Shown: positions 1 to 64,000 of the stretch, in pieces | How the letters are laid out: every line of letters begins with the position of its first letter | How positions within the stretch are numbered: position 1 is the first letter of the stretch | Origin: Porphyridium purpureum | Lineage: Eukaryota | Assembly (NCBI GenBank): GCA_008690995.1 | Contig: VRMN01000005.1 | Coordinates: forward strand, 682,001 to 746,000 | Direction of reading: 5' to 3' | DNA length: 64,000 nucleotides | The notes under the pieces: model-generated | Told to the model about the DNA's origin: nothing | Databases searched by the model: none | The model's input: only the letters and a program-made list of their open reading frames with translations | Position numbers and translations under genes: made by a program

Positions 1-660
1 TCTCATGCGTTGCACTTGTGCCGAGCGCTGATTTTGATGCTTCACTCTCAGCGATTTTCTTTTCTCTTTCACCGCGACACAGAGTGTGGACGCTATACAC
101 CACTGTGCACTAATACTACTGCCAAATACCCACAACTGAACAGAGGAATCAAATGCGCGGGAAAAAAGTATTCTCCCAGTAAATACACGCCGATAACTGC
201 AAGTATGATTCTAAGCTAGATCACACGGAAAGACGGAAGCGCCTTACTTCTCCACTCGATTCCTGGGTCAAATGTCGAGAAATAATGACACTTTCCAGAT
301 TGTGACTGCTTCTAAGCGTGGCTTCCTTTCGAACCCAATGCCCAGCCGCCGCGCCCAAATACTGGCTCTCTCGCCGGAACCTGCTCTACCACCGCGGCCC
401 TGTATTCGAAGCCCCACTCTGCCGCTTCGTATGCTATGCACTTACACCATCAGTGCTGGTCAGCTCAAGAGGCTCAGTCTGATCCTTTGCATCCATCGTA
501 AATTTGACCCTTTCAAAATCTCAAAGTCTAGCCAAGCATTCCCATATTGCACGTATTGTGAAACTACGCCATTTTAGTAATAATATTTGAATAGTGCGGT
601 GATGTAATGCACACCAACAACTTGAAGAAAATAGCGTCAACTTAGACGCACGCGAAGAAA

Positions 661-770
661 GGGTCGGACGAGTGGGTCGGACGAGTGGGCCGGACGATAG
701 GACGGGACGAGTGGGCCGGACGATAGGACGGGACGAGTGGGCCGGACGAGAGGACGAGACGATTGGACGG
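661..770 (+). repeat. GGACGA-rich degenerate tandem repeat upstream of transposase 1
   Basis: gggtcggacgagtgggtcggacgagtgggccggacgataggacgggacgagtgggccggacgataggacgggacgagtgggccggacgag. Confidence 0.85.
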
Positions 771-830
771 CGCGAGGGGGCCGGGGAAGGGGGCCGTGCG
801 AGGGGAGTTAAAGGGATTCGGCGCATAGGC

Positions 831-3800
831 ATGGATAGTCGTGAGAGCCTCGCCCACAAGCCGTGGCATCGTCGTCGAGAGAAACGATTACAATGCGATG
901 GTGTCAACTGCGATTTTTCACCGCCTGAAGGACAAGGTTTATCTTACACTGCGCGGGTCCAAGTCATGCGAGAACACAAACTGTGCTGCAGACTGCGTGT
1001 ACGCACAGGGCGCATTCCATACGCGAATCTTCGACGGTCGACTGCTGTGTACGGTGGCCCATGCGATGACGATACACGCAGTGGAATTGACTTTGACGTC
1101 AGTGCCGGCATAGACAATCATGACGACAGCGCACGGGACAGCGACAATGACGGCGGTGATGACTTCGTGGACCCAGAAGAGCAGATTGAATCGGATGATG
1201 ATCTTGCTCTAGAGAATGACGCGGCAGACAATGATGAAGCCAACGAAGCAGAACGTATGGGACACGATGCAGCACAGATGAGCGATGCGTATCCTAGTCG
1301 AGAGATTGACGTCGAAACGCTTGTGACCCGTTATGCAAAGCGTTTTGAGAGATTACTCGACCAGAAGACTTTACGCCAGCGCCTACAACACCGCGACGAC
1401 AGCATCTCGAAGTACGTGCGCACGTTGACTGGCATAGGCTCATCGGAGAACATTGACATCGACGATGCAGTCGAAGTTCTAAGGTTTAAAAGTGAACAGG
1501 AGATGTTTATGCACAAGCACGCCATTTCCACTCGCGAAGCACTTGAACTAAAGTCGATGGAGATGCAGCTGTTACGCATCACTACTCGCACGACTCTTCG
1601 GTATATTACTCGAATAATCAGGCGTGCCTTTACGGATTTGAGAAGGAATCTATCGACCTGCGATGCATCTTTACTTGAGAAGGCCTTCTCTGTGATGCAA
1701 ACAAGTATCAACGAATCAGCTGCGGGTCTGGTTAAGCGAGCTTCGACCCTTCTTTTCACCCACAGATCTAAGCAATGCATATCGGATATCATCGGAAACA
1801 CAGTCATCGATGCTCAGGAGGCAATTATTGAATACGGCGCAGGGAAGACACTGCATGGGAAGATTTTACCTCGCAATGTGGTCCAAAAGATTCGCTTCCG
1901 TGAGCCAATGGAGCTCGCAGTAAATTCGGTTGTTTCCATCATCAGGGAATACGGTTTGGACGCCTTGAAAATCAATCTCTTCGAAGACCAACAGCGCAAG
2001 TCCCTCGTTTTCCCGCAAGATGGTAACCTGTGTGTCAACGCAGCTCGTCGCATCGCATTCGAAGTCAGGCAGAAATATGGTCCGGACCCACCTGAGGCAG
2101 TTCTATTTCCGCTGCAGATATACGCTGACGAAGCGCACATGACACAGAACGGGCGTCATACAATGACGCCGCTCAAGATCCGTATCGTGCATCGTCGCAT
2201 GTTCTGCTCAGATGCTCACCGTGAGCCACATGTCGTCGCGTATTTACCTGCGGTGGACACTGAATGCGTTGCTAGAGCATTCGGAGCGAGCCAAAACCTC
2301 CACATCAATGCAAAGTTGGCTCGACGTGAGCTCGAATCGTCGATGTATCACGCGATCATGAGCAAAACATTTTACGACACGCTAGCTGCTAACAAACATG
2401 GCATCCCAGTAACATGGCAGCAGCGTCGACTGCTTTTCTTTCCCATCGTGTACAAATTATCGATGGACATGCCAATGATATCAAAGTGCTCTTTCACCAA
2501 GGCATCGTTTGTATCCGGTGGGCGCGCGCAGAAAATGCCCTGTCATCAATGTATGGTACAAGCTCCACAATCATCGATACACACGCTCAGCACACCAGCG
2601 GCGCCACATCAAACAGAAAATGATGAGTTCTGGGTTACACGACGTCCCCTGCAGTATCGATCAGAGAAGAAAATTGAACACCTTGTGACCCAACACTTAT
2701 CCGAATGGGGAGCTTCGATGAGAAAGGCACATTCTCTGCAGTTCATCGGAGAACATGCAGCGATCGGATGGAATCGCTTCGACGAGAATGATGACAAAGA
2801 TTTCAACGAACTTGCAGCTGGATACGAGGAACACATAAGGCTTCTTAATCGTGGAAGGTTCCAACTGACCAGTATCGATGGGCTTCACGGTTTCTTGGCG
2901 TTCTGGTTCCGCGGCATAACCGTTGCCGGACTCAAGGCATTACTGAGCAAGCCAAATGTCACCCACCGAGTAGCAAACGTTGTCTTTGAACTCACGGAAG
3001 CGCAAGAGCGCGCGAAGCAATATTCAAAGCATGGGGAGGAAGAAGACGCAATCGGTGCCATGGCATCGCTTGATAGAAGCGAAGATACATGTGCCAGTGC
3101 AGGCGAGAGCAACAGCGAACATGGTTCCGAATCCAACAGCGAATGCGCGTCTGACATCGATGGACCATCACAATCTGGACAAGCGTCACCCGCAAAGAAA
3201 CGAAAGACAGCAAGCGCTCCGCCCAGCGGGACGAGATTTTCACACTCGAGTGCACATGGCCGTGCGCTCCCATTGAAGACGGCAACTCCAAAGCACAAAG
3301 GCAGCGCAACAGATCAGCTTCGCGGAATCATTGACTCAGCCGCTGGAAAAGCATGGAGCCGAATAGCCACGAATATCATGAATGAAGCCAGCTTCCGACG
3401 ACACGCTGTGTACACGCGAATTCGCTCCTCTAACTTCTTACTCGACTTGACAAAACTCGCTGAACAATCATACTCGCTTGGTCACCTTCTCCAAATGGTC
3501 GTACTCATACAACAGGAAGACATCCTCGAGGATCATGCACGCATTGCCTTCACCAATCTTGCAATTCGATGTATTCAGTTGTACGGCGTACTATATCTGC
3601 GAGTGATTCCCCGTGACCTGCTGATTCGCATCCCAAGTCTCACAAGTGAAGTGCAATCGCGGCTTCGAATATTCACACAGCGCATTAATCTACCTTGGAA
3701 TGCTCCAAAGATCCATGCGCTTTCTCACTTTGGCGATAATTTGGCGGACTTCGGGCCGATGAAATTTTGGGATACGACGGACGGTGAAAAATCCTTCCAA

Positions 3801-4745
3801 GTTGACAAGGTCTGGTTCAAGTCGCTGGTTGGTTCGGACACTTGGAAGCCGCATGAATCTATGCTACGCCGCGCTGCTAAGCACGAACTTGCATCGTTTT
3901 CGAATCGCTGGCTCTGACAACTAACGCGAGACGCGTATTTGAATGAGGGCCAACAATCAGACGTGCGGACGTTCACCAACACGGCACCAAATGTGAACAC
4001 AGCAAATCAAAGACACCCATGGTACCGGCATCGAGGATCGTCAATACATTTCTCATCGTCTTTATTCGGTGTCTGGCGCGACGCATGCACCGTCTGGACA
4101 TATACCAGAGAGAACGGGTTTCGAAGTGCTTTGGAATGGCAACCACAAATATGGAACCCATACGCTTCGCGTACATCCAACAGCACAAACAGCAACGCTG
4201 AAAGGGTAGCTCTATGGGCGAGAATGGATAGCGCTTTGAAACGTTTCGCGATGAACAAGTTCCGCGCTGAAGCGACGCATGCATCAGTTGTACTCGAGGC
4301 TTTTCGACAAATGCAGCTCAAGCACCGAAGGCAGACTGTCGAATGCATCGTCGCGCATCCGGATCACTATAAGAATCCACGATGGGACTTCGTCGAGTAC
4401 TCAAAGCACTCGACCCACCCGGACCAGTACGCGTACGGGAAATGCATCTTAATCGCCCGGATCACGATAAATACGGATGAGCACAACGAGACCTTCGATG
4501 TCGCAGTGATTCAGGACTTCGAAGGGCATGATGGAGAATCCTCCAAGTCGCCGTGCGCCAGCAAGTGCATGCGTCTCGAGCCCGTGTTCCACCACCAGAG
4601 ATTGCAAAGCGACTCCGTGCAAGTGATAGACGCGACGATGATAACAGGGAGGGTGACAGCATTCCAGGATACATCGCAGAAGCTTAGCCGATGGTATTAC
4701 TTCGTGAACCCGAACACATTTGAGGGCGTACAGGCATACAATTGA
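831..4745 (+). pseudogene. Plavaka-type (CACTA/EnSpm-related) DDE transposase, copy 1, with one in-frame TGA at 3915-3917
   Basis: ORFs 672..3917 and 3939..4745 are in the same frame. Likely start is ATG 831, which aligns with the copy-2 start. N-terminal C-x4-C-x20-H-x3-C Zn finger. Motifs FPLQIYADEAHMTQNGRHTMTP, KLSMDMPM, PCHQC, WNAPKIHALSHFGDNLADFGP..DTTDGE and C-terminal AHPDHY..PRWDFV resemble Plavaka transposases as I recall them. Collinear with copy 2. Confidence 0.8.
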
Positions 4746-4788
4746 AGTTGCGGTATACGAATCACTTCCCCTTTCACGCGAATCCCAT

Positions 4789-5070
4789 GCTTTTTCCGGC
4801 TGTTTTTCTCCGAGTTTTTCAATTCGTACAAGAAACGTTTTTCCAAAATTCAAGAAGATGCGATTGAAATACCTCAGATCACTCTACTATTCTGAAAGGA
4901 CAGCGGCTGAACAGATTTTCCACGAGTTTTTCTGCCATTTATTATTAGAGTTTTCTCAAAAAAGACAGACAATGGAAAAAGCACTGTACTTTTCGTGCTG
5001 ACACTGCAAGGAGTTTTTCCAAGAGTTTTTCCGGGCGTTTTTTTGCCATTTAGCACACGGACTGTCCGTG
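4789..5070 (+). repeat. Degenerate GTTTTTC(C) motif array downstream of transposase 1, ending in a 15-bp hairpin
   Basis: Repeated gtttttc/gagtttttcc motifs, then TTTTTTGCCATTTAG and CACGGAC-T-GTCCGTG (5056-5070). Mirrors the 3' region of copy 2. Confidence 0.6.
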
Positions 5071-5449
5071 CGGAGCATATCCTCACAAAAGTTTTCGCAC
5101 TCTTGGATGTGAATACACACGCCCACGACCGCAAATATTTCTGCCTTGATCCGTGTCGTCTCTTGCGAGTAGAAACATATGTGTAGAGGAAAGCATGTCG
5201 ATGAATTTTGCCCCCTTCGCTCACTTTGAAGACCAACAATGCGATACCTTCCGTAGCTCGTCCCGCTCTGCCTCGGTATCTCCAGCCCACCCATGAGCGC
5301 GCGGCTCCACGGGTTTGCATTTGCACATGCAGGGCCTCGAAAGGCGTCCGGTAAATCGTTTACGCCGGGCGTAACGTAGCGATACAAAGTCACACCGTTG
5401 CCCAATACTACTTCGAGCTCCCAGCGAAGGAGAGGGAGGTGGTTTATGG

Positions 5450-6415
5450 ATGAAAACGCCAGTCCTTGTGGAGACAGCAAGCGAACCGATGAGAAAAACG
5501 AATAACGCGCGGGGTTCAAAGCGTAAGCGTACCGGCGTCGAACCAGGTGTGGAGCCAGTGGGTCCACGCGCGGTGCCATCCCATTTGGCTCGCGCAGCCC
5601 AGATGCAACGTGAACATGATGGTGCAAAGTCAATTGACATTGCGGATATCCGGCACTTGCACGACTTGGGTCGTGCGAGCGATGGTATGGCGGTCAGTGA
5701 CGACGACGGTGTTGTCCATCGACTGCTCCGCGTACTGATGTTCGCCACTGACGTGATAGAAGACCGTGCCCGGATCAAGGAGCTTGAGATGAGGGTAGCA
5801 GCATTGTCCCGGAAGGTCACAATATTGGAGACTCGGATACACGGGAGCGTCGCCGTTGACTCGCTGGATGTCCGCGATATTGAGACACCAAAGTCGGTAA
5901 TTGGTGACGTGAGCCTTGCACAGTTCACGAGAGCCGCCCCGATATCGGACGCAGTAGCCGGGAATATCCGCGACATTTACACTCGTAGATGCGGCATCGC
6001 AAAAACATGGCTGCGTTCCATAGCCCCGCATGACAGACCTTACCCATATGAACTGGTTCTTGCAAGATACGCCGGATGGCCATGGTGGCCGGCCGTGGTG
6101 GTTCTCAGTATTGACGGACTTGGCCCTGAAGTTCTTATGAAAGGGTGCGTGCGAGATACCTCTGAAGAAGGCCGCAAGAAAGCCGACGAAGATGTGATGA
6201 CATTGAGGAAGGGTTGCATCGTTGTCCGTTTCCTTGGGAAAAGCGCCGCATCTTTTGTGTGGGTCCTCATGGAGCACACACATATGAAGCACGATTTTAC
6301 CCTTGTGGATGGTACGCCGAAAGGGCGCACAAAGCCATCGAAAGAGTTGGCGTCGGCGTATGCCATGGCGAAACAGTATGCTGATATCAGACTCAACGGC
6401 GCAAAGACCCGTTGA
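5450..6415 (+). CDS. PWWP-domain protein (putative chromatin reader), with a coiled-coil-like segment
   Basis: ELVLARYAGWPWWPAVVV...CIVVRFLG..ASFVWV...F...ELASAYAMA at ~6041-6385 fits the PWWP pattern. N-terminal basic patch SKRKR is NLS-like. Confidence 0.8.
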   Translation: MKTPVLVETASEPMRKTNNARGSKRKRTGVEPGVEPVGPRAVPSHLARAAQMQREHDGAKSIDIADIRHLHDLGRASDGMAVSDDDGVVHRLLRVLMFATDVIEDRARIKELEMRVAALSRKVTILETRIHGSVAVDSLDVRDIETPKSVIGDVSLAQFTRAAPISDAVAGNIRDIYTRRCGIAKTWLRSIAPHDRPYPYELVLARYAGWPWWPAVVVLSIDGLGPEVLMKGCVRDTSEEGRKKADEDVMTLRKGCIVVRFLGKSAASFVWVLMEHTHMKHDFTLVDGTPKGRTKPSKELASAYAMAKQYADIRLNGAKTR

Positions 6416-6473
6416 TGACATTTTGTCTGCGCAAGGCGAGCAATAAACTCCATTTATAAGCAGTACACTATGT

Positions 6474-8108
6474 TCAAGGTTTCGTGTCCGAACCAGAATA
6501 TTCCATGTAGTCCAGGAACGAAGGTGCAGATGCCGCGGATGGTGCGCCCATAGCTTGTTCGATATCGTCGCTTTCATTCATTGAGTTCACCGTTGGAGCA
6601 TGTGAAGGTCGGGGCAAACGACTAACAGACGCGCGCGGGCAATTGATGAGGCGCAATTGAGTTGCACGATATCGGATGGCTCGACACAAGCGTAGGTCTC
6701 CGTCGTTGATTGCGATATCGCTGTCACGGACACAAATTCGGCCCTCTTCGTCCAGCTGTATGGAATGGATATCCGAGCGAAACCAGCGTCGGCATGTCTG
6801 GATACACTTCAATATGCCCATGAAGCCCTTCTCAGGCAGCTTTCCATCAGCCCAAGACGTATATGTTTCCCAGTGTATTGGAATATTCCATTCGTCTTCA
6901 TTATCTCCAGGCATGTCATCACTTTCCTCCGATCGGTCTTACCAGTCCGATGCGGTGTCATCACGTGCTTGACACACTTTCGATATCGATGGTGCCCGCG
7001 GTTGAGCCGAAGAGACAAAGAGGGAGTGCATCTGCAGCTTACACAGCCCTTCCAAGTTGAGTCCGATATCAGCAAACGGAAAGTCTTTTCCATCCTTCGC
7101 ACCCGAGCGCAGGCCCAACAGTGACAGCATGAGCGAGTTTGACCACAGTGTCGACGACCAAGCCTTGTCAGATTCGGAACCGTCCCTATCCGGACGTAGC
7201 CATATGGAGTCCGCTTCATCGATTTTCAGCTCACGACAAAGGACACTGTAGTATGGATCTCTTTCAAGCGCCAATATTGATCGGCCATACTTTCCCAGGA
7301 CCTGCGTGATTGCGCAGTAGATCGCAGTCATCCAAGTGATACCGATATCGAGAGCTTCCTTCTCCTCGTTTGGCGTGATGCGGTCATCCAGTGGAGCTAA
7401 ATTTGTACCATATGGTGATACTGGCGTTCCGAACTTTCTGTACAGTCTAGAACTTAATAATGGCCGACAGGCAAACGACTTGACCGGTTCCTCAACCGTC
7501 CCGTCTCGCGTTATGCAGTCGACGACGCGACGCGCGGTTCCCAAGTGGGCCTTGAAAGCTGCCGCGAGCGACAAACGAATATTCCTACGGAGCCTATTTT
7601 TGGCACCTTCCAGCGATTCCTGCATCAAAGTAGTAAGTGCTTCGTCTTCCATCATGGACGGAGGATCCACAAACCCAATGTCAGTGTACCACATGGTAAA
7701 CATTGTCAAGCCCGGCGATGCCGCTGGCGTGTACGGCTCGCGATGATCATATGTAGCGGCAAGGCGCTCGAACTTGCGCCAGAAGTCCATACAGCCCGTA
7801 CCCGCGTCGTCGACCTTTACAACAGCAGGTAACAGCCCACGATTCACAATATTGCGCACAAAGATATCGGTCGCGGAGCCTCTTCTGGCTCGCTTCTTCG
7901 CTCTGTCTTTCCCGCGGCGCCGCCGCCCAAAATTGGAGCCATCGACTGTGGAAGACAAGGCTGGTGTGACCACAGCCTCCGCCGGCGCGTCCTCGTCCCC
8001 CCGCAGCCGCCGGGCCACTGCGCTGCGCGACGATATCTCAGCGCTGCGACTCATTCTAATATTGACACCCGCGCCACGGACACGCGCACCCCTTCCCAAG
8101 TCTGCCAT
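6474..8108 (-). pseudogene. Uncharacterised ~540-codon gene with one in-frame TAA (6939-6941)
   Basis: ORFs 6939..8135 and 6474..6914 are in frame, separated by one stop and 8 sense codons. Probable ATG at 8108. Basic NLS-like RRRRGKDRAKKRARR. No recognised domain. Confidence 0.6.
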
Positions 8109-8391
8109 ATGGCGCGCCACCTTCGAGACGCACAAGTTCGCCTATCTCTCTTCTCCCCCTTGGCGAGAGCGCGCGCAAAAAGACAAGTCGAGATTGGAAA
8201 AATAGAGCTATTTTCATATGAAAACGTGACCTTTTGGACGTGACCCGTGTGGGGTGTTGGGGACGGGATCGCATGCCGGCAAGTTGCGAAGGGGTCGCTT
8301 GCTCGCGGAGAGAGAGGGGAGCGGCGATATCGCGACAGAGGCAGGTTCTGCGGAGACGGGGATTTGCCGGCTGACGACAGCACTTGTCCAT

Positions 8392-11300
8392 ATGGAACGC
8401 TCGCTCGATTCATACCGGGCGGAGGCATGGGAGCTGGAAGACTTGTACGTGTCCGGGGATATCACCCAGGATGACTTGGACGCCACTCCATATGGACAAA
8501 GGATGTGTTTCGGGCCGCTGCTGCCGCCCGATCTTCTGCAGGTCTCTCGGGTGCGGCGCACGGAAGCCTTGCGCCGTGACGAGACGGCCGCGTCGGACCC
8601 GATGTCTCACGCCGATATTGGAGCCCGCGAGGCGCACCTGGGCATCGCTGTGAGCCATGCCTTTTTGATGTACTTCAGCAATATTGTTGGAGCTCTCAAG
8701 TGTCCACGTGGCGGCGTCACGGTGGCCCACTGGATCGCAGAAACCCCATATGGGCAGCATCACTATTCAGCCCATATGGGAGAGCGGGAGGTGGCACTGT
8801 ATCGCATGTTTCTGGCGGCGCAGCGCACGGAACGCCTCTTTGCGTGGTCATATGACGAATTCACGGGTGCGGTTGCCGACCAAAGTGCTCCGCGCCAGCT
8901 TTCATATGGACATAAGCGCAGGCGCACTGACGCAGGTGCACTCGGATATCCGAGCCGTGCACGCATTGAAGAGAGTCTAGACTTGGAGGCATGGCTGCTG
9001 AAGCAGAGATGCGAGTGGCCTCGCCGCCTGACAACCGTTGGCCCATATGAGCTCAGCCCAAAGCCGACGCGAAGTGACGGCTGGAACAGCGCATATGCTC
9101 ATTTTTACCATTTGCGCTCGCTTATGCCTACTGCGTACGGTGCGCCATCATATGATGCTGCGTTGGTGGTTCGCGGCCACGATGATGCGGTGGAGCGCAT
9201 CTCGAGGCTTACTCGCAACGCTTATCGGCTTCCTCAATTGCCGCGCAATATTGCATGCCCGTGCAACACAACAGGATACCCGGCCGTCATCTTCGTCCAC
9301 GAAGGCCCAAGGCTCCATGTGGAGACGATGCGGACACGTCCGCGCAGGGCAAGAGACGGTGACGAATTGTTCCCGAAGGGATGCTTGGCGCGCTTAGAAC
9401 GCATCCGCGCCGTGCGCGTGATGATGGACTTTGCGACAACGCTCCTCGATATCAGCACGTATGCTACCATATGGTTTGGCAGAGATGCTGCTCTTGCGCA
9501 TATGCGAAACTTGGTCCAAGAGCTCCGGAGCCGTGTCGTATCCGCTGACTACTCGGGGTCGGTCTTCCCATATGGGCCCACCGAGATGGATGAACAGCCG
9601 CAAAGGGTGTTTCGCTGGCCGCCACACCATACAGAGTATCATGGGCGCCGGCTGCGCGAAGCCTTCAGGATGGAAAACGTCCCGACCCAGCAGATTTCTG
9701 CAGATGGGCAGACTTATACCGTCCCACGCTACTCCGAGAGGCACGCCGTCGACATATGTGTAGCACGGCTGCGGAGCGCTCAGCTGTATGCTTGGCCTTC
9801 GATTGCGAGGACGCAATTGTATGCGTTCCGGGACGCGATAAATCCAGATGGAATGCACGTCCCGGAGTTACTCGCACCACGCTTCGATGTCGGCATGTGC
9901 AACATCCTGGAATGGGGCATTGAGCTATGGGACCACACGGTAGAGGCGCACAATCGAATATTCGCACATGTGACGCATGACTACCTGTAGGACGACCTGC
10001 CCGAACTGCATGCCACACCGAGGGACACGGACTTGGCCATTGCCAAGGTGTTTGGCAGCTTCCATATGGAGCACGGAGGTAGCAGGATCAACTTTGGCCT
10101 TCCTGAAGACCTCAATATTGATGCAGCCTCGCACGCAGCATCCATCGAGCTCGACACGGCAGCAATCCAGTATTGGAAGGCGCAAGAGACTGCCTTTGCC
10201 TGGGATCGGGGGAGCAGCAGCGTGTGGGTGCAATGGTTATCTGGCAACGTGACCCGAAGACATACGTACCGCGGACACCAGTGCACATCTAATGTGCGAT
10301 CAATAGAGTATGGGGGGTCCGCGCCATATAGTGTCTGGGTCGCCATGCTCAGGCGATTGTGGACGGATGGCTGGCAGCTGCAGAGGGGCCTTGAACGTGC
10401 GGCGGAGATGCTACCACGCCCATCCGAGCCGCGCACGCCACATGGCACCCGTGTTGAGGAGCCTTTTGCCCCGCAAACGTACCGCACGTCCAGCCTCGCA
10501 GGCGGTACTTATGGGCATATGCGATTGCCAGCGGCCAGCCAAAGTTGGAGCGATGTGGACATCGTGCGAAGCCCGATATCGGCATCTGCGCGTGCACTTC
10601 CGGCGTCCGCACACGTGGATATCCAAGACTGCTTGATCTGTCAATTTCCGGTGACAGACCAGTTCATCTACGAGTGCACGACCCTGCACCCGACATGCAC
10701 TAGCTGCCTGCGCATGACATATGCCTTTAAGGTGGCGAACATGTACAGCATAGAACTGTCGAACTTTCACGTGGATGACAGGTTCATGCGCAATTATAGC
10801 ATGTGCGAATTGTGCAGGAAGGCCGTTGGCGTCTGCCGCATATGCGAACAAAATTACGCATTCGCGCCCTTCCTTTTTGCCGGCGCAATCTGTACGGAAG
10901 GCTTCTCGGACGCTTTCGTCGACCATATGGAGAGATGTCTTTTAACATGGCACGTCACAGATTTTGCTGCCTTGGCCGGCTGCATCGCCGAACCCAGAAG
11001 CTCGGGCAGGTGGCGGATGTCCACGAACCCACCGCTCGTCGAACTGGTAGCAAGCCAGGCGCGGCGCCACTTCGCGCACAGCATATGCCACAATATTGTT
11101 CGCATAATGCTCGTCGAAATGCGCCGGGCCCGGGCTCGCCAGATGAGTTTACCAGTGGAGGATATCCAGGAGTTGCTGGGGTATTTCCCTGGAAATCGAC
11201 GCAGGCCGTATGGAATATCCCGCAAGCTTGCGTTTGACGTTCTGGACACGCGCCGATTTCCTGTGTGGGACGATATCGTCAACGAGTACAACATGTACTG

Positions 11301-11682
11301 GGATATCCGACCGGTCGTACAGGCAATTGGCTCGAGCCCAGATTGGCCTCACCCGCCGAACTTGCCCTGGTGCCAACATATGAACAGTACGTGGCGACCT
11401 GGGTATATCCGGCATTATCCGGGTCAGCGCATAATGGAGGATATCCTTTCATATGAGCAACAGCGGGCTCGCTGCTGGTGCAATTACTTCGTGTCGGAAA
11501 CCAAGCTCCGCATGCGGCAGGCACTAAGCGATCATTTGGTCTCGCTGCAGGAAGGCGGCACCGGGTTAATACCGCCGCGACTGCAAGAGCTTTGCGTGTG
11601 CGACGAGTGCAGGACAGGGCAAGGCGTGGCTGCTCATATGAGAAGATACCCAGGGCTGGCGGACGACATGAAGATCGCGTGA
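8392..11682 (+). pseudogene. ~1100-codon C3HC4 RING-finger-containing gene with one in-frame TAG (9988-9990)
   Basis: ORFs 8254..9990 and 10033..11682 share a frame with only one TAG between them. CLIC-x11-C-x3-H-x2-C-x2-C-x~32-CELC at ~10630-10815. First in-frame ATG at 8392. Confidence 0.65.
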
Positions 11683-11752
11683 TAGCTTGCCAAGAAGGCC
11701 ATCGCATATGCGAACCACGGCCTCGTGACGGGGCCGTTCAATACTTACCAGG

Positions 11753-12010
11753 TGTTATCCGCCGACCCCGCGGATACCTAGTCTTGCGGGATCCTTGCTG
11801 TGGCCTTGCTGTGGCCTTGCTGGAACCTTGCTGGTCCACTGTCATTTTTCTCACAGTGCTACCCGGCGAGCTGGAGAACACGGGGCGGCAGTCTATAAAA
11901 AGGCGTGGAGACCCGCGAGCAGGCTCGGGGACAAAAAAGAAGAAGAGAGAGAGGAGCGAAGGGGAGAGAAGAAGGAGAGGGAAAGTAAAAGGAAAAGGAG
12001 GTTCATAACA
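11753..12010 (+). mobile_element. Solo LTR (258 bp) with 5-bp target-site duplication CCAGG
   Basis: Begins TGTTAT and ends ATAACA. CCAGG at 11748-11752 and 12011-12015. Internal TATAAAA (~11894) followed by a purine-rich tract. Confidence 0.9.
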
Positions 12011-12285
12011 CCAGGTGCCGTCAATATTGACGTGGTCACTGAGTCAATGCCGTGACCACGCTCACAGCACAGAATGATCCATGTAGACGGGGTACAGGAA
12101 GTTGAAATATATTAAATATTAATAAATTCAAAAAAATAATTCTTTGGCGTAGAAAACAAAACTTGTTGTCCCTGGAGGTACAGCCAGACCAAATGGTTAC
12201 GAGGAACCCTAAAATCCTTAACTGTTAAGGATTTTAGTATTAACGAATTACATGTCCGCATTAGTGGAAAGTATGAACGGGAGTG

Positions 12286-15200
12286 TCAACGGGCGAGTAA
12301 CCTTAAATACACGGTTGTGGATGTCCACTCGTCAACGCATTCGTGGTGGGCTAGCATATACGCTTCGAAGCTTCCGGATGAAGGTACAAGAACACAATCC
12401 TGGATTATCTTTTTCAATGCAATGTTCGACCTGCTGTAGCGCGTGCCCGGCGCGAGCTCTGCACGGATGACCTGGAGTATGCGGTGCTTGAATCCGATGA
12501 AACTCTTATTGTGCTCCTCGGCCAATTCGAAATACTTGCTGGCAAGCTCCGTTCGGAGCTTGCGATTCATCTGACCGATCCTCATCGAGGTCTCTTCCCC
12601 CGTATGCCGCATTCTTGACCATGTCGTTGTTCTGCGCGAAATGAGTCCATCCGGTTCGAAGAGAATTCGAAGCTTGATCAGTTCATCCGATATCGTGCGC
12701 ACTTGTCCGTAGTCAGCGTATTCGGACATAGCGTCAATATCAGGATCTCTCATACGTTGCTGAAAACCATTGTTGTTCAGATCCTTGGGCTCGACGAGGA
12801 TCTGCCACGAATGCAAGAAATGTGGCGTCGGATTCAACCACATCAATACTTCTGGCACATTTGCAAATATCGCAGCCGTACAAGAATCCGTATGCATCGT
12901 CCTAGTGATTGAATCAATGTATCCGGGTGAGAGCCATACGCGCGGTGGCATTTCCCATGATCTTGCCGACGTTCGACGGCGACGCGAACCCACCTTGTAT
13001 TCGTATTTGTCATCTTCCACCGGATTCTCAGCACGACGAAATAGATCCCATGTAAATTCGACAATCGCTGGAACTGCACGAACGAAGTATTCGATGATAT
13101 CATTCATTGCCGGATCATGCTTTTCGTAGTCCTTGAATACATATCGGCTCTGAAAGTGGTCCACGATCTGCCGCGTGATACGAATTTGAGCTGCAAAGTA
13201 ATGCCATGCGATGTGATAGCGTGCGACCCACAGTCGTGTATGAAGTTCGCTGAATCGATTATACTGGTCCATTCGAAAGCTCCTTCCGTGTTTATCCGAA
13301 TCAGCGTGATGGCGCGTTACATCGAATACAGGCCATTGCCTCCTCCATTCAATCACACTTTCTACTCGCACCTGGAACGACGGCCAGTAGGCACAGATCT
13401 CATGGAATGCAGTAATCGTATGCACGCTCGATAGGTATGAACCACTCGGATAACCATTCACTGTATCCATTTCTGGCGAGAAGCTCGTGGAGGTATCCGA
13501 ATATTTTCTGAGCACCTGGTCATACGCGAAAACATCAATTTCCTTTGTTTCAGCGAGCAACATTCGCCGCGTCACTTGATTCCGACCGAATCCAACCCTG
13601 GCATCCATCGACCGTTTGTAATACGCATGTTCATATGCTGCTTCGATGCATCGTTGTTCTTGATCACCCCCCCATCGTTTTCTTCCGGCACAACAAGAAT
13701 CGATGTGCGTATCGGATGCCACGCAGCACATCCTGAAGAGGATGAACCGGAAGGCGCTCCACAGTGCCAATCGGATTCGTATACACATCTTCGTAAGAGA
13801 AATCATCGCATGAACATCCGTATCGAGAATCACATTTGTTTCCCATCGAAGCCGTATGCGTGTATCGACATGGTCTGTATGCCATACAGGCAAGCGCGCC
13901 TTGGACTGCGCAAGTCACCGCATACCATTCGTTGGCTAGAGATTCAAAGTGACCTAAGGCATCAAATCCACGTCGCATCTCCGCTGGTTGCATTAATTCC
14001 GTATTATCCATCGGATGTGCAAATCGGAGCCTTGCGTACGCATTATTCATATTCAAGGCATTGATACGGATTAGATCCCAGAGCATTGCTGTATCTCTCA
14101 GCATCCATGAAAACATGCCGCTATCCGCTATCGTGAAGCCAGTTGGGTCTGATGGATGATTCATCACCCGAATAATATAATCCTCGGATGCAAACTTTCG
14201 TCCTCGGTAACCCGTCGTCTTCTTCGTCGCCAGGTGGGGTACCTTCTGAATGAGGTACGCACCGATATCCGCGTGCAGGAATTGACAGTCATCCGAAGTA
14301 AACGCGAATTCATCCGTAAAGTATTCGTCTACTGTGTAGTTGCTGTACAGCAGCGCATTCGGAAGCTCTGCACCGTTATGGTCTTCGCGTGGAGAGTCTT
14401 CGCACGGAGTGACTTCGAAAAATTCGAGCCCGGTCAGACCGTCGGTGAAATTCTGATGCGGATCTTTGTTCTCGAACGACCATGCCGTAAGCATTCGCAT
14501 GTAGAAGTCGACGTTCAGAATCACATCCAAAAGATGCAGACCCACCTTGTCATTTTCCTTGGCCTCTATGTGAATGGCCTTATACGTATTCTCACTTGCA
14601 TCCTTGTACATCGCACTGAATCGATCTATGATATCGTAATGCGAAAAGCCTCGTCTGATGGACTTAGGTTGCTGCATCGGATGACTGCTTCGACCGAGAG
14701 TGCACGTATCTGTCCGTGCACGCTTCGGATCCTGACGTGAAGCAAATATCCCAGGCACATTTCGGATATCACTTCGAATTTCTCCTCGGATATAGCTAGC
14801 TCCCGGATCGTCTTCGCGGCTGTATGAAGCCGTGTCATACTTGACATTCCCATATCCGCGGGGAATCTGTCCCGGGCGCGGGAGCGAACTGCTTCCTCGC
14901 CTTTCGAATGGCGCACGGTACGTTCCGGATCCAGAACCACTTGGCATATCAATTCTACCATACCCAGGCGGGCCTCGTAGCGTTTTCTGGGTATTCGGAT
15001 TCAGCGCAGCGGCCCCAAGTCGCAGCGAACTCGCCGAATTACTACGGATGAGTCCACCACGAATGCGACGGCTGCGCTCATCAGCATCCGATGCTTCACT
15101 ACTTTCGATCGAATCCGACATTCGTCGTTTCCCTTTGTCAACAGTCGAGACCCTTTTCGATCGCCGAGTATTCGGATTCACGTCAGACTCAGCATGCTGT

Positions 15201-15919
15201 CCTGAAGGTGCGTTCGAATCACGCAAATTCGTTCCAGGCGTTCTCTTGACACGCATATCCGTATCCATTTTCGCAGCGTCCAACGAATCTCCGGATGCAT
15301 ATTTCTCTGCACCAGCACCTGCTGCAGGTAGTCCGGTATCCGCTGGAAGGTGTCCGCGCAATGCTCTTGCCGACACACTCTGCGAATCCGACGACACAGA
15401 AACCGCGCGAATCGGAGATCGACGGCCAACACTGGACATGGATGTGGTCGACTTCTTCGCAGTATCCGAAGCCTTTCCCACGATATCGGACGGTTTCGCA
15501 CCGACGTCCTTCACTGGATCCTCCTTCGGATTTGCACCGACGTCCTTCACTAGATCCTCCTTCGGATTCGTCTCCGCGTCCGCGCATTTCGCACCAATCG
15601 GATCACCTACCGCAGCCGTCTCAACTGAAGCCGTAGCTGGCGCGGACTCCGACGGCACTTTTTCCACATCCCTCTCAACTTCATCATTCGGATGACCTCG
15701 GACGGCTGCCTTCAGTTTCGACGATGCTCCTCGCACTGCCGAACCCTGACCCGCACCGGACGCACGCCCAGGCTCCACCTTTTTCGTCGCCGCCGGATAC
15801 GTCGCTTTACCCCCCTTGCCCTGCGCACTTCCGGATACCACTTTCCTTCCTTTCGACGGATTCGGATCCGCCACTTTCTTCCCGGTGTTCTCCATCTCGT
15901 CCCGCTCACCACCACTCAC
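12286..15919 (-). pseudogene. Large uncharacterised gene (~1200 codons), divergent from transposase 2, probably one gene with a frameshift near 13.7-13.9 kb
   Basis: Overlapping ORFs 13664..15919 and 12286..13893; the latter frame is open from 13914. Low-complexity N-terminal third includes a 12-aa duplication NPKED(L/P)VKDVGA. Aromatic-rich, globular-looking C-terminal part. No recognised domain. Confidence 0.6.
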
Positions 15920-18900
15920 GCACCCGCACTGTCCACCTCCGCGCTACCGCGCTACCGCCCTCTCCGCCTTGTCCGCCTTGTCCGCCTTCCCAGCGCTTCC
16001 TACCTTCGCACAACCCACCTTCTCCGGATCACACCAACTTCCCCACACGACCTGCTCTTCGCCACACGGCCACTGCGGCCTGCGCGTTTGACTTGTATCG
16101 AATTTGATGGACCCAAATGAAAAAAATGGCAGAATTGAATGGCATGTGGGGTTTTGTCGGGAAAATTACGCATTCACAGAGAGAAAGCTTTACATTAACT
16201 ACCTCTTTGGCTTGCCGTGGTACAAACGCTACGCCTGCGTCCAGGAAAGACACGCGCGTCGGATTGACGGAAGGCTTTGGAGGCGGAACGGATACAGCGT
16301 GACGTGCGCGAAAACATACGGATAGGAAGACTTCCCCAAACCGCGAATGGACAGACAGCAAGGCCTCGAGAGCAACGCTTGGCATCGACGTAGAAACAAA
16401 CGTATCCGATGCGATGGGACCCGATGCGACTTCACCGTACCAGAGGATGAGGGATTGACTTACTCCACGCGACTTCACATGATGCAGTCACACAAGCGCA
16501 AATGTAAACTTCGCATGCATCCGAATCGACTCCCGTATACGCAGGCCTACTTATTTGATGCGGACGACGGTAGTTTGCGGAGGGAGGACAGTCCGGATGA
16601 TACGGGAAGCGCAAATACAGAAACGATGACTGGACGAGGCAGTGAGCTTCCTGATATCCGGATGGATGACGAGGACCCGGAAATGCAATTTCATTCGGAT
16701 CGTGACATTGACAGCGGTTGCGAGAGCTTGCATGCAAACCTGACACAGGATGCGGAAATGTATCTAAGACCGATGGAGCCGGTGCGTTGCGGAGAAGAAG
16801 GAGAAGAGCAAGTCGAATATATCTTAGGTCCGTATGCCAAGCACTTTACTGCGTTATTAAACCAAAAGACTTTACGAGAGCGCTTGCAAGATCGTGACGA
16901 CGAGATGTCAAAATTCGTACGGAGTCTGACAGGCGCGGGTGAAATGGAAGATGTTGATCTGGATGAAGCAATCGAGATGATACGATTAAAAACGACCAGG
17001 AAGTATTCATCCAGAAGCATGGGATATCCGTACGTCATGCCACGGACTTAAAGTCGATTGAAACCAAACTCTTACAAATTGCTATCCGTATGACTCAGCG
17101 CCAAGTAAGCCAGCTGACAAAACACTCATTTACCATGTTGAAAAGGTATCCGTTAAACCACGAGGCGTCTCGAATCGACGCTGTATACGCTGCATTACAA
17201 AGCAAATTGAACATAGCTTCCTCTCACGTGCTGAAACGAGCAACAAAACTTCTTTTCATATTCAGATCTTCGAAGCGGATGTCTTCGCTTCTTGGCAATC
17301 CGAGTATTAAACCTGTTGAGACGTACGTCGAGTATGGTCGCGGAATCCGACTGAGACGAAACACCCTACGCCGGAACGTGAAGCAAACGATCCGATTTCG
17401 TGAATCGATGGACATCGTCATGCGTTCAGCTGCAGCTATTATTGATGAATACGGATTGGAGCCATTCGTTATCGACTTATTCAAAACCCGGGATCGCGAA
17501 ATAGTGATGCATCCGCAGGATGGAAACCTCTGCATCAGCGCAGCCCGTCGGATAGAATTTGAAGTGAATCGAAAACATGGACCGGATCCACCTCAGGTTG
17601 TAATTCTTCCAATACAGATATTTGCGGATGAGTCCCATATGACCCAGAATGGACGACACACAGTCACGCCACTGAAGATACGAATAGTACATCGAAGGCT
17701 GTTTGATACACACTCTTCCCGTATTCCTCAAGTCGTCGCATACTTACCACCTGTGGATACCCGAAGTATTGCACGAGCATTTGGTGAGGAAACAAGTATC
17801 CGCATTGATCCGAAGCTAGCCAAAAGAGAGCTCGAATCGTCCATGTACCATGCAATTATGAATAAGGCATTCCACCATCTCATGATCGCGAATAAATTCG
17901 GAGTGCCAGTCCTGTGGAATCATCGCCGCTTGCTTCTTTTTCCTATTGCATACAAGTTGTCAATGGACATGCCGATGATCTCAAAATGCTCATTTACGAA
18001 AGCTTCTTTTGTATCCGGATCCCGTGCTCGAACCATGCCATGCCATCAATGCATGGTGATAGCACCAGAGGCCACAACTCGAGCAGTCGAAGCAGGACCA
18101 AAGTCGGATGCATCCAAGGCAGAAGAGTTCTGGATTACGCGTATTCCTCTGCAATATCGCTGTGAGAAGCAGGTTGAACCTTTCATCACGCAGAATTTAT
18201 CTGCATGGGGCACGCTACAGAGAAAAGAACAATCTCTCCACTTTCTCGGTGACTCAGCGGCTATCGGATGGAATCGATTTGATGATGCCGATGACGTTGC
18301 ATTCAATGCAACGATATCCGCATTCAAACACAAAATACATCTGCGCAACCGCGGGAGATTTCAACTGACAGGCATAGATGGCTTGCACGGATTCCTTGCA
18401 TTTTGGCTTCGAGGTATCACAGTCGCTGGTCTCAAAGCATTGCTGAGCAAACCGAATACTGTACACGAGGTAGGCCTCGTCGCTGAGAGACTCACGGAAG
18501 CGCAGCAGCGAGCTACGCGACACTTGAACGAAGTAGAACATTCGGATTTTCCACGCATGTGGGCTTCACTCGATTTCGATGAACAAAGACATGGAAGTGC
18601 ATCCGAAGATACCAGTGGCGATGATTCAGAGTCGCATGACGAATACTCTTCGGATGATGAAATTGTCCGCGCGAATGAAAGAAATTCGTCACAAACGAAT
18701 ACACGTCAAAGACCAAAGGCCAAAACAAAGACGAACGACTCTCACATCAATCCGAGGAGGGCAGAGTCCAACAGAAAGGGCAGCGTATCTGACCAACTTC
18801 GAGGTATCATTGACTCAGCAGCAGGTAAAGCTTGGAACCAAATTGCAACGAAGATAACGGATGAGGCGAGGTTCCGGCGACCAGCGACATACTCTCCGAT

Positions 18901-19845
18901 ACGATTATCTTCGTTTTTATCCGACTTACCCAAATTCGCAGAACAATCATATTCGCTGGGCTTTCTACTTCAAATGATTGTTCTTGTACACCAGGAGCAT
19001 TTACTCTCGGATCGTACACGTGAAAGCTTTACCGAACTTGCAACCAGATGTATCCGACTGTATGGCGTACTATACAAAGAAAAGCTGCGTCGACCATGGC
19101 TTGAACTCATCCCAAGGCTCACATCCGACTTGCAATCCCGACTCGATTTATACAAACGGCAGATCAATCTACGTTGGAATGCTCCGAAAATACATGCACT
19201 GTCTCACTTCGGGGACAACTTGACGGATCTGGGACCGATAAAGTTTTGGGATACTACGGATGGAGAGAAATCGTTTCAAATCGGCAAGGCGTGGTTCAAA
19301 TCACTGGTCAGCGCAGATACGAATATCCCACATAATGTCATGCTGCAGCGCGCAGAGGTGTTCGAAATCGGATCTTCTTCTTCGTACTGGTTTGATAAAC
19401 TTACAAGGAACAAGGATTCGAATGCAATTGCATATACACACGAACAAGTATCCGATAAAGCATACACACATACACGAGAATCGGATGCCGCTCGAGCGTG
19501 GTACCGGCACCGCTCGTCTTCTGTGAACTGTTCATCGATCCTTTTCGGAATTTGGCAGAACGCGTGCACTACTCTGACGTACAGCAGCGAATCCGGATTT
19601 GAGGCTGCCCCTTCATGGCGACCAACGGCATGGAACCCTTCTATATCATTCGAATCCGCTGATGACGAAGAAACGAACATGCTCTGGTTGCACACGGATA
19701 CGGCTTTGAAGACGTATGCATCCGAGAAACTCCAAACGGCTGTGACTGATGATACTGCAACCTTCCAAGCTTTCAGACAAGTTCAACTGAAAAAGCCTTG
19801 CGACGAAGCCGAATGCATTGTTGCACATCCGAATCACTATCGTTC

Positions 19846-20104
19846 TGTCAATTAATTAAATAATTAATTAACTCTCGCTGTACCTACAGGGGTACAGCCC
19901 CCCTCAATATAACCACTTGGTTATAATGAGGGTCTCCATCTCTCTCCCTGCTAGTCCTAGTATAAAACTACGCCGAGTCGCGGCCGGCCTAGCCGTCAAA
20001 AAGTAAACAGACAGAGTCGACAGAAAAGAAGAAGAGTTCATAAAACTTTGTTGGGTCGCCGAGATAGCTTGGCAACTCGGCTCTCAGATCCGTAGGGATT
20101 GACA
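19846..20104 (+). repeat. 5' LTR of the Copia element
   Basis: Direct repeat of 26304-26562 with 7 substitutions by my comparison. Contains TATAAAA. Confidence 0.95.
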
Positions 20105-20605
20105 TTAGCTAATTACGTTCCTAACGGTGAAAGAATACAAGTGACTGAAGACAGATGACGCGACCGACGCGGAATACCGCGGGCGCGGGTGGAAGTAGTG
20201 TCACGGGAGTAGCCCGTGTGTTAAGGAAATGATTAAAAAATAGCCATAGTCCGTGGCCGGATACCTGGTCGCGCCGGACCCACTGTACTGTAGGTGTACA
20301 AGGGGGCGCGTGGTAGGCCTGAAGGCCCCTACCCTTAGGGACCAGACGCGCGATGACCACCCAGTATGGAATGGGTGTACAGCCAGGAGGTGGCTGGAAC
20401 CTTCTGGAAGGTTCTAGACTCAGCGACAGCAAGGCACTGTACCTCGGGGGTACAGTGGTCGCAATGGGTATAAAAAGACGCGCGGGTCGGCAACCAAGGG
20501 GGGGAGAGGGGGGCCGGGAGACAGAAGGAGTAAGGTGGATCTAAGTAAAAACAGGTGTATGCAAGGAAGCGTGTTCGGGCCTTGGGTACCTGTTGAGGAG
20601 CGGGG

Positions 20606-20646
20606 GTACAGCGGGAGTACAGCGGGAGTACAGCGGGAGTACAGCG
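20606..20646 (+). repeat. 11-bp tandem repeat (GTACAGCGGGA x~3.7) in the Copia leader
   Basis: Read directly from the sequence. Confidence 0.85.
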
Positions 20647-21076
20647 CGAGCGAGCGAGCGGGGGGTTTAACGGGGAAGGTTCGCGGATGCCCTGGGGTAA
20701 GGCGTCATTAGACGGTCCTTGTTCGGAAGCGGATCCGGGGGTGGTACGTGGGCGGGGGCGGATAAAGGAGTGATAGGCCGTTTGAAGCCGAAAGGTGAGG
20801 TAACCTCCTCTGGCTAACCCCGGCTGCCCACAACGCCTCCCCGGGTCCCGGATCACCGTAAGGTGTGGCCGAACGGGATCCCGGTTGGGCAGCGGACGCC
20901 TGGTTCCCCCGTTACGCGCGTCTTCCGTGTGTGTGCTTTTGGTTGGCTGTGCCTGCTCCGTGCGTGTGCTCTTGGTTGGCTGTGTCTTTCCCGTGTGTCT
21001 GCTCTTGGTTGGTTCTGTCGGTCCCGTGTGTGGGTGCTCTTGGCTGTTTGCGTGTGAGCAGCGTGCGTGAGCGTCG

Positions 21077-22771
21077 TTGGTTCCGGGTTTCCTGCCTGCC
21101 GCAGGTCCAGTTGACTGCGGGTGTCTTGTGTTTCCTCTTGGTTGCGTGGATTGTCCAGCTTGTGTGCGTGCGTGTGCCGCTTGGCTTGCTGTTGGGTGTG
21201 CCGCTGTGTCCTGGGCCAGCACGGTTCGTGACAGTAGCGACGGAGACCGTCGAATTGGCGCTGCAGCGGAGCAATCTCCGGATCAAGATACACAGGTAAA
21301 TATAGAGACAAATCGTGAGGACATTCGTCTGGTCTCCGCGGGTGTTGCCGATACTTCCATTACGACAGCTTTGGCTTCGATCGATTTATCCGGTTTCTCC
21401 TTTGAGAAGAGACTTGCCATAGAAGATCTGCAAGAATTTGTCACGATGTTCCGTCAGTACAACGGTGTAGCTCTCATGACGCAGATGGTACGTCGCTTAC
21501 CATTTTCGAGCATCATGAACGCTGGAATCCTCGCCAGAGAAGAATTTGTTTCCTTTTTAATGAATACGGAAGTTCCAGGATTCCGTGCGACGGATCCACG
21601 CGTTTCTACAGAGGAGAAGTTTCGTCGAATTTATGACAACGCGCGTAGCACATCGATCGATCAAGGAAGCACGGTGCGAGCTGATGAGCCATCGCCATCC
21701 AACCATCGCACGGGATCACGCGACGGCGAGGTCTCAGGCATGGCTGCTATTTCGCTCTTGACCAGTTCGAATCCCGCAACCGGTCGGACATTGGCACAGA
21801 GCGCGGCGGATATGTCAAAACTCGTGCGCTCGGATATGATTTTCCACATGGATGAGTTCGTTGACAAAGTTTCGTATCGAGCTTGGAAAGAAGAACTCGC
21901 GCTCTCTTTCGTGCGAGCGGAGGTTGCCGCTGAGCACCGTCCGCTCCTCGTTGGGCTTACTTTGGGCGGCGCAATTAAGGAGCACTACCAGCAAAATGCG
22001 CGTTATGACGCACCTATTTCAGATGTTTTTGCAATTCTCGACAACAAGGTGTTTTCAGGTGAATACAACGAACACATGATGCACAATTTCGAAACAACAA
22101 AGTTTAGTGACTTGGTTGTACGCATGCGGGGGGCTCGGACCAAAGCAATTCTTTATAATCTGTATCATCGAGTGCTGAAGTATGCACAAAACTGGTTACC
22201 GGATGAATACCTCGGAGACAAACGTCTTCTGCGTGCCTTGCGCAACGCGGTTTAAGACGAGCACTTCGCATCCGGCGTACTTCTCAAGAATTTCGACAAA
22301 GGCGACGATCTATACGAACACCTCGCTGGCTGCTTGAACAGGCGTGCGCGTTAACGCACCGACAATTCCGATCGGAGAATCCACGCCAACGCTGCGAACA
22401 CGCGACAACTCGTAGAAGGGCCGATCGCCACTTCGCATCGCCCGCTTTTCGCTCGCGATCTACGTCATGTACGTGATCAAGATTCCCGTCGCGCAAATCA
22501 TGCAGACAGTCGGGCATGTCTTAACTGCAATCAACCCGGTCATCTTTTTCGCGCGTGTCCTTCGCCTCTGCGTCCAGAGCTGCAACGTCAGCTTGCAACA
22601 CAGCCTGTCCGTTCACTCCTCCAGACATTTGATTTCGAATATGACTGTACATCGACCGCACAAGAACCGACTGAGTCGCCGGACGACACACAACAGGATG
22701 ATGAGTTTTATGGTCCCGTCCCATACGCACAGAATGATTCGGGGGAAGAGCACGGGGTTCCGGACAACTGA
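21077..22771 (+). pseudogene. gag: Copia gag with two internal TAA stops
   Basis: ORF 21077..22255 continues in frame past two TAA stops to a zinc knuckle CLNCNQPGHLFRAC (22517-22558). The frame ends at TGA 22769-22771. Confidence 0.8.
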
Positions 22772-22806
22772 TAACCAATTCGGGACCCCTATATTCGGAC
22801 TACGAG

Positions 22807-25800
22807 ATGTGGGCCTTACTTCAAAGTAATGCGGCGCGCATCATGCGCAGCCACAGTGCGATCAACGTATCATGGCGAAAGTCCTTTTGGGGCATATGCG
22901 TGGATACAGGTGCAGTGAAAAGTTTCTGTTCACTGCCGCAATGGCTTGAATTTTGTCGCGTCGTAAACCAGAGCACTACTTTACGCTCGGCCAAATTCTA
23001 CAGTCATTCTTTGGACATCGGTCTGCTGCATTCGCTGGGCTCCGGGACTGCTCGTCTTCCCATCACATCTGATTTGATTTTAACCTTTGATGTTGACGTT
23101 CTGGATACTCGTCGTCAAACTGATCCAAATTGGCCACCGATGGTCCTCGGTTTAGAAGATTTGGATGCGGCTCGGTGCTACGTGAACAACTTGGACAATT
23201 CACTGGTCTTCGAACGCGTTCGCTACCGATTAGTTCGACGTCTTCGCCGTCTTTTTCTGGTACCGGACTTTGAACATGTGTCCAATGTATTATTGACATA
23301 CGCCGAGCTTCGGAAAATTCATCGCAAGTTTGCACACGCGTCGGCGGACCGTCTGGCACACATTTTTGATGTGGCTGACGCTCCGCTATCCAATGATGAT
23401 ATCAACTCTCTTCGCGAACTGACCAAGTCCTGCCACATATGTCAACGATTTGCTCGAGCACCGCGTCATTTCCAATTGTCCGCTTCTGTTGATGTAGTTT
23501 TCAATCATACAGTGGTTATGGATCACTTCTCACTCCTTCAATCTTCGACACAACGTCAGCGCGCTGTCATGCATATCATATGCGAAAGCACGAGGTTCCA
23601 GGTTGGGCAGTGGATGCCAGAAGATTGTACCGCGCGGGCGCTATGGGAAATGTTTACTTTATGTTGGGCAACTGCGTACACTGGCTATCCGCACATCATC
23701 AAAGTCGACGCCGGCTCAACGCACGGTAGCGCCGAATTCAAGTCTCTAGCGTCGGCTTATTCTGTGCATGTGGCTGTGCAGCCCATCGAAGGTCATCATA
23801 GTATCGGTCGCGTCGAACGCGCGCATGGGATCATTCGTGACATGTATGACAAGATTGTGGAAGCTGATGTTGACGCGGATGACGACGAAGCTCTTTCGCA
23901 GTGCTTTTTCATTGCCAACAGCTTTCCCAGCCATTCGTCTATTCCTCCGTGTTTGATGGTTTTTGGAACACTGCCGCGCCTTCTCATCGCGTCAGTTGAG
24001 TCCGTTCCTTCGCAAGCGCAACGCATTCGTGCAATCCTCATCGCTCGCAGAAGCTTCGAAGAATACATTGCGAAATCCTATTTGAATACGGCACTGCGAC
24101 GACGGCATCAAGCCGCCACGCCTTCAGACGATCTTTACCCTCAGCCAGGGGCCTTCGTTCTTGTGGCTCGCGAATCTACCAAAAGGGGCCGCAAGTACAC
24201 ACGCTACGAAGGCCCTTGTCTATGCAGTTCCGTATCTGGTAATTCGGTCGGTATTTGTATGCCGCCAACAGGCTCGGTGCGACATTATCATGTGAATCAC
24301 GTCAGACGCTACATCTCAGATGATCACATATCAACGTCCGCGCTACTAACACGACCTGTCACCGCGGCTGAATTTCGCTCCAACACAGCCTTACGAGAGC
24401 AGTTTTACAACAGCGACATAGAAGAACTCAAGTGGCTTTATTCTCGTGGCGTTTTTGAGCGTGCGGACAAAATTGCCAAATGTGCAATTATCCTACCAGC
24501 GTCCATGGTTCGTGTTTTCAAAAATGCGGAAACTGCAAATCCGATTCCGAAATCCAGACTTGTTGCGCTTGGCAACTTGGATCCAGACAAGAAGAATATC
24601 GTCGTTGAGAGCCCAATGCTATCCATGTGGGGCTTCCGTGTCATTCTTAGTATCGCAGCCAACCGCGGCTGGCAGCTGTTTACGATTGATGCCAAGAAGG
24701 CGTACGTGCAGAGTTCGAGCGCGCTGCGGCGTCCTATCTTCCTTGTTTTGCGGTCACCGCTCAGCAATTTATTTGCCACAGCAATATCCTCGCCGTGTTC
24801 GGGGTCGCGAATATATTTGAAGCTGTTGAAGCCACTGTATGGCCTCACGGAAGCTGGTACATACTGGTGGTTTACCATCCATGATGCTCTATGTACTTTG
24901 CATTTGAGTGTTTCGCCTCTTGACATGTGCTTCTTCTATTCTTCTTTTGGCCTAGTTGGCGTCCTGAGCGACAATCTTATATACTGCGGCACTGACCAAT
25001 TTGTCCACGACCTTCAACAAGTCTTGGAAGCTTTTGTCATGTCCGCTGTGGAAAGTCCGCCCATGAACTTCAATGGTTGTGTCGTACTGTCCAATCCTAT
25101 TCGCATCTCGTCCACAGCCTTCGTCGACAGCCTTTTATCATGTGATTTGACAACATTACCGTTGCCTCAGGTTCGCGGCAAATTTCGCTGGCTAGCGTCG
25201 CTGTCCCGACCAGATTTGTACACCGCAGTACCAGACAAAGTCGATAACGCTGGTTGGCTTTCTACCATTCGTCGCAAGCTTATGGATACTCGCAACTTCG
25301 CCTTGCCGTTTATTCCTCTTACAAACTCGCTAGAACTATGTGCATACGCAGATGCGGCCTTTTCTGTTGATGACACGTTGCGCAGCCGTCTCGGATGGAC
25401 TATTTTCTTGCGCGACGCCACGGGTCTGGCCCATTTTCTGCAAGCGCGATCATTCAAGTCAGCTCGCGTCGTTCGCTCCGTTCTTGCCGCTGAAATTTAT
25501 GCGCTGTCCGATTGCCTTGACTTTGTTCTTGCGCTTCGCGATTCGCTGTTGCCCATTTATAATGTGCTGATACCGATTCGGCTCTTTACCGATTCGCAGT
25601 CAATCTTTGACACTGTCCATCGTTGTCGTACCATTCAAGAGAAGCGTTTGATGATCGACGTTACCATTCTACGTGATGCCGTGCGCGAGAATACCGTCAC
25701 GGATCTGTCACACATTCGTGCTCCGGACAACATAGCAGACTCCTTGACCAAGCAGGGCACCCGGGAGTCCATGTGGCTAACATTCTACAGAGACGGACGG

Positions 25801-25857
25801 CTCGTCCATCCAGTTCATCTTAGCACGGCACCGATCAAGCATTCGCCCGACCAATAA
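22807..25857 (+). CDS. pol: Copia pol (protease-integrase-RT-RNase H)
   Basis: CVDTGA protease; HRKFAH..CHIC integrase Zn finger and DDE core; KSRLVALG, IDAKKAYVQ and KPLYGL RT motifs; YADAAF, AAE, TDSQS and NIADSLTK RNase H motifs. The RT YxDD position reads LSDN. Confidence 0.92.
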   Translation: MWALLQSNAARIMRSHSAINVSWRKSFWGICVDTGAVKSFCSLPQWLEFCRVVNQSTTLRSAKFYSHSLDIGLLHSLGSGTARLPITSDLILTFDVDVLDTRRQTDPNWPPMVLGLEDLDAARCYVNNLDNSLVFERVRYRLVRRLRRLFLVPDFEHVSNVLLTYAELRKIHRKFAHASADRLAHIFDVADAPLSNDDINSLRELTKSCHICQRFARAPRHFQLSASVDVVFNHTVVMDHFSLLQSSTQRQRAVMHIICESTRFQVGQWMPEDCTARALWEMFTLCWATAYTGYPHIIKVDAGSTHGSAEFKSLASAYSVHVAVQPIEGHHSIGRVERAHGIIRDMYDKIVEADVDADDDEALSQCFFIANSFPSHSSIPPCLMVFGTLPRLLIASVESVPSQAQRIRAILIARRSFEEYIAKSYLNTALRRRHQAATPSDDLYPQPGAFVLVARESTKRGRKYTRYEGPCLCSSVSGNSVGICMPPTGSVRHYHVNHVRRYISDDHISTSALLTRPVTAAEFRSNTALREQFYNSDIEELKWLYSRGVFERADKIAKCAIILPASMVRVFKNAETANPIPKSRLVALGNLDPDKKNIVVESPMLSMWGFRVILSIAANRGWQLFTIDAKKAYVQSSSALRRPIFLVLRSPLSNLFATAISSPCSGSRIYLKLLKPLYGLTEAGTYWWFTIHDALCTLHLSVSPLDMCFFYSSFGLVGVLSDNLIYCGTDQFVHDLQQVLEAFVMSAVESPPMNFNGCVVLSNPIRISSTAFVDSLLSCDLTTLPLPQVRGKFRWLASLSRPDLYTAVPDKVDNAGWLSTIRRKLMDTRNFALPFIPLTNSLELCAYADAAFSVDDTLRSRLGWTIFLRDATGLAHFLQARSFKSARVVRSVLAAEIYALSDCLDFVLALRDSLLPIYNVLIPIRLFTDSQSIFDTVHRCRTIQEKRLMIDVTILRDAVRENTVTDLSHIRAPDNIADSLTKQGTRESMWLTFYRDGRLVHPVHLSTAPIKHSPDQ

Positions 25858-26303
25858 CCAGGCCCGCGTCCTGTCGCACCATTTGTAGGTGCTGACGCCA
25901 GCTCGCAGCGTAACCCATGCAAGTTCATGGTCAAGACGCCGACCATTTTCGCTCAAGTTCTGTCTGCAACGGTTCCGTGGCACACCACGGATGATTCCGA
26001 CGACCTTTCGCCCATTGCAGGCACCGTGTCCGACATGCGCCCAAGTGATCCTGCCCGCAAACCGATTCTCGCCTTGCGCAGTCCCTCGCGAAACGCCTTC
26101 TCCGTCGCCAACAGGTCCGCTTTTTCGTGCGGGGGACTTTCCTCGGGTACTCGCTGCGTTGGCGTTCTCGAAATTTCATTCTCGCAATCTGTTCTCATCG
26201 AGATGAACTTGCTCCTCTTCTCGTCATCTCGTGCGCCCCTGCCCCACGTCGGTCTCATGTTTCAATGAATTTTATAACATGACCCAGCAGAAAAATACTG
26301 GAG

Positions 26304-26562
26304 TGTCAATTAATTAAATAATTAATTAACTCTCGCTGTACCCACAGGGGTGCAGCCCCCCTCACTATAACCACTTGGTTATAATGAGGGTCTCCATCTC
26401 TCTCCCTGCTAGCCCTAGTATAAAACTACGCCGAGTCGCGGCCGGCCTAGCCGTCAAAAAGTAAACAGACAGAGTCGACAGAAAAGAAGAAGAGTTCATA
26501 AAACTTTCTTGGGTCGCCGAGATAGCTTGGCAACTCGGCTCTCGGATCCGTAGGGACTGACA
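26304..26562 (+). repeat. 3' LTR of the Copia element
   Basis: Direct repeat of 19846-20104. Confidence 0.95.
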
Positions 26563-27037
26563 TGTTCTCCGAGATGGGACATTCTCGAATACACACTACA
26601 AACTGGTCACCCTGAACGCCACGGATATGGAAAATGCATCCTAATTGTCCGGATCAAATTACAGGGACCTTACGACAAATCCTTTGACGTGGTGGTGATA
26701 CAAGATTTAGAGGCGCACGATGGAGAAATCGACAAGTCGGAGCGCATATGCAAATGCAAGCGCCTAGATCCGGTGTTGCATCAAACCCTACTAAGTAATA
26801 ATTCGGTAAGATTGTTAGACACGGCGAAGATAACCGGACGAGTGACAGCATTCAAGGATATCCGCATGAAGAACAGCCGATGGTACTACGTTTAAACCCA
26901 AGCATATTCGAAGGCGTGTTAGAATAAAATTAAAAGTCGGAGTCCAATGAAGTTTCATCTTTGCATGATTAAACCTATATGCTACCACCCATCTCGCAAA
27001 GTTTAAAGTTGTAGGCGGCACCACACAGTTTGTCGTT

Positions 27038-27277
27038 AGTTTTTCGGGAAGTTTTTCGGGAAGTTTTTCGGGAAGTTTTTCGAGAAGTTTTTCGAGAAGT
27101 TTTTCGGGCAGGTTTTCGGGCAGGTTTTCGGGCAGGTTTTCGGGCAGGTTTTCGGGCAGGTTTTCGGGCAGGTTTTCGGGCAGGTTTTCGGGCAGGTTTT
27201 CGGGCAGTTTTTCTGGCAATTTTTCGGGCAGTTTTTCGGGCACTTTTGGGACAGTTTTTGGGACAGTTTTCCGGGCA
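27038..27277 (+). repeat. 12-bp tandem array AG(G/T)TTTTCGGG(C/A), about 20 units, downstream of transposase 2
   Basis: Read directly. Further degenerate CAGTTTT(T)C copies continue to ~27510. Confidence 0.95.
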
Positions 27278-27559
27278 AATGATATTGCAGTTCTTCTATA
27301 AGGACTAATAAATGCTGTACGCACCCATAGTCTACTGTACCTACAATTTTCATCTGTTGTCGATCAGTTTTCGGTCAATTCTCGATCAGTTTTTCGATCA
27401 ATTTTTCGACACTTCAGCATCACAATGTTTGGACGCTGCACGACAGGTACAGCAATAAACAATGCAATACATGCTTACATCTATTTCAGTTTTCCGGTCA
27501 GTTTTTCGCCCATTTGTGTAAAGATTAATCTTTACTCCAACTCGAGGATTACAAGGCGG

Positions 27560-29020
27560 CACAGAAGCTGTGATTTCCTCTCTTTCAATCATTGGATGAA
27601 CACTTCTTGTCGTGGCAAGATGATATGCTTTTATTTGCAGACACTGAACAAGAGTTTCTGCGTTTCATTACCGGAATATTAGTGCTGTTCGTAAATTAGG
27701 GCCTCAAACTGCATGGTCGTAAGTGCCAGTTCTACAAAATAGAAATTTTTTTCTGCGGATGAGTAATAGATCGGAATGGTATTTGCCTGAGTCCAAAGTA
27801 GTTCTCATCCTTGATCCATATGCGACCACCTCGCACAGGAACCGAGCTGCTGCAGTTCTTGCGTGCCCTAAAAAGAATGCGGACGAGCATTTGCGAGTAC
27901 GCTAAGCTTACGGCGCTCTTGAAAAATGTCATGGAAGAGTGCTACAGGCTTGCAGGAAGACGGACGGCGAAAAGCATTCGAGCCATTGTGCTTGCTGAGC
28001 TCCGCGAAAAAGAGTCTTCAACAGCTTTCGAAGCTTTGAACACTTCAATAGCCCAGCAATATACTCTGGCGCATTTTAGTCCTCAATTGGCGACATGCTT
28101 ATTTACAGACGCTTTGGATACCCATCAGGCAGGAACATTGACGCACATGTCCAGACACGACTGGGAGCTAGGAATACAAGATCAGCGGCACACTCCGCTG
28201 GGATTTGTGTCATGATCATTTGTAGGAGCAGCATCACGTTGGAGCGTTCCTGAAAAGGAGGCCTTTGCCATATTGGAATCAATGTGCCGCCTAGAGCACC
28301 ATACGGTTACGAACATCGTGCACATCTTTACAGACCAAGCCAATCTGATATACATTTTCAATCCGCGCGGCACTTGTCCTTGCATTGGTCGCCAAACGGC
28401 TAGCAAACCGTTCAGGTGGGCGCCCAAAAGGAGCGGCTTTAGGTACGTCATTGAAAGTATCCCGGGCGAAGAAATTGTTTGGGCAGACATGTGTTCCAGA
28501 TAGGCGGCCGAGACAACAATGCTAGTCGAAGAATCTTCTAAAATTACGTTGCTTGTTAAAGCACTTGTTCTGCCGAGCAGTGACCCCGAAAAGTATGTGT
28601 GACCAAAAGTAAAGACAATTCAAGGCAAAAAAGGGCCTGCAAAGAGGCAATCCCTGAGCGATTTATTAGCGCAGGAGCACTCGTCACAGACAGAAATGGC
28701 ATTCTCTGGATTCCAATAGCAGACAAGGCTCTCCAGACGTGGCTCTTTGTAGCAGCTCACTTTGGTCTAGCGGGCCACAGAGGCATGGAGCCCACCATGA
28801 AGAACTTGATGAAAGTTGCTTGGAAAATAGGTAGTGAAAATGATGTACGCACTTTCTGCAAGTCCTTTCTGCATTGTGCGATGACAACGGGACGCCAGAT
28901 TACACCTCAAGCGCTGAGCGAGACTCGCCATGCGGACTCTTCCGATGAGCTCATCCACTTCGACTATCTCTACAATGGACAGAGTAGGAGTAAATTGGCA
29001 TACATCCTGGTCTGCAAGGC
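27560..29020 (+). pseudogene. Decayed Ty3/Gypsy pol fragment (RT-RNase H-integrase)
   Basis: SWQDDMLLF (RT, ~27610); CLFTDA, EKEAFAI, IFTDQANL and WADMCSR (RNase H); AHFGLAGHRG and IHFDYL (integrase). Many stops and frameshifts. Confidence 0.8.
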
Positions 29021-32000
29021 GACTTCTCTGGTCAGTCCACAAGCTCAAACCTACAAGAAGGCCCGGAACGTCTCTCATAAGGTCTCGAGTACAGTGAGTG
29101 TGTTTGTGTCAGTGTGCGTGTGTGTGTGTGTGTTGGATGTGGGGAGAGGGGCGGGGGGGGACTTGGGACGAGTACAACACCCAACCAGCGAAAGCGCGGC
29201 AATATGGCGATGAAAAACGAAGTCGTGGAGGGACTTCGCGGAGCTGAAGCTGCGGCAGTGCGGAAGCCGCGCCTGCAGTTGTTTCTGGAGGACTAGGAAG
29301 AGGTGGAATACTCAGAGCCTCCAACGGGCAGGATGTCTGGTGCAGCAGTGCAGGGTGTGAATCGGCCGGCCATGCAATCGCATGCGCGCCAGACCGTACA
29401 AAACAGGCCTAGCGCTGACCAGGAAATGGCGATGCAGAGGATTCTTTCCGATGGGTCCCAATACGACCGTGTTTGTCTTTAGACACGTGGACTTTGGTGT
29501 GCGCGCGGGCTTGTACCAGGGACAATTGTATCAGCAATCGTTGAGGTGGCAGGATGGCATGTTTGAATCACTGGACTGGTATTGCAATCAGTGCGCAGTC
29601 GTGAAGAACCACATCGGCAGGCTCATTAAACGAGGGCAATCTGAATGTGAACTCCTGATCTGTTGACTTGGCACGGATCCAGATTTGAAAGGCGTACGCT
29701 ATGACATTTATGGTCTTGGGAGTCCGAGAAATCGATCTCGGGACAAAATGGAGCGAATGTGACGAGGGCCAATGTCGGTGCGGGTTGTCGAGTTCGAATT
29801 CTTGGCTCTACACTTGACCAATCATACCAACACACTCGCGCTCGTGGTGTCGGCACTCGTCGCCAAGCAACGTTCCTCGACGGAGAAAGAAAATGTCAAG
29901 AATCCTTGGGAGGTTGACTGGGACTTTGCAGCACTGTACCGCTGCGTGAAATGATAAGTTTGTGCACTGGATTTTTTTTCTAACTATTCAACAGGGCTCT
30001 TTTCCGAACGGGGCACGGTATTCGAGATGGTGATGGCCCCCTCCTGGGAAAATGTACAGAGAACACCTCCGAACTGGCCGTTGCCACTAACAGTCTTCCT
30101 ACCAATCAGCCACATGGACAAAATCTTGAGAACGCTGGACACGCGCGCAACTGCGAAAAAAACTGTACGGAATGTCCCTGAATTCTTCGATATGATGGCG
30201 CCGTCATCGCACTTCATGGTCCGTTGGTGATGCATTGACCGTCGTGTTTGCCGGCGAGCCGAGCGCAGCCCGCAAGTGCGCGCGGCCATGGCAAAAGGTA
30301 CCGAAGAGATCCTCTCGTTTGAGTTGTTCTGCTACCCGCTCTGGCAACAATCATTTGGTCGGTATGCTCGGCTCGAAGATTTCTCGAAATGTTACTTTCG
30401 TTTGTCCGGCATGTTCAATGTACCAGGAGTCCTTGTGCGATACGTGCTGGAGTGGGCCAATGAAAGAACAGTGGGCTCGACTTTGTCAAAGGTGGTCGCA
30501 TTCGCCAACCGTGAACTGCGCAATCGTGCCGCGGATCAAATGCGTACCTGGGACGAAGAGTCTGATGACAGAAAGATAATATCAAAATCTTGCGACTTGT
30601 TACACAATCGCCCGTCGTCGACTCTCGCTGGGTCTATGCAGCACTCGCTGGGGAGCTGATTGCTTTTTCCGACGAAGACGAAGACCGCCCCGGCACTCGC
30701 AGAGAATGGAAGGAAGCGGTGGACTGGGTCATGGAAGAGCTGTATGGGTAGCGCTAGCAATCGTTGTGAAATTCAGAATAAAGAAGTCCTTTGTTTTGTT
30801 ACTAGGGTGTGATCATGCGACGTCGCGGAGCAACTTTTACTGGAGCAATGGAGCACTCGTCGGTGAGGTGCGCGCTCGATATTAACCGAAAACATTGGAG
30901 ACTGAACTCTCAAGAGCTTCTGCTCAACTCGTGCAGAAAAAAAGGCGCGCAAAGAATATGGCGCGCTAAGAATATGGCGCGCTGGGCTCGCACAAGGGTG
31001 GAAACTAGAAGACACCATATTGAAGATTTGGCATCTATGTACGAAATCTTACGAGCGCGCCAAAACTTGAACATTGCGAAAGTCCAAGGTCATCCATGTG
31101 GATGTCGCTCGTGTCTGAACAGTTCTTGTTGCGTGTGAAGTGGAAGTGGATATCAAGGATTTCCCTGCTACGACTAGTACAAAGTGCAGTCTTTCTACAT
31201 GGGAAGGTGGTCAAGGTGGCTCTCCGGCGACGCCGAGTCTTACCAATGCTGTGCCTTTGACTCACTCTCTGCTTCCCTCTTCTCACTCCGAGCAAGACCT
31301 GACCGGCTAGTCCGGGCAGGTGCGTCGCCTTCTTGTACCCATACTTCCGCCAGAGACAGCAAGCAGCCAAGAGAAATGACAATGCAAATCACTGTCATTT
31401 CTGCGCACGTCTAAAAGTTTCTGGAACCTCGAGAAGCTTGTAGAAACGGTTAAACGGTCTCACGCTTTAACGGCTTACCGGTTTCCAATTTACCGAACCG
31501 TTCTAGGTGACTAGGGTCGAACGCATAACACTCTGGTCAACAAGAGGCATTGTTCAGAAAGTTGGAAAAGTGCTGGGTTTCATGCGCCCACATCGAGATT
31601 TTGGCTGCCCCGCTGATCTTCAGCGTCCTTTTACACGCACATAGCAAGGTGACATGCGCAACACTTTCATTCATCGCATATGCTAATCCTCTTGTTTCTT
31701 GGACTTTGCGCGAGCGTGCGATAAAAAACACGAGCACTTGTTCAGCCATACCAGCCAAGCGGAGGCCCTCCCTGGGCCATGCAATGACTCGGTAGAAGGC
31801 CTAGATAAAAGCCTCACTGTTCCGTGTCTTCAAGCACTCCTCTGATTGGGAAAAGCGACGCTGGGAGGGCCTGCAATCAGAAAAAAGACCAAGCACTTTG
31901 GCTGCTTGTCACGCTCACACGCCGACGCTGTTTGCGCCAAAACAAACGTCGTCAGTGGCCTCTTCTATGGCGCGGAAAGTTGCCCGTCCCACTCGTCGAT

Positions 32001-32061
32001 GGGTGTGCGGAAGGGCGAGTGCGAACATACCGGGACGTCGTGGCGGGGATTCAGCGGGTGT

Positions 32062-32170
32062 GATGTGATGTGACTCGACTAGCGTCCCGCCGGATGCCGA
32101 TGTGACGTGACTCGACTAGCGTCCCGCCGGATGCCGATGTGACGTGACTCGATGTGATGTGACTCGATGT
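32062..32170 (+). repeat. 37-bp tandem repeat (~2.4 copies) plus shorter GATGTGA units
   Basis: gatgtga(c/t)gtgactcgactagcgtcccgccggatgcc repeated. Confidence 0.85.
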
Positions 32171-32798
32171 GGTCAGATTGCATCAACAAGGGCCCGACGG
32201 GCGTCTATATAGTGGGTGCGGTCGCGCAGAGATGGCAGACGAATAAGCCTAGAAAAAAAAGGAAGAGGTGAGGGGAATAGTAAAAGGGTTCTTCGTTGAT
32301 CGTTAACAGAAAACCCACGTATGGCCCAGTGGCGTTGGTACCCATCACCTCTCTCGTCATAACGAGCATCACAGTGTCTTGAAGTTGCTTCATCCTTCGC
32401 CCGTGACGAACTTTTTATCGCACACGCCCTCATTGTAATGTCGGAGGAAATGAGATGGTATAGTTATGAGGCACAGTTCTTTAATCGATTACGGGGGACT
32501 GATGTCCGTTGGAACCGATTCCAACTCCCAATAACCATGAACCATTACAGGTAACTGCACCACTGTTCTCCAAAAACGGTTTCGACCCTAGATATAAACG
32601 AACCAGTCGTATCTGAGTTCGGGTTGGCGGCTAGGTATAAAAGCCCGCTGCTGCGTTTACGGGCAAAAAGAAAAACGAATGAGAGAGGCACAGTGAGCGG
32701 GAAGGAAGTTTACTCCATACTGAAAAGACGCGCACGCTAGGAGCGCTCAAGTCCGGTGAAACCCGAGGGACACGAGGGTCGGAGAATTCCACAAAATC

Positions 32799-35700
32799 GT
32801 GAGCGATATTCGCAACCGCGTTCCTCGAGCACGTCCATCTGCGGAGACCGATGACGAATACGTGATTCAGGCAATGCTACGCAGCACGTACGGTGCCGAA
32901 ATCACCCTTGCCTCCGCTGACAGGTCCGGACCAGAGTTCACGTCCCAGATGCGAGTATTTTTGGGTGCGAAGGATTCTTCGCAGTCCATCACTAGCGGCT
33001 CCAGTGCACTGTTCTACGGAGCTCCGCCTCGCCGTATGGAAGGACCTGCCAACCGCCCCAACGACCCTAGCGCCGCTCGGAGCCGCGCGGTTGGCACCGT
33101 TCGTTTTCCCGACAATCCGAACAATCGTGCAGGAGAGGCTTCCGATCGACGCGTACAATGCCAACACTGTGGCCGGATGGGTCACACTCTCGACACTTGC
33201 TGGCGCAGGAGCATGCCGGCAAACGAAGCACGTACCATCATTGGACTCACGGACTATCAATATGATGATGCTATCACGCAGGCTCAAAGCGAGCTGCCGA
33301 TTACACGCAGTGCCCAGCAAGGCATTGATGGTTGCGACGATGATGCGAACGAAGCCGACACGCCAAGTATTCACATGGCCTGACGGTGTCAGGGCAGTGC
33401 CGCCATTTACACGGTCACAAATGCACTGCCCGATGTCGCACGCACGGACTGTGTCCTGGTCGATAGCGGCGCGCCACGTTCATGCGCTGGTCTCCGCGCC
33501 TACTGCGCATATAGACAAACACGTGGAGAACCCGTCGACTTGGCACCTGCGCGCAATTCTGAGCCAATCGTTTGGGGCACCTCGTATCCTGTTCAGGGAG
33601 GCGGCACCGTTCGTGTTGCGCTCGGTTCCGACCATTTCCTACAATTCACCGTCGCAGTGGTCGCCGCGCCGTTGCCAATCATCCTCGGAACCGACGTCGT
33701 CCTCGCACAGCAACTTCAAGTCCAGTACGGTCGTCACCCAACGCTGACAACTGCCTCCGGAGCAGTCGAAAAGTTGAAGTGGTCGCGAAACAATCATCTC
33801 TTGCTTGGGTCAGGACAGCCACGTTTATTGGCTACCCTACTGTACACCCAGAAAGAACTTGACACAATGCACAAGCGATTCGGTCACGCCAGTGCACCGC
33901 AGATGCTCAAGCTTCTGCGCCTCGCCGGCGAGCCACTCGACGCCGTCCAGCGGCGTGAACTCGAGGAGCGCATCGCTCAGTGCTCCACTTGCCAGTGGTA
34001 CCGTGGCAACCGCTCAACATTCAAAATTGCCGCGGATGTAGAAGTTTCGTTCAACCACACCGTATCCATGGACTTCGTGTTTCTTGAAACACACAAGACT
34101 CTTCACGCGGTGTGCAATGGAACAAAATTCCAAATGGCAATGTTCTGCGGGGAAGATGCCACCGCAACCGGTGTTTATCGCATTTTCTTTAACAATTGGA
34201 TTGCCATCGTTGGGGCTCCGCACCGCGTTGTCGTGGACAAGGAACGCGTCACCGTGTCGCATGATTTGCGCGTGCTTCTGGAAGCGGAATGCTGTGCGTT
34301 GGTCGACATTCCTGTTGAGGCTCACTGGTCCTTAGGCCAGGTTGAAAGATACCACGAGCCACTGAGAAAGGTATTCCTCCGTGTCGCGCGTGAGGCTCCC
34401 GACCTTACGGCCCATGATCAATTGGCCATTACGGTGCGGGCACTCAATGTTACGTGTGGTCCGGAAGGAATTATTCCGGCCCTTTTGGTTTTTGGCACCG
34501 TGCCACGTATGCAACTACGCCCGGAGGTGGCGCAACACGATCATATGGAGACACAAGCCGGACGAATCGCAGCCATTTTTGCTGCGCGCAATGAGTTCGA
34601 GAAGTGGATATCCGCGCGCAAGCTTGCTCAAGCACGACGTTCAAGGGCACCGAGTTATCCAAATGCCGCGCCGGGCCATGAAATTACACCGGGAACAGCC
34701 GTCTTGGTTCGCCGCGAGAGTGCATACGAATGGCAAGGGCCTTACATCGCGTTGAAGGTCGACGCACCAAGGGTAACCGTCGTATTACCGTCAACAGTAA
34801 GCGCCGCGCGCGCCCGCCAACAAGAATTCCACATCAACAATGTGAAGGTATACCGGCTCGAGACACCCGCCACTTTGTTTGTTGACACACCTGCAAGCGT
34901 TCAAGATCTTTACAAAACATTCCCTCAAGCCAGTGCCACCAGCAACGCCAGCTGGGATGACGCTGATTTACTTGAGCTAAATGGCATCATCAACCGTCAA
35001 GTCCTCGAACCATGTCCAGACCTTCCAGCAATGGCCAACGTTATTGGATCCAGAATGAAGTGGGTTCGTCAAATCAAATGGTCAGTCTAAAAGCAGGTTT
35101 ATCGTGCTAGATCGCCGGGAAAATGAGTCAAATATTACTGCAGTCAATGGATCAACCTTGACGCGCTTCATGCTGTTTTTCTTGATTTCCGCTTCCGCCG
35201 TCACCCGCTGGCCGCTACCCTACTGCGAGAATACTCAAGAATAACTTCAACCGCAATGGCCTCTGACCCGACAAGAGTGTCTCAAATAGAAACCGGCAGT
35301 TAGCATTGTGCTAGCCCGCGTCGGCTCAAGGAATGCGACGTCTATTGTGAACAATGCACCCGCCTGTCCTGCCCACTCGCGTATCCATAAGCCATTGTAC
35401 GGGCTTGTAGACAGTGGAACATACTGGCACGGAACCGTGCACTCCGAGTTGCTTGATGAAAATTTCATTTGCGTCGCATTAGACCTAGGATTTTACTACT
35501 CGAAAATTCCATGTCATCGGGAAATGCTTGACATCCTCCTTGACGACTTTTGTCCACTCGCACGCCACCATTTTGGGTCGTGGAAAATCGTGGTTCGAGT
35601 CGTCTGGACAATGAGGGTCTCCGTGCGGTCCCGTTTGCATTTCATGGATTGGAAATCAGCTCTTTCAAAGGTACCGTAATAATAACGCACAGTGAATTAT

Positions 35701-36420
35701 GCCAAGCGTGAGTTGACGGCTAGCACGGTCGCAGGCTTCGAGGAAACATCGTCGCTTTCGGCACCCGGCCAGCCATCGCATGTGCCGTCGTCAAGAGCTC
35801 CCGGATCACCGCGCAGGCGTGCACGCGGATGCACAGTGGTCGGCTTCTTGTTTCGGCCGCCACGGTTTGCTAAACTCTGCGCGAAATTGTCTACGCAGGG
35901 CTAATAGATTCTTTTCGCCTCCGGGTATCCGCCGATGCGTCGTATGTCAGCAACGACGATGGTGCTTCCCAACCGGGATACGTAATCTCTCTGGGAGATC
36001 AGAGTCCAAGAGTGTATCTTTTACACTACGCATCGCACAAAGCTCGTCAAGTTTGCCACTCTGTCTTGTCTGCCGAACTACTTGCGCTATATTCAGCCTA
36101 TGATTTGGCCGACGCACTCCAAGTCGAGCTCATGCGCGCAGGTTTGGATGCATCCGTCGACCTAGCCACCGACAGCAAGTGAATACTTGACATGGCGTCG
36201 CGCAGCCCCATTCTCGCAGAGAAGCGCCGCATGGTGCACATGATGCTGTTGTACGAGAAACTTTTTACGATATGAATTCGCAAAATCCTGCAAGTTCCCT
36301 GGAAGTCCAATATTGCAGATGCGCTGACAAAGCCGCGCGCGCTTCGTCTCTGGGACAGAATTCTCACCACCAACGGCAAACTCAAAAATAACGATGCCAA
36401 GCAAATGTGTATGATGTGGT
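32799..36420 (+). mobile_element. Second Copia-family element: intact gag-PR-IN, decayed RT/RNase H
   Basis: Zinc knuckle CQHCGRMGHTLDTC; protease VLVDSGA (~33455); HKRFGHAS..CSTC and DDE integrase; HKPLYGLVDSG; NIADALTKP (~36310). Paired LTRs not identified. Confidence 0.88.
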
Positions 36421-38249
36421 GATGCATTCGTAAATGAACATATGCCCACCACGGAACAACATAACATCCAATATGAGCAAGTGCGAAGCAAGAAGAGCAA
36501 CAAAACAGGAGTGCAGCAGTCCCTGGAAGGCGACAGAAAAAAAAGGCGGAGTGTCGCTATGGACATGTACACACAGCTGTTCTACAAAGAGAAGCCGAGC
36601 TCTCCGGTGCAAAACATTCGGAGGGTTTAAGTCGGTCCACCAGACGAGAGACCGTGATTTGGAAGAGAATATACCGTAGAGTTTATTAGGTAGCAGTGAG
36701 GATGTATCTTATCCTTCTATTTCTTTTCACCCGTCCTTTTTCCTTCATGTCACTTTAGCCTCTCTCTCTCTCTTCGTCCTCCGTCATAAAGTCCGCCTTC
36801 CACGACCGACTTCACTAATAGAAGGCCGGGCCAGACCTAAGCATAATCGAGTGTGGGTTTGATCTAGGGCTCCGGAGGTAAGGAGGAGGCACTGCTTTGA
36901 AGATTCGATTAATTGAATGTCAGGTTAGGCTTAAGACCTTCGGACGCTTGCCTACTTACGAAAGAGGAGCAGGCGCTCGAAGTCCAAGCCAAACTATTCT
37001 TGTCTCAAACAGCACCACCGATAATAGCGACGCATAGGTATTGAATTATACGGCTTACTTTTGCCTAAATAACTTAGCCGTCGTGTCCTCCCTCGCAGGT
37101 CGAGCTATCGAGAAAAGTCAGCAGATCGAAATGACCTTTGTTGCGTGGAGATAAACCACCGTTTACAACATACAACTGAGCGCCTGAGGCTATTCGCTCA
37201 TCGCTCTGTGCTCGTATGCACGCACACCCGTGGCCAGACGGCTCGCGGATGCGTTGAATATTTGTCTCGGTGCGAGTTGACGGCATCGCTCAGGGACGCA
37301 ACGCGGGATTTTGCAACAAGAGCGATTGTAGCAGTGATATTCTTTTCTTGTGGTCATTTGGAAGGATTTCACCCTTGTGGGTGCTCGTACGGGTGTTGTT
37401 GCATTTTTGCTGTTTAAGGATTGAGTCTTTTTGAGATTCTCGTGCTTTTTGTGTATTCATTGGTTTTACGCTGATATGATGACCCGCAGTGAGGGGAAGC
37501 AGGTCCGAACCGCAGCGCCCACCATGCCACAAGGGGTTTCCGTTGCCAACACGTGTTCTGCGACCCCGGCAGCGGCTTTACACGGTGGCCACGGCTGTAA
37601 TATGGCATTTGGCCGAGTCGCTCAGCACGGTTTGACCCTAGGTGATTTCTTCCGGTGTCGAGCCACCGTCAGTTGCCACGCCTCGCGTCCGAGGCGGCAG
37701 AGCTCTCCCCGTTGATGAGTCCCACACAAGCACTTTTCCGCCTCGCCTCGCAACGAATCCGCATTGTCTTATTGGCACACCGCCGGAGAGTCCGATGCGA
37801 TATAGAGACGATTGGCTGCCGCCTGGTGTTGCGCCAGCAGCGTATAGGCATGACCCGTTGTGTTCGATCGCGCCTACACCCAGCTGGTGGCCCGCCGCCA
37901 TATAGCGGAGCAAGCAGGAGATCCACGCTCTCGAGCTCTTCGAGGCCGGGTCAAATAAAAGCCCTCAACGAATGATGATCGACGGCATTGTAACATGGGA
38001 TTGGCTAGTGGATGCTGATGGACCGGCAGCTGTGTACACGTTGTAGGACATGTGCCGGAGGCGTCGGCTGCCGTTCTTTGAAAATGGCACCAATGGGCGA
38101 TCGTCGTCTGAAGCCTACGCACGTCACGCAAACTATGCACTTTGTAGTGATCAGGACTTTTAGGGTACACCCGTAAGTGGGCCGACGACATCTGCACCGC
38201 CGCCTCCACCAGTACAATCTCCATTGCCACCATCACCCCCTAGTCATTC

Positions 38250-40720
38250 ACTTTCATCTCAAATTTCCAGTCCTCACGAGAACAACAACATCGTACCTAC
38301 GTCATTCTCTTCTCTATCGAAGTTCATCAAGGACTTGTCAGAGGAAAGGTTTACGAGAGAAAAGGGGGTTAAAGCGTTTGCGAGGTGGATAAGGAGAGTG
38401 CTTCCGGCACAAAGGACATTTGCGCTAAGTGTGGACCTTGTGGTACGTGCGCTGCCCTTGATCGTGGGTGGTAGAGCAGAATCTATATTGTTCCGGAGCG
38501 CGGAGACGCATCCGCGGCTTGTACAGATGTTGTCGCTGTTGGGAGGCACATTTGCGTCTGAAGCCGCGCTTCAGGTGCATCGAATTTGTCACGGGACACA
38601 AAAGATGGTATTGGTTCAGCGATTTCATCGTGAAACGGTTTAACCGATGCTGAGATTATTGGGTTTCTGGTTTAACGGTCCAAAGCGAGCACATCAGGGC
38701 GCTGAACGAAGTCGGTGCAAGGAACCGTTAAATTGATGGTAGGCATGATCCGTATATACGACAAGAGACGTCACAAAAGACAGCGCGGGCGTCGAAGCGG
38801 AAGAGAGAGAGGGAGAGACTTATACTGCGAAAGACGGCGGTCGCTTGAGAGGACCGTCCATGACAAATTGGCTTGAAACAAGTGAATTTCCATCGTTTGG
38901 TCAAGGATTCTGGGTCGCTCATGGCAGCGTTCGACGCCATGAATCGCGCGGCAGAGGAGCATTGTGCTGCTTTGGGCGACGGCAGTGATGATCCGAGTTC
39001 GGTGTCTGAGTTGGTGATGGATGCGATGTTTCATTCTTGCTTTGCTCCATCACTGGTGAGCTTTCAGGACAGAAAGGGCCACAGCGTTATTCGGAGCGTT
39101 CATGCATACTTGACCAACTTGGAGGGGACCGATGTACGTCTCGTCCCTAGCCTTTCCGCTCGCTACACGTACCACAGCGAGGACCGACGTAATAAAAATG
39201 ACGAGAGTGCATGCTACACAGGGCGCCTGGTCCGCAATGATGCCAAAAAGAATGTGAGAAAAGGTACTAGTAATCCAGTGGCCCATGCGGGTTCCGAGCA
39301 AAAATCCATGCGTGATTTCTGTGGGAAAAAGAGGCACATGCGAGCTGTTGCATCCAGGGATGGTCGCCATCGTTGGTGATGACGAGGCAGGACCACAGAA
39401 TGACCTGAATGCTAAAGTGGAGTCGACGCACTCGTCGGTTTGTGCCTAGACGATTGCTCCATATCGGCGGTGTTACCAGCCTTGCTTGATTGGAGCGTAC
39501 TCGATGATTTTGGTACTGGCCGCTCGGTTGCAGGTTTGAGTGCGCACAAGCGGTATTGTGCAGCCCTCGGGCGCCCGACAAACCTCAAGCCGGCGCATGG
39601 TGAGGCACGAGTTCGATGGGCACGCTGCTAAACCCTCTCGGCATTGGCCTCATGCGCTTACCTGTCGGAGAAGACTATTTCGTCGAGTTTTGGCCAATGG
39701 TATTTGAATGAAATGATTTACCAATTTGATTGGGTACAAAGGTCAGGACAAGATTGGCTTCAATTTGATCCTAACAAGCAAGCCACCCTGTCTTTGCTTT
39801 CATACATTCAAATTTCCTCTTCTCAGTCTTCCACCTGGTCACCTCGTCATCCATTTCGATTTATCGAATGGAAGACCGCGTACGCTTGAAACCGCTCTCT
39901 AAAACGTTAACGAGCTCATGGTACTGCGCAAGAAGTTTGGAAACGGGTCAGGTCGTCCAATCCGCAAACTGCTTGAGTTGTCAAAAGATATAGTGGAGCC
40001 TCAAGCAATACAAAGGTTCTTGTCAAAGGTTAAGGAATGCGCAGTATGTCAATGGTACACGGGTCGTCGGTCGACACAATAGGTCGCGGCAAAGGTCACC
40101 GTGGATTTAATTATGTTGTTCTGATGGGTTCCGCTTTCTCTCCATGTGAACGGAACGAGGTATAAGGTCCTCCACGCCGTTTGCGGTGGCACAAAATGGG
40201 ACGCTGCGGGCGTCGCACAGGATGAAACTGCATCCGGGCTATTCAATAAATTCTCCCAGATTCAGATCCAGTTCTTTGGGACGCCAAATCGATTACGTGT
40301 GGACAGAGAGAAGCTTTTGGAGGCGCGGGATCTCAAGTTGCTTCTCGAAAATGAGGGGCGCGTGCTGGACCCGGTTGTAATCGAAGGACATTGGCAGTTT
40401 GGGGTGGTCGGGCGCCACCACGAGTCGCTGCGCAAGCTTTGTACACGTTTCTCTGTTGACTCTCCGTCTTTGGTAATCGCAGATGTTCGCGCCGTTTCCT
40501 GCCGTGCAAGTAACAATACAGTACGGTCCGAGAGCTTAATGCCATCCCTTCTCGTATACGGCACCGTACCTCGCATGTCTTTGTATCCACGCGTGGCGCA
40601 GCATGGCTCAGGAGAAGCGCGAGTCGAGCGCATAACTGCTATGCAATTCGCGCGTGAGGAGTGGGCCGCAATCGGCTCCCAGATCAAGCTAAAGGCTGCG
40701 TGCCACGTCGCGGTCCTCCG
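38250..40720 (+). pseudogene. Third, heavily decayed Copia internal region related to the second
   Basis: LHAVCGGTKW, GTPNRLRVDREK, EGHWQFGVVGRHHESLRK and PSLLVYGTVPRM align with the integrase in 33540..35090. Protease-like VLDDFGTGRSVAG at ~39495. Confidence 0.8.
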
Positions 40721-41138
40721 CGACGTACGACGCTACTTGCCCCGCCCCACAGCCTCACAGCTACGGAGCCCCAACTTATACCCCACTCCCACTGGCCCCA
40801 TCGGCCCTCCTTTTTACAAGATAGCTAGCGCGCCGTGGGCGACGCGCATAAATACTCTACCCTACTCTACTGTGGAATCCCTGTAATAACTGGAGGCGCC
40901 AGTTAGAATGAGCGTGGGATCCAGTGGGTTCTGTGTGTCGTTCATTTCTATTCCCCATCAGGCTATCCCACGGGGCGGAAGGTTTGATCTTTTCCCATAC
41001 ACCCTTAACCTTTTATTTTTGTTCTAGTGCTACTTTCCCGCCGCCGCTCGCCGCGTATTTATACGCTGGTCAAGAAATTGAGGGTTCGGGTAACCCTCAA
41101 AGTGACTTGGTAAAGCTAAAACTGTACCTGGTCAATTA

Positions 41139-43224
41139 CATGGATTAAAAGTGTTCCGGTCCGAGAGACGCCCTGGGTGTACACCCGGAGGTACGGCGTC
41201 TCGGAATTGTTTGAGGTACAGGGGCTTTTTCGCCCGCGTGGTTTTTTACCCTGTACCTCTGGTTTTGTGCATTGTTGTCTTTCGCCCCGAGGAGCCGGAG
41301 TCGCGTGTCCGAGGGAAGCAGGAGCCGCTTGGCGGCCGGCCGGCACCCATTGAGCCGCTTGCTGACGTGGCTGGCTGTGGCTTCGTTCTGTGGAACGAAC
41401 GGAGGAAAGCCCAGCCTTTTGGGAGAAATAATTTCTCCCTTCCGCGTCAAGGACAGCAAGGACGGCGGGGTATATAATGGGCGCGGGCCTGTGCGGTTCC
41501 CCGGATTTTCTTTAGAGCGGAAGAAGAAGAGGCAAGGGAGTAGGGCACAGAGAATAAAAGAGGAGTTGGTTCTTTGGTGTCGGGTGCCTGGGCGTGGTCG
41601 TTGGAAGGCGTGGGGCCTTTTGCTGAGCCTGTGTAGCAGAGCCAGCAGCACATCGTGTCTGGGGGGTTTCGGTGCTCTTAGAGCACTGAAGGCAGACGGC
41701 TGCTTTGTCCGTTACGACACCCTGTCCCTGTCGAGACCGGTGCTGTCTGTGCCGACGCGAAGGGCAATAGTAGAGGCCCTATACGTTGGATTTTCCACGC
41801 CCCGGGTATTCGTCGTCTGTGTTGTGTGCGTCGTGTGGTTGTGTTCTCTGTGCTGTGTGCGTCGTGTTGCTGGGGTTCGGTCATCTGAGAAGGGTTGTGT
41901 CATCCGAGCTCGTGCGCTTGTCATCATCAAGCGTGCGAGAATTTAAAGAATTATTCACACTGATACTTGACACTGTGTAGTGCTGCGGTGGGAGGTACAG
42001 TGCGGTAGAGAGTATCATTGCAGACGTCTCCCTTCAGTGCTCCAAGAGCACCGAAACCCCCAGACACGATGTGCGGATGGCTCCGCTATACAGGTTCAGC
42101 AAAAGGCCCCATGTACTTCAGCGAGCACTCCCAGGCACCCGACACCAAAGAAACAACTCTTTATTGCCTGTGCCCTTACTCCCTTGCCTCTACTTATTCC
42201 GCTCCCAAGAAATCCGAGGGACCGCACAGGCCCGCGCCCATTATATACCACGCCGTCTTTGATGTCCTTGACGCGGAAGGGAGAAATATTTCCTCCAAAA
42301 AAGCCGGGCTTCCCTCCGTTCGTTCCGCAGAACGAAGCCACAGCCAGCCACGTCAACAAGGGGCTCAATGGGCGCCGGCCGGCCATCAGACGGCTCCTGC
42401 TCCCCACGGACACGCGACTCCGGCTCCTCGGGGCGAAAGACAGCAATGCAGACACTAGAGGTACAGGGTGAAGAACCACGTGGACGAAAAGCCCTTTGAC
42501 CTCAAACGACAGAAGTATTGTCATGCTATCCGCAAGGGGATTGTGTAGACTCAAGATATTGAGGAAACACTTTTTACCCGTAGGGACTAAGGTTAGGAAC
42601 CACACTGCTTCCAACCTAGGCTAGAAGCCGAGTAGTTCTCGCCCGGCGACGGCCTTTGCCATGCCCTCTTACAGCCCGCGCGGACGCAGCTCCGTGAGCG
42701 CGCGAGCAGCGCGAGCGGCTGCTCCGGCTCCACATTCCAAACCGCAACGGCTGACGCCGGCGGAAACACTGCAGCCTATCTCCGCTTCTTCACAACGGCT
42801 GCACAGCCGGTTTGTACAGTCGTCCCCCATATTTCCTTACATAAACTGTTCGGAAACCTCGATCCGCTGATGGACAACCTCCAATCCAACGACCAAGTTA
42901 ATCAAGTTCTAAACGTACAACTTTTCCAACTCGCACTCCGTACCGAAGACCACCACGGTCGCGCTCTGCGCCGAGCTTCGCGCGCGACTTGCAACTCGAC
43001 AGACCCTTTCTCCAACGCTCCTGTCGCCGGCCGAGAACCGCAGCCAAGAAATTCCCTTCTCGCGTCACATCTCTTATCAGGTATCGGCTTAACGGTTTAA
43101 CGAATACAATTTAACGGTTGGCCGACCCATGACTCGCCCCGCATCATAAAATGAGCGATTCTAAGACGCCGTACCTCTGGGTGTACACCCAGAGTGTCGC
43201 TTGGATCGGACCATTTTAATGCAT
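41139..43224. repeat. Large inverted repeat of an LTR-like unit
   Basis: 41208-41703 is the diverged reverse complement of 42020-42510. 41139-41208 matches the reverse complement of ~43156-43224. The unit has TATATAA followed by a purine-rich tract. Confidence 0.85.
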
Positions 43225-43830
43225 GGTTTCATGATCCAAAAAGGCTTTTTTTTCTTCCCCATTCAAGCTGTTTCGCCGCGCACGCACTTTCGCAGATGTT
43301 GCTCGATTTTGGTTCTCCGTGAAAAAACAACCGAACCCGAGGACTCGTGAACACCCTATTCAAACTGAGCCACTCTGAGGGTGCTCTGGACGTTCTGTAC
43401 AATGGAAAAAGCAAGGCGCCTGCAAAGGAACACAAATCAGACTAGTTTATGCCCAGCTGTTGCGTTTGATGATCGTCGCGCAATTGAGGTAGAAAATTAT
43501 GTCCATGCTGGGATTTAAGCGCCGTTTCAGCAGCTTGTAACGCGAGTACGAATGAATCGCTGGACTTACAGACAACGTGTCGAGTTGCACCTTCGCGAGC
43601 GGCCGGCGGGGAGCAGGAAGCAGCCTTGCCGTTGTGCAGCATCTGCGTGAAGCCATATCTGGGAGGAGTGTATCCGGCGCGCAGTTGCCTCACGAGGCGT
43701 GTGGCTTCACCGTGAAGCGTCTCTCAGAAGGATATCGCGTGGCCTGCCGCGGCGCCAAGCGTTCAAAGAGTGTACGTGCGCGGAAAGGTCACGGATACTT
43801 GTGCTGTGGGGCATAGAATAGGAAGATCCT

Positions 43831-45165
43831 ATGGCGCTACACGCGAGTCCGTCAGCAATGCGGACGAACGCCGTTCACTTTGCGTTCGCGTCAGCCATGC
43901 TTCTCGCCGTGTTGGTTTGTGTGGGCTCCACTTTGAGCTGGAAATTTATGCGCGCATCAACTCCGCGCCGACAGGTGCGTGCTTTAGATCAGGAATGGAA
44001 TCCTGCACCTTTCGGGATGCACGCCGCGCCAGATTCCACGCCGAGTCCTCCCCCGCCTCGCATCGTCCTTGGCATGCTCAATGTGCGCACCGCGGGGGTG
44101 GGCAACGTGCTGCAATTCATGTACAAGTTTCTATCGCTTTCACGCTGTCTCGATGCCGACGCAGTAATACCAACTCACAGTATCAACAAGATTGGTCCTA
44201 ATGTCGATAGGCGGTTCCTACGGGGCGAAGATATGTCGCTCTACGATTTGGACGTCTTGGCTGACTATGCTCGCACAGTGCACTACAAATCAGTGTGCAA
44301 CTGCATCGATGTGACCGTACTCAAAAACGGCACTGGCTTCACGGATTCTGGTGCTGAGGGTGCCGCGCTCATAGAAATTGCCACACGGAAAACGATGTTC
44401 AGCAGCCCCCGCGGCCTATCACCGGACGCGTTGATAGCGGAAATGTTGGAAGGCGTGGGGCCCAGCCGATGCGGCAACCCGCTCCCGTGTGTTCCGCTGG
44501 GTAATCACAACACCGCGATGGAGGCCATGGCCAGAATGGACACGGCGGCGTGTCGCGGGCGCCCCGTGGAATTGCCCGACGGTGTAGGTGAATATTCTGA
44601 TCAAGCGGCTTCTTCATTTGTGGTTCCGAGTCCCTTGATGCGTTCGTGGGCTAAAAGCCTCCTTCCGAGAGATTGGGACTTTGATAGTCTGTTGGTTGTT
44701 CATCTGCGGTACGTTTGTGGAGAATACAAGCGCAAGGATGACATTTGCAATCGGGGCGACACTGTGTGTGTAGGGCGTGCTGAGGAGCCCCTCCGTGCAA
44801 TGAAAGTGAATGATTTTGGGAATCTGGTGAAATTACTTGCTCAAAAGCTTGGGTGCAAACACGTTTTCCCCATCCTGCCACCTCCGTTTACGAGTCAGGC
44901 GCTCCGAACAAATGTTTCGCAAGTATTTGGCTTGAATTTCGAGGACTTGATCTCGAGCAAGAATCTTGACTTGTTCTGGACCCTTATGGTCGAGCGCAGC
45001 GTAGCAACATATGCCAAGCATCTCGTCGACGAGACGAGGTCCTCATTTGCAACCACGCTAGAGCGCTCTCGCTTGCGACTGAATCTGACTGACTTTATAC
45101 CCTTGTGGCAGACGTTGGAGGCGTTGAACTCGACCCAATTTGAAATCATCGACAAACCTCGGTAA
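43831..45165 (+). CDS. Putative O-fucosyltransferase-like glycosyltransferase (type II membrane protein)
   Basis: N-terminal TM helix, Pro-rich stem, GVGNVL, VVHLRY and RSSFA motifs typical of GT-B fucosyltransferases. Confidence 0.55.
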   Translation: MALHASPSAMRTNAVHFAFASAMLLAVLVCVGSTLSWKFMRASTPRRQVRALDQEWNPAPFGMHAAPDSTPSPPPPRIVLGMLNVRTAGVGNVLQFMYKFLSLSRCLDADAVIPTHSINKIGPNVDRRFLRGEDMSLYDLDVLADYARTVHYKSVCNCIDVTVLKNGTGFTDSGAEGAALIEIATRKTMFSSPRGLSPDALIAEMLEGVGPSRCGNPLPCVPLGNHNTAMEAMARMDTAACRGRPVELPDGVGEYSDQAASSFVVPSPLMRSWAKSLLPRDWDFDSLLVVHLRYVCGEYKRKDDICNRGDTVCVGRAEEPLRAMKVNDFGNLVKLLAQKLGCKHVFPILPPPFTSQALRTNVSQVFGLNFEDLISSKNLDLFWTLMVERSVATYAKHLVDETRSSFATTLERSRLRLNLTDFIPLWQTLEALNSTQFEIIDKPR

Positions 45166-45598
45166 TCAGCGGAAAAGAACAGCTACGAGTCTGGCGGCCT
45201 GTTGGAATGGTAGAAGGAAGCCACATGGCGTTTCTTTTCATACGTTGATAGAGCCAAGATTTCCCATTAAAAGAAGGGCGTCCTCGTTTAGGAGCTAAGA
45301 AAAAGTTGCACGATTTTGTTTCACTTGAGGCCGTACACTCACCGCAAGCAGAGTACGCAGCTGCACTTGGACAGAAGTCCGAAAGAGAGGAGGCGCAGTC
45401 CTTGAAACATGTGTCCATTGCAAAATTTCCAAGTCCAACATGGACAAAAAGAAATCCTGAAGCTCTGACAAAACCAGGGGCCTGTGAGACCCCTTCCACC
45501 TCTCACACACGATCTGGGTTCACAGTTCCTGTTGTCGTAATCATCAGAATTCGTGTCAGTCCAATGGCGCTCCAAACTCTCGTGAACGTAGGCTACCT

Positions 45599-47134
45599 CT
45601 AGCTCTGACCCGCACTGCCCGCAACACTCGAGTTTAACGGGCACGGGCGCTTGTGCTGGATCAATCCGCTGGACCGCCACTCCTTTACGTCAAACGCGTG
45701 CTGTTTGTAAGCGTCAGGGAAGAAAAGACCCCATATATTCGACCAAAACTGCTGGTCACCCCATCGCTGCTCCCGCAGGCCTTCTTTAAAATCTCGATAG
45801 GTGATCGCAAATCGACTAACTTCCGGCGAAGTCGTAAGACCCAGCCAAAAGCCAAAAAAGTTTGCCTCCGGAACAAGTAGGGAAATATCCCACCATACAC
45901 GTTTCTCTGCTTGCGCCTGAAAGCGGGATCCACAGTGCTTCTCTTCCTGGTCCAGGAAGAGGAAGAGGACATCTTTGTTTCTCCCGCCGCAAGAACGATC
46001 TGCTCCGATTTTGCACGTCATGTATGGCGCGTGTGACCGAACCATTTCGTCCACCATTTCAAGCGGAGCGGGCCCGCACGCCATCAGGTCCGTGTCAATT
46101 TTGAACGCAAAGTCAAAATAGTCCATCACCTGTAAGAATGGAAGCCCGAACCCGTACCAATTCGTTGCGTATGTGTACTGGAGCGCAAAATAGCAGCAGT
46201 TTTTGCATCTTGTCTTTTGGACCTCGGCAAACTTCTCAAAAGAGAGCTTCGAGTCCTCACCGAAAACGGGCGGGATAAAGGCCGGCTCGTATGTTACCCA
46301 CACGTGCATTCCCGATTCCTTCGCGACAAAAACGCGATATCCATTGTCCAGGGAATCTAATTGCGCACAAAATGCTCTGTTGTGCTTGGTGTTACAGTCG
46401 AGTACATCAATGGAGCTCGAAATGGTCCCCGCAAAGGCATCAACCGAAGCCTCTGTCCCTTCGAGCAGAACAACCACCATCACGTACGATTTGCTCGGTT
46501 CCGGGCCCAGAAGAAATCGCTGCCACGAGTCCATCACCGCGGCCAGTCCATCCTCGTATCGCTCGCCCATCACCGCGACAACAATAGCACTCCGGGTGTC
46601 GTGCTGAACAGGCACCGGGCGATTCGGCGTGAACTTGAGTTTACGAGTCGTGTGAGAAAGATTCCCTTCGATGACCTCGTGGCAAACATCCCTGTATCCC
46701 TCATGATTGAGCCCGAGGCTCCGATTTCTCCACACTAGAGTCGTACCTGCCTTGATATCCTTGAAAATCAACGTCTGTTTGCTGGCTTCCGTTGCCATTC
46801 CCAACCACGGGCGAGCGCTCTCAAGCAACGAAGGCGCGCGATGTCCTAAAGGAAGGACTCGTGCTGGCCGCATGTTCTCCTCTAGCGCAACGTTCCACTC
46901 GTGCTCGCTTTCAAGCACCCCGACGGGCTCGTTCGAGGCTGGCCACAGAACCGCAATACCAATCAGCGCGCCGAGAAGCACGAGCCCGGCTGCGGCAGCG
47001 AGCCGTACGGAGCGCAGCAACTCCATAGGCGAGGCAAGCGGTCGCAGATTCCGCACAAGCTTTGCGAACAGCAACGCCGAGCCCCCCGGCTCACCGAATA
47101 GGGTTATTCTCAAGAAGCACTCGTGCGGCGACAA
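45599..47134 (-). CDS. GT15/KRE2-like (alpha-1,2-mannosyltransferase-like) glycosyltransferase
   Basis: TM anchor after MELLRSV (likely start ~47026). Motifs DYFDFAFKIDTD, NFFGFWL and EQRWGDQ. Confidence 0.6.
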   Translation of the reverse strand: MSPHECFLRITLFGEPGGSALLFAKLVRNLRPLASPMELLRSVRLAAAAGLVLLGALIGIAVLWPASNEPVGVLESEHEWNVALEENMRPARVLPLGHRAPSLLESARPWLGMATEASKQTLIFKDIKAGTTLVWRNRSLGLNHEGYRDVCHEVIEGNLSHTTRKLKFTPNRPVPVQHDTRSAIVVAVMGERYEDGLAAVMDSWQRFLLGPEPSKSYVMVVVLLEGTEASVDAFAGTISSSIDVLDCNTKHNRAFCAQLDSLDNGYRVFVAKESGMHVWVTYEPAFIPPVFGEDSKLSFEKFAEVQKTRCKNCCYFALQYTYATNWYGFGLPFLQVMDYFDFAFKIDTDLMACGPAPLEMVDEMVRSHAPYMTCKIGADRSCGGRNKDVLFLFLDQEEKHCGSRFQAQAEKRVWWDISLLVPEANFFGFWLGLTTSPEVSRFAITYRDFKEGLREQRWGDQQFWSNIWGLFFPDAYKQHAFDVKEWRSSGLIQHKRPCPLNSSVAGSAGQS

Positions 47135-48672
47135 TCAAACAGGCCCGTACGAGCTTTGCCGCGCAATCCACAGCCGCGCTCTCTGCCGATGCTCATGTCT
47201 CCGAGATCAAGCCCTGCGGGATCAATTGCTAGGGTTTCGGATGGATATGATTTGCATGCCGCTGCAGCTCTCACAGCCACGAACGCTTGTGCGCGCGGCG
47301 CCGCGCACCGCGCCGTGTGGGCGTGCCGGGACGCTTGAGCGAGGCTCGGGCTTCTGCGCGTTGCCACGCAAGCAGCGACGCACAATCTACTGCTGTGACT
47401 GACCGTGCGACTGTGCTGGCGTCACGCCCAGCCCTACTAGCACATTTTCAGTTCCGAGCTGACACACGACTCTCAACCGGTGAACACCACGACGAGTGGA
47501 CTATTCTACGGAGTGCGCAATGACTGTGCCGCCTGCTCAGTGACACATCAAAACATGCACGACGCGCGGCTTGCTCAAAAGTCGAACTGACAAGAGCACG
47601 CTGCTCCGTTCCGCAAAGCGCCGCGGTGCATGCAATCCCCTGACAGACTCAGGTGCTCCCGAGCCTCTGCCTGAAAATTGTGTTCGTGGTTCTGTGCTCG
47701 TGAGGATGTGCGTTGATTGGAGCTTCGCCATCGTTCGAGGCGGCAGTCCGCTTGGCGAGTCTGTAAGTCGATCGCTTGATCTGGGAACCTTCACGCCTTG
47801 GTAGCTTTGAGCATGTTGAGTCAAGAACTAGTTTGCACCTTTTTGCAAATCGCTATCTCGAATGGCGCCAATCAAAGCACGTTCCTCCGGTGAGTGCGGT
47901 TTCTAAGGAAGTTAAAGATGCTCCATTACTCTCGTGCCGAACTATGCTCACAAGCATGCGGCGGCAAACTACAAAACCAATGCTGTCTTCGCTCTGCACC
48001 ATTTTTCTCAAGAGCCCGTGCGGGCGACGCCAAGCTTTGCAAAGTCAGACCTCCAGTCTGCAGCTGCCGTAGCCCGGTTGGCGACTCAATCTGCATTCCG
48101 ATTCAGCACTTGGCCGACAATATTGTACCTACTTTTTGCTCAAATCAAGGTCCATTCTCTGCACACCACTGACGCCAGAGCGGTCGCTCAATGGCCGGGG
48201 CGAGCTCCCGCCGTCTCCTTCGCCGGACCCGAATACTAATGAGGATACGTGCGACCTCCTGCCCAATATTCCTTCAGACGTCAGTCAAAGCTTCTCGACT
48301 TGCAGGCGCTTGCCGGGAGTGCCGTATTGCAGATCCGCAAATCTACGCGGAAGTGTTGCTTTTTTTTCACTGCCCAAGCGCTGCGGGGTATAGCCTTCGC
48401 GATATCATTCTGGACATGTTTTCAAAGACGGCCGCCTGCGCAGGGACACACCCCGCGGCGTGGACAATTGAAATACTGCTCAGCGGTATTGCAAGCACCC
48501 GATGAACATGGATTCCGCTCTCCACTTTTCCCCGGGCTGACAGTGGACGCAGAGCTGCACACACGAATGCTTACCAAGTAGCAGCGGTGCGCATACTGTC
48601 CCTTCTGTGCACTTTGCTTTCATATTCACATCTGCACGCCTCCGCAGTGGATCTGCTGATCCTAGGCTATGA

Positions 48673-50844
48673 TCACTGTGCGAGCATCGCTTCCACTGGT
48701 CGAGCATTCGCACTGGCTTTAGCGTCCGAGTCTTGTTTGGTAAGCTCGCGAATAAACATTGTCGCGTACGCGGCCGGACGCAACGTGAAATTGAGGATCA
48801 GAGCAAGCCGCTCTGGGCCTGCTGTCATGTCGCCGCCTGGGGCCGAATCTACTGGTACGCTCGTTGCGCTCATGGTGACAGCTGCGCGCGACGCTGATGT
48901 GGGCACTTGAACGGGCAGCTCCGTAGAAATCAGGTCCACCTTTTCGTTGCAGTATGTCACAAAGTCAAACTGCACGTCTTGAGCGAACGAGAGCAATCGC
49001 CGATACGATCCAATCAAATTAAACTCTGTGACGGCCGAGTTGGCCGCACTCAAGTCGACCTTATGCTTCTCCAAGAGGGCACTGAGCGCTTCACCCACTT
49101 CGCCTGCAGGTCGAAGCACGTCGTAGCCGACCATGGGAAGCACCACCTGATGAATCGAGATTTGATTTCTCTCGTCGGGCTGCACCACGCGCACCTGCGC
49201 ACGAAAGCTCAGGTCGACCTCAAAACTCGATGCCACATCCAAGTCACCAACCTTGTTCGCAACAACAAGGTCACCAGGCTCGGCATACTCGCGGCAGCGC
49301 CCGGGCTGCATCCGCACCGTCGCCATCGAGTTCCACAGAAAGCTTTGCACAGCATGCACATACATTTTTCTTAAATTAAAGGGAATCGCCGAGAAGGCGG
49401 CTTTGTGGTCCACGATGCCTCCTTGTTTGCTGTAGCTCTCCAAGAGGCGTTTTTCGAGACCGCCGTTGCCTCGGCACGCAGGAAGTGTGCGCAGCGCTTC
49501 TTGCGCAGAAATGGTGTTGTCAAGAAAAGAATGCATCACCTTCAGCTTTGCTTCGCGCTCGGGATATATTTGCTTCGATGGATCACCGTCAGTTGGGTCA
49601 AATGGCGTCATGATCATCCGGCAAGCCTTTGCAAAATCATTGCGGAGCACTTCAAAGCCAATCACATGTGTGGCGTATGCGCCCGACCCGAAGCGCTGCA
49701 AGCCAAAATAGTTGATGAAGCCACGCGTGGACACATTCCTGATGGCGCGCTCAATAGTGCTGCGCAAATGCGGCACATCGTCTTCGGACTTTTCTCGACC
49801 ACTCAGCGCTCGCAGCACAATGGTGAACTTGTTTCCCAGCAGATCCCCCAACGCCAGTCGCCCTGTCTTGGCTAGGTTCGCATTCCCGACACGTGCGTCT
49901 CGCAAGGCGCCGTTCAACTGCAAGATGCGTTCCGGGCTGAAGCCTCGGACCACTACGAACTGGAACGTGATGGCGCGCTTGTCCTTTGTGCCCGCCGTCG
50001 AAAGCCGCGACACCGGCACATTGAGAAGCTTTGCCACGCTGCACAACACGTCGTGAGTGTCTCGATTTCGTTTTGCAAGCACAAATTCAACATCTGCCAC
50101 ATGATAATTGACCCGCTTGGACACACGATCCGTTCCCGGGTCAGATGAATCTGGCTTGCGCTTGCGCTGCGCCGACGTCTGGAAAGTCACCAAGATGCGC
50201 TTCACCCCACCGTGTTCTTGGACTGCGCTGTCGAGCTGAGCGTGAGCTTCGCGAACTGCCAGATGCAGCGCCCTGCGAAAGGCTTTGTCGTCGATCTTGT
50301 CCACACCTTCAATCACCACGAACCGAGTCTTGGATTCCGCGTGCGCTCCGTCTCGCGCGAGCTCAGCCAGCTGTAAGGCTCGCTCGACTCCAATCAGCTC
50401 TGCGAGCTGGGCATCTGGTTCTAGCCGCATTCCTTGAACTGCTTTCCCGTCGTCGCGGGCCGCAGCCGCATTGCGCGGCGATGCAGCTGGCATGTCAATC
50501 GACACGGCGTCAGCACATGCATGATTAACTGAAGCACCTTCGCTGTGTCCCGGCTGCGAGCCGCTACCCTTACAATTTTCGTCACCATCCTGATCCTCTT
50601 GATCGGCGCGCGGCGCAGCAGGCTTGCCAGGCTGTGGCACATCTCCGCCTGCCTGCGGTGAAGCGGGAGCCGGTGCTGGTACTAGTGCGGGTGCCGCGGC
50701 CAGAGCAGGGAGCGCGGCGACGCGGCCGTCTGGCGCGATCTCGCGCACAACAAAGTCTGCAAACCTGTCGCGGACCAGCGCACTGAACGGCTCGTGGTCG
50801 CTCACGAACGCCACAATGCCGACTCCAGCCTCCTCCACGTTCAT
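48673..50844 (-). CDS. PUS7: TruD-family pseudouridine synthase
   Basis: RFADFVVREI, catalytic TAGTKDKRAIT, LGDLLGNKFTIVLR, GFINYFGLQRFG, MYVHAVQSFLWN, YATMFIREL. Likely start MNVEEAG; the ORF is open up to 51087. Confidence 0.93.
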   Translation of the reverse strand: MNVEEAGVGIVAFVSDHEPFSALVRDRFADFVVREIAPDGRVAALPALAAAPALVPAPAPASPQAGGDVPQPGKPAAPRADQEDQDGDENCKGSGSQPGHSEGASVNHACADAVSIDMPAASPRNAAAARDDGKAVQGMRLEPDAQLAELIGVERALQLAELARDGAHAESKTRFVVIEGVDKIDDKAFRRALHLAVREAHAQLDSAVQEHGGVKRILVTFQTSAQRKRKPDSSDPGTDRVSKRVNYHVADVEFVLAKRNRDTHDVLCSVAKLLNVPVSRLSTAGTKDKRAITFQFVVVRGFSPERILQLNGALRDARVGNANLAKTGRLALGDLLGNKFTIVLRALSGREKSEDDVPHLRSTIERAIRNVSTRGFINYFGLQRFGSGAYATHVIGFEVLRNDFAKACRMIMTPFDPTDGDPSKQIYPEREAKLKVMHSFLDNTISAQEALRTLPACRGNGGLEKRLLESYSKQGGIVDHKAAFSAIPFNLRKMYVHAVQSFLWNSMATVRMQPGRCREYAEPGDLVVANKVGDLDVASSFEVDLSFRAQVRVVQPDERNQISIHQVVLPMVGYDVLRPAGEVGEALSALLEKHKVDLSAANSAVTEFNLIGSYRRLLSFAQDVQFDFVTYCNEKVDLISTELPVQVPTSASRAAVTMSATSVPVDSAPGGDMTAGPERLALILNFTLRPAAYATMFIRELTKQDSDAKASANARPVEAMLAQ

Positions 50845-51172
50845 CTCATCGTCGCTCTGCCGTCGATCCCCGACTACTGTCGAGTGCGCCGCCAGTCGCC
50901 GGCGTCGGTTCTCAGAGTCACCAGAAGCACGCCTTTTAAAAGGAAACTCCGATCCAGGTCGAGCCGTGTGTCCGCGCCAACAAGCAGTGCCGTGCCGGAC
51001 GTTCCAGTCACACGCGCACACAGCGCAGCAGGCGACGGGCCTGACGCTTGCCGCGACGCGTGGCTTGCAAGACGCGTACGATGACACTCAGACTGGGTGT
51101 GAATTCGTAGCTGTCATTGGGATGTTCAAGTTTGCAGCGCGGACAGGCAAACGCCGCAGAACGAGCGCTCTG

Positions 51173-51221
51173 GTTCGACGCGGCCGTTCGACGCGGCCGT
51201 TCGACGCGGCCGTTCGACGCG
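51173..51221 (+). repeat. 13-bp tandem repeat GTTCGACGCGGCC x~3.7 upstream of PUS7
   Basis: Read directly from the sequence. Confidence 0.85.
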
Positions 51222-53644
51222 AACAACAGAACATCAGTGGGTATGGTGCAGGCGATTATCACGTACTGAATCAGAGTTGCGCGCCTGCTTCGCCTGCAAG
51301 GTGTGCTCGACCTCGTCGTGGTGATACACTGGTACGATGCCAACGCGTGCGCGCCCCATGGAAAAGTGCAAGCCCTACCGGCCGGGCTGTGTGCTCGCGT
51401 CGGGTGCTATGGCCTGGGAAGCTGCTTCGCCGCACGGCAAGCGCGAGCACTACCTCTACACGCGGCCCGCTCAGTTGTTTTGTCGCGGCCGCCGCGATCG
51501 GATGGTCTGCGTGATCATTCGCGAAACGTCCGACACCACTTCCTTTGAGCAAACTCGCGAGGTCTGACCCAGAGCGCAGCGCGCCATGAGTGCGTCTGAG
51601 CAGCTTGATGGCGAGACCGGATGCTCCTATCACGAGGTGCTGTCGGTCTGCCAAATTGTAGCGAGCTGACGGGGGCGGACATATGACCATCACTTCGGGC
51701 GGGAGGCGCTGCTGTACGGCTGTGCGCGTATTGTGCAGCGCCACGAGCATTACAAGTAAATGTACGCTGATCTGCCGGCACTCATAGCATCGGACCGCAC
51801 ACTGTTACAAGCAGTCGTCGAACATGCCGCATGCGAGACGCGGACAAAGCTACTCGCGTCGGAAAAGCTCCCAGTCACGTTCCGGACCCGCCGAATCAAA
51901 TTGGAGATGGAGCTGGACCACGCTGTTCCAGAACAAAAAGTGCAGCGCGTTCATTTGTCTGCGAGTGCTGAGCCTATCGAGAGGCACGGACTAGCCTTAG
52001 CCCGCTTTCTCTGAGTACCTTTGCCGGAGATCCAGAGCCAATGACTGGATCAGCAGAATCAATTTGGCCGCGTGCGAACATGCTTGAGTTCTTGGTGATC
52101 GTACGTAGGCTCGTGAGCGAATCAGTCGACACTTGATTACGGAGCCATCCCTTCTTCCGCCGTCCTCTTCATCACAGAGTCGATCGTTGGTGTCGCAATG
52201 TGCTCAGCGCTAAATGCAGCCCTTAAGATCGCAAGCCGCGGATATATTGAGCACTTGAAGCAGATGCAATGTAAACGATCAGGCCGATTCGGAAAATGGC
52301 CCTCGCAGCTGCACGCTCACGCATTTCGCACTGTCACGAACCCACATTGTCACAAGAATTCTTGCGCGCGCTGTTGTGGCTGAAGACAAATTGTTTGCTC
52401 TCTTCAACTTGGACTTCACATGCGTCATTACGTGCTGATGAAGGAAGTCACTCCGTATCAGCCTACTGATAAAATCTGCCGTGATGACCACAACACGCTG
52501 CAGAACGGGCGTATGAAGCGCAGAAAAGTGCTTCTATCCATAATCAGTTGTTACACTGCGTATTTCGAGATAGTTCGTAAACATCCGACTTCCACGCGCT
52601 TATCCATATCCGGCTGCTCCACGAGGCCTGCGTGCTCTTTCTTCACGCTTCTCTGACTGGTCTCCCAGCAGTTGCCACCGCCTCTTCAAATGCCCACTGC
52701 CATTTCGCCTGTTGCGCAGGATGGCCCCGCGTGCTACGCAGTTCCATTTCCAGACTTTCCATTTCGGTTGGATGGGGATTCACGTCTTGTTCTAGATGGG
52801 CACTGTGCTGGGGAGTTAGCATCCTGATCACTCTGACAACACTTACCTGAGTAAGCACCCACAAAGTAACTTTGTCTAGGGGCACGTCACGAAGGCGCTC
52901 AAAGTATGTCTATGTAGCGGTTCGCGTCTTGTGATCGTTCTGAGCACCAGCCGAGCCCCTTTCTCTGTCCGTTCGATGACGACCCACACGCACAAAGGAG
53001 ACTGCGGGGCACCAAAGCACCTTCTCAAAGTGTCAACTAGACCATGCGACGCTTTGGATCATGTCTCTAGGCCTTCCTGATTCGGCGGTCGCAGAGCACG
53101 TAAAGCCCACATATCCCAGACGCGCCCCCAAAGACAGGAAGCGCCACGTGCAGAAGCATGCCCGCAGTAGCCTGTCTGTGCATACTCCTCCGCGAAGCAG
53201 CGCATTCTTTGACCGCTCCACAGTCGACACGTCTCAGGTTCGTCAGGAGTATACTGACCCCCCACTACACTTTCGCCTTTGTCACGGAAGACAACCATAG
53301 GCGCAAGGTGAGCGCTGGCATCGAAAACGGTACTGCTTTGGCCTGCCATAAGAAATGCACTGAAGGAAGACTTACCTTTGGCTTGCACAAGGCCACGTTC
53401 AATATCGGGCTTGGCAGGTACAATCTCGATACCCGCAAGCACAACGCGCTAGGTCCCGACTGTGTTTCAGATCCAAAAAAAATTCAAGGTCAGACTGGGA
53501 CATCGGAAGATGAAATCATTCATCAGAGTGTGCCAGCTCGAGCCGCCCCTGTGTCGACCTCGTACCGCGACAGGGCTGAACTCTGAACTGAGCAGTTGTC
53601 TCGCCGTTTCTTCTTCTCTCTTTCAATGCTTTCCGCGAGATCTG

Positions 53645-55504
53645 CTATCGTAAGGAACGCGTCGAGTATCCTCTGGCGCAGAACAAACGATCAAGAGGAT
53701 GCCCGGGTGACTGCTGACGCATTAGCTCACCACTTTCGTGATTACTCCTCGTGCTCAGAATAGATGCGTTCGCTCGAGGAAACGCATCCAGGATAGCTCT
53801 CGTCCAGAGCGGAATATTATGTGCGACGCGAGAAGAAAAGACTACGCGCTTCAGGGTGTCTGGATCGTCTGCAATATCAGCGGCCTTTTTCAACAGCAAC
53901 TTGGAAAATGCCTTGGCAATGGTGAAATGTTTCAGGAACACCCCGCTTGAGTCTGTATCGCACATCGCTGCGCGGTAGGGGCCTCTCGGGATTTGCTCAA
54001 CTTCATGAACCGAAGCGGGCCAGAATCCGTTCCAAACATTGCAACGCATTGCAAACTTCCTGCCATTGAAAAAGCTTCTTTTGCATGACTCAATAATGCT
54101 TTCTGTTGATCGGTTTTTGTAGAGGGCATCGAGCGCCGTAATGCTGAGCTGACTACTACCTGTAGCCCTAAACAGAGCATGTTTCTCCATCCAAAGAGAG
54201 CTAACTCGCTTCATGTTCGCGAGGTAAAAGGTCAAGGAATGATCAGCGGCGAGTTCATTGTCCATCACCTGTACTGGATGTGCAAGCTGAGACACCACGG
54301 ACTCCAAAGAGTCGTTATTCGTACTGAACACCCGCTCTGACCCAAATGAGATCGCTTGCGCAAAGTGTCCAAAAACTTCATTCCAAGACATGTCTTCGAA
54401 AGGCCATGTCAGCACTTCGTCGAGATCCACAAAAAGCACCCACTCACTATTGAGATGCATGGCTTTCAGCCAGCAGTCAAGTTGAGCCAATCGCTGGCCA
54501 TGGTAGTGTGACTTGCCGTTCCAGCCGTCGAGGAATATCGTCTCTAAACGAGGATGCGCTCCACGAACAGCGAGACTCAAAACCTCGCTGTCCGAATAGA
54601 CAAACAAATGATCCATCCCGTGCACCTCTTGATAGTACTGGGCATACTGTGCGACGTACGAGCGAAAGCGATGCATCTGGTGGACGAATTGGGCACCAAA
54701 TAAAGTCGGTACGCACACAGTTAGCCCACGTGGCTTGTACGGTCGCAGCGTACGCGCAAATTCGGTACGAATGTCCAGAAAGCGAATAGCATGCTGAGAT
54801 TTCACTGCGGATTGAAAGTGCTTTTCCACGCGCCCCAAATCGAAGAAGCATAATACGACAGCAGCGCCCCATCTGCCGCGCTCCTCCTTAAAATTCATCT
54901 TTATCCACACCGTCTGGGATTCAAGCATATTGTCGATCACGCACGCATCCTGGAGCTCTTGAATGTGCGCCGTGGCGTTTGTAAACACATACTCGAGACG
55001 GTACGATACGATGGCCACAACGAAACCTTCTGGATCGACGCCAGTCGACGGCGGCACGCGCTCCGTGCTGTAAGGCAACGCATACGCTTTCAGCCACAAT
55101 CCTTCTTCTTCCTCAGTTGTCATTTCTCCCGCGCCCAAGCGAGCTAATCGCTGGCCTTCTGAATACGAACGGCTTGGAACATCTTCGTGTCGTGGAGCAA
55201 AGTCGGACTTCACATTTTGAGCGCAAAGCGACACGATGAACGAGATGGGCACTAAAACCATCCAAGACCGGCACACGCAAGACGATCTACTTCGCGGCAC
55301 GCGCCCGAGGCATCTTGAGCTCACAGTGCGCGTACCCAACATCGCACTTGCGTCACAAGTTTCGGCAATCTGCCTGCCACGACCATCAGGTCGCATGAAA
55401 TCCCAAAGGCACCTCAACAACAAAGGAAGGAAAGTGCGCGGCAACCCGCCGAGGCAACGGGCGCATCCCTGACTTGGAGAGAAGGTTCCTTTCACAAGGA
55501 CCAC
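53645..55504 (-). CDS. GT92/DUF23-like glycosyltransferase
   Basis: LTVCVPTLFG, YYQEVHGMDHLFVY, GQRLAQLDC and WVLFVDLDEVL (DxD) motifs; hydrophobic anchor. True start is probably downstream of 55504. Confidence 0.7.
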   Translation of the reverse strand: MVLVKGTFSPSQGCARCLGGLPRTFLPLLLRCLWDFMRPDGRGRQIAETCDASAMLGTRTVSSRCLGRVPRSRSSCVCRSWMVLVPISFIVSLCAQNVKSDFAPRHEDVPSRSYSEGQRLARLGAGEMTTEEEEGLWLKAYALPYSTERVPPSTGVDPEGFVVAIVSYRLEYVFTNATAHIQELQDACVIDNMLESQTVWIKMNFKEERGRWGAAVVLCFFDLGRVEKHFQSAVKSQHAIRFLDIRTEFARTLRPYKPRGLTVCVPTLFGAQFVHQMHRFRSYVAQYAQYYQEVHGMDHLFVYSDSEVLSLAVRGAHPRLETIFLDGWNGKSHYHGQRLAQLDCWLKAMHLNSEWVLFVDLDEVLTWPFEDMSWNEVFGHFAQAISFGSERVFSTNNDSLESVVSQLAHPVQVMDNELAADHSLTFYLANMKRVSSLWMEKHALFRATGSSQLSITALDALYKNRSTESIIESCKRSFFNGRKFAMRCNVWNGFWPASVHEVEQIPRGPYRAAMCDTDSSGVFLKHFTIAKAFSKLLLKKAADIADDPDTLKRVVFSSRVAHNIPLWTRAILDAFPRANASILSTRSNHESGELMRQQSPGHPLDRLFCARGYSTRSLR

Positions 55505-58500
55505 GTGGGGAACCGTGGCGCAAGCCTGCGGTTATGCGACTCTTCACGCGTACGTAATTCTTTCAATTACAAGCTTGACCTTCTGAATCAACGCTTGAGC
55601 AAATGCGCACATTGTTGGCGCGAGCGTCGTTAAATCGCTGTGTGCAGCCTCGGCTAGACTCCAGCTGACAGAAGATTCGATCGATCGCCTCGCGATGCGA
55701 GATGCAGACGGCCCGCGGGAAAAGGATTAGCACCACAGCTGGCGTGCAACCCGCGAATGAGACACAGAACGGTGAGACACGTCCGGAAGCTCTCAACATG
55801 GACAACGACTAGAGGTGAGGCTACTGATCTCATTCTCACTTTCCGAGTTGTGTTTGAGGTTTTGGCGAGCAATAGATCGATCCTTTATCTGCTTGATTCG
55901 CAGCCTGCGCGACAGAGCGATCTTGGCGCTGGCGCGAGGGCAGATGGGCGCGGTAAACAGGCGTCGTTCGTAAAGCGCCTTGCTCCTGCACCAATACGGA
56001 GCAAACTCATTGGCCATGAGGGCCTGTTGATCGCAATGCTGAAGCGATCTTTCGAGATACCAACTGACCATTCACGTACGTACGCGCCCGGCGATGGTCG
56101 TCACCTGACCAACACGGCATTCCTGGTTCAAAATCTGTCGTCGGGTGACACCAGGACACTCGCTCGACACGGCGAGTGAGAGTCCCTGAGTGATGGTGTC
56201 GAGATTCTGGATCGACAGAGGGAGGCTCGAGATGAGTAAGGGCGGTGGTTCCAGCTGTGTTTGCACCGCGCATCGTGCACTCGCGAATGCCAGGACGTGG
56301 TACTCGTTGGGAACATTGTGTGGCTACTTGAGCTCGTGGAAATCAACACGCGTCTGTGCTTTCCGACGCGCACACAACACAAACCGTTGCTGTCGCATTG
56401 GTTAATCCGGAGGCTGATAGTTTTTAGAAAGCAGACCGGTTCTTGTCGCTGAACGACCAGGCAAAAGAATCATTTATGGCCGTGACGGACCCGATCGGGT
56501 AAAAGCAGAGGAGCACGGCCATGTGTGGCGACTCAGTTACAGAGGACGATTCACTTGCACAAGCAAATTATTCTCGCGTCGTTCAGAATAAGAGCTTGGA
56601 GACAGAGCCCCTGCCATTTTCCAGTGTGTCGTTCGCTGGTGCCGCGTGACGAAATAGACCACTTCTCAGTTTTTCACTGCGAAGTTCACGAACTCGAGAA
56701 GAAGCAGAATCTTGTGCCGGGCGTGCTGGGCTGCGCGCGTACGGTAGATCTGCTGGTACGCACCCGGTATGCCGCGAGCGAAACTTGGGAGCCTGCCCTG
56801 TTTGACAGTCGTGCTCCGACTGGACGTTTGGAGAGCCTGACAGTGTGTCTCACTCGGCGCATCCCGTTCCAGTGCGCAGCGGAGCGCACAAGCTCGACAC
56901 TGCAGAGAGTGGATTTGTTAGAGCAAATTGGTTCATTTCAAGTCACAAGGTTCCGCTAAATCCTTGTCGGAGAAGTTCTTCGCCTTTTGTTGGAGCTGCA
57001 AGGTAACGCGATGGTCGGTGCGCTGGACTTTGACTAGCAACACCGGCGGTGCAAACGTGCAACAGAGCATTGGCAGAGCGTTGTTTTGAGCGAGGAACCT
57101 GCTCCATTGTGCTGTTTCACGTAAGCCTGACTTCAAGCGATCAGGCTCTGTTGTGTTTGATCCGAGACGCGCTAAACGCCGTGCTTGGCGACAGGCGCTC
57201 TCCGCGTGGGGGCGAAAGTCATGCGTCCGTACGCTTCGCCCGTCAATTTTACTGCCCACACCGTGTTGGAAATCTGTTTGACACACCGCGGAAAGTGTGT
57301 GCGAGAAGATCGAATATTGTCTTGTGAACCGGCGCTCTTTGTGGTCGTTCGATCCGGCTATAACCTGTCCGCTTATGAATGAGAGCTTTCTTGTCATTGT
57401 AATTACTTCTGTGGACGCTCTCGCGAAGTTGAGACATCATGGGTCGAATCGAACGCGCTTAGGTTTTCATAAATTGTGGCCAGGACGCGCGTTCATGTCA
57501 ACTTTGACGACGATGAGTACGGTCTGCTGTTCGCGGATAGGAAATGGTCCGACCATGGCCAGCAAGTGATTTCACAATAGGCACTTCCGGTGGAGCGTCG
57601 GGTTGCGCTTCTGGCGCGCTTACTAGGGACCGGAGGATTCTGCTTTTATTTTGGCAATATAGGTCTCACATTGAGTCTGCCCGGTCAGGGAAGTGGATGT
57701 CGAGTTTGCATGGATCCGAGCAGCGATGATACAGGCGACAGCAGAAATCAGTCTGATGGCACTGTCGCCACCGGCGTGATTATGAAATATCTCCGAGCGG
57801 CGACCAAGTTGTTCTTTCAGTAGGAGATGGTCCCGATTGCATCCTCTGGACATGCTGCGGCATTTGAGACGCTTTCATTCGGCACTCTGTGCAGCGCGCT
57901 GCAGCGCAAATAGGATATACAATGTGTACGCTTGGCCCGACTCGTGGATAGTTTTGAGATTGTACACGTGCCGCAACGCGGCGTCTGTATTCACGTGTTC
58001 CGAGTACGCAGAGCAGGGGACTTACCTGGATGAATGAGCCGTAGCGAGAAAGGGGAAATCGTCATGGTTTGAAATGATTCTGCGAGTCAGCCGGAATGGT
58101 CCCCGACTGGGTGGGTCTTCAGTCAGAAGCTAAACGAGGCCAAGAAGATGCTTGAACTTGCCGCGTTGCTTTGCCAGGAGACACAGCAACACACACGTGC
58201 GGCGGGCGAGCCTGAATTGTACGGTGGAAGGTTTTATGTGCGCGACAAAATGTATGCGGGTCTGCTCAATGACACTCACAAATTTGAGGCGGCGTGAAGT
58301 CGAATTGAAGCTTCCGTGGCGGAAGAATGGTAAGGGAACATTCGGCGCGCGAGAGGCCAAACAAGACGCGAGACAATTACTCACCGGACCGCTCTTGCGA
58401 GTTTCGAAGTATTTCGTGTTTCACTAAAACTCTCATCACTTCTTAGTTTATAGCAGCAGCTCAACCAACCAGGTACACGCACTCAACAGCTTTTTTTCTA

Positions 58501-58538
58501 CACGGCACAAATATGTTTGAGTTTTTTGCACTAGTGGG

Positions 58539-60008
58539 ATGGAGCTGTCTTTGCCAGTGGCATTCGACGACGCGGCCGGTTCGCGCAAGGTTTTCGAGGA
58601 CACGCTGAGCTTCCTCATCTCGTCGCATGGTCAGACGCACAGTCTGTCGGCGGTGCTACTCGACCATGTCCAAGACTACTTCTCGGCGCCCGACGCGCGT
58701 CTTTTTCGGTTTCTAATAGGCAAACTCTTGTCGGCGAACTCCGTACAGCATGAGGATATGCTAGAGGATGTGCTGCTTCACCTCCGCGATGCCTTTTACC
58801 GTCTGCGCATGAACAATGGTCGAGGCGGCTCCAAGGGTCCTCAAGTACAGCATGGTTGTCTGTCACCGCTTGGCTTTTGTGAGCAAACGCAAGAGGGCGG
58901 TGTCGGCTCGTCGGAGGTGTTCTGGGACGTCCTAGAAGAAATACTCAGCTCAGTGGCCGACGCCAAAGTCCCAGAGCGCCTGCTGCACTATACCGCGAAC
59001 GGCGAATGTCACACTTTGCGAAATGACGCAAGCCGTGCGCACCACTCGAGTCTGGTTGAGTTCTACTTCGAATGGGAAAAACCGCGGGCAGCGACAGGCC
59101 ACGGCAAAAGACGTGCGTCTGAGTGGGAGCACGAGCTGATGGAAGCAGACGAGCATGAGGAGACTGGCGCCGGAACTCGGAAAAGTGCTGCCCAGTTGGT
59201 TGTGGAGCGCCAAGCTTTGCGGTTGCGCAGCTTGAACTTTTTATGTTCTTTCGCGGCGCATGTGTTGAGCATAGGGCCTGTCGACGACGATGGCCATCGT
59301 GGTGCCGCAGGTAGTAGCACGACGAGAAGCACGGCACTTTGTCGTGCGGGCGGCTGGGCCGTATTGTTTGCAAATCTCGGCAGACACCGCGCTGGCAGAC
59401 CGGTGGTGCAGGTGCGAAAGGTGCTGGCGAGGTTGCACAATGCCTCTACGATGCGTCGTTCATGGAATCATCGTGAAGATGACGACGGCCATGAATTGTC
59501 GGGAGCGCCATTTGAACATTGCATATCGTCGTTTTGCGATTCCGTGTCGCTTTCCGAACGAGAAGAGCTCGCCGACGCGCTTCTGGAGTACTGTTTACAC
59601 ATTCCAGTCGAAGCCTACATGAGCCTCGCGCTTTTCATGAGTGGCATTGCGCACAGCTGGGTGCGCTTCAAAGTTGCGTACAAACTGATGCTTAAGCGAT
59701 ATCCGCTTGCTGTTCATGTCAGAAGTGGTGCGCGCGCGGTATCGGCCGGGACGTCGTTCCTGTGGCGCGAATGGGAGCTGCAATGCCTTCCTCGACGTCC
59801 GCCGCCGTCTCATCCTGAAAGCGCAGCTCTGCTGAAAGTGTTGCTTCGTGTCGTGTTTGACTCTGCCGTGGAGCTCGCGCAGGCTGAGAGGATGGCACAT
59901 GAGAATCGAGGCGTGGTAGACGCATCCGCAGGTACTGAGCCTTTCGATGTGAGGGTGGAGCTGGCCTCACGGTGTCGTGAACTGGATGCACACTTGGACT
60001 CTTTTTAG
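58539..60008 (+). CDS. Hypothetical protein (489 aa)
   Basis: Long ATG-initiated ORF after an AT-rich intergenic stretch, with protein-like composition. No motif recognised. Confidence 0.65.
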   Translation: MELSLPVAFDDAAGSRKVFEDTLSFLISSHGQTHSLSAVLLDHVQDYFSAPDARLFRFLIGKLLSANSVQHEDMLEDVLLHLRDAFYRLRMNNGRGGSKGPQVQHGCLSPLGFCEQTQEGGVGSSEVFWDVLEEILSSVADAKVPERLLHYTANGECHTLRNDASRAHHSSLVEFYFEWEKPRAATGHGKRRASEWEHELMEADEHEETGAGTRKSAAQLVVERQALRLRSLNFLCSFAAHVLSIGPVDDDGHRGAAGSSTTRSTALCRAGGWAVLFANLGRHRAGRPVVQVRKVLARLHNASTMRRSWNHREDDDGHELSGAPFEHCISSFCDSVSLSEREELADALLEYCLHIPVEAYMSLALFMSGIAHSWVRFKVAYKLMLKRYPLAVHVRSGARAVSAGTSFLWREWELQCLPRRPPPSHPESAALLKVLLRVVFDSAVELAQAERMAHENRGVVDASAGTEPFDVRVELASRCRELDAHLDSF

Positions 60009-60779
60009 ACATGCCGATGGTGATGCCTCTTGATTTTTCACGGAGACCATTGCAGGCTTTGGGTCACCTGCTGCATGCTTTCGAAGCGCATCAACGTGGT
60101 TGATTTGAACTTGAAGCAGAGGCGCAATCGCGCCGGAACCACCTCTAAACTCAAGCTCATTGGTGCGAGCGCGGTTTTCTGAAGGTGAATCAGTCAGCTT
60201 GACAAGCCAAGTCGCAATGTAGTGTTTCCGTTGGAGTGGGAAGCGTGTGCCTTGCAAATCTTTGACCAGAGAGATGACCACAAGTTAATTTCTAAGCATT
60301 CCTGGGTGGAGAGGACCAAATTGGCTGGCTGTGATCTTGCTTGTTTGCTGGTGCGACGGTAGAGCGCTTGATTGAGCGCTAAAACTTTACATTGAAGCTC
60401 GAGCACAAACTCAAGCTCGAGTGGCTCCGTGGCTCCATGGCTCCATGACCCAATCAAAATGACGGGGACCTGATGCTCTCTCGACACATTCGCTGACATG
60501 ATTCCATTTTTGCTTACCATGTGCGAAATGCAAACAAATGCCACAAAGTCGCGCGCCGCCTTTACCGAAACCGTCTCGACCCCCCGCGACGCATTTCAAG
60601 CTTTGGTGGCCGTGGGTTCAAATGCTGTCATGCTTCAGCGGAGATCGGCAATTCACGTCCTACATTCACGCAGAACACAGCTTGTACAAAAGAACGCCAT
60701 GTTTGAGGTTTTTGCTCGTCACTGCAAAGAAATTCCAATTAAACCCGTGCTTCTCTGTGAGTGCTCGTGCGCGTGCGCG

Positions 60780-61290
60780 TGACTCATGAGATATGATATA
60801 GGAGAAATACAAGCTGTATCAAGTCGGTGGAAGAAAGCAGCCTGGATTTGCCTTGCATTGCTTTTACAGGAAAGCCGGACTTTGCCATGAGTCCCGAGCC
60901 TCAAATGGCAGATGGATATCCGCTTTTTCGGACGATGCAGCTTCTGTTTTCACAACGAGTGCGTTCGCCGTGTATGCAAACTTCACTCCGTCATATTAGT
61001 AGGGAACGGGGGACTGCACTTTCCGCCACTTGCTGATAAATTTTTGTCGACACACAAGTTTCGCTGCACCCGAGACACCCACGGCAAGGAGACGTACGCG
61101 AAGAAGTAACGCGAGTGCATGCAACAGCGAAAGCGGGAGCTGGCAGTGTCCTCAGACACGGACTCGTGAAGTGTAAGACTTGCTCGAGGCCACGGAAAAG
61201 GGACACGAATGCCGCCTCGAACATCTTGAAGGTAGCGGTCAGCGCGATTCGAGGAGGAAAGCGACCGGGTTTTCTTCGACGAGCCTGGGG
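60780..61290 (+). pseudogene. Fanzor/TnpB-like RuvC C-terminal remnant
   Basis: HGLVKCKTCSRPRKRDTNAASNILKVAVSAIRGGKRPGFLRR: CxxC, RDxNAAxNI (RuvC-III) and an RPxxLxR tail. Upstream part is broken. Confidence 0.65.
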
Positions 61291-61866
61291 CCTACTCAGT
61301 CGTGCTACGTCGGTTTTACACAAGGAAGATTTACCCTGGGATGAGCAGACCAGGCAGTTGCTGTCTATATTCGGTTTGTAGTCAGGAAAGGACGCCATGC
61401 GAGTTCAATCTGGCAAAAGTCGTGTCCTTTTGCCTATGTCAATGTTCTTTAATGCACTCACTCGAGCTGCTCATTGTTTTGATCTCGGTATGTGGTCGAA
61501 ACGTCAAACGCAAGATCATGCCCGCTCTGACGTAAGCGGTCAGGAACACGGAGAATCCCGGCTCCTGCAAGTTGCAACACAATCATTCACGACACCATTC
61601 AGATGAGGTACCGCACACTATAGGCGCATGTCACAGCTTGACCGCGGCGGCCTTGAGGCTTTGACAGTCGACGAGTCTCGGTACTCGCACGCACGCTCAA
61701 AGCCTTCGCCGTGCAAACGCGTGGCGCGTGCTCGCTCGATGCATACGTCAGACTCACTGTACCTCTGAGTACAGTGGTGGGTTCTGGAGGTTCAGCGCGC
61801 GCAACCTGCGGCCGATGCAGCTGCGTGTGGAGGAGAGGCATGTCAAGTGCGTGAGGAGTTGACACG

Positions 61867-62925
61867 ATGGTGGAAGGCGTCGATGGCGGGAAGCAGGCAC
61901 GCGCGCATCCGCCGCTGCGGCGTGCGCGCGCGGTGTATACGACAATGGTCGCGGCGGTGACGCAGCAGGGTGGGATTGGCGTGGCGTCGCGCGTATCGCG
62001 CACTGCCGCCGCCGCCTCCGGTGCTACCGCGGCGCAGCAGCTGAGCTTTGTGGAGCGCATGCTGTGCGGTGCCGTCGCGCGCGGCGTCGCGCAGACCACC
62101 CTGCACCCCGTCGATGTCATGCGGACTCGATTGCAGGTGCGTAAAATCACGTCCAAACTCGAGCTTCGCACTTTTCTAAAGGGCGTGATCCCGCAGATCA
62201 CGCTCGCCGTGCCGGCGGGAGCCATCCAGTTTGTCGCCTTCGAGCTCGCAAGGGAGGAGCTCGCCAAGCTGGATCCAGACAATAAATTTGGATCCGCGCG
62301 CCAGCTTATTGCGGGCGCAATTGGTGCGCTCAGTGCGGCTGTGGTGCGAGTGCCTCAGGAGGTGTGCAAGCAGCGCATTCAGGCCGATATCTACCCCAAT
62401 GTCGCAGTTGCAGTGCGCGAAATTATGGCAGCCGACGGCATCGCCGGGTTTTATAAGGGCTGGCTTGCCACCATATCTCGCGACGTGCCTTGGAACGCTC
62501 TGTCCTTCTTGTTTCACGGAGAGACGAAGAAAGTGTTTACCTTGGTAACCAAAAAGCAACCCGATGATCGGCAGAACCTTTTGCTCGCGTCATTTTCTGG
62601 GATGCTCGCTGCGATGATCATGACACCCATCGACGTGGCCAAGACACGGATCATGACGCAGCGCGCAGGCGAAGCGGTCAAGTACTCTGGTCTTGTCAAC
62701 ACTATTCGCATCGTTATGCAGGAAGAAGGTGTGGCTGCGCTTTTCAAAGGCACCATTCCGCGCGTTATGTATTTGGCGCCTTTGGCCGGCATCACTCTGT
62801 CCGTGTACGAGGCCATTAGTAAGCAGATCTTGCGAAGGAAAGCGAGCGCGCGCTCGGCTTCGCTCAAGACGGCGCGCGGCATGCGATTTGACAATCGGCC
62901 TGCACCTGCCGTGTGTCTCTTGTAG
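61867..62925 (+). CDS. Mitochondrial carrier family (SLC25) protein, SAM-carrier-like
   Basis: Three Px[DE]xx[KR]xR repeats (PVDVMRTR, PQEVCKQR, PIDVAKTR) and RDVPW. Start may be ATG 61945. Confidence 0.9.
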   Translation: MVEGVDGGKQARAHPPLRRARAVYTTMVAAVTQQGGIGVASRVSRTAAAASGATAAQQLSFVERMLCGAVARGVAQTTLHPVDVMRTRLQVRKITSKLELRTFLKGVIPQITLAVPAGAIQFVAFELAREELAKLDPDNKFGSARQLIAGAIGALSAAVVRVPQEVCKQRIQADIYPNVAVAVREIMAADGIAGFYKGWLATISRDVPWNALSFLFHGETKKVFTLVTKKQPDDRQNLLLASFSGMLAAMIMTPIDVAKTRIMTQRAGEAVKYSGLVNTIRIVMQEEGVAALFKGTIPRVMYLAPLAGITLSVYEAISKQILRRKASARSASLKTARGMRFDNRPAPAVCLL

Positions 62926-63005
62926 TCGGCAACCTTGCGGCTCTGATGCCGCAACAAAAAGGCCTGTAGCGTTTCGTAGGATCATTTTCTAGGAATCACA
63001 ATTTA

Positions 63006-63668
63006 TTAGTCTTCGTCGTCTTCTGGTGCACTTTCTCTCAGCATTTCAACAAGAGAGATGCGGATTTCGTTCATCTCGTTCCCCTGCAACGTGGAACGCA
63101 CAAACTCGCATTTTACCACGAGCAGCAACATCTCCAAAGCGCCTCGGATGACGCCGCACACGAGGTTGGAGAAGCTCAGCTGGGCATACTCCTCTGGCAA
63201 TTCGGTGAACTCGGCGAGAGGGTTTTCGTCGAAAAGAATACTGTACGCGGTGTTGTCCGCGTTCCACAGGTCGACGCTCGCCTGCACGTTGAGATACATT
63301 TTGAAGCCCACCTTTGCGACGATCTCCGCCGAATCCTGGAACGAGCGACAGTCCGAAACTCCGCTCTTCGCGAAAAAATCGTCCGCCAGCCGCACGCCAA
63401 TGTTGTACCCCATCAGATCCAACTGCTTATTCACCTCTTCGATGGACTCATAGTCGGCAATCACTTGTCGCACCAAGCTCCCGTACGTCAGCGCCAATAG
63501 CTCCACTGGCACTCGCTCGCCCTTCTGCAGGGCGAGCTCGCCGAGCTTTTGCATGTTGCCGCCCTTCGACATGCTCAATGCCCCAGCCGCCTCCTTCACT
63601 CGCTGCCTTTTGCCCTTCAAACCGGCAACTGCCATGCCATGCACGCTACTCGCTCGTCCGTTAATCAC
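63006..63668 (-). CDS. BET3: TRAPP complex subunit Bet3
   Basis: ELLALTYGSLVRQ, LDLMGYNIGVRL, KVGFKMYL, ENPLAEFTELP, NLVCGVIRGALEM. Start is probably a downstream ATG. Confidence 0.95.
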   Translation of the reverse strand: MINGRASSVHGMAVAGLKGKRQRVKEAAGALSMSKGGNMQKLGELALQKGERVPVELLALTYGSLVRQVIADYESIEEVNKQLDLMGYNIGVRLADDFFAKSGVSDCRSFQDSAEIVAKVGFKMYLNVQASVDLWNADNTAYSILFDENPLAEFTELPEEYAQLSFSNLVCGVIRGALEMLLLVVKCEFVRSTLQGNEMNEIRISLVEMLRESAPEDDED

Positions 63669-63784
63669 TTGCTTCTCGGGGAGACACGGAGCTTTATCGT
63701 GGCGTGCCGTTCGGCAACGCGTGAGAGCGCGCAGCGTTGCAAGGGGCAGACTCTGCTGCGAGCAACCGTCAGAGCATCATCAGA

Positions 63785-64000
63785 ATGAAACTGTGCCCGC
63801 GCGAGCTGGACCACCTGGTGTTGTGCCAGGTGGGGCAGCTGGCGCAACGACGTCTGGCGCGCGGTTTGCGACTCAACTACCCGGAAGCGCAGGGGCTGAT
63901 CGCACTTGTTACGCTCGAGTGGATCCGGGACGGAGTTCACAGTGTCGCGGAGCTGATGGCGCGCGGAAAGCGCGTGCTGGGACTGGCCAATGTCCTGCCT
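63785..64000 (+). CDS. URE: Urease, N-terminal gamma domain (runs off the window)
   Basis: Not in the ORF track. My translation is MKLCPRELDHLVLCQVGQLAQRRLARGLRLNYPEAQGLIA..EWIRDG..SVAELMARGKRVLG. Confidence 0.93.
   Translation, partial: MKLCPRELDHLVLCQVGQLAQRRLARGLRLNYPEAQGLIALVTLEWIRDGVHSVAELMARGKRVLGLANVLP

Follow-up and report, generated by a model that had tools for sequence, protein, structure and literature searches.

A patchwork of three Plavaka-like transposon families with passenger genes in the genome of Porphyridium purpureum

The stretch of DNA analysed here, in the following called the window, comprises 64,000 nucleotides of contig VRMN01000005.1 of Porphyridium purpureum. Its proteins match records of this organism and the genes are real. 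Three blocks can be distinguished, namely block A (1..5064, plus strand), a Tnp1 transposase unit in which neither cargo nor a left end is seen in the window; block B (5065-12321), which starts with the 40 C-terminal codons of a third transposase, Tnp3, followed by a PWWP gene, orphan 1 and a RING gene; and block C (12324-about 27518), which consists of a truncated orphan 2 and the transposase gene Tnp2, the latter split by a 6.7-kb copia element. The reading-frame breaks listed in the first-pass annotation are confirmed, with the PWWP gene intact, stops in orphan 1, the RING gene and Tnp1, and frameshifts in orphan 2 and Tnp2. Four of the five breaks that were checked are open in other copies, the remaining one being the stop of the RING gene.

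Tnp1 (831..4745, plus strand) encodes a putative CMCT/Plavaka-like DDE transposase of 1304 codons with a premature TGA at 3915-3917. The corresponding position is a tryptophan in P0001 and P0004, P0005 and P0007 are full length, and an A>G change at 3917, within the stop, is present in all three DNA runs. Four protein records with 97-98% identity to Tnp1 are located on four other scaffolds. Upstream of the start codon, a 13-bp tandem array (TRF; 661..805, plus strand) was found, which is shorter by one unit at 775 in both X1 and X2. Since four other copies have the window sequence 272-802 in common, the array is internal and 661, the first position of the region originally described, is not an end. 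Behind Tnp1 lies a cluster of AGTTTTTC motifs of the subterminal type (4800..5045, plus strand), with 5 matches in 320 bp compared to 2 in the 21,866 bp between this cluster and the one behind Tnp2.

The Tnp3 fragment (5065..5186, plus strand) represents the end of a third, distant transposase family, whose core shares about 30% identity with Tnp1. It is 95% identical to the C-terminus of P0010 and 87% identical to residues 1082-1127 of P0012, and P0010 is 97% identical to residues 930-1121 of P0012. The PWWP gene that follows (5450..6415, plus strand, 321 aa) matches Pfam PF00855 with 28.9 bits (cut-off 25.6; E 1.7e-6; profile positions 2-92 of 93), and W210, W213 and F261 may occupy the aromatic-cage positions for methyl-lysine. 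A single-sequence model of the protein (pLDDT 45.5) gave no Foldseek match. In the 90% identity cluster of the PWWP protein there are five members, and two of them lie directly behind a transposase, which is Tnp3 in both cases: in P0012, Tnp3 and PWWP are fused within a single gene model, and the consecutive tags P0010 and P0013 encode the end of Tnp3 and then PWWP. Because of this cluster, the PWWP gene is not a single-copy host gene, the possibility that the first-pass annotation had raised against itself, but cargo of a Tnp3 element. The anticipated co-occurrence with a transposase was thus found at two other loci, although the partner is neither Tnp1 nor Tnp2. No listed member of the PWWP cluster is tagged beside the four other Tnp1 copies, where one record stands for two proteins, the second of which could adjoin Tnp1; on one scaffold, a Tnp1 copy and a Tnp3-PWWP copy are separated by 11 tags.

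Orphan 1 (8108..6474, minus strand) has 544 codons and a TAA at 6939-6941 that reads CAA in other copies; the A>G change at 6941 was found in all three DNA runs (in X1 and X2 in part of the depth) and in 4 of 5 RNA reads. The RING gene (8392..11682, plus strand) is either one frame of 1096 codons with a TAG at 9988-9990 or two genes. Its designation as a C3HC4 RING gene agrees with the ligand spacing at 10630-10815, which occurred in 0 of 20,000 shuffles, but not with a significant Pfam match, the best being Sina_RING with an E of only 0.7; RING clusters of the Atlas score 0.81, and values under 0.9 count as no more than leads. Among 5.8 billion clusters, the RING gene had no homologue in the range of 30-1918 aa. 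Sense RNA over block B is low, with a depth of 2.5-4.5 over the PWWP gene, about 5x over orphan 1 and 8-12x over the RING gene. Behind the RING gene lies a solo LTR (TGTTA...ATAACA; 11753..12010) with a 5-bp target site duplication (TSD), CCAGG, and its empty site, skipping 263 positions, was detected in all three DNA runs and in RNA.

Orphan 2 (15895..12324, minus strand) is divergent from Tnp2 and at least 1190 codons long, with its 3' end lost at the junction. It carries a frameshift in a homopolymer at 13667, where all three DNA runs have one letter fewer. A single X2 contig (12825-18693, depth 225) joins orphan 2 to Tnp2, and orphan 2 is cargo of the Tnp2 element and travels with it; the annotated proteome holds only one record for each of the two, which counts against this reading. 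Its own gene model, P0014, was the sole match among 1.84 billion representatives. Outside the region considered here, a decayed distant relative (30072..30566, plus strand; 22% identical; score 118 against a maximum of 54 in 500 shuffles; tblastn E 4.6e-8) suggests that orphan 2 may belong to an old family.

The first-pass annotation was right in placing a second transposase gene collinear with and on the same strand as Tnp1 (831-4745): Tnp2 consists of a 5' part (16347..19845, plus strand) with the Tnp1 motifs and a frameshift near 16985, where an extra T is found in all three DNA runs, and a 3' part (26563..about 26930, plus strand) that is 52% identical to Tnp1 residues 1182-1290 and likely has one more frameshift near 26890. 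Over 970 aa, the two transposases are 52% identical. The two parts are separated by a copia-type LTR retrotransposon (RVT_2; 19846..26562, plus strand) with LTRs of 259 bp that show 7 differences and a TSD of CGTTC/TGTTC, and all three DNA runs contain the empty-site continuation behind 19846. Neither this 6.7-kb insertion (19846-26562) nor the solo LTR at 11753-12010 was mentioned in the earlier text. Behind Tnp2, a 12-bp tandem array (20 copies, TRF) and scattered AGTTTTTC motifs (21 matches in 588 bp) form another region of the subterminal type (27038..27510, plus strand), with local matches of 75-80% to the cluster behind Tnp1.

Judged by their motifs, Tnp1 and Tnp2 are putative Plavaka-like members of the CMCT clade (EnSpm/Mirage/Chapaev/Transib/Plavaka), which the available text of PMC12730594 defines by a DDE triad plus the motifs C(2)C and H(3-4)H. 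In Tnp1, the invariant residues are D 2127, D 2466, C 2541/2550, H 2886, H 3714/3726 and E 3786. The three acidic residues, whose catalytic role was assigned from their position relative to the motifs, and the C(2)C and H(3)H elements are invariant across four transposase families with 29-58% identity; PCHQC at 2538 and PKIHALSH at 3705 are identical in Tnp2, and their C and H are conserved in all four families. The earlier assignment holds in so far as the transposases are Plavaka-like members of this clade. Plavaka clusters are the language-model neighbours closest to them, but the Pfam Plavaka profile (PF18759) matched neither the Tnp1 and Tnp2 reading frames nor five related records and two core fragments. 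The best Atlas match is a Plavaka cluster (0.94, 181 of 256 features shared; PF18759 on 17 of the 30 matches listed; 10 of 10 agree), with a recognition score of 2128, below the mark of 2300. The structural model of the transposase is poor (pLDDT 40.6) and Foldseek gives nothing at E<=0.001. Among the matches listed, an alignment over the full extent of this low-confidence model is seen only with RAG1 and ProtoRAG (Z 6.7-8.2; 6b40_E with Z 8.2, rmsd 6.2 and 178 aligned residues; 6cij_A with Z 7.1, rmsd 8.9 and 282), and helical bundles outrank them with Z values up to 9.8.

The region had been described as one large element of 27 kb in which two transposases bracket a set of cargo genes. Four long genes do lie between the transposases, but they do not form a single cassette, as PWWP pairs with Tnp3 elsewhere and orphan 2 with Tnp2. 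Since a fragment of a third transposase is present at 5065-5186 and contigs from the DNA runs branch at 5065 and at 12321-12324, the region is not one unit. Relative to single-copy contigs, the depth of blocks A, B and C is 4.0, 1.0-1.7 and 2.9 in X2 and 3.2-3.6, 2.0-2.2 and 3.4-4.5 in X1 (thus about 3-4x for block A), and X4 shows a different order (about 300, 350-480 and 820-1185, raw and without a single-copy baseline), whereby summed contig depth does not equal copy number and contigs drop rare variants. The stretch 27178-31311 is one single-copy contig in X2. With three depth levels and the branches, neither the end-to-end continuity nor the uniform copy number of a single composite element was found. 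The termini and TSDs that the first-pass annotation had hoped to define did not emerge, as none of the blocks showed a left end, a pair of TIRs or a TSD within the window. Elements of the CMCT clade have CA..TG termini and TSDs of 2-5 bp; here, candidate right ends terminate in TG at 5064 and 27518, both overlapping palindromes.

The palindromes mark all three non-LTR junctions, with arms of 7, 5 and 9 bp compared to 2-4 bp at the four LTR junctions. They are a perfect palindrome at A|B (5056..5070; CACGGAC-T-GTCCGTG; background 0.36% of positions), one with 5-bp arms at B|C (12317..12328; GTGGA-TG-TCCAC; 3.6%) and one of 18 bp at the right junction of block C (27518..27535; GTAAAGATT|AATCTTTAC; 0.10%), but these odds are indicative only, because the data themselves had guided the choice of the junctions. 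At A|B, contigs start at 5064-5065 in all three DNA runs, and an X4 contig continues at 5065 with a further 459 letters not placed on the window, which are candidate Tnp3 sequence. At B|C, loose ends of 255+ letters are found behind 12321 (X1) and before 12324 (X2), so that elsewhere both block B and orphan 2 run on into other sequence. A decayed gypsy RT frame starts with the right arm of the third palindrome.

Three related families of cut-and-paste transposons make up this patchwork, which is not one giant element, and passenger genes, including the PWWP gene and a predicted RING finger, are carried by at least two of the three families. From our point of view, the region is best explained (with a probability of roughly 0.72) as a nest of pieces from three Plavaka-like DNA transposon families, with block B as the 3' part of a Tnp3 element, that were likely joined by hairpin repair and include a likely PWWP tether. 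RAG/Transib-type enzymes form hairpins on flanking DNA, which would fit the palindromic junctions. RAG1, ProtoRAG and Transib share the motif set of the window transposases, but show no sequence match to them, and no RAG2-like partner was seen in the window. In the proposed mechanism, the DDE transposase would bind to the AGTTTTTC clusters and cleave in the RAG/Transib manner, sealing the flank into a hairpin; off-centre opening of such hairpins would leave palindromes at the non-LTR junctions, and the pieces were likely joined through their repair.

With regard to the cargo, the PWWP protein likely tethers the machinery of its own element to methylated nucleosomes, and the RING protein is predicted to help in site choice or in keeping the transposon active. 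We tentatively suggest that PWWP reads H3K36me-type chromatin and thereby steers insertion to, or keeps the element in, open chromatin, and that the RING protein is an E3 ligase that targets a silencing factor of the host. There is a precedent in LEDGF, a host-encoded protein whose PWWP domain tethers lentiviral integrase. Transposon-borne chromatin readers named in the available text of 10.1101/2021.11.30.470311 are Chromo, PHD, SNF2 and SET fusions, not PWWP, and VANDAL/VANC anti-silencing is cited in 10.1101/2025.02.11.637652. As in the Chromo and PHD fusions, in VANDAL/VANC and with LEDGF, a chromatin-reading or anti-silencing module would serve a mobile element, but in the window the predicted reader has a stand-alone gene of its own, located 260 bp behind a DDE transposase, and is neither a fusion nor a host protein.

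It is less probable, though still conceivable, that the transposons carry these passengers without any chromatin function for the element, as captured or orphan genes that are carried passively or serve another step such as RING-driven transposase turnover. Two of the four lack a recognisable domain, PWWP barely exceeds its Pfam cut-off, RNA is low and no PAG2- or TET-type writer or eraser domain was detected; against this, frames of 321 to about 1190 codons stay open in other copies, block B is transcribed in sense, PWWP has a fixed position behind Tnp3 at two other loci, and the nearby relative of orphan 2 suggests an old family.

Orphan 1 and the RING gene are likely part of the Tnp3 element. 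That they travel jointly with PWWP is inferred, since not one contig covers all three genes and the depth of block B in X2 goes down to 1.0x. We consider it rather improbable that the two are host genes or other mobile-element pieces (e.g., of an endogenised giant virus) caught between insertions, which would leave only PWWP and orphan 2 as cargo. Besides the missing contig and the depth of 1.0-1.7x in X2, such an origin would agree with the viral clusters among the Atlas matches of the RING half (5 of the 8 listed, all <=0.81, hence leads only) and with a RING GC3 of 0.64-0.66, nearer to host genes (0.56-0.74) than to transposases (0.46-0.53). However, an ordinary host gene would not lack homologues as the RING gene does, the depth in X1 is about 2x, X1 and X2 both contain two alleles at 6941, and PWWP is linked to the end of orphan 1 by contig 5401-6910.

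That a composite element of at least 27 kb, perhaps newly formed from the nest, moves two diverged transposases together with a four-gene chromatin cassette is very improbable: the shared orientation of Tnp1 and Tnp2 with similar motif clusters behind each, the scaffold with both a Tnp1 and a Tnp3-PWWP copy and the mobility that giant EnSpm and KDZ elements retain despite nested insertions, according to the available text of PMC12477816, would be in line with it, but not the block depths and their varying order, the contig branches, the truncation of Tnp3 and orphan 2 at junctions or the single-copy X2 sequence from 27178 onward.

We found no published report of a cargo set of PWWP, RING and two orphans, nor of such elements in the class of Porphyridium. 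Porphyridium belongs to neither the Bangiophyceae nor the Florideophyceae. In the available text of 10.1101/2025.02.11.637652, covering 18 genomes, Plavaka is placed only in these two classes. The mainly fungal background assumed in the first-pass annotation is dated, because that text describes giant Plavaka elements with chromatin-type accessory genes in red seaweeds, and the Plavaka-like transposases here are likewise from an alga. The elements of Bostrychia moritziana (EnSpm/CACTA-type, 17-19 kb, with PAG1-3) resemble the window in their red-algal host, CMCT-type transposase, large accessory genes with a proposed chromatin role and tandem arrays. Their cargo differs, comprising an unknown protein, an N6-adenine methylase with SET, and ParB with a 2OG oxygenase, where PAG1 and PAG3 are described as lacking Pfam domains (10.1101/2025.02.11.637652); neither the PAG2-type methylase (PF01555) nor SET (PF00856) had a Pfam match in the four passengers here. 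As far as described in PMC12730594, fungal PlavakaA/B and TET+ CMCT transposons share DDE, C(2)C and H(3-4)H, have accessory genes swapped between families and carry T-rich repeated subterminal motifs in one consensus, as here, whereas their termini (TGT..ACA in A, CATCA..TGATG in B) and 2-3 bp TSDs were not found in the window. No window gene had a Pfam match to a TET/JBP dioxygenase, a profile that very remote forms could escape.

Taken together, one could speculate, with considerable doubt, that Porphyridium harbours a radiation of its own with four or more Plavaka-like families and recent activity, in which a giant Tnp3 element would carry a self-encoded kit for LEDGF-like targeting and counter-silencing, made up of a PWWP protein as nucleosome tether, a RING ligase and an orphan, and in which RAG-related transposases would splice elements by hairpin repair and multiply a transposase-only unit of 5.1 kb in head-to-tail order. 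If true, the Tnp3 kit would differ from the TET and PAG cassettes described to date.

The locus is a nest of three families of cargo-carrying transposons of the CMCT clade (EnSpm/Mirage/Chapaev/Transib/Plavaka), with Plavaka-like DDE transposases, rather than one element. Its genes and their breaks had been listed correctly by the first-pass annotation, as two transposases with four genes between them. Tnp1 (831-4745) carries a single TGA at 3915-17, and Tnp2, 52% identical to it, begins at 16347, with a change of frame near 16985. A copia element (RVT_2 match; 259-bp LTRs with 7 differences; target site duplication CGTTC/TGTTC) splits Tnp2, which breaks off at 19846 and resumes at 26563. Between them lie a PWWP gene (5450-6415, above the Pfam cut-off), orphan 1 (8108-6474, one TAA), a RING gene (8392-11682, one TAG at 9988-9990), whose C3HC4 spacing was reproduced by 0 of 20000 shuffles, and orphan 2 (15895-12324, one frameshift). 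The window has long uninterrupted frames, dense genes and a GC content of 45-61%, and the host-type genes (TruD, glycosyltransferase 92, a mitochondrial carrier and TRAPP) all lie beyond 48 kb. Homologue and cluster searches led to named Porphyridium purpureum proteins, so that the host is taken as that species or a very close strain. Among these records, P0002 (FVE85_4214) is 99.9% identical to Tnp2 across 914 aa, while P0006 (FVE85_4208) covers Tnp1 and P0014 (FVE85_4213) covers orphan 2; the annotated proteome holds one record each for orphan 2 and Tnp2, as against 3-4x depth in DNA runs. Exact look-up matched one of 17 guessed passenger gene models, the PWWP protein, and neither of 2 guessed host proteins.

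Near-identical open copies of these related elements exist in P. purpureum. In all three DNA runs compared with the window as contigs (X1, X2 and X4), the open form alone occurs at 3917, 13667 and 16985, and the empty sites of both LTR insertions are present; at 6941 the open form takes all depth in X4, 237/545 in X1 and 37/114 in X2, and the RING TAG is absent among the variants listed. Since such contigs drop rare variants, the broken alleles of the window may be real, and the frameshift at 13667, sited within a homopolymer, may stem from faulty assembly. The RING locus could be either one gene or two; six RNA molecules end at 10068, beside an ATG at 10066, a weak hint at a separate transcript for the RING half. 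The RING read-through found no homologue in the ranges 30-601 aa and 602-1918 aa; a model of the locus itself was missing too, so that annotation, and not novelty alone, may account for the blank. In a fifth of one RNA run, sense depth, assigned by the usual strand convention and fitting both gene orientations, amounted to 2.5-4.5 for the PWWP gene, about 5 for orphan 1 and 8-12 for the RING gene; it reached at most 6 for Tnp1 and was close to 0 for both orphan 2 and Tnp2. RNA from both strands crosses the tail of a third transposase, Tnp3 (at 5095, 89 reads are sense and 30 antisense), and 5246-5377 has antisense reads only, as from a bidirectional PWWP promoter.

The proposal that 661..27535 forms a single 27-kb Plavaka-type element is contradicted by dispersed Tnp1 copies, by Tnp3-PWWP linkage elsewhere, by contig breaks and by unequal block depths. 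Tnp1 has four further records, 97-98% identical and on four other scaffolds, three of which are full length and open; since all four share 272-802, position 661 is internal, and we rejected it as a terminus, the other copies continuing upstream. The last 40 codons of Tnp3 correspond to 5065-5186. The PWWP cluster has five members, among them P0012, whose gene model runs from a Tnp3 transposase through the sequence of 5064-5201 into PWWP, and the records P0010 and P0013, whose consecutive tags represent a Tnp3 end and then PWWP. None of the listed cluster members is tagged beside any of the four other Tnp1 copies, one record standing for two proteins with a single tag visible; the distance between P0012 and one of the Tnp1 copies is 11 tags. 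The gene model of the Tnp1 copy P0004 enters copia-RT-like sequence at residues 1426-1585 (RVT_2 E 0.21), as if abutting a retroelement.

A contig starts at 5064-5065 in all three DNA runs, and among the contigs listed long loose ends extend behind 12321 in X1 and ahead of 12324 in X2, while a single X2 contig (12825-18693) links orphan 2 to Tnp2. A left end of Tnp2 at 16100-16350 was rejected, as a contig passes through at even depth. Relative to the medians of six single-copy contigs per run (X2 76.5, X1 228), the listed contigs reach 4.0 in block A (1-5064), 1.0-1.7 in block B (5065-12321) and 2.9 in block C (12324 to about 27518) in X2, and 3.2-3.6, 2.0-2.2 and 3.4-4.5, respectively, in X1; in X4, which has no single-copy baseline, block A is lowest and block C highest. 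As the tool warns, contig depth is no copy number, and it serves here to show that the blocks differ, in an order that changes between runs. From 27178 onward, X2 gives one single-copy contig equal to the window except for one gap.

Behind each transposase there is a cluster of AGTTTTTC-type motifs, 5 within 320 bp for Tnp1 and 21 within 588 bp for Tnp2, placed as subterminal binding sites would be; the 21.9 kb that separate the clusters hold 2. Palindromes occur at all three non-LTR junctions, with arms of 7, 5 and 9 bp that are matched at 0.36%, 3.6% and 0.10% of background positions, as compared with arms of only 2-4 bp at the four LTR junctions. At 27518-27535 the right arm opens a decayed gypsy RT frame, which makes the left arm an inverted copy of flanking sequence. 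Enzymes of the RAG/Transib type seal flanking DNA into a hairpin, and we infer that transposase-driven cutting followed by end joining would have left the junction palindromes. The available text of PMC5873905 describes palindromic P-nucleotides as hairpin-repair products after Ac/Ds excision. Alternatively, the palindromes could be true CA..TG termini overlapping by chance, and both candidate right ends do finish in TG. An AT-rich stretch close to where block B ends on the right holds a perfect hairpin with 14-bp arms and a 1-nt loop (12209-12237). An X2 contig at depth 226, with no counterpart among the listings for X1 or X4, links 5042 via 51 other letters to position 1, which points to 5.09-kb units arrayed head to tail, with about 3 joints per 4 copies; a circle or a terminal direct repeat is the alternative.

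Beyond block C, and joined to it, lies a single-copy decayed gypsy pol (27527-29030) with RT, RNase H and Integrase_H2C2 pieces. It is followed by a decayed long frame (29200-30750), single copy in X1 and X2, the 3' part of which is distantly related to orphan 2 (22% identical at 30072-30566). LTR-like segments at very high depth occupy 31272-32320 and 32866-38700, together with another copia-type remnant (gag-pre-integrase E 0.044). At 41139-43225 there is a large inverted repeat, imperfect at 87% over about 500 bp and of extreme depth in X1 and X2, which would be a high-copy foldback or nested element.

Membership of the transposases in the CMCT clade is well supported, and their placement with Plavaka within it is likely, not proven. 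Four families of this species, Tnp1, Tnp2, P0003 and P0012, are 29-58% identical in the core and have D, D, C(2)C, H, H(3)H and E as invariant positions, a combination that the accessible part of PMC12730594 assigns to the CMCT clade, Plavaka included. P0003 and P0008 make up the fourth family, represented by three tags, each on a different contig, and 43-45% identical in the core to Tnp1 and Tnp2. Atlas, a protein-cluster language-model search, placed 17 of 30 matches in Plavaka clusters; the best scored 0.94 with 181 features, and recognition fell short of the tool's threshold. The Pfam Plavaka profile, put forward by the first-pass annotation as a check, matched none of the transposases. 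The structure model is poor (pLDDT 40.6) and Foldseek returned nothing at E<=0.001; in a wide structural search with the same poor model, full coverage of it among 50 rows was confined to ProtoRAG (Z 8.2) and three entries for RAG1 (Z 6.7-7.1), with helical bundles ranked above them. Searches with the transposase alignment gave 342 pattern matches in metagenome contigs, 33 in viral contigs and 18 in prokaryote genomes, none confirmed as a relative, and no match among PDB sequences; six proteins queried against PHROGs had none either.

Each family would be a cut-and-paste element, with Tnp1 as the minimal unit, Tnp2 carrying the large divergent orphan 2, and Tnp3 carrying the PWWP gene 260 bp behind the transposase stop. 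Orphan 1 and the RING gene are likely Tnp3 cargo as well, judging from similar depth and a contig running from PWWP into orphan 1; no DNA-run contig spans all three genes. Residues 85-193 of P0006, from upstream exons outside the window, weakly match the antisense of 10576-10893 (E 0.001; 0/2000 shuffles). Only 1 of the 8 RING ligands is codon-compatible there, and the idea that a RING gene is conserved ahead of the window was rejected. The PWWP protein shows a basic patch, a heptad-like stretch and the aromatic W210, W213 and F261 at candidate methyl-lysine cage positions. Its one PDB sequence match was weak (MSH6 PWWP, E 0.41), and its low-confidence structure model gave nothing in Foldseek at E<=0.001. 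Tentatively, at a probability of roughly 0.35-0.4, we favour a reading in which the PWWP protein would act as a nucleosome tether that shifts where the element inserts or resides toward active chromatin, and the RING protein would eliminate a repressor of the host; that the cargo is passive or unrelated is nearly as likely.

As far as their available text goes, related systems include red-seaweed Plavaka elements of 17-19 kb with three accessory genes of proposed chromatin roles (10.1101/2025.02.11.637652), TET cargo in fungi (PMC12730594), giant elements of the EnSpm and KDZ groups in which nested insertions are fixed (PMC12477816) and transposon fusions with Chromo, PHD, SNF2 and SET (10.1101/2021.11.30.470311). 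The giant Plavaka elements of the Bostrychia type carry predicted writers or erasers, whereas a predicted reader and ligase are found here. PMC6811547 puts P. purpureum repeats at 14%, its main text lacking words beginning 'transpos', 'CACTA' or 'EnSpm'. We found no paper naming both 'Porphyridium' and 'Plavaka' in a literature search that excluded Repbase entries and subscription journals, and no PWWP cargo on such elements in titles and abstract openings. No report of this passenger set and host class was found, and the species list and PAG accessory-gene sequences of the Bostrychia paper may bear on its novelty.

Giant red-algal Plavaka elements are proposed to succeed via chromatin accessory genes, in hosts that are hard to manipulate. 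Porphyridium is a transformable unicellular alga with a small genome. The present elements would carry Plavaka-like transposons beyond Bangiophyceae and Florideophyceae, to which the available part of the Bostrychia paper (10.1101/2025.02.11.637652) confines Plavaka, and the role of transposon-encoded readers in steering insertion or blocking silencing becomes directly testable in Porphyridium.

Follow-up and report, generated by a model that had tools for sequence, protein, structure and literature searches.

What writes, or selects, one symmetric word over and over through the genes of a single transposon? The question is posed by a window of 64,000 nucleotides from the red alga Porphyridium purpureum, the whole stretch analysed here. 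Positions 5071-12060 hold 76 ATAT sites, one per about 90 bp, which run through protein-coding genes (70 of the 76 lie inside ORFs). They comprise 31 CATATG, 22 GATATC, 14 AATATT, no TATATA and nine non-palindromic NATATN, and the ATAT core itself is enriched 3-4-fold. In the remaining 57 kb of the window there are 12 CATATG, 22 GATATC, 15 AATATT and five TATATA. A preliminary description, counted by hand, had put the three palindrome totals in the block at about these figures, with about 10 non-palindromic sites and about 10 CATATG elsewhere; the coordinates of its six example palindromes are all correct. Its estimate of about 24 CATATG reaching at least 8 bp was recovered as 24 of 31 (arms CC 11, GC 6, TC 5, AC 2).

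Symmetry, not a fixed sequence, is what is enriched, as that description had proposed. At arm positions 1, 2, 3 and 4 the flanks pair across the core in 67, 61, 41 and 21 of the 76 sites, compared with half-site permutation means of 25.8, 25.3, 19.7 and 19.6 (maxima 45, 38, 34 and 34 in 10,000 rounds). Perfect 2-bp arms are found at 54 sites and perfect 3-bp arms at 33, with 22 different 3-bp arms among the latter; the block contains 10 different palindromic 8-mers and 22 different 10-mers. Since arm position 4 pairs at chance, the repeat unit is a 10-bp word, NNN-ATAT-N'N'N', and the examples of 12-14 bp are chance extensions (7 of 33). The block closes with a 14-bp palindrome at 12019-12032, for which strand does not apply. 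Pairing between arms holds only in register; longer or off-register stems were unsupported in the arm analysis. The GC share is 0.79 at position 1, 0.85 at position 2 and 0.61 at position 3 (background 0.56), and T is excluded at position 1. Wholly asymmetric ATAT is scarce, with two sites where the remainder of the window predicts 8.7-11.1 (P 0.008, 0.001).

Codon usage does not reproduce the pattern. Synonymous-codon shuffles of the three genes yield 16.8, 6.4 and 2.9 sites with 1-, 2- and 3-bp arms (maxima over 1000 rounds 27, 16 and 9), whereas 62, 49 and 30 are observed, a miss of more than 10 sd. The preliminary description had suggested such shuffles and had excluded codon bias, rightly on these numbers; its remark that the sites occupy all three codon phases is borne out. 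Four control ORFs of neighbouring elements show 14, 5 and 1 sites against 10.0, 3.1 and 1.3 after shuffling. In a scan of all cores of 2-6 nt only ATAT and nested words stand out (54/76 with 2-bp arms, p 1e-45), and none does so in the other window regions. Where codons permit an 8-bp palindrome, ATAT is present at 60 of 76 places compared with 28 of 89 in control ORFs (p 7e-10). Avoidance of ATAT where codons forbid symmetry (2/33 vs 26/145) was not significant (p 0.11). Palindrome-compatible peptides exceed shuffled ones about 2.3-2.8-fold in all four family proteins, and the transposase of another family copy holds 44 of them against 16.7, i.e. the imprint reaches the protein level. A similar imprint in the homologue P0008 (9 vs 4.2, z 2.6) was discounted because two others of 16 cores scored equal or higher. 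An assembly or base-calling artefact, or codon bias, is refuted and retains next to no probability: the sites recur in Illumina contigs from four other runs and in raw RNA reads, the best pieces differing by 1-4 per 600 bp, and neither the shuffles nor the imprint in another copy's transposase agrees with it.

A single Plavaka-like (EnSpm-group) DNA transposon underlies the block, which spans its downstream two-thirds; the transposon setting first proposed holds. This element C, whose palindrome-rich part was placed at 5065-12060 from ATAT counts and contig matches (no strand assigned), adds a member to a known transposon group. Its left part is cut off by element A, also Plavaka-like (672-5064, plus strand; transposase and right end, its transposase 27% identical to P0004); in runs X4 and X5 the contig matches begin at 5065, and the contigs continue into other sequence. 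Its right end was placed no closer than about 12060-12180. Beyond it lies Plavaka-like element B (12286-26900, no single strand; cargo ORFs on minus, transposase on plus), split by a copia element at 19846-26563. Elements A and B, the copia element and the host genes in the window are all without the ATAT-palindrome signature. The two Plavaka-like neighbours are built-in internal controls beside element C.

Element C contributes a transposase tail, a PWWP gene and two orphan genes to the block. The 3' end of the transposase gene (5065-5183, plus strand; last 40 codons only) was located by tblastn onto 5064-5201 with P0002 (95%) and P0004 (residues 1082-1127). P0004 carries the motifs DEAHM, MDMPM, CQQC, HLLTH and DGES, which align with both neighbouring transposases; a Pfam search of the transposase matched no family. 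What had been called a cargo block does contain cargo genes, but its first part is the end of element C's own transposase gene, and the signature is a property of the transposon family as a whole, extending to its transposase. The PWWP-domain gene (5450-6415, plus strand, 321 aa; PF00855, E 1.5e-6) falls into a 90% cluster of five P. purpureum proteins, and its copies lie on contigs of four distinct lengths, which indicates dispersal in the genome. An orphan gene of about 544 aa (6474-8108, minus strand) has a premature stop at 6939-6941 in this copy; in runs X1 and X4 position 6941 is G, which opens the frame. By phmmer, the C-terminal domain of its product is linked to a single distant homologue, P0008 (E 2.8e-5, 30% identity). 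The second orphan, about 1142 aa (8254-11682, plus strand), is interrupted in this copy by an in-frame TAG at 9988-9990; the stop is probably premature, with an identical reading frame on either side, and the gene is covered by 70 RNA reads, nearly all sense. Read from the translation, a Cys/His cluster, C-x2-C-x11-C-x3-H-x2-C-x2-C...C-x2-C, lies at 10630-10815 (plus strand). Its spacing is RING-HC-like by the RING consensus; Pfam detected no RING domain there. A high-copy 255-bp insertion at 11755-12009 (no strand assigned) is later than the element. It is flanked by an 8-bp target duplication, ACCAGGTG, at 11747-11754 and 12010-12017, is evidenced by a join skipping 263 bases in X1, X4 and X5 and by a depth jump, and is without any ATAT. 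A search for repeat families inside 5071-12060 found none.

Variation between copies bears on how the sites arise. Run X1 contains at least three haplotypes, and run X4 hints at a diverged subfamily. Runs X17-X20, with a low share of words, did not enter the comparison. Compared with the X5 haplotype, the 1142-aa gene, the largest, differs by 17 synonymous and 10 non-synonymous changes; a dN/dS of about 0.19 indicates that it is under purifying selection, and the palindromes sit in genes under protein-level selection. Across haplotypes of four runs no indels occur in 1041 bp. Synonymous variants affect 6 of 21 arm sites against 16 of 206 sites outside (p about 0.01-0.02, post hoc, among 40 of 50 rows). 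At the 15 palindromes compared (at least three haplotypes, over 1 kb) no arm-swap or multi-base arm change was seen; six arm positions vary, each by a single base, and at two of these, 8901 and 9042, position 3 is paired across a mismatched position 2. The 60 core bases hold no variants (2.3 expected, p 0.26). Sites are spaced a little more evenly than chance would give (CV 0.78 vs 0.98, between the 1% and 5% null quantiles); periodic spacing was rejected, the top power of 5.9 equalling the null mean.

We favour, at a probability of roughly 45%, the reading that the palindromes are written by an element-restricted cut-and-copy ratchet at ATAT, as a family-wide feature of one Plavaka-like transposon. 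Of the mechanisms offered in the preliminary description, a mutator and a hairpin read by a protein both stay plausible. A putative nuclease would nick or cut the element's DNA at the AT|AT axis; fold-back of the end would then let repair transfer up to about five bases from one half to its partner. Were a hairpin formed at the axis, opened again 4-5 nt from the tip and religated, the mirror of one arm would be swapped in with length unchanged. Symmetric sites would be the stable end state, able to repair their own core; on this proposal they would therefore build up at every place that the protein can bear, at the expense of asymmetric ATAT. Candidate cutters are the element's own RAG1/EnSpm-type transposase acting in cis, from a group with hairpin chemistry, or one of the two orphan cargo proteins; the cutter is assumed to spare the neighbouring elements.

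Free arm sequence, in-register pairing and chance at position 4 fit a fixed cut or copy length over selection for stem stability, and the missing GC enrichment at position 3 counts in the same direction. So do, for the ratchet, the depletion of asymmetric ATAT, the weakness of the hairpins, the even split of wobble mismatches between strands, arms unconserved between haplotypes and the zero indels. A further point in its favour is that the permitted places are nearly saturated and the family's proteins bent by the process. Against it stand the single-base arm changes without arm-swaps, and positions 8901 and 9042, a pattern that contiguous copying would not leave. Because the core is itself enriched, half-site recognition or core self-repair would be needed beyond conversion. 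The GC bias at positions 1-2 and the absence of TATATA suggest a sequence or pairing read-out, and the slightly even spacing also counts against the ratchet, as do the cargo searches, in which neither a nuclease nor a methylase domain turned up.

Selection of a self-tag is possible, and we place it behind the ratchet. Here a protein of the element would bind an ATAT-loop mini-hairpin with a GC-rich stem of 2-3 bp, or a symmetric bent duplex, and dense sites would mark the family's copies so that it could coat them and tell them as its own, for anti-silencing or mobilisation, much as in VANC/VANDAL, with the PWWP and RING-like cargo acting on chromatin. Family specificity is thereby explained directly, and the chromatin-type cargo, the composition of positions 1-2, the somewhat even spacing, the gain and loss of pairs by single, non-contiguous bases and the invariant core bases agree with it. 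Sequence-free symmetry in duplex DNA is, however, hard to read, and the cargo searches found no DNA-binding domain. Hairpins and cruciforms, which the preliminary description had offered, are marginal as free-standing structures (forced DNA stems of 2 bp +0.2 to +2.2 kcal/mol, of 3 bp -1.9 to +0.3 kcal/mol). Selection on stems should run past 3 bp, which the symmetry does not, and arms vary more than background, not less, among the 40 of 50 rows. VANC21 supplies a precedent in requiring its own dense motif, although VANC motifs, in the available part of that account, are fixed words gained by tandem repetition in non-coding DNA (PMC5735166). RNA stem-loops were rejected separately: wobble mismatches divide 14:14 between mRNA and antisense strand, flanks fold like shuffled ones (z -0.1), and with no G-U strand bias and weak hairpins nothing points to an RNA stem.

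An improbable alternative is that the element was shaped by host defence (methylation, deamination or a targeted nuclease), the palindromes being what survived. The premature stops of this copy are indeed of C>T/G>A type, and ATAT is the double-transition product of ACGT and GTAC. Yet palindromes are in excess even at the purine/pyrimidine level (117 among 585 RYRY cores, about 78 expected); transitions alone therefore cannot create the sites, and a transition-only mutator is ruled out. Plain methylation, an option raised earlier, is likewise insufficient, as a methylase needs no symmetric arms. CpG is not depleted (o/e 1.12), and the transposons next to element C, exposed to the same nucleus, bear no trace. 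Were the cutter guided by the host and its breaks repaired by copying, this alternative would become one form of the ratchet. Less probable still is that each site is a P-nucleotide footprint of a hairpin-forming transposon that inserted at AT/TA and later excised. Footprints of hairpin excision, like P-nucleotides (RAG, hAT, EnSpm), consist of short mirrored flank copies of free sequence. Scars of this kind would give a constant core between mirrored arms of 1-3 bases and free sequence, and element C does hold an insertion with an 8-bp target duplication. Such footprints change length and mark former insertion points. The haplotypes compared lack indels over 1041 bp. Against scars, 62 sites sit in open, constrained reading frames. 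In-frame scars should peak at 1- and 4-bp arms; the observed peak is 3. In the transposase alignment, where 25% identity limits the test, there is no gap excess: 18 of 34 compatible sites have no nearby gap and 11 of 34 lie near insertions (background 186 of 829, p 0.21). Nor would scars have reason to hit this family alone. Quasi-palindrome template switching also yields short mirrored flank copies of free sequence, but requires a pre-existing near-palindrome and has no fixed core.

Known systems offer partial parallels. Plavaka/CMCT elements end in CA..TG or TGT..ACA, with terminal inverted repeats and target duplications of 2-3 bp; of the group's features the family of element C shows the transposase motifs and dispersed genome copies. 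In the available portions of the published accounts, Plavaka elements of the EnSpm/CMCT group with accessory genes include a giant red-algal form with PAG1-3 (bioRxiv 10.1101/2025.02.11.637652), and the fungal relatives PlavakaA/B supply the motif definition (PMC12730594); neither portion mentions Porphyridium or palindromes. As there, the element C family has D..D, C(2)C, H(3)H and E motifs with three accessory genes alongside, and its host is a red alga. PAG2 combines an N6-adenine methylase with SET, and PAG3 ParB with a 2OG oxygenase, as far as the same text goes (bioRxiv 10.1101/2025.02.11.637652); element C instead carries a PWWP gene and two orphans as cargo, and searches of Pfam, NCBIfam, PHROG and PDB matched none of it to N6-methylase/SET or ParB/2OG domains. 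PAG3 itself escapes InterPro detection, which tempers domain-search negatives for the element C cargo. The inverted repeats of the Bostrychia Plavaka, so far as described there, are tandem arrays adjoining PAG3, unlike the dispersed coding palindromes here. Cyanobacterial HIP1 (GCGATCGC) is, in the parts available, a short palindrome highly iterated in coding DNA (PMC13756078, PMC5861425), likewise spread by substitution without indels and debated between the same two models, repair ratchet and selection. It is one fixed octamer in genome-wide excess, tied to known methylases, whereas element C fixes only the 4-bp core with free but mirrored arms, and its signature is confined to one transposon family and absent from the other 57 kb. 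The VANDAL/VANC anti-silencing motifs of Arabidopsis share high density and family specificity in a multi-gene DNA transposon; in the text available they are fixed 8-9-mers in non-coding tandem repeats of single orientation (PMC5735166), those of element C being symmetric, variable, dispersed and mostly coding. The motif grammar thus departs from what defines the iterated-motif systems compared, because HIP1 and VANC words are fixed and excision scars change length. A literature search, short of the whole literature, found no description of the ATAT-palindrome pattern.

The odds lean slightly towards the broader statement that a transposon-encoded enzyme reads or writes symmetry, either cutting ATAT and mirroring a flank or recognising only mirrored sites. 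If so, all genes of the element would bear a sequence-free self-signature every ~90 bp at the cost of altered proteins, which would amount to a HIP1 analogue in a eukaryote, limited to one kind of element and coded in pairing, not sequence. Either outcome would be new biochemistry: a site-directed arm-copying mutator, or a protein reading 10-bp symmetry independent of sequence. The system is small, with four genes and control elements next door, and the question of ratchet or selection for iterated palindromes such as HIP1 is testable in it because arm-swapped alleles separate both.

The cargo was searched for the responsible domains. Pfam, NCBIfam, PHROG, PDB, ESM Atlas and Foldseek yielded no nuclease or methylase domain, and PHROG, NCBIfam and PDB-sequence searches gave no match of note. 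Word-indexed searches of 8254-9987 and of the 1142-aa read-through returned nothing, and the PWWP protein matched only itself; no related loci were found in JGI metagenomes or viral contigs, and no phage match. Besides itself and P0008, the 544-aa protein gave two spurious phmmer matches (cadherin, FG-GAP repeat). A DPPS stretch in it loosely resembles an N6-methylase motif, for which the searches give no support. Its single-sequence model was unusable (pLDDT 33); for a two-sequence model of the C-terminal domain (pLDDT 54) Foldseek found nothing at E<=0.001, the best Z being 4.3. ESM Atlas had no usable match for 8254-9990; for P0007 it returned unnamed ciliate clusters at 0.94 and PAS-family clusters at 0.85-0.89, which we regard as a lead only.

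The block at 5071-12060 contains 76 ATAT tetranucleotides, namely 31 CATATG, 22 GATATC, 14 AATATT, no TATATA and nine others, which bears out the counts of the preliminary description. The remaining 57 kb of the window hold 159 ATAT (12 CATATG, 22 GATATC, 15 AATATT, five TATATA). Counting outward from the core, arm positions 1, 2, 3 and 4 pair across it in 67, 61, 41 and 21 of the 76 sites of the block, compared with 25.8, 25.3, 19.7 and 19.6 under half-site permutation. At the ATAT sites of element C, the transposon bearing them, pairing occurs in register only. Since it also stops after position 3, the unit is a 10-bp NNN-ATAT-N′N′N′, and 22 different arms are present among the 33 perfect 10-bp sites. 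It had been proposed that codon usage does not explain the palindromes, and codon-preserving shuffling agrees: the three genes contain 30 perfect 10-mers versus 2.9 after shuffling (at most 9 in 1000 shuffles). Four control ORFs contain 1 versus 1.3 after synonymous-codon shuffling. Other cores of two to six bases have no effect in element C, save words nested with ATAT, and no core of this length shows a palindrome effect in the neighbouring elements and host DNA of the window. Sites are spaced slightly more evenly than random (CV 0.78 versus 0.98), with no period in their spacing. The pattern is real, lies far beyond chance and is confined to one transposon family.

An artefact is ruled out by contigs of four other sequencing runs (X1, X4, X5 and X9), which cover the block, and by raw RNA reads of run X21, which span 8560-9600. 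X1 contigs differ from the window at one position over 5996-6575 and at four over 5401-6025. Among the 40 differences listed of 615, none of the 14 in the element hits any 10-bp site.

Element C was assigned through P0004, a protein from another copy of its family and a member of the PWWP protein's cluster in Porphyridium purpureum. This gene model fuses an 1100-aa transposase to the PWWP protein, and its residues 1082-1127 match window positions 5064-5201. Over its core it shares 25-27% identity with the window's other two transposases. The motifs D, D, C(2)C, H(3)H and E, described for Plavaka and its relatives (PMC12730594), are all present in it. This makes 5065-12060 the downstream portion of a third family of Plavaka-like elements, with its left part cut off by element A at 5064/5065. 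Short hairpins lie at both block edges: at 5057-5071 a 7-bp stem straddles the boundary to element A, and at 12031-12059 one of 9 bp lies near the right end.

The PWWP gene (5450-6415) is recognized by its PWWP domain. A minus-strand gene of ~544 aa has a stop at 6939-6941 that is missing from other runs. Its C-terminal domain (6570-6900) is shared with the unnamed 250-aa protein P0008, a distant homologue (30% identity); ESM Atlas features lean PAS-like (0.85-0.89), and a fold search gave no confirmation. The plus-strand gene of ~1142 aa has one in-frame stop, presumably premature, and a cysteine cluster with RING-like spacing; a Pfam search did not detect it. Between the window and the X5 haplotype, the gene differs by 17 synonymous changes (247 sites) and 10 non-synonymous ones (785 sites), which gives dN/dS ~0.19. 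Seventy RNA reads map to it, nearly all sense. Because their sequence is that of the X5 haplotype and some of them continue into other sequence at 8569, they may derive from a truncated copy.

Judged from the predicted proteins, the signature marks the whole transposon family, transposase included. The P0004 transposase has 44 peptides whose codons could spell an 8-bp ATAT palindrome, versus 16.7 after shuffling (maximum 28). In the three cargo proteins such peptides number 11, 20 and 45 versus 4.2, 8.6 and 15.9; ten other ORFs of the window are at background. When 16 cores were scored in the P0004 transposase, ATAT alone was far above chance (z 8.6). ATAT is present at 60/76 places where codons permit an 8-bp palindrome, against 28/89 in controls. 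The pattern is thus near saturation and has changed the proteins.

Haplotypes were compared over 1041 bp and 15 sites, using 40 of 50 variants. Among these, no indel occurs and none lies in a core. Arm position 1 varies only at 8619, where most other copies have a perfect site; arm 2 varies at one position and arm 3 at four, every change being single-base. Synonymous variants are more frequent in arms (6 in 21 sites) than outside (16 in 206), with p = 0.007, or 0.02 if five unlisted variants are assigned outside arms, in a post hoc test on a small sample where the direction of change is not polarisable. An X4 loose end at 9880-9909 comes from a divergent relative of the 1142-aa gene (10/30 bases different) and reads GATATC in place of the window's AACATC, a single instance that hints at turnover of sites between subfamilies. 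At 9227-9394, a haplotype present in X1 and X4 differs by at least 12 positions in 168 bp, a stretch containing one site and two one-off sites.

Fully asymmetric ATAT is scarce in element C (2 sites versus 8.7-11.1 expected). Of the nine sites where position 1 fails to pair, seven are nonetheless paired at position 2, and among cores that deviate from ATAT by a single base, 14/209 carry 3-bp arms versus 39/1986 elsewhere; these two groups resemble sites in decay or only half built. Pairing symmetry does not extend past position 3, and the GC share at positions 1, 2 and 3 is 0.79, 0.85 and 0.61, a bias present at positions 1-2 and absent at 3. Forced DNA hairpins are marginal and flanks contribute little. 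Wobble-type mismatches divide 14:14 between mRNA and antisense strands. Transitions as sole source are insufficient for the observed count.

We tentatively favour, at a probability of about 0.45, a cut-and-copy ratchet. A hairpin would form at AT|AT, reopen 4-5 nt from its tip and rejoin, thereby mirroring one arm at unchanged length; symmetric sites would be the stable product. It is favoured because it predicts the fixed core, free mirrored arms, hard 10-bp limit, lost asymmetric sites and unconserved arms. It is weakened because the small haplotype sample has no arm-swapped alleles, two sites pair across a mismatch, the gain of cores needs its own explanation, and Pfam, homologue, fold and ESM Atlas searches found no enzyme for its steps among the cargo proteins. 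Family specificity and the GC bias are explained more simply if the palindromes are a self-tag maintained by selection and recognized by a cargo protein, a possible but somewhat less probable reading in which that protein must detect symmetry without sequence. Host defence is an improbable source. Excision scars are less probable still, fitting poorly with the constrained reading frames and the transposase alignment. Of the mechanisms considered, the ratchet and the selected self-tag stand as the two main candidates, and both can be tested.

The palindromes are without match among the iterated-motif systems compared, and full-text searches, screened mainly at the level of result listings, showed no description of the pattern. 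Plavaka elements carrying three accessory genes have been described from red algae; their cargo differs from that of element C, and the main text, as far as seen, does not mention palindromes (bioRxiv 10.1101/2025.02.11.637652). VANC motifs, unlike the free-armed sites here, are fixed words located in tandem repeats of non-coding DNA (PMC5735166). HIP1 is one fixed octamer found genome-wide, for which both ratchet and selection models have been proposed (PMC13756078, PMC5861425), whereas the arms of element C vary and occur in one family only.

The window holds further structures. A high-copy non-autonomous insertion of 255 bp (11755-12009), later than element C, has an 8-bp target duplication, short GTTAT/ATAAC-like ends, no ATAT and a depth 7-60 times that of its flanks. 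The element A transposase (672-4745) has TGA at 3915-3917, where three runs have TGG, and 13-bp tandem repeats lie at 637-805. Element B (12286-27500) carries two orphan cargo ORFs of 535 and 751 aa, the former with a weak homologue at 30072-30566, and a 12-bp subterminal array (27002-27295). Its transposase is interrupted by a copia element whose 260-bp LTRs (19846-20105 and 26304-26563) are 97% alike. A foldback structure at 41139-43225 has inverted arms of ~495 bp (41209-41703 and 42020-42507, 87% identity) and an additional, shorter outer arm pair.

Follow-up and report, generated by a model that had tools for sequence, protein, structure and literature searches.

The two genes of a transposon of Porphyridium purpureum are filled with the pentamer ATCCG, which is enriched four-fold and evenly spaced along the coding DNA. 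We put at roughly one half the probability that this array is a docking row for a putative binder that covers about 20 bases, is probably encoded by the element and likely acts against repressive chromatin. The parts of this reading differ in strength. The distribution of the word makes recognition by a sequence-specific protein very probable, the putative binder is probably, though with less assurance, a product of the element, and an action against repressive chromatin is proposed tentatively.

The element is a DNA transposon of CACTA/Plavaka-like type, decayed in the copy studied here, in which the transposase gene is accompanied by an orphan partner gene. The partner gene FVE85_4213 (12324..15895, minus strand) encodes about 1200 amino acids, with a basic low-complexity N-terminus of about 410 residues, a Cys/His cluster (13870-13808) and a C-terminal half predicted to be helical. 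In the copy carried by the 64 kb analysed here (the window), its frame is broken by one extra base at 13667, and other sequence replaces its 3' end at 12321/12324. A head-to-head intergenic region (15896..16346), which contigs from other copies or strains span and which has the lowest motif density of the element (one ATCCG in 16001-16250), separates it from the gene of transposase 2, FVE85_4214 (16347..19845, plus strand). This CMC/CACTA/Plavaka-like transposase was recognised by its motif order: an N-terminal C-x4-C...H-x3-C cluster (16410-16505) is followed by FADES (17621), SMDMP (17960), C(2)C (18038), H(3)H (19190) and TDGEK (19256). One base is absent at 16985, and neither this frameshift nor that at 13667 is present in contigs from any run covering them. 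The gene is split at 19845 by a Copia LTR retrotransposon (19846..26562, plus strand) with 260-bp LTRs that are 97% alike and a 5-bp target duplication with one mismatch. The ATCCG motif is missing from the Copia insertion and returns in the transposase 2 tail beyond it (26568..26930, plus strand; 4 ATCCG per 367 bp), which has a further frameshift near its end. Subterminal 12-bp tandem repeats of the AGTTTTTCGGGA type (27038..27271, plus strand) are also part of the element; they lack ATHCG and therefore form a separate signal. Two other features of the window served as comparators, the paralogous transposase 1 (830..4745, plus strand), which has its own word CATCG/CANCG, and a block rich in CATATG/GATATC (the ATAT block, 5600..11700), which has even spacing and the same short-range exclusion as the ATCCG array.

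Two paralogous transposase families, 53% (the representative of the transposase 1 family, at the amino acid level) and 37% identical to transposase 2, are found in the same species. FADE, SMDMP, PCxQC, KIHALS/THF and TDGEK are kept in four sequences from the three families. The motif order reported for the CMCT clade is D..D..C(2)C..H(3)H..E (PMC12730594), and all three families match it, with catalytic roles that are assigned from motif order alone. As in the CMCT members EnSpm/CACTA and Plavaka described there, this order is combined with subterminal repeats and an accessory gene, whereas our element gave no Pfam match and its accessory gene no TET/JBP match (PMC12730594). Neither a Pfam family nor a solved PDB relative was found for transposase 2. 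CMCT elements have 5'-CA..TG-3' termini with terminal inverted repeats and make target duplications of 2-5 bp; no matching terminus was found in the window, where the left end of the element is missing (junction 12321/12324). A TET/JBP dioxygenase beside the transposase is not indicated, the partner protein having neither a Pfam match nor an outside relative; no relative outside Porphyridium was present among 1.84 billion protein representatives. Searches of metagenome, viral and prokaryote collections likewise returned no relative. An atlas match to the partner protein was discarded, the best score of 0.79 being below chance level. Two fold predictions for the partner protein are of low confidence (pLDDT 26 and 33), and Pfam and PDB searches revealed no DNA-binding domain in the partner protein or in transposase 2. 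Further records of the partner protein exist at the FVE85 loci 2428, 1213, 8532, 8504/8505 and 9446, the last being a 75% identical fragment. Two more groups of FVE85 loci are counted among the copies, 1203, 8538 and 2435 in one and 2738, 8722, 9359 and 4585 in the other.

A previous sequence-only reading had described about 33 octamers of the form ATNCGNAT in the 7.6 kb at 12250..19845, where about 2 were expected. The exact count is 33, spanning 12886-19834, with 17 in the minus-strand gene, 15 in transposase 2 and one just upstream of transposase 2, so that both genes are covered as had been stated. The expectation was set too low: dinucleotide shuffles give 3.9 (maximum 10, n=300). The octamers are, as described, nearly absent from the inserted Copia element (1) and the ATAT block (0), and transposase 1 (830-4745), credited with about 5, has 6. 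These 6, the single Copia copy and one in the transposase 2 tail are among the 14 found elsewhere in the 64 kb. Half sites of the form ATHCG are indeed numerous (207 vs 70.7 expected from dinucleotide shuffles), and the N positions are usually non-complementary, perfect palindromes making up 6/33 octamers. What had been taken for a CpG-centred dyad needed revision. Octamers do exceed the number predicted from half-site frequencies (33 vs 22.6, Fisher p 0.009), with 66/237 ATNCG half sites lying inside them; the main unit, however, is the asymmetric pentamer ATCCG. Under a first-order Markov model ATCCG/CGGAT is the top 5-mer (100 vs 25), ATACG (40 vs 14) and ATTCG (67 vs 32) are secondary, and the order by copy number is ATCCG > ATTCG > ATACG. 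There is no enrichment of ATGCG (30 vs 27.6) or of the AT-centred overlap CGNATNCG (17 vs 22.8). The dyad is thus a real yet secondary preference, and the octamer a modestly favoured overlap of two pentamers.

Coding DNA holds 96 of the 100 ATCCG copies, in agreement with the description of the motifs as embedded in genes. A control for composition had been proposed, and the excess exceeds both dinucleotide and codon nulls. With shuffles of each gene's own codons, octamers number 17 vs 7.9 in the minus-strand gene (z 4.1, maximum 14, n=500) and 15 vs 4.8 in transposase 2 (z 6.9, maximum 10, n=500). For ATCCG the same control gives 96 vs 38.5 over both genes (z 10.8), with 50 vs 24.3 for the minus-strand gene and 46 vs 13.9 for transposase 2, each above all 500 shuffles. 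This null is conservative, because codon usage is itself shaped by the motif. A compositional, codon or assembly artefact might explain why the octamer excess falls from about 8-fold to about 2.5-fold once codons are controlled for, yet in both genes the excess is larger than in any of the 500 own-codon shuffles, the spacing structure described below is missing from the controls, and the word is seen in independent contigs and in another protein record, so that we consider an artefact hardly credible. The presence of ATCCG in other genomic copies also bears out the expectation that the motif would be shared by the family.

The two orientations are equally common among the half sites, and each of the three reading frames contains them, so that a codon, amino acid or transcription-strand bias is not the source. 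The flanks of ATCCG lean weakly to G-N-ATCCG-A-A-T. The element has 13.3 copies of the word per kb; for transposase 1 the figure is 2.8, and for the remainder of the window 1.6. None of the sites is located in a tandem repeat. Two other ideas were dropped. An apparent avoidance of GATC vanished with codon shuffles. V-AT-B is the sequence rule for ApT 6mA of the AMT1 type. The base preceding ATCCG is mixed (23 A, 31 C, 17 G and 29 T, n=100), and there is therefore no V-AT-B rule. Porphyridium does not appear in the accessible text and supplements of PMC12695648.

The lattice at 12324..19845 comprises 97 CpGs in ATCCG context, with a mean gap of 78 bp, and 179 in ATHCG context, with a mean gap of 42 bp. 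The coefficient of variation of the ATCCG spacing is 0.72, against 0.95 in random subsets of the element's CpGs (0/5000 as even) and 0.97-1.20 for five other words of this DNA that served as controls. The even spacing stems from local exclusion. ATCCG pairs 1-21 bp apart are depleted four-fold (6 vs 24.3, 0/3000), in the minus-strand gene (5 vs 13.4) as in transposase 2 (1 vs 9.8), whereas pairs 22-41 bp apart occur at normal frequency (25 vs 24.8). The 21-bp cut-off was picked after inspection of the data; the gap is repeated in the ATAT block. Codon shuffles lack the short-range gap (ratio 1.10). Neither a nucleosome-scale nor a 10-bp periodicity was found, nor any longer-range period, and the orientations follow no fixed order. 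A bound protein would agree with this pattern if one site per footprint already gave the full benefit. The observed-to-expected ratio of close pairs, 0.25, is one divided by the four-fold enrichment, as would be expected if a second site within a footprint were worthless. The suggestion that the motif is a family-specific binding site for a dimeric, element-encoded protein stands as far as the motif is specific to the element and the spacing points to a bound protein; the binder itself is putative, and one candidate, the partner protein, is an orphan.

If a host factor, such as a general transcription or nucleosome-displacing protein, bound the sites and each family had drifted to the word of another host factor, the enrichment, the even spacing and the footprint gap would be accounted for equally well. 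This would require no expression of the near-silent element genes, and it would accommodate the ATAT block, which has the same anatomy and no recognised transposase. Against it, six host genes contain no more ATCCG than expected (12 vs 15.8), and the three paralogues have closely similar words (CATCG, ATCCG, predicted GAATC), as if one homologous binder had drifted. We therefore regard a host factor as unlikely.

How the words arose can be followed in part by comparison with transposase 1. The codon alignment that had been proposed as a check covers 939 codons, in which ATCCG occurs 39 times in transposase 2 and 8 times in transposase 1; 3 of these sites are common to both. In contexts with identical amino acids, ATCCG is used in 11/19 cases in transposase 2 and in 4/19 in transposase 1, although for ATHCG overall the corresponding figures at identical-amino-acid sites are 20/43 and 16/43. 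Amino acids differ between the paralogues at 28/39 of the ATCCG in transposase 2, and the differences fall at all five positions of the word and are of many substitution types. The word has shaped the protein sequence, with amino acid changes being tolerated. Four-fold sites are near saturation (80/239 identical), and the direction of change is therefore unreadable from the transposase 1/2 pair. No one-step neighbour of ATCCG is drained, the lowest ratio being 0.61, which counts against a single mutational path.

Variation between copies of the element was followed in 36 differences, that is, the best 40 of 402 minus 4 located left of 12324. All 14 amino acid changes implied in the minus-strand gene (14/14) agree with protein record P0005, and the contigs therefore represent other copies. 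A diverged fragment agrees with P0005 at 4/4 covered sites, which makes the copy in the window the derived one. Among the 36 listed differences (of the best 40 of 402), one alters a half site, and it is a gain in the window copy; half-site losses there number 0 vs 3.8 expected (p 0.018), and losses of ATCCG proper 0 vs 2.4 (p 0.087). Coding differences between the window copy and the others are non-synonymous in 19/29 cases within the same listed 36. The sparing of motifs is suggestive; it is compatible with either a lower mutation rate or selection, the copy being dead. In the diverged subfamily fragment P0014, motif sites are still encodable in 19/28 cases against a background of 60%. Variants in the ATAT block touch ATAT in 0/33 cases against 1.5 expected, although the numbers are small.

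A neutral ratchet has been proposed for the cyanobacterial word HIP1 (PMC4390886). In the present case, an activity linked to modification or repair and directed at the element would make ATCCG from near-sites or slow its loss, and an occupied site would shield about 20 bases. The absence of motif loss among the 36 differences (of the best 40 of 402) in a copy that looks dead agrees with such a process, as do the tolerance of amino acid changes and the total of the twelve one-step neighbours, 182 vs 213.9 in own-codon shuffles (0.85). However, a mutator acting along one path needs a drained neighbour, and the lowest ratio is the 0.61 given above; measured against the codon usage of transposase 1, the neighbours total 0.97. 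Neither a methylase nor a deaminase was recognised in the element by Pfam, and a family-specific DNA-binding activity would still be required. A ratchet is thus unlikely.

The proposed link of VANC type to DNA methylation found no support, CpG decay being absent from LTR and inverted-repeat pairs. CpG accounts for 1/7 differences between the Copia LTRs, where it makes up 10% of sites. In two inverted-repeat pairs, CpG-plus-other counts of 7/20 show no clear excess (5/20 at 22% of sites and 4/12 at 13%). The idea that the motif protects its CpG was rejected, as there is no general depletion of CpG outside the motif (432 vs 467 expected). No Porphyridium methylome or DNMT set was found in the open-access literature, and in the supplement of PMC10538959 Galdieria and Cyanidioschyzon have a single methylase entry apiece, while Porphyridium has no row. 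In Cyanidioschyzon, 5mC is reported to be at background and transposons to be silenced by PRC2 (Polycomb) (10.1101/2022.10.24.513474); by analogy, silencing by Polycomb instead of 5mC may extend to Porphyridium. Both element genes are almost silent, with a depth of 0-3 in three RNA runs, all from a single study, and therefore no active anti-silencing is seen. In the same runs, genes of the ATAT block reach depths of 8-38 and transposase 1 up to 8.

Other families in this genome appear to have words of their own. When the 16 XYNCG classes are compared, AT leads in both element genes (z 7.0 and 8.1) and CA in transposase 1 (83 vs 51.5; maximum 68, n=300). CATCG itself occurs 38 times in transposase 1 against 20 expected, with no clear exclusion zone, while short-range pairs in the ATAT block are excluded (4 vs 15.5) as in the ATCCG element. 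The words can also be read from protein, by a test that compares amino acid order with local shuffles and ranks all 512 5-mers. First of the 512 is ATCCG in P0005, from another genomic copy (z 4.5), and CATCG in the family of transposase 1, while in the ATAT block ATATC and ATATG come second and third; all of these match the words of the DNA. In transposase 2 itself ATCCG is only 13th, and the diverged fragment P0014 gives no signal (rank 141). For the third paralogous family GAATC comes first with z 5.4, the top words of control proteins having z 3.0-4.2, and from protein sequence this family is predicted to carry GAATC in its DNA. No transposase was recognised in the ATAT block by Pfam, and a homologue search with an ATAT-block ORF found nothing. 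No partner-gene homologue belonging to the other two transposase families was detected; these paralogues nevertheless carry their own words, and the transposase is therefore an equally good or the favoured candidate for the binder, although at three loci copies of the partner gene are found 6-10 locus tags away from transposases of the third family.

Under the docking-row reading, each added site would give a small advantage to the copy carrying it, of about 1.4 natural-log units per site for a four-fold enrichment. Sites would be gained in succession by single substitutions, with amino acid changes accepted as a cost, and a second site within an occupied footprint would bring no gain, leaving close pairs at background. 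The favoured binder would be the transposase, whose N-terminal Cys/His cluster is variable between paralogues, and the second candidate the orphan partner protein. Drift of binder specificity between paralogous families (CATCG, ATCCG, predicted GAATC) would provide each with a private address. The likeliest purpose would be a coating of the element that keeps repressive host chromatin off, and a scaffold for transposition may be an alternative. In its pure form the latter would have the transposase coat and compact the element of more than 15 kb for synapsis, silencing not being involved. It rests on the same sequence evidence as the docking row and sits well with the absence of CpG decay, the mixed orientations and the lack of fixed order, but the separate subterminal repeats do not contain the ATCCG word, and the same anatomy is seen in the ATAT block, where no transposase was recognised; we consider this improbable.

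The known systems closest in working are found in plants. VANC21 and VANC6 of Arabidopsis VANDAL elements share with the present array a short motif that has built up in one family and differs in its relatives, the importance of density and an accessory gene beside the transposase (PMC5735166). Their motifs are 9 bp long, mainly non-coding, in one orientation and multiplied by tandem repeats, whereas ATCCG is 5 bp, coding, dispersed in both orientations and marked by a 21-bp gap (PMC5735166). The VANC authors state that base substitution can hardly explain their motifs (PMC5735166). No Pfam match links the partner protein to VANC (DUF1985), and the transposase is CMC-like, not Mutator. In location, repeat origin and protein homology, the array thus falls outside VANC. 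A family-specific CpG motif that a transposase can bind is also described for TnpA of Spm/CACTA and for the AtMu1 transposase, and Spm is of the same broad transposase clade as our element (10.64898/2026.08.24.746577). Transposases and TnpA binding family-specific motifs as sequence-specific activators provide a precedent; their motifs and effect are at the termini, whereas here the interior has the word and the subterminal repeats lack it (10.64898/2026.08.24.746577).

HIP1 resembles ATCCG in being a CG-containing word that coding DNA carries in excess, whatever the frame and with non-random spacing, and its origin is debated between selection and a mutational ratchet (PMC5861425, PMC4390886). 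It is, however, genome-wide, bacterial, a perfect palindrome and served by known methylases (PMC5861425, PMC4390886), while ATCCG is an asymmetric word limited to a single mobile family of a eukaryote and not enriched in host genes, with no methylase recognised. Uptake sequences of Pasteurellaceae and Neisseria are likewise words that accumulate in genes and enrich the encoded peptides, and they arise through biased DNA uptake across whole bacterial genomes (PMC2817400). By analogy, the array would work like VANC/TnpA addressing, with an anatomy nearer to HIP1 or uptake sequences. We know of no process resembling DNA uptake for a nuclear transposon. A targeted search of open-access papers found none on evenly spaced family-specific motifs in transposon coding DNA, and the related systems listed were from plants only.

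Sequence-specific self-recognition by transposons has so far been known from a few families in flowering plants, with sites in non-coding repeats. Here the address runs through the genes, costs amino acid changes, has a measurable footprint and differs among paralogues; new are also its occurrence in all frames and orientations, its difference from the paralogue by substitutions of every kind, its even spacing and the depletion of close pairs in each gene. It is possible that Porphyridium elements each write a private address of 5-6 bases in their coding DNA (CATCG, ATCCG, GAATC, SATATS) through point substitutions, with roughly one site to each protein footprint. A protein of the element, its specificity diverging with the family, would read this address, which would probably counter a silencing independent of DNA methylation. 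If true, this would be an element-wide coat of self-recognition, unlike the terminal or tandem-repeat arrays of VANC and TnpA, and legible from protein sequence alone. Two further outcomes are a blind prediction, that the third family carries GAATC, and a screen by which such words can be sought in protein sequence alone. Porphyridium purpureum is a transformable red alga, and its small genome would allow a direct test of the co-divergence of binder and site and of resistance to silencing.

The ATAT block (window positions 5600-11700), which neighbours the main ATCCG-bearing element, is rich in words of its own, with CATATG found 29 times against 2.0 and GATATC 22 times against 1.5. These words are evenly spaced (CV 0.65) and show the same short-range exclusion, a depletion of close motif pairs, as ATCCG in the main element. 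The open reading frames of the block are orphans, and it is transcribed at a low level, from copies that are about 95% alike. An open reading frame with a PWWP domain (5375-6415; Pfam E 1.7e-6) lies at the edge of the block and is overlapped by another on the opposite strand. It is a putative chromatin reader within multi-copy DNA. Other copies of the block lack a solo LTR-like insert at 11753-12009, which has TG..CA ends and a CCAGG duplication and whose very high transcription originates at other loci.

GTAC-centred words recur in the LTR and leader of the inserted Copia retrotransposon (19846-20700) and in an inverted-repeat element (41148-43217). Across 27400-64000 GTAC occurs 130 times against 70, and no enrichment of GTAC was found in coding DNA. 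The long imperfect inverted repeat at 41268-42450, with arms of 241 and 106 bp (86-90%), is a foldback or MITE-like element.

The window copy of the minus-strand partner gene (FVE85_4213) is open at about 13290, where the records of all other copies are broken, the break being a split gene or a predicted intron. Since all of these are interrupted there, the records contain no copy that is fully intact. A subfamily about 85% alike in DNA is represented by contigs X1-1, X1-2, X4-17 and X4-18, which lie on 12324-13952, and by the protein P0014, a diverged fragment.

Transposase 1 (830-4745), whose family comprises five records, has its own word, CATCG/CANCG. Positions 3915-3917 are a stop in the window copy; other copies encode tryptophan (W) there. 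For the third transposase family (proteins P0003 and P0010), GAATC is the word predicted from amino-acid order alone.
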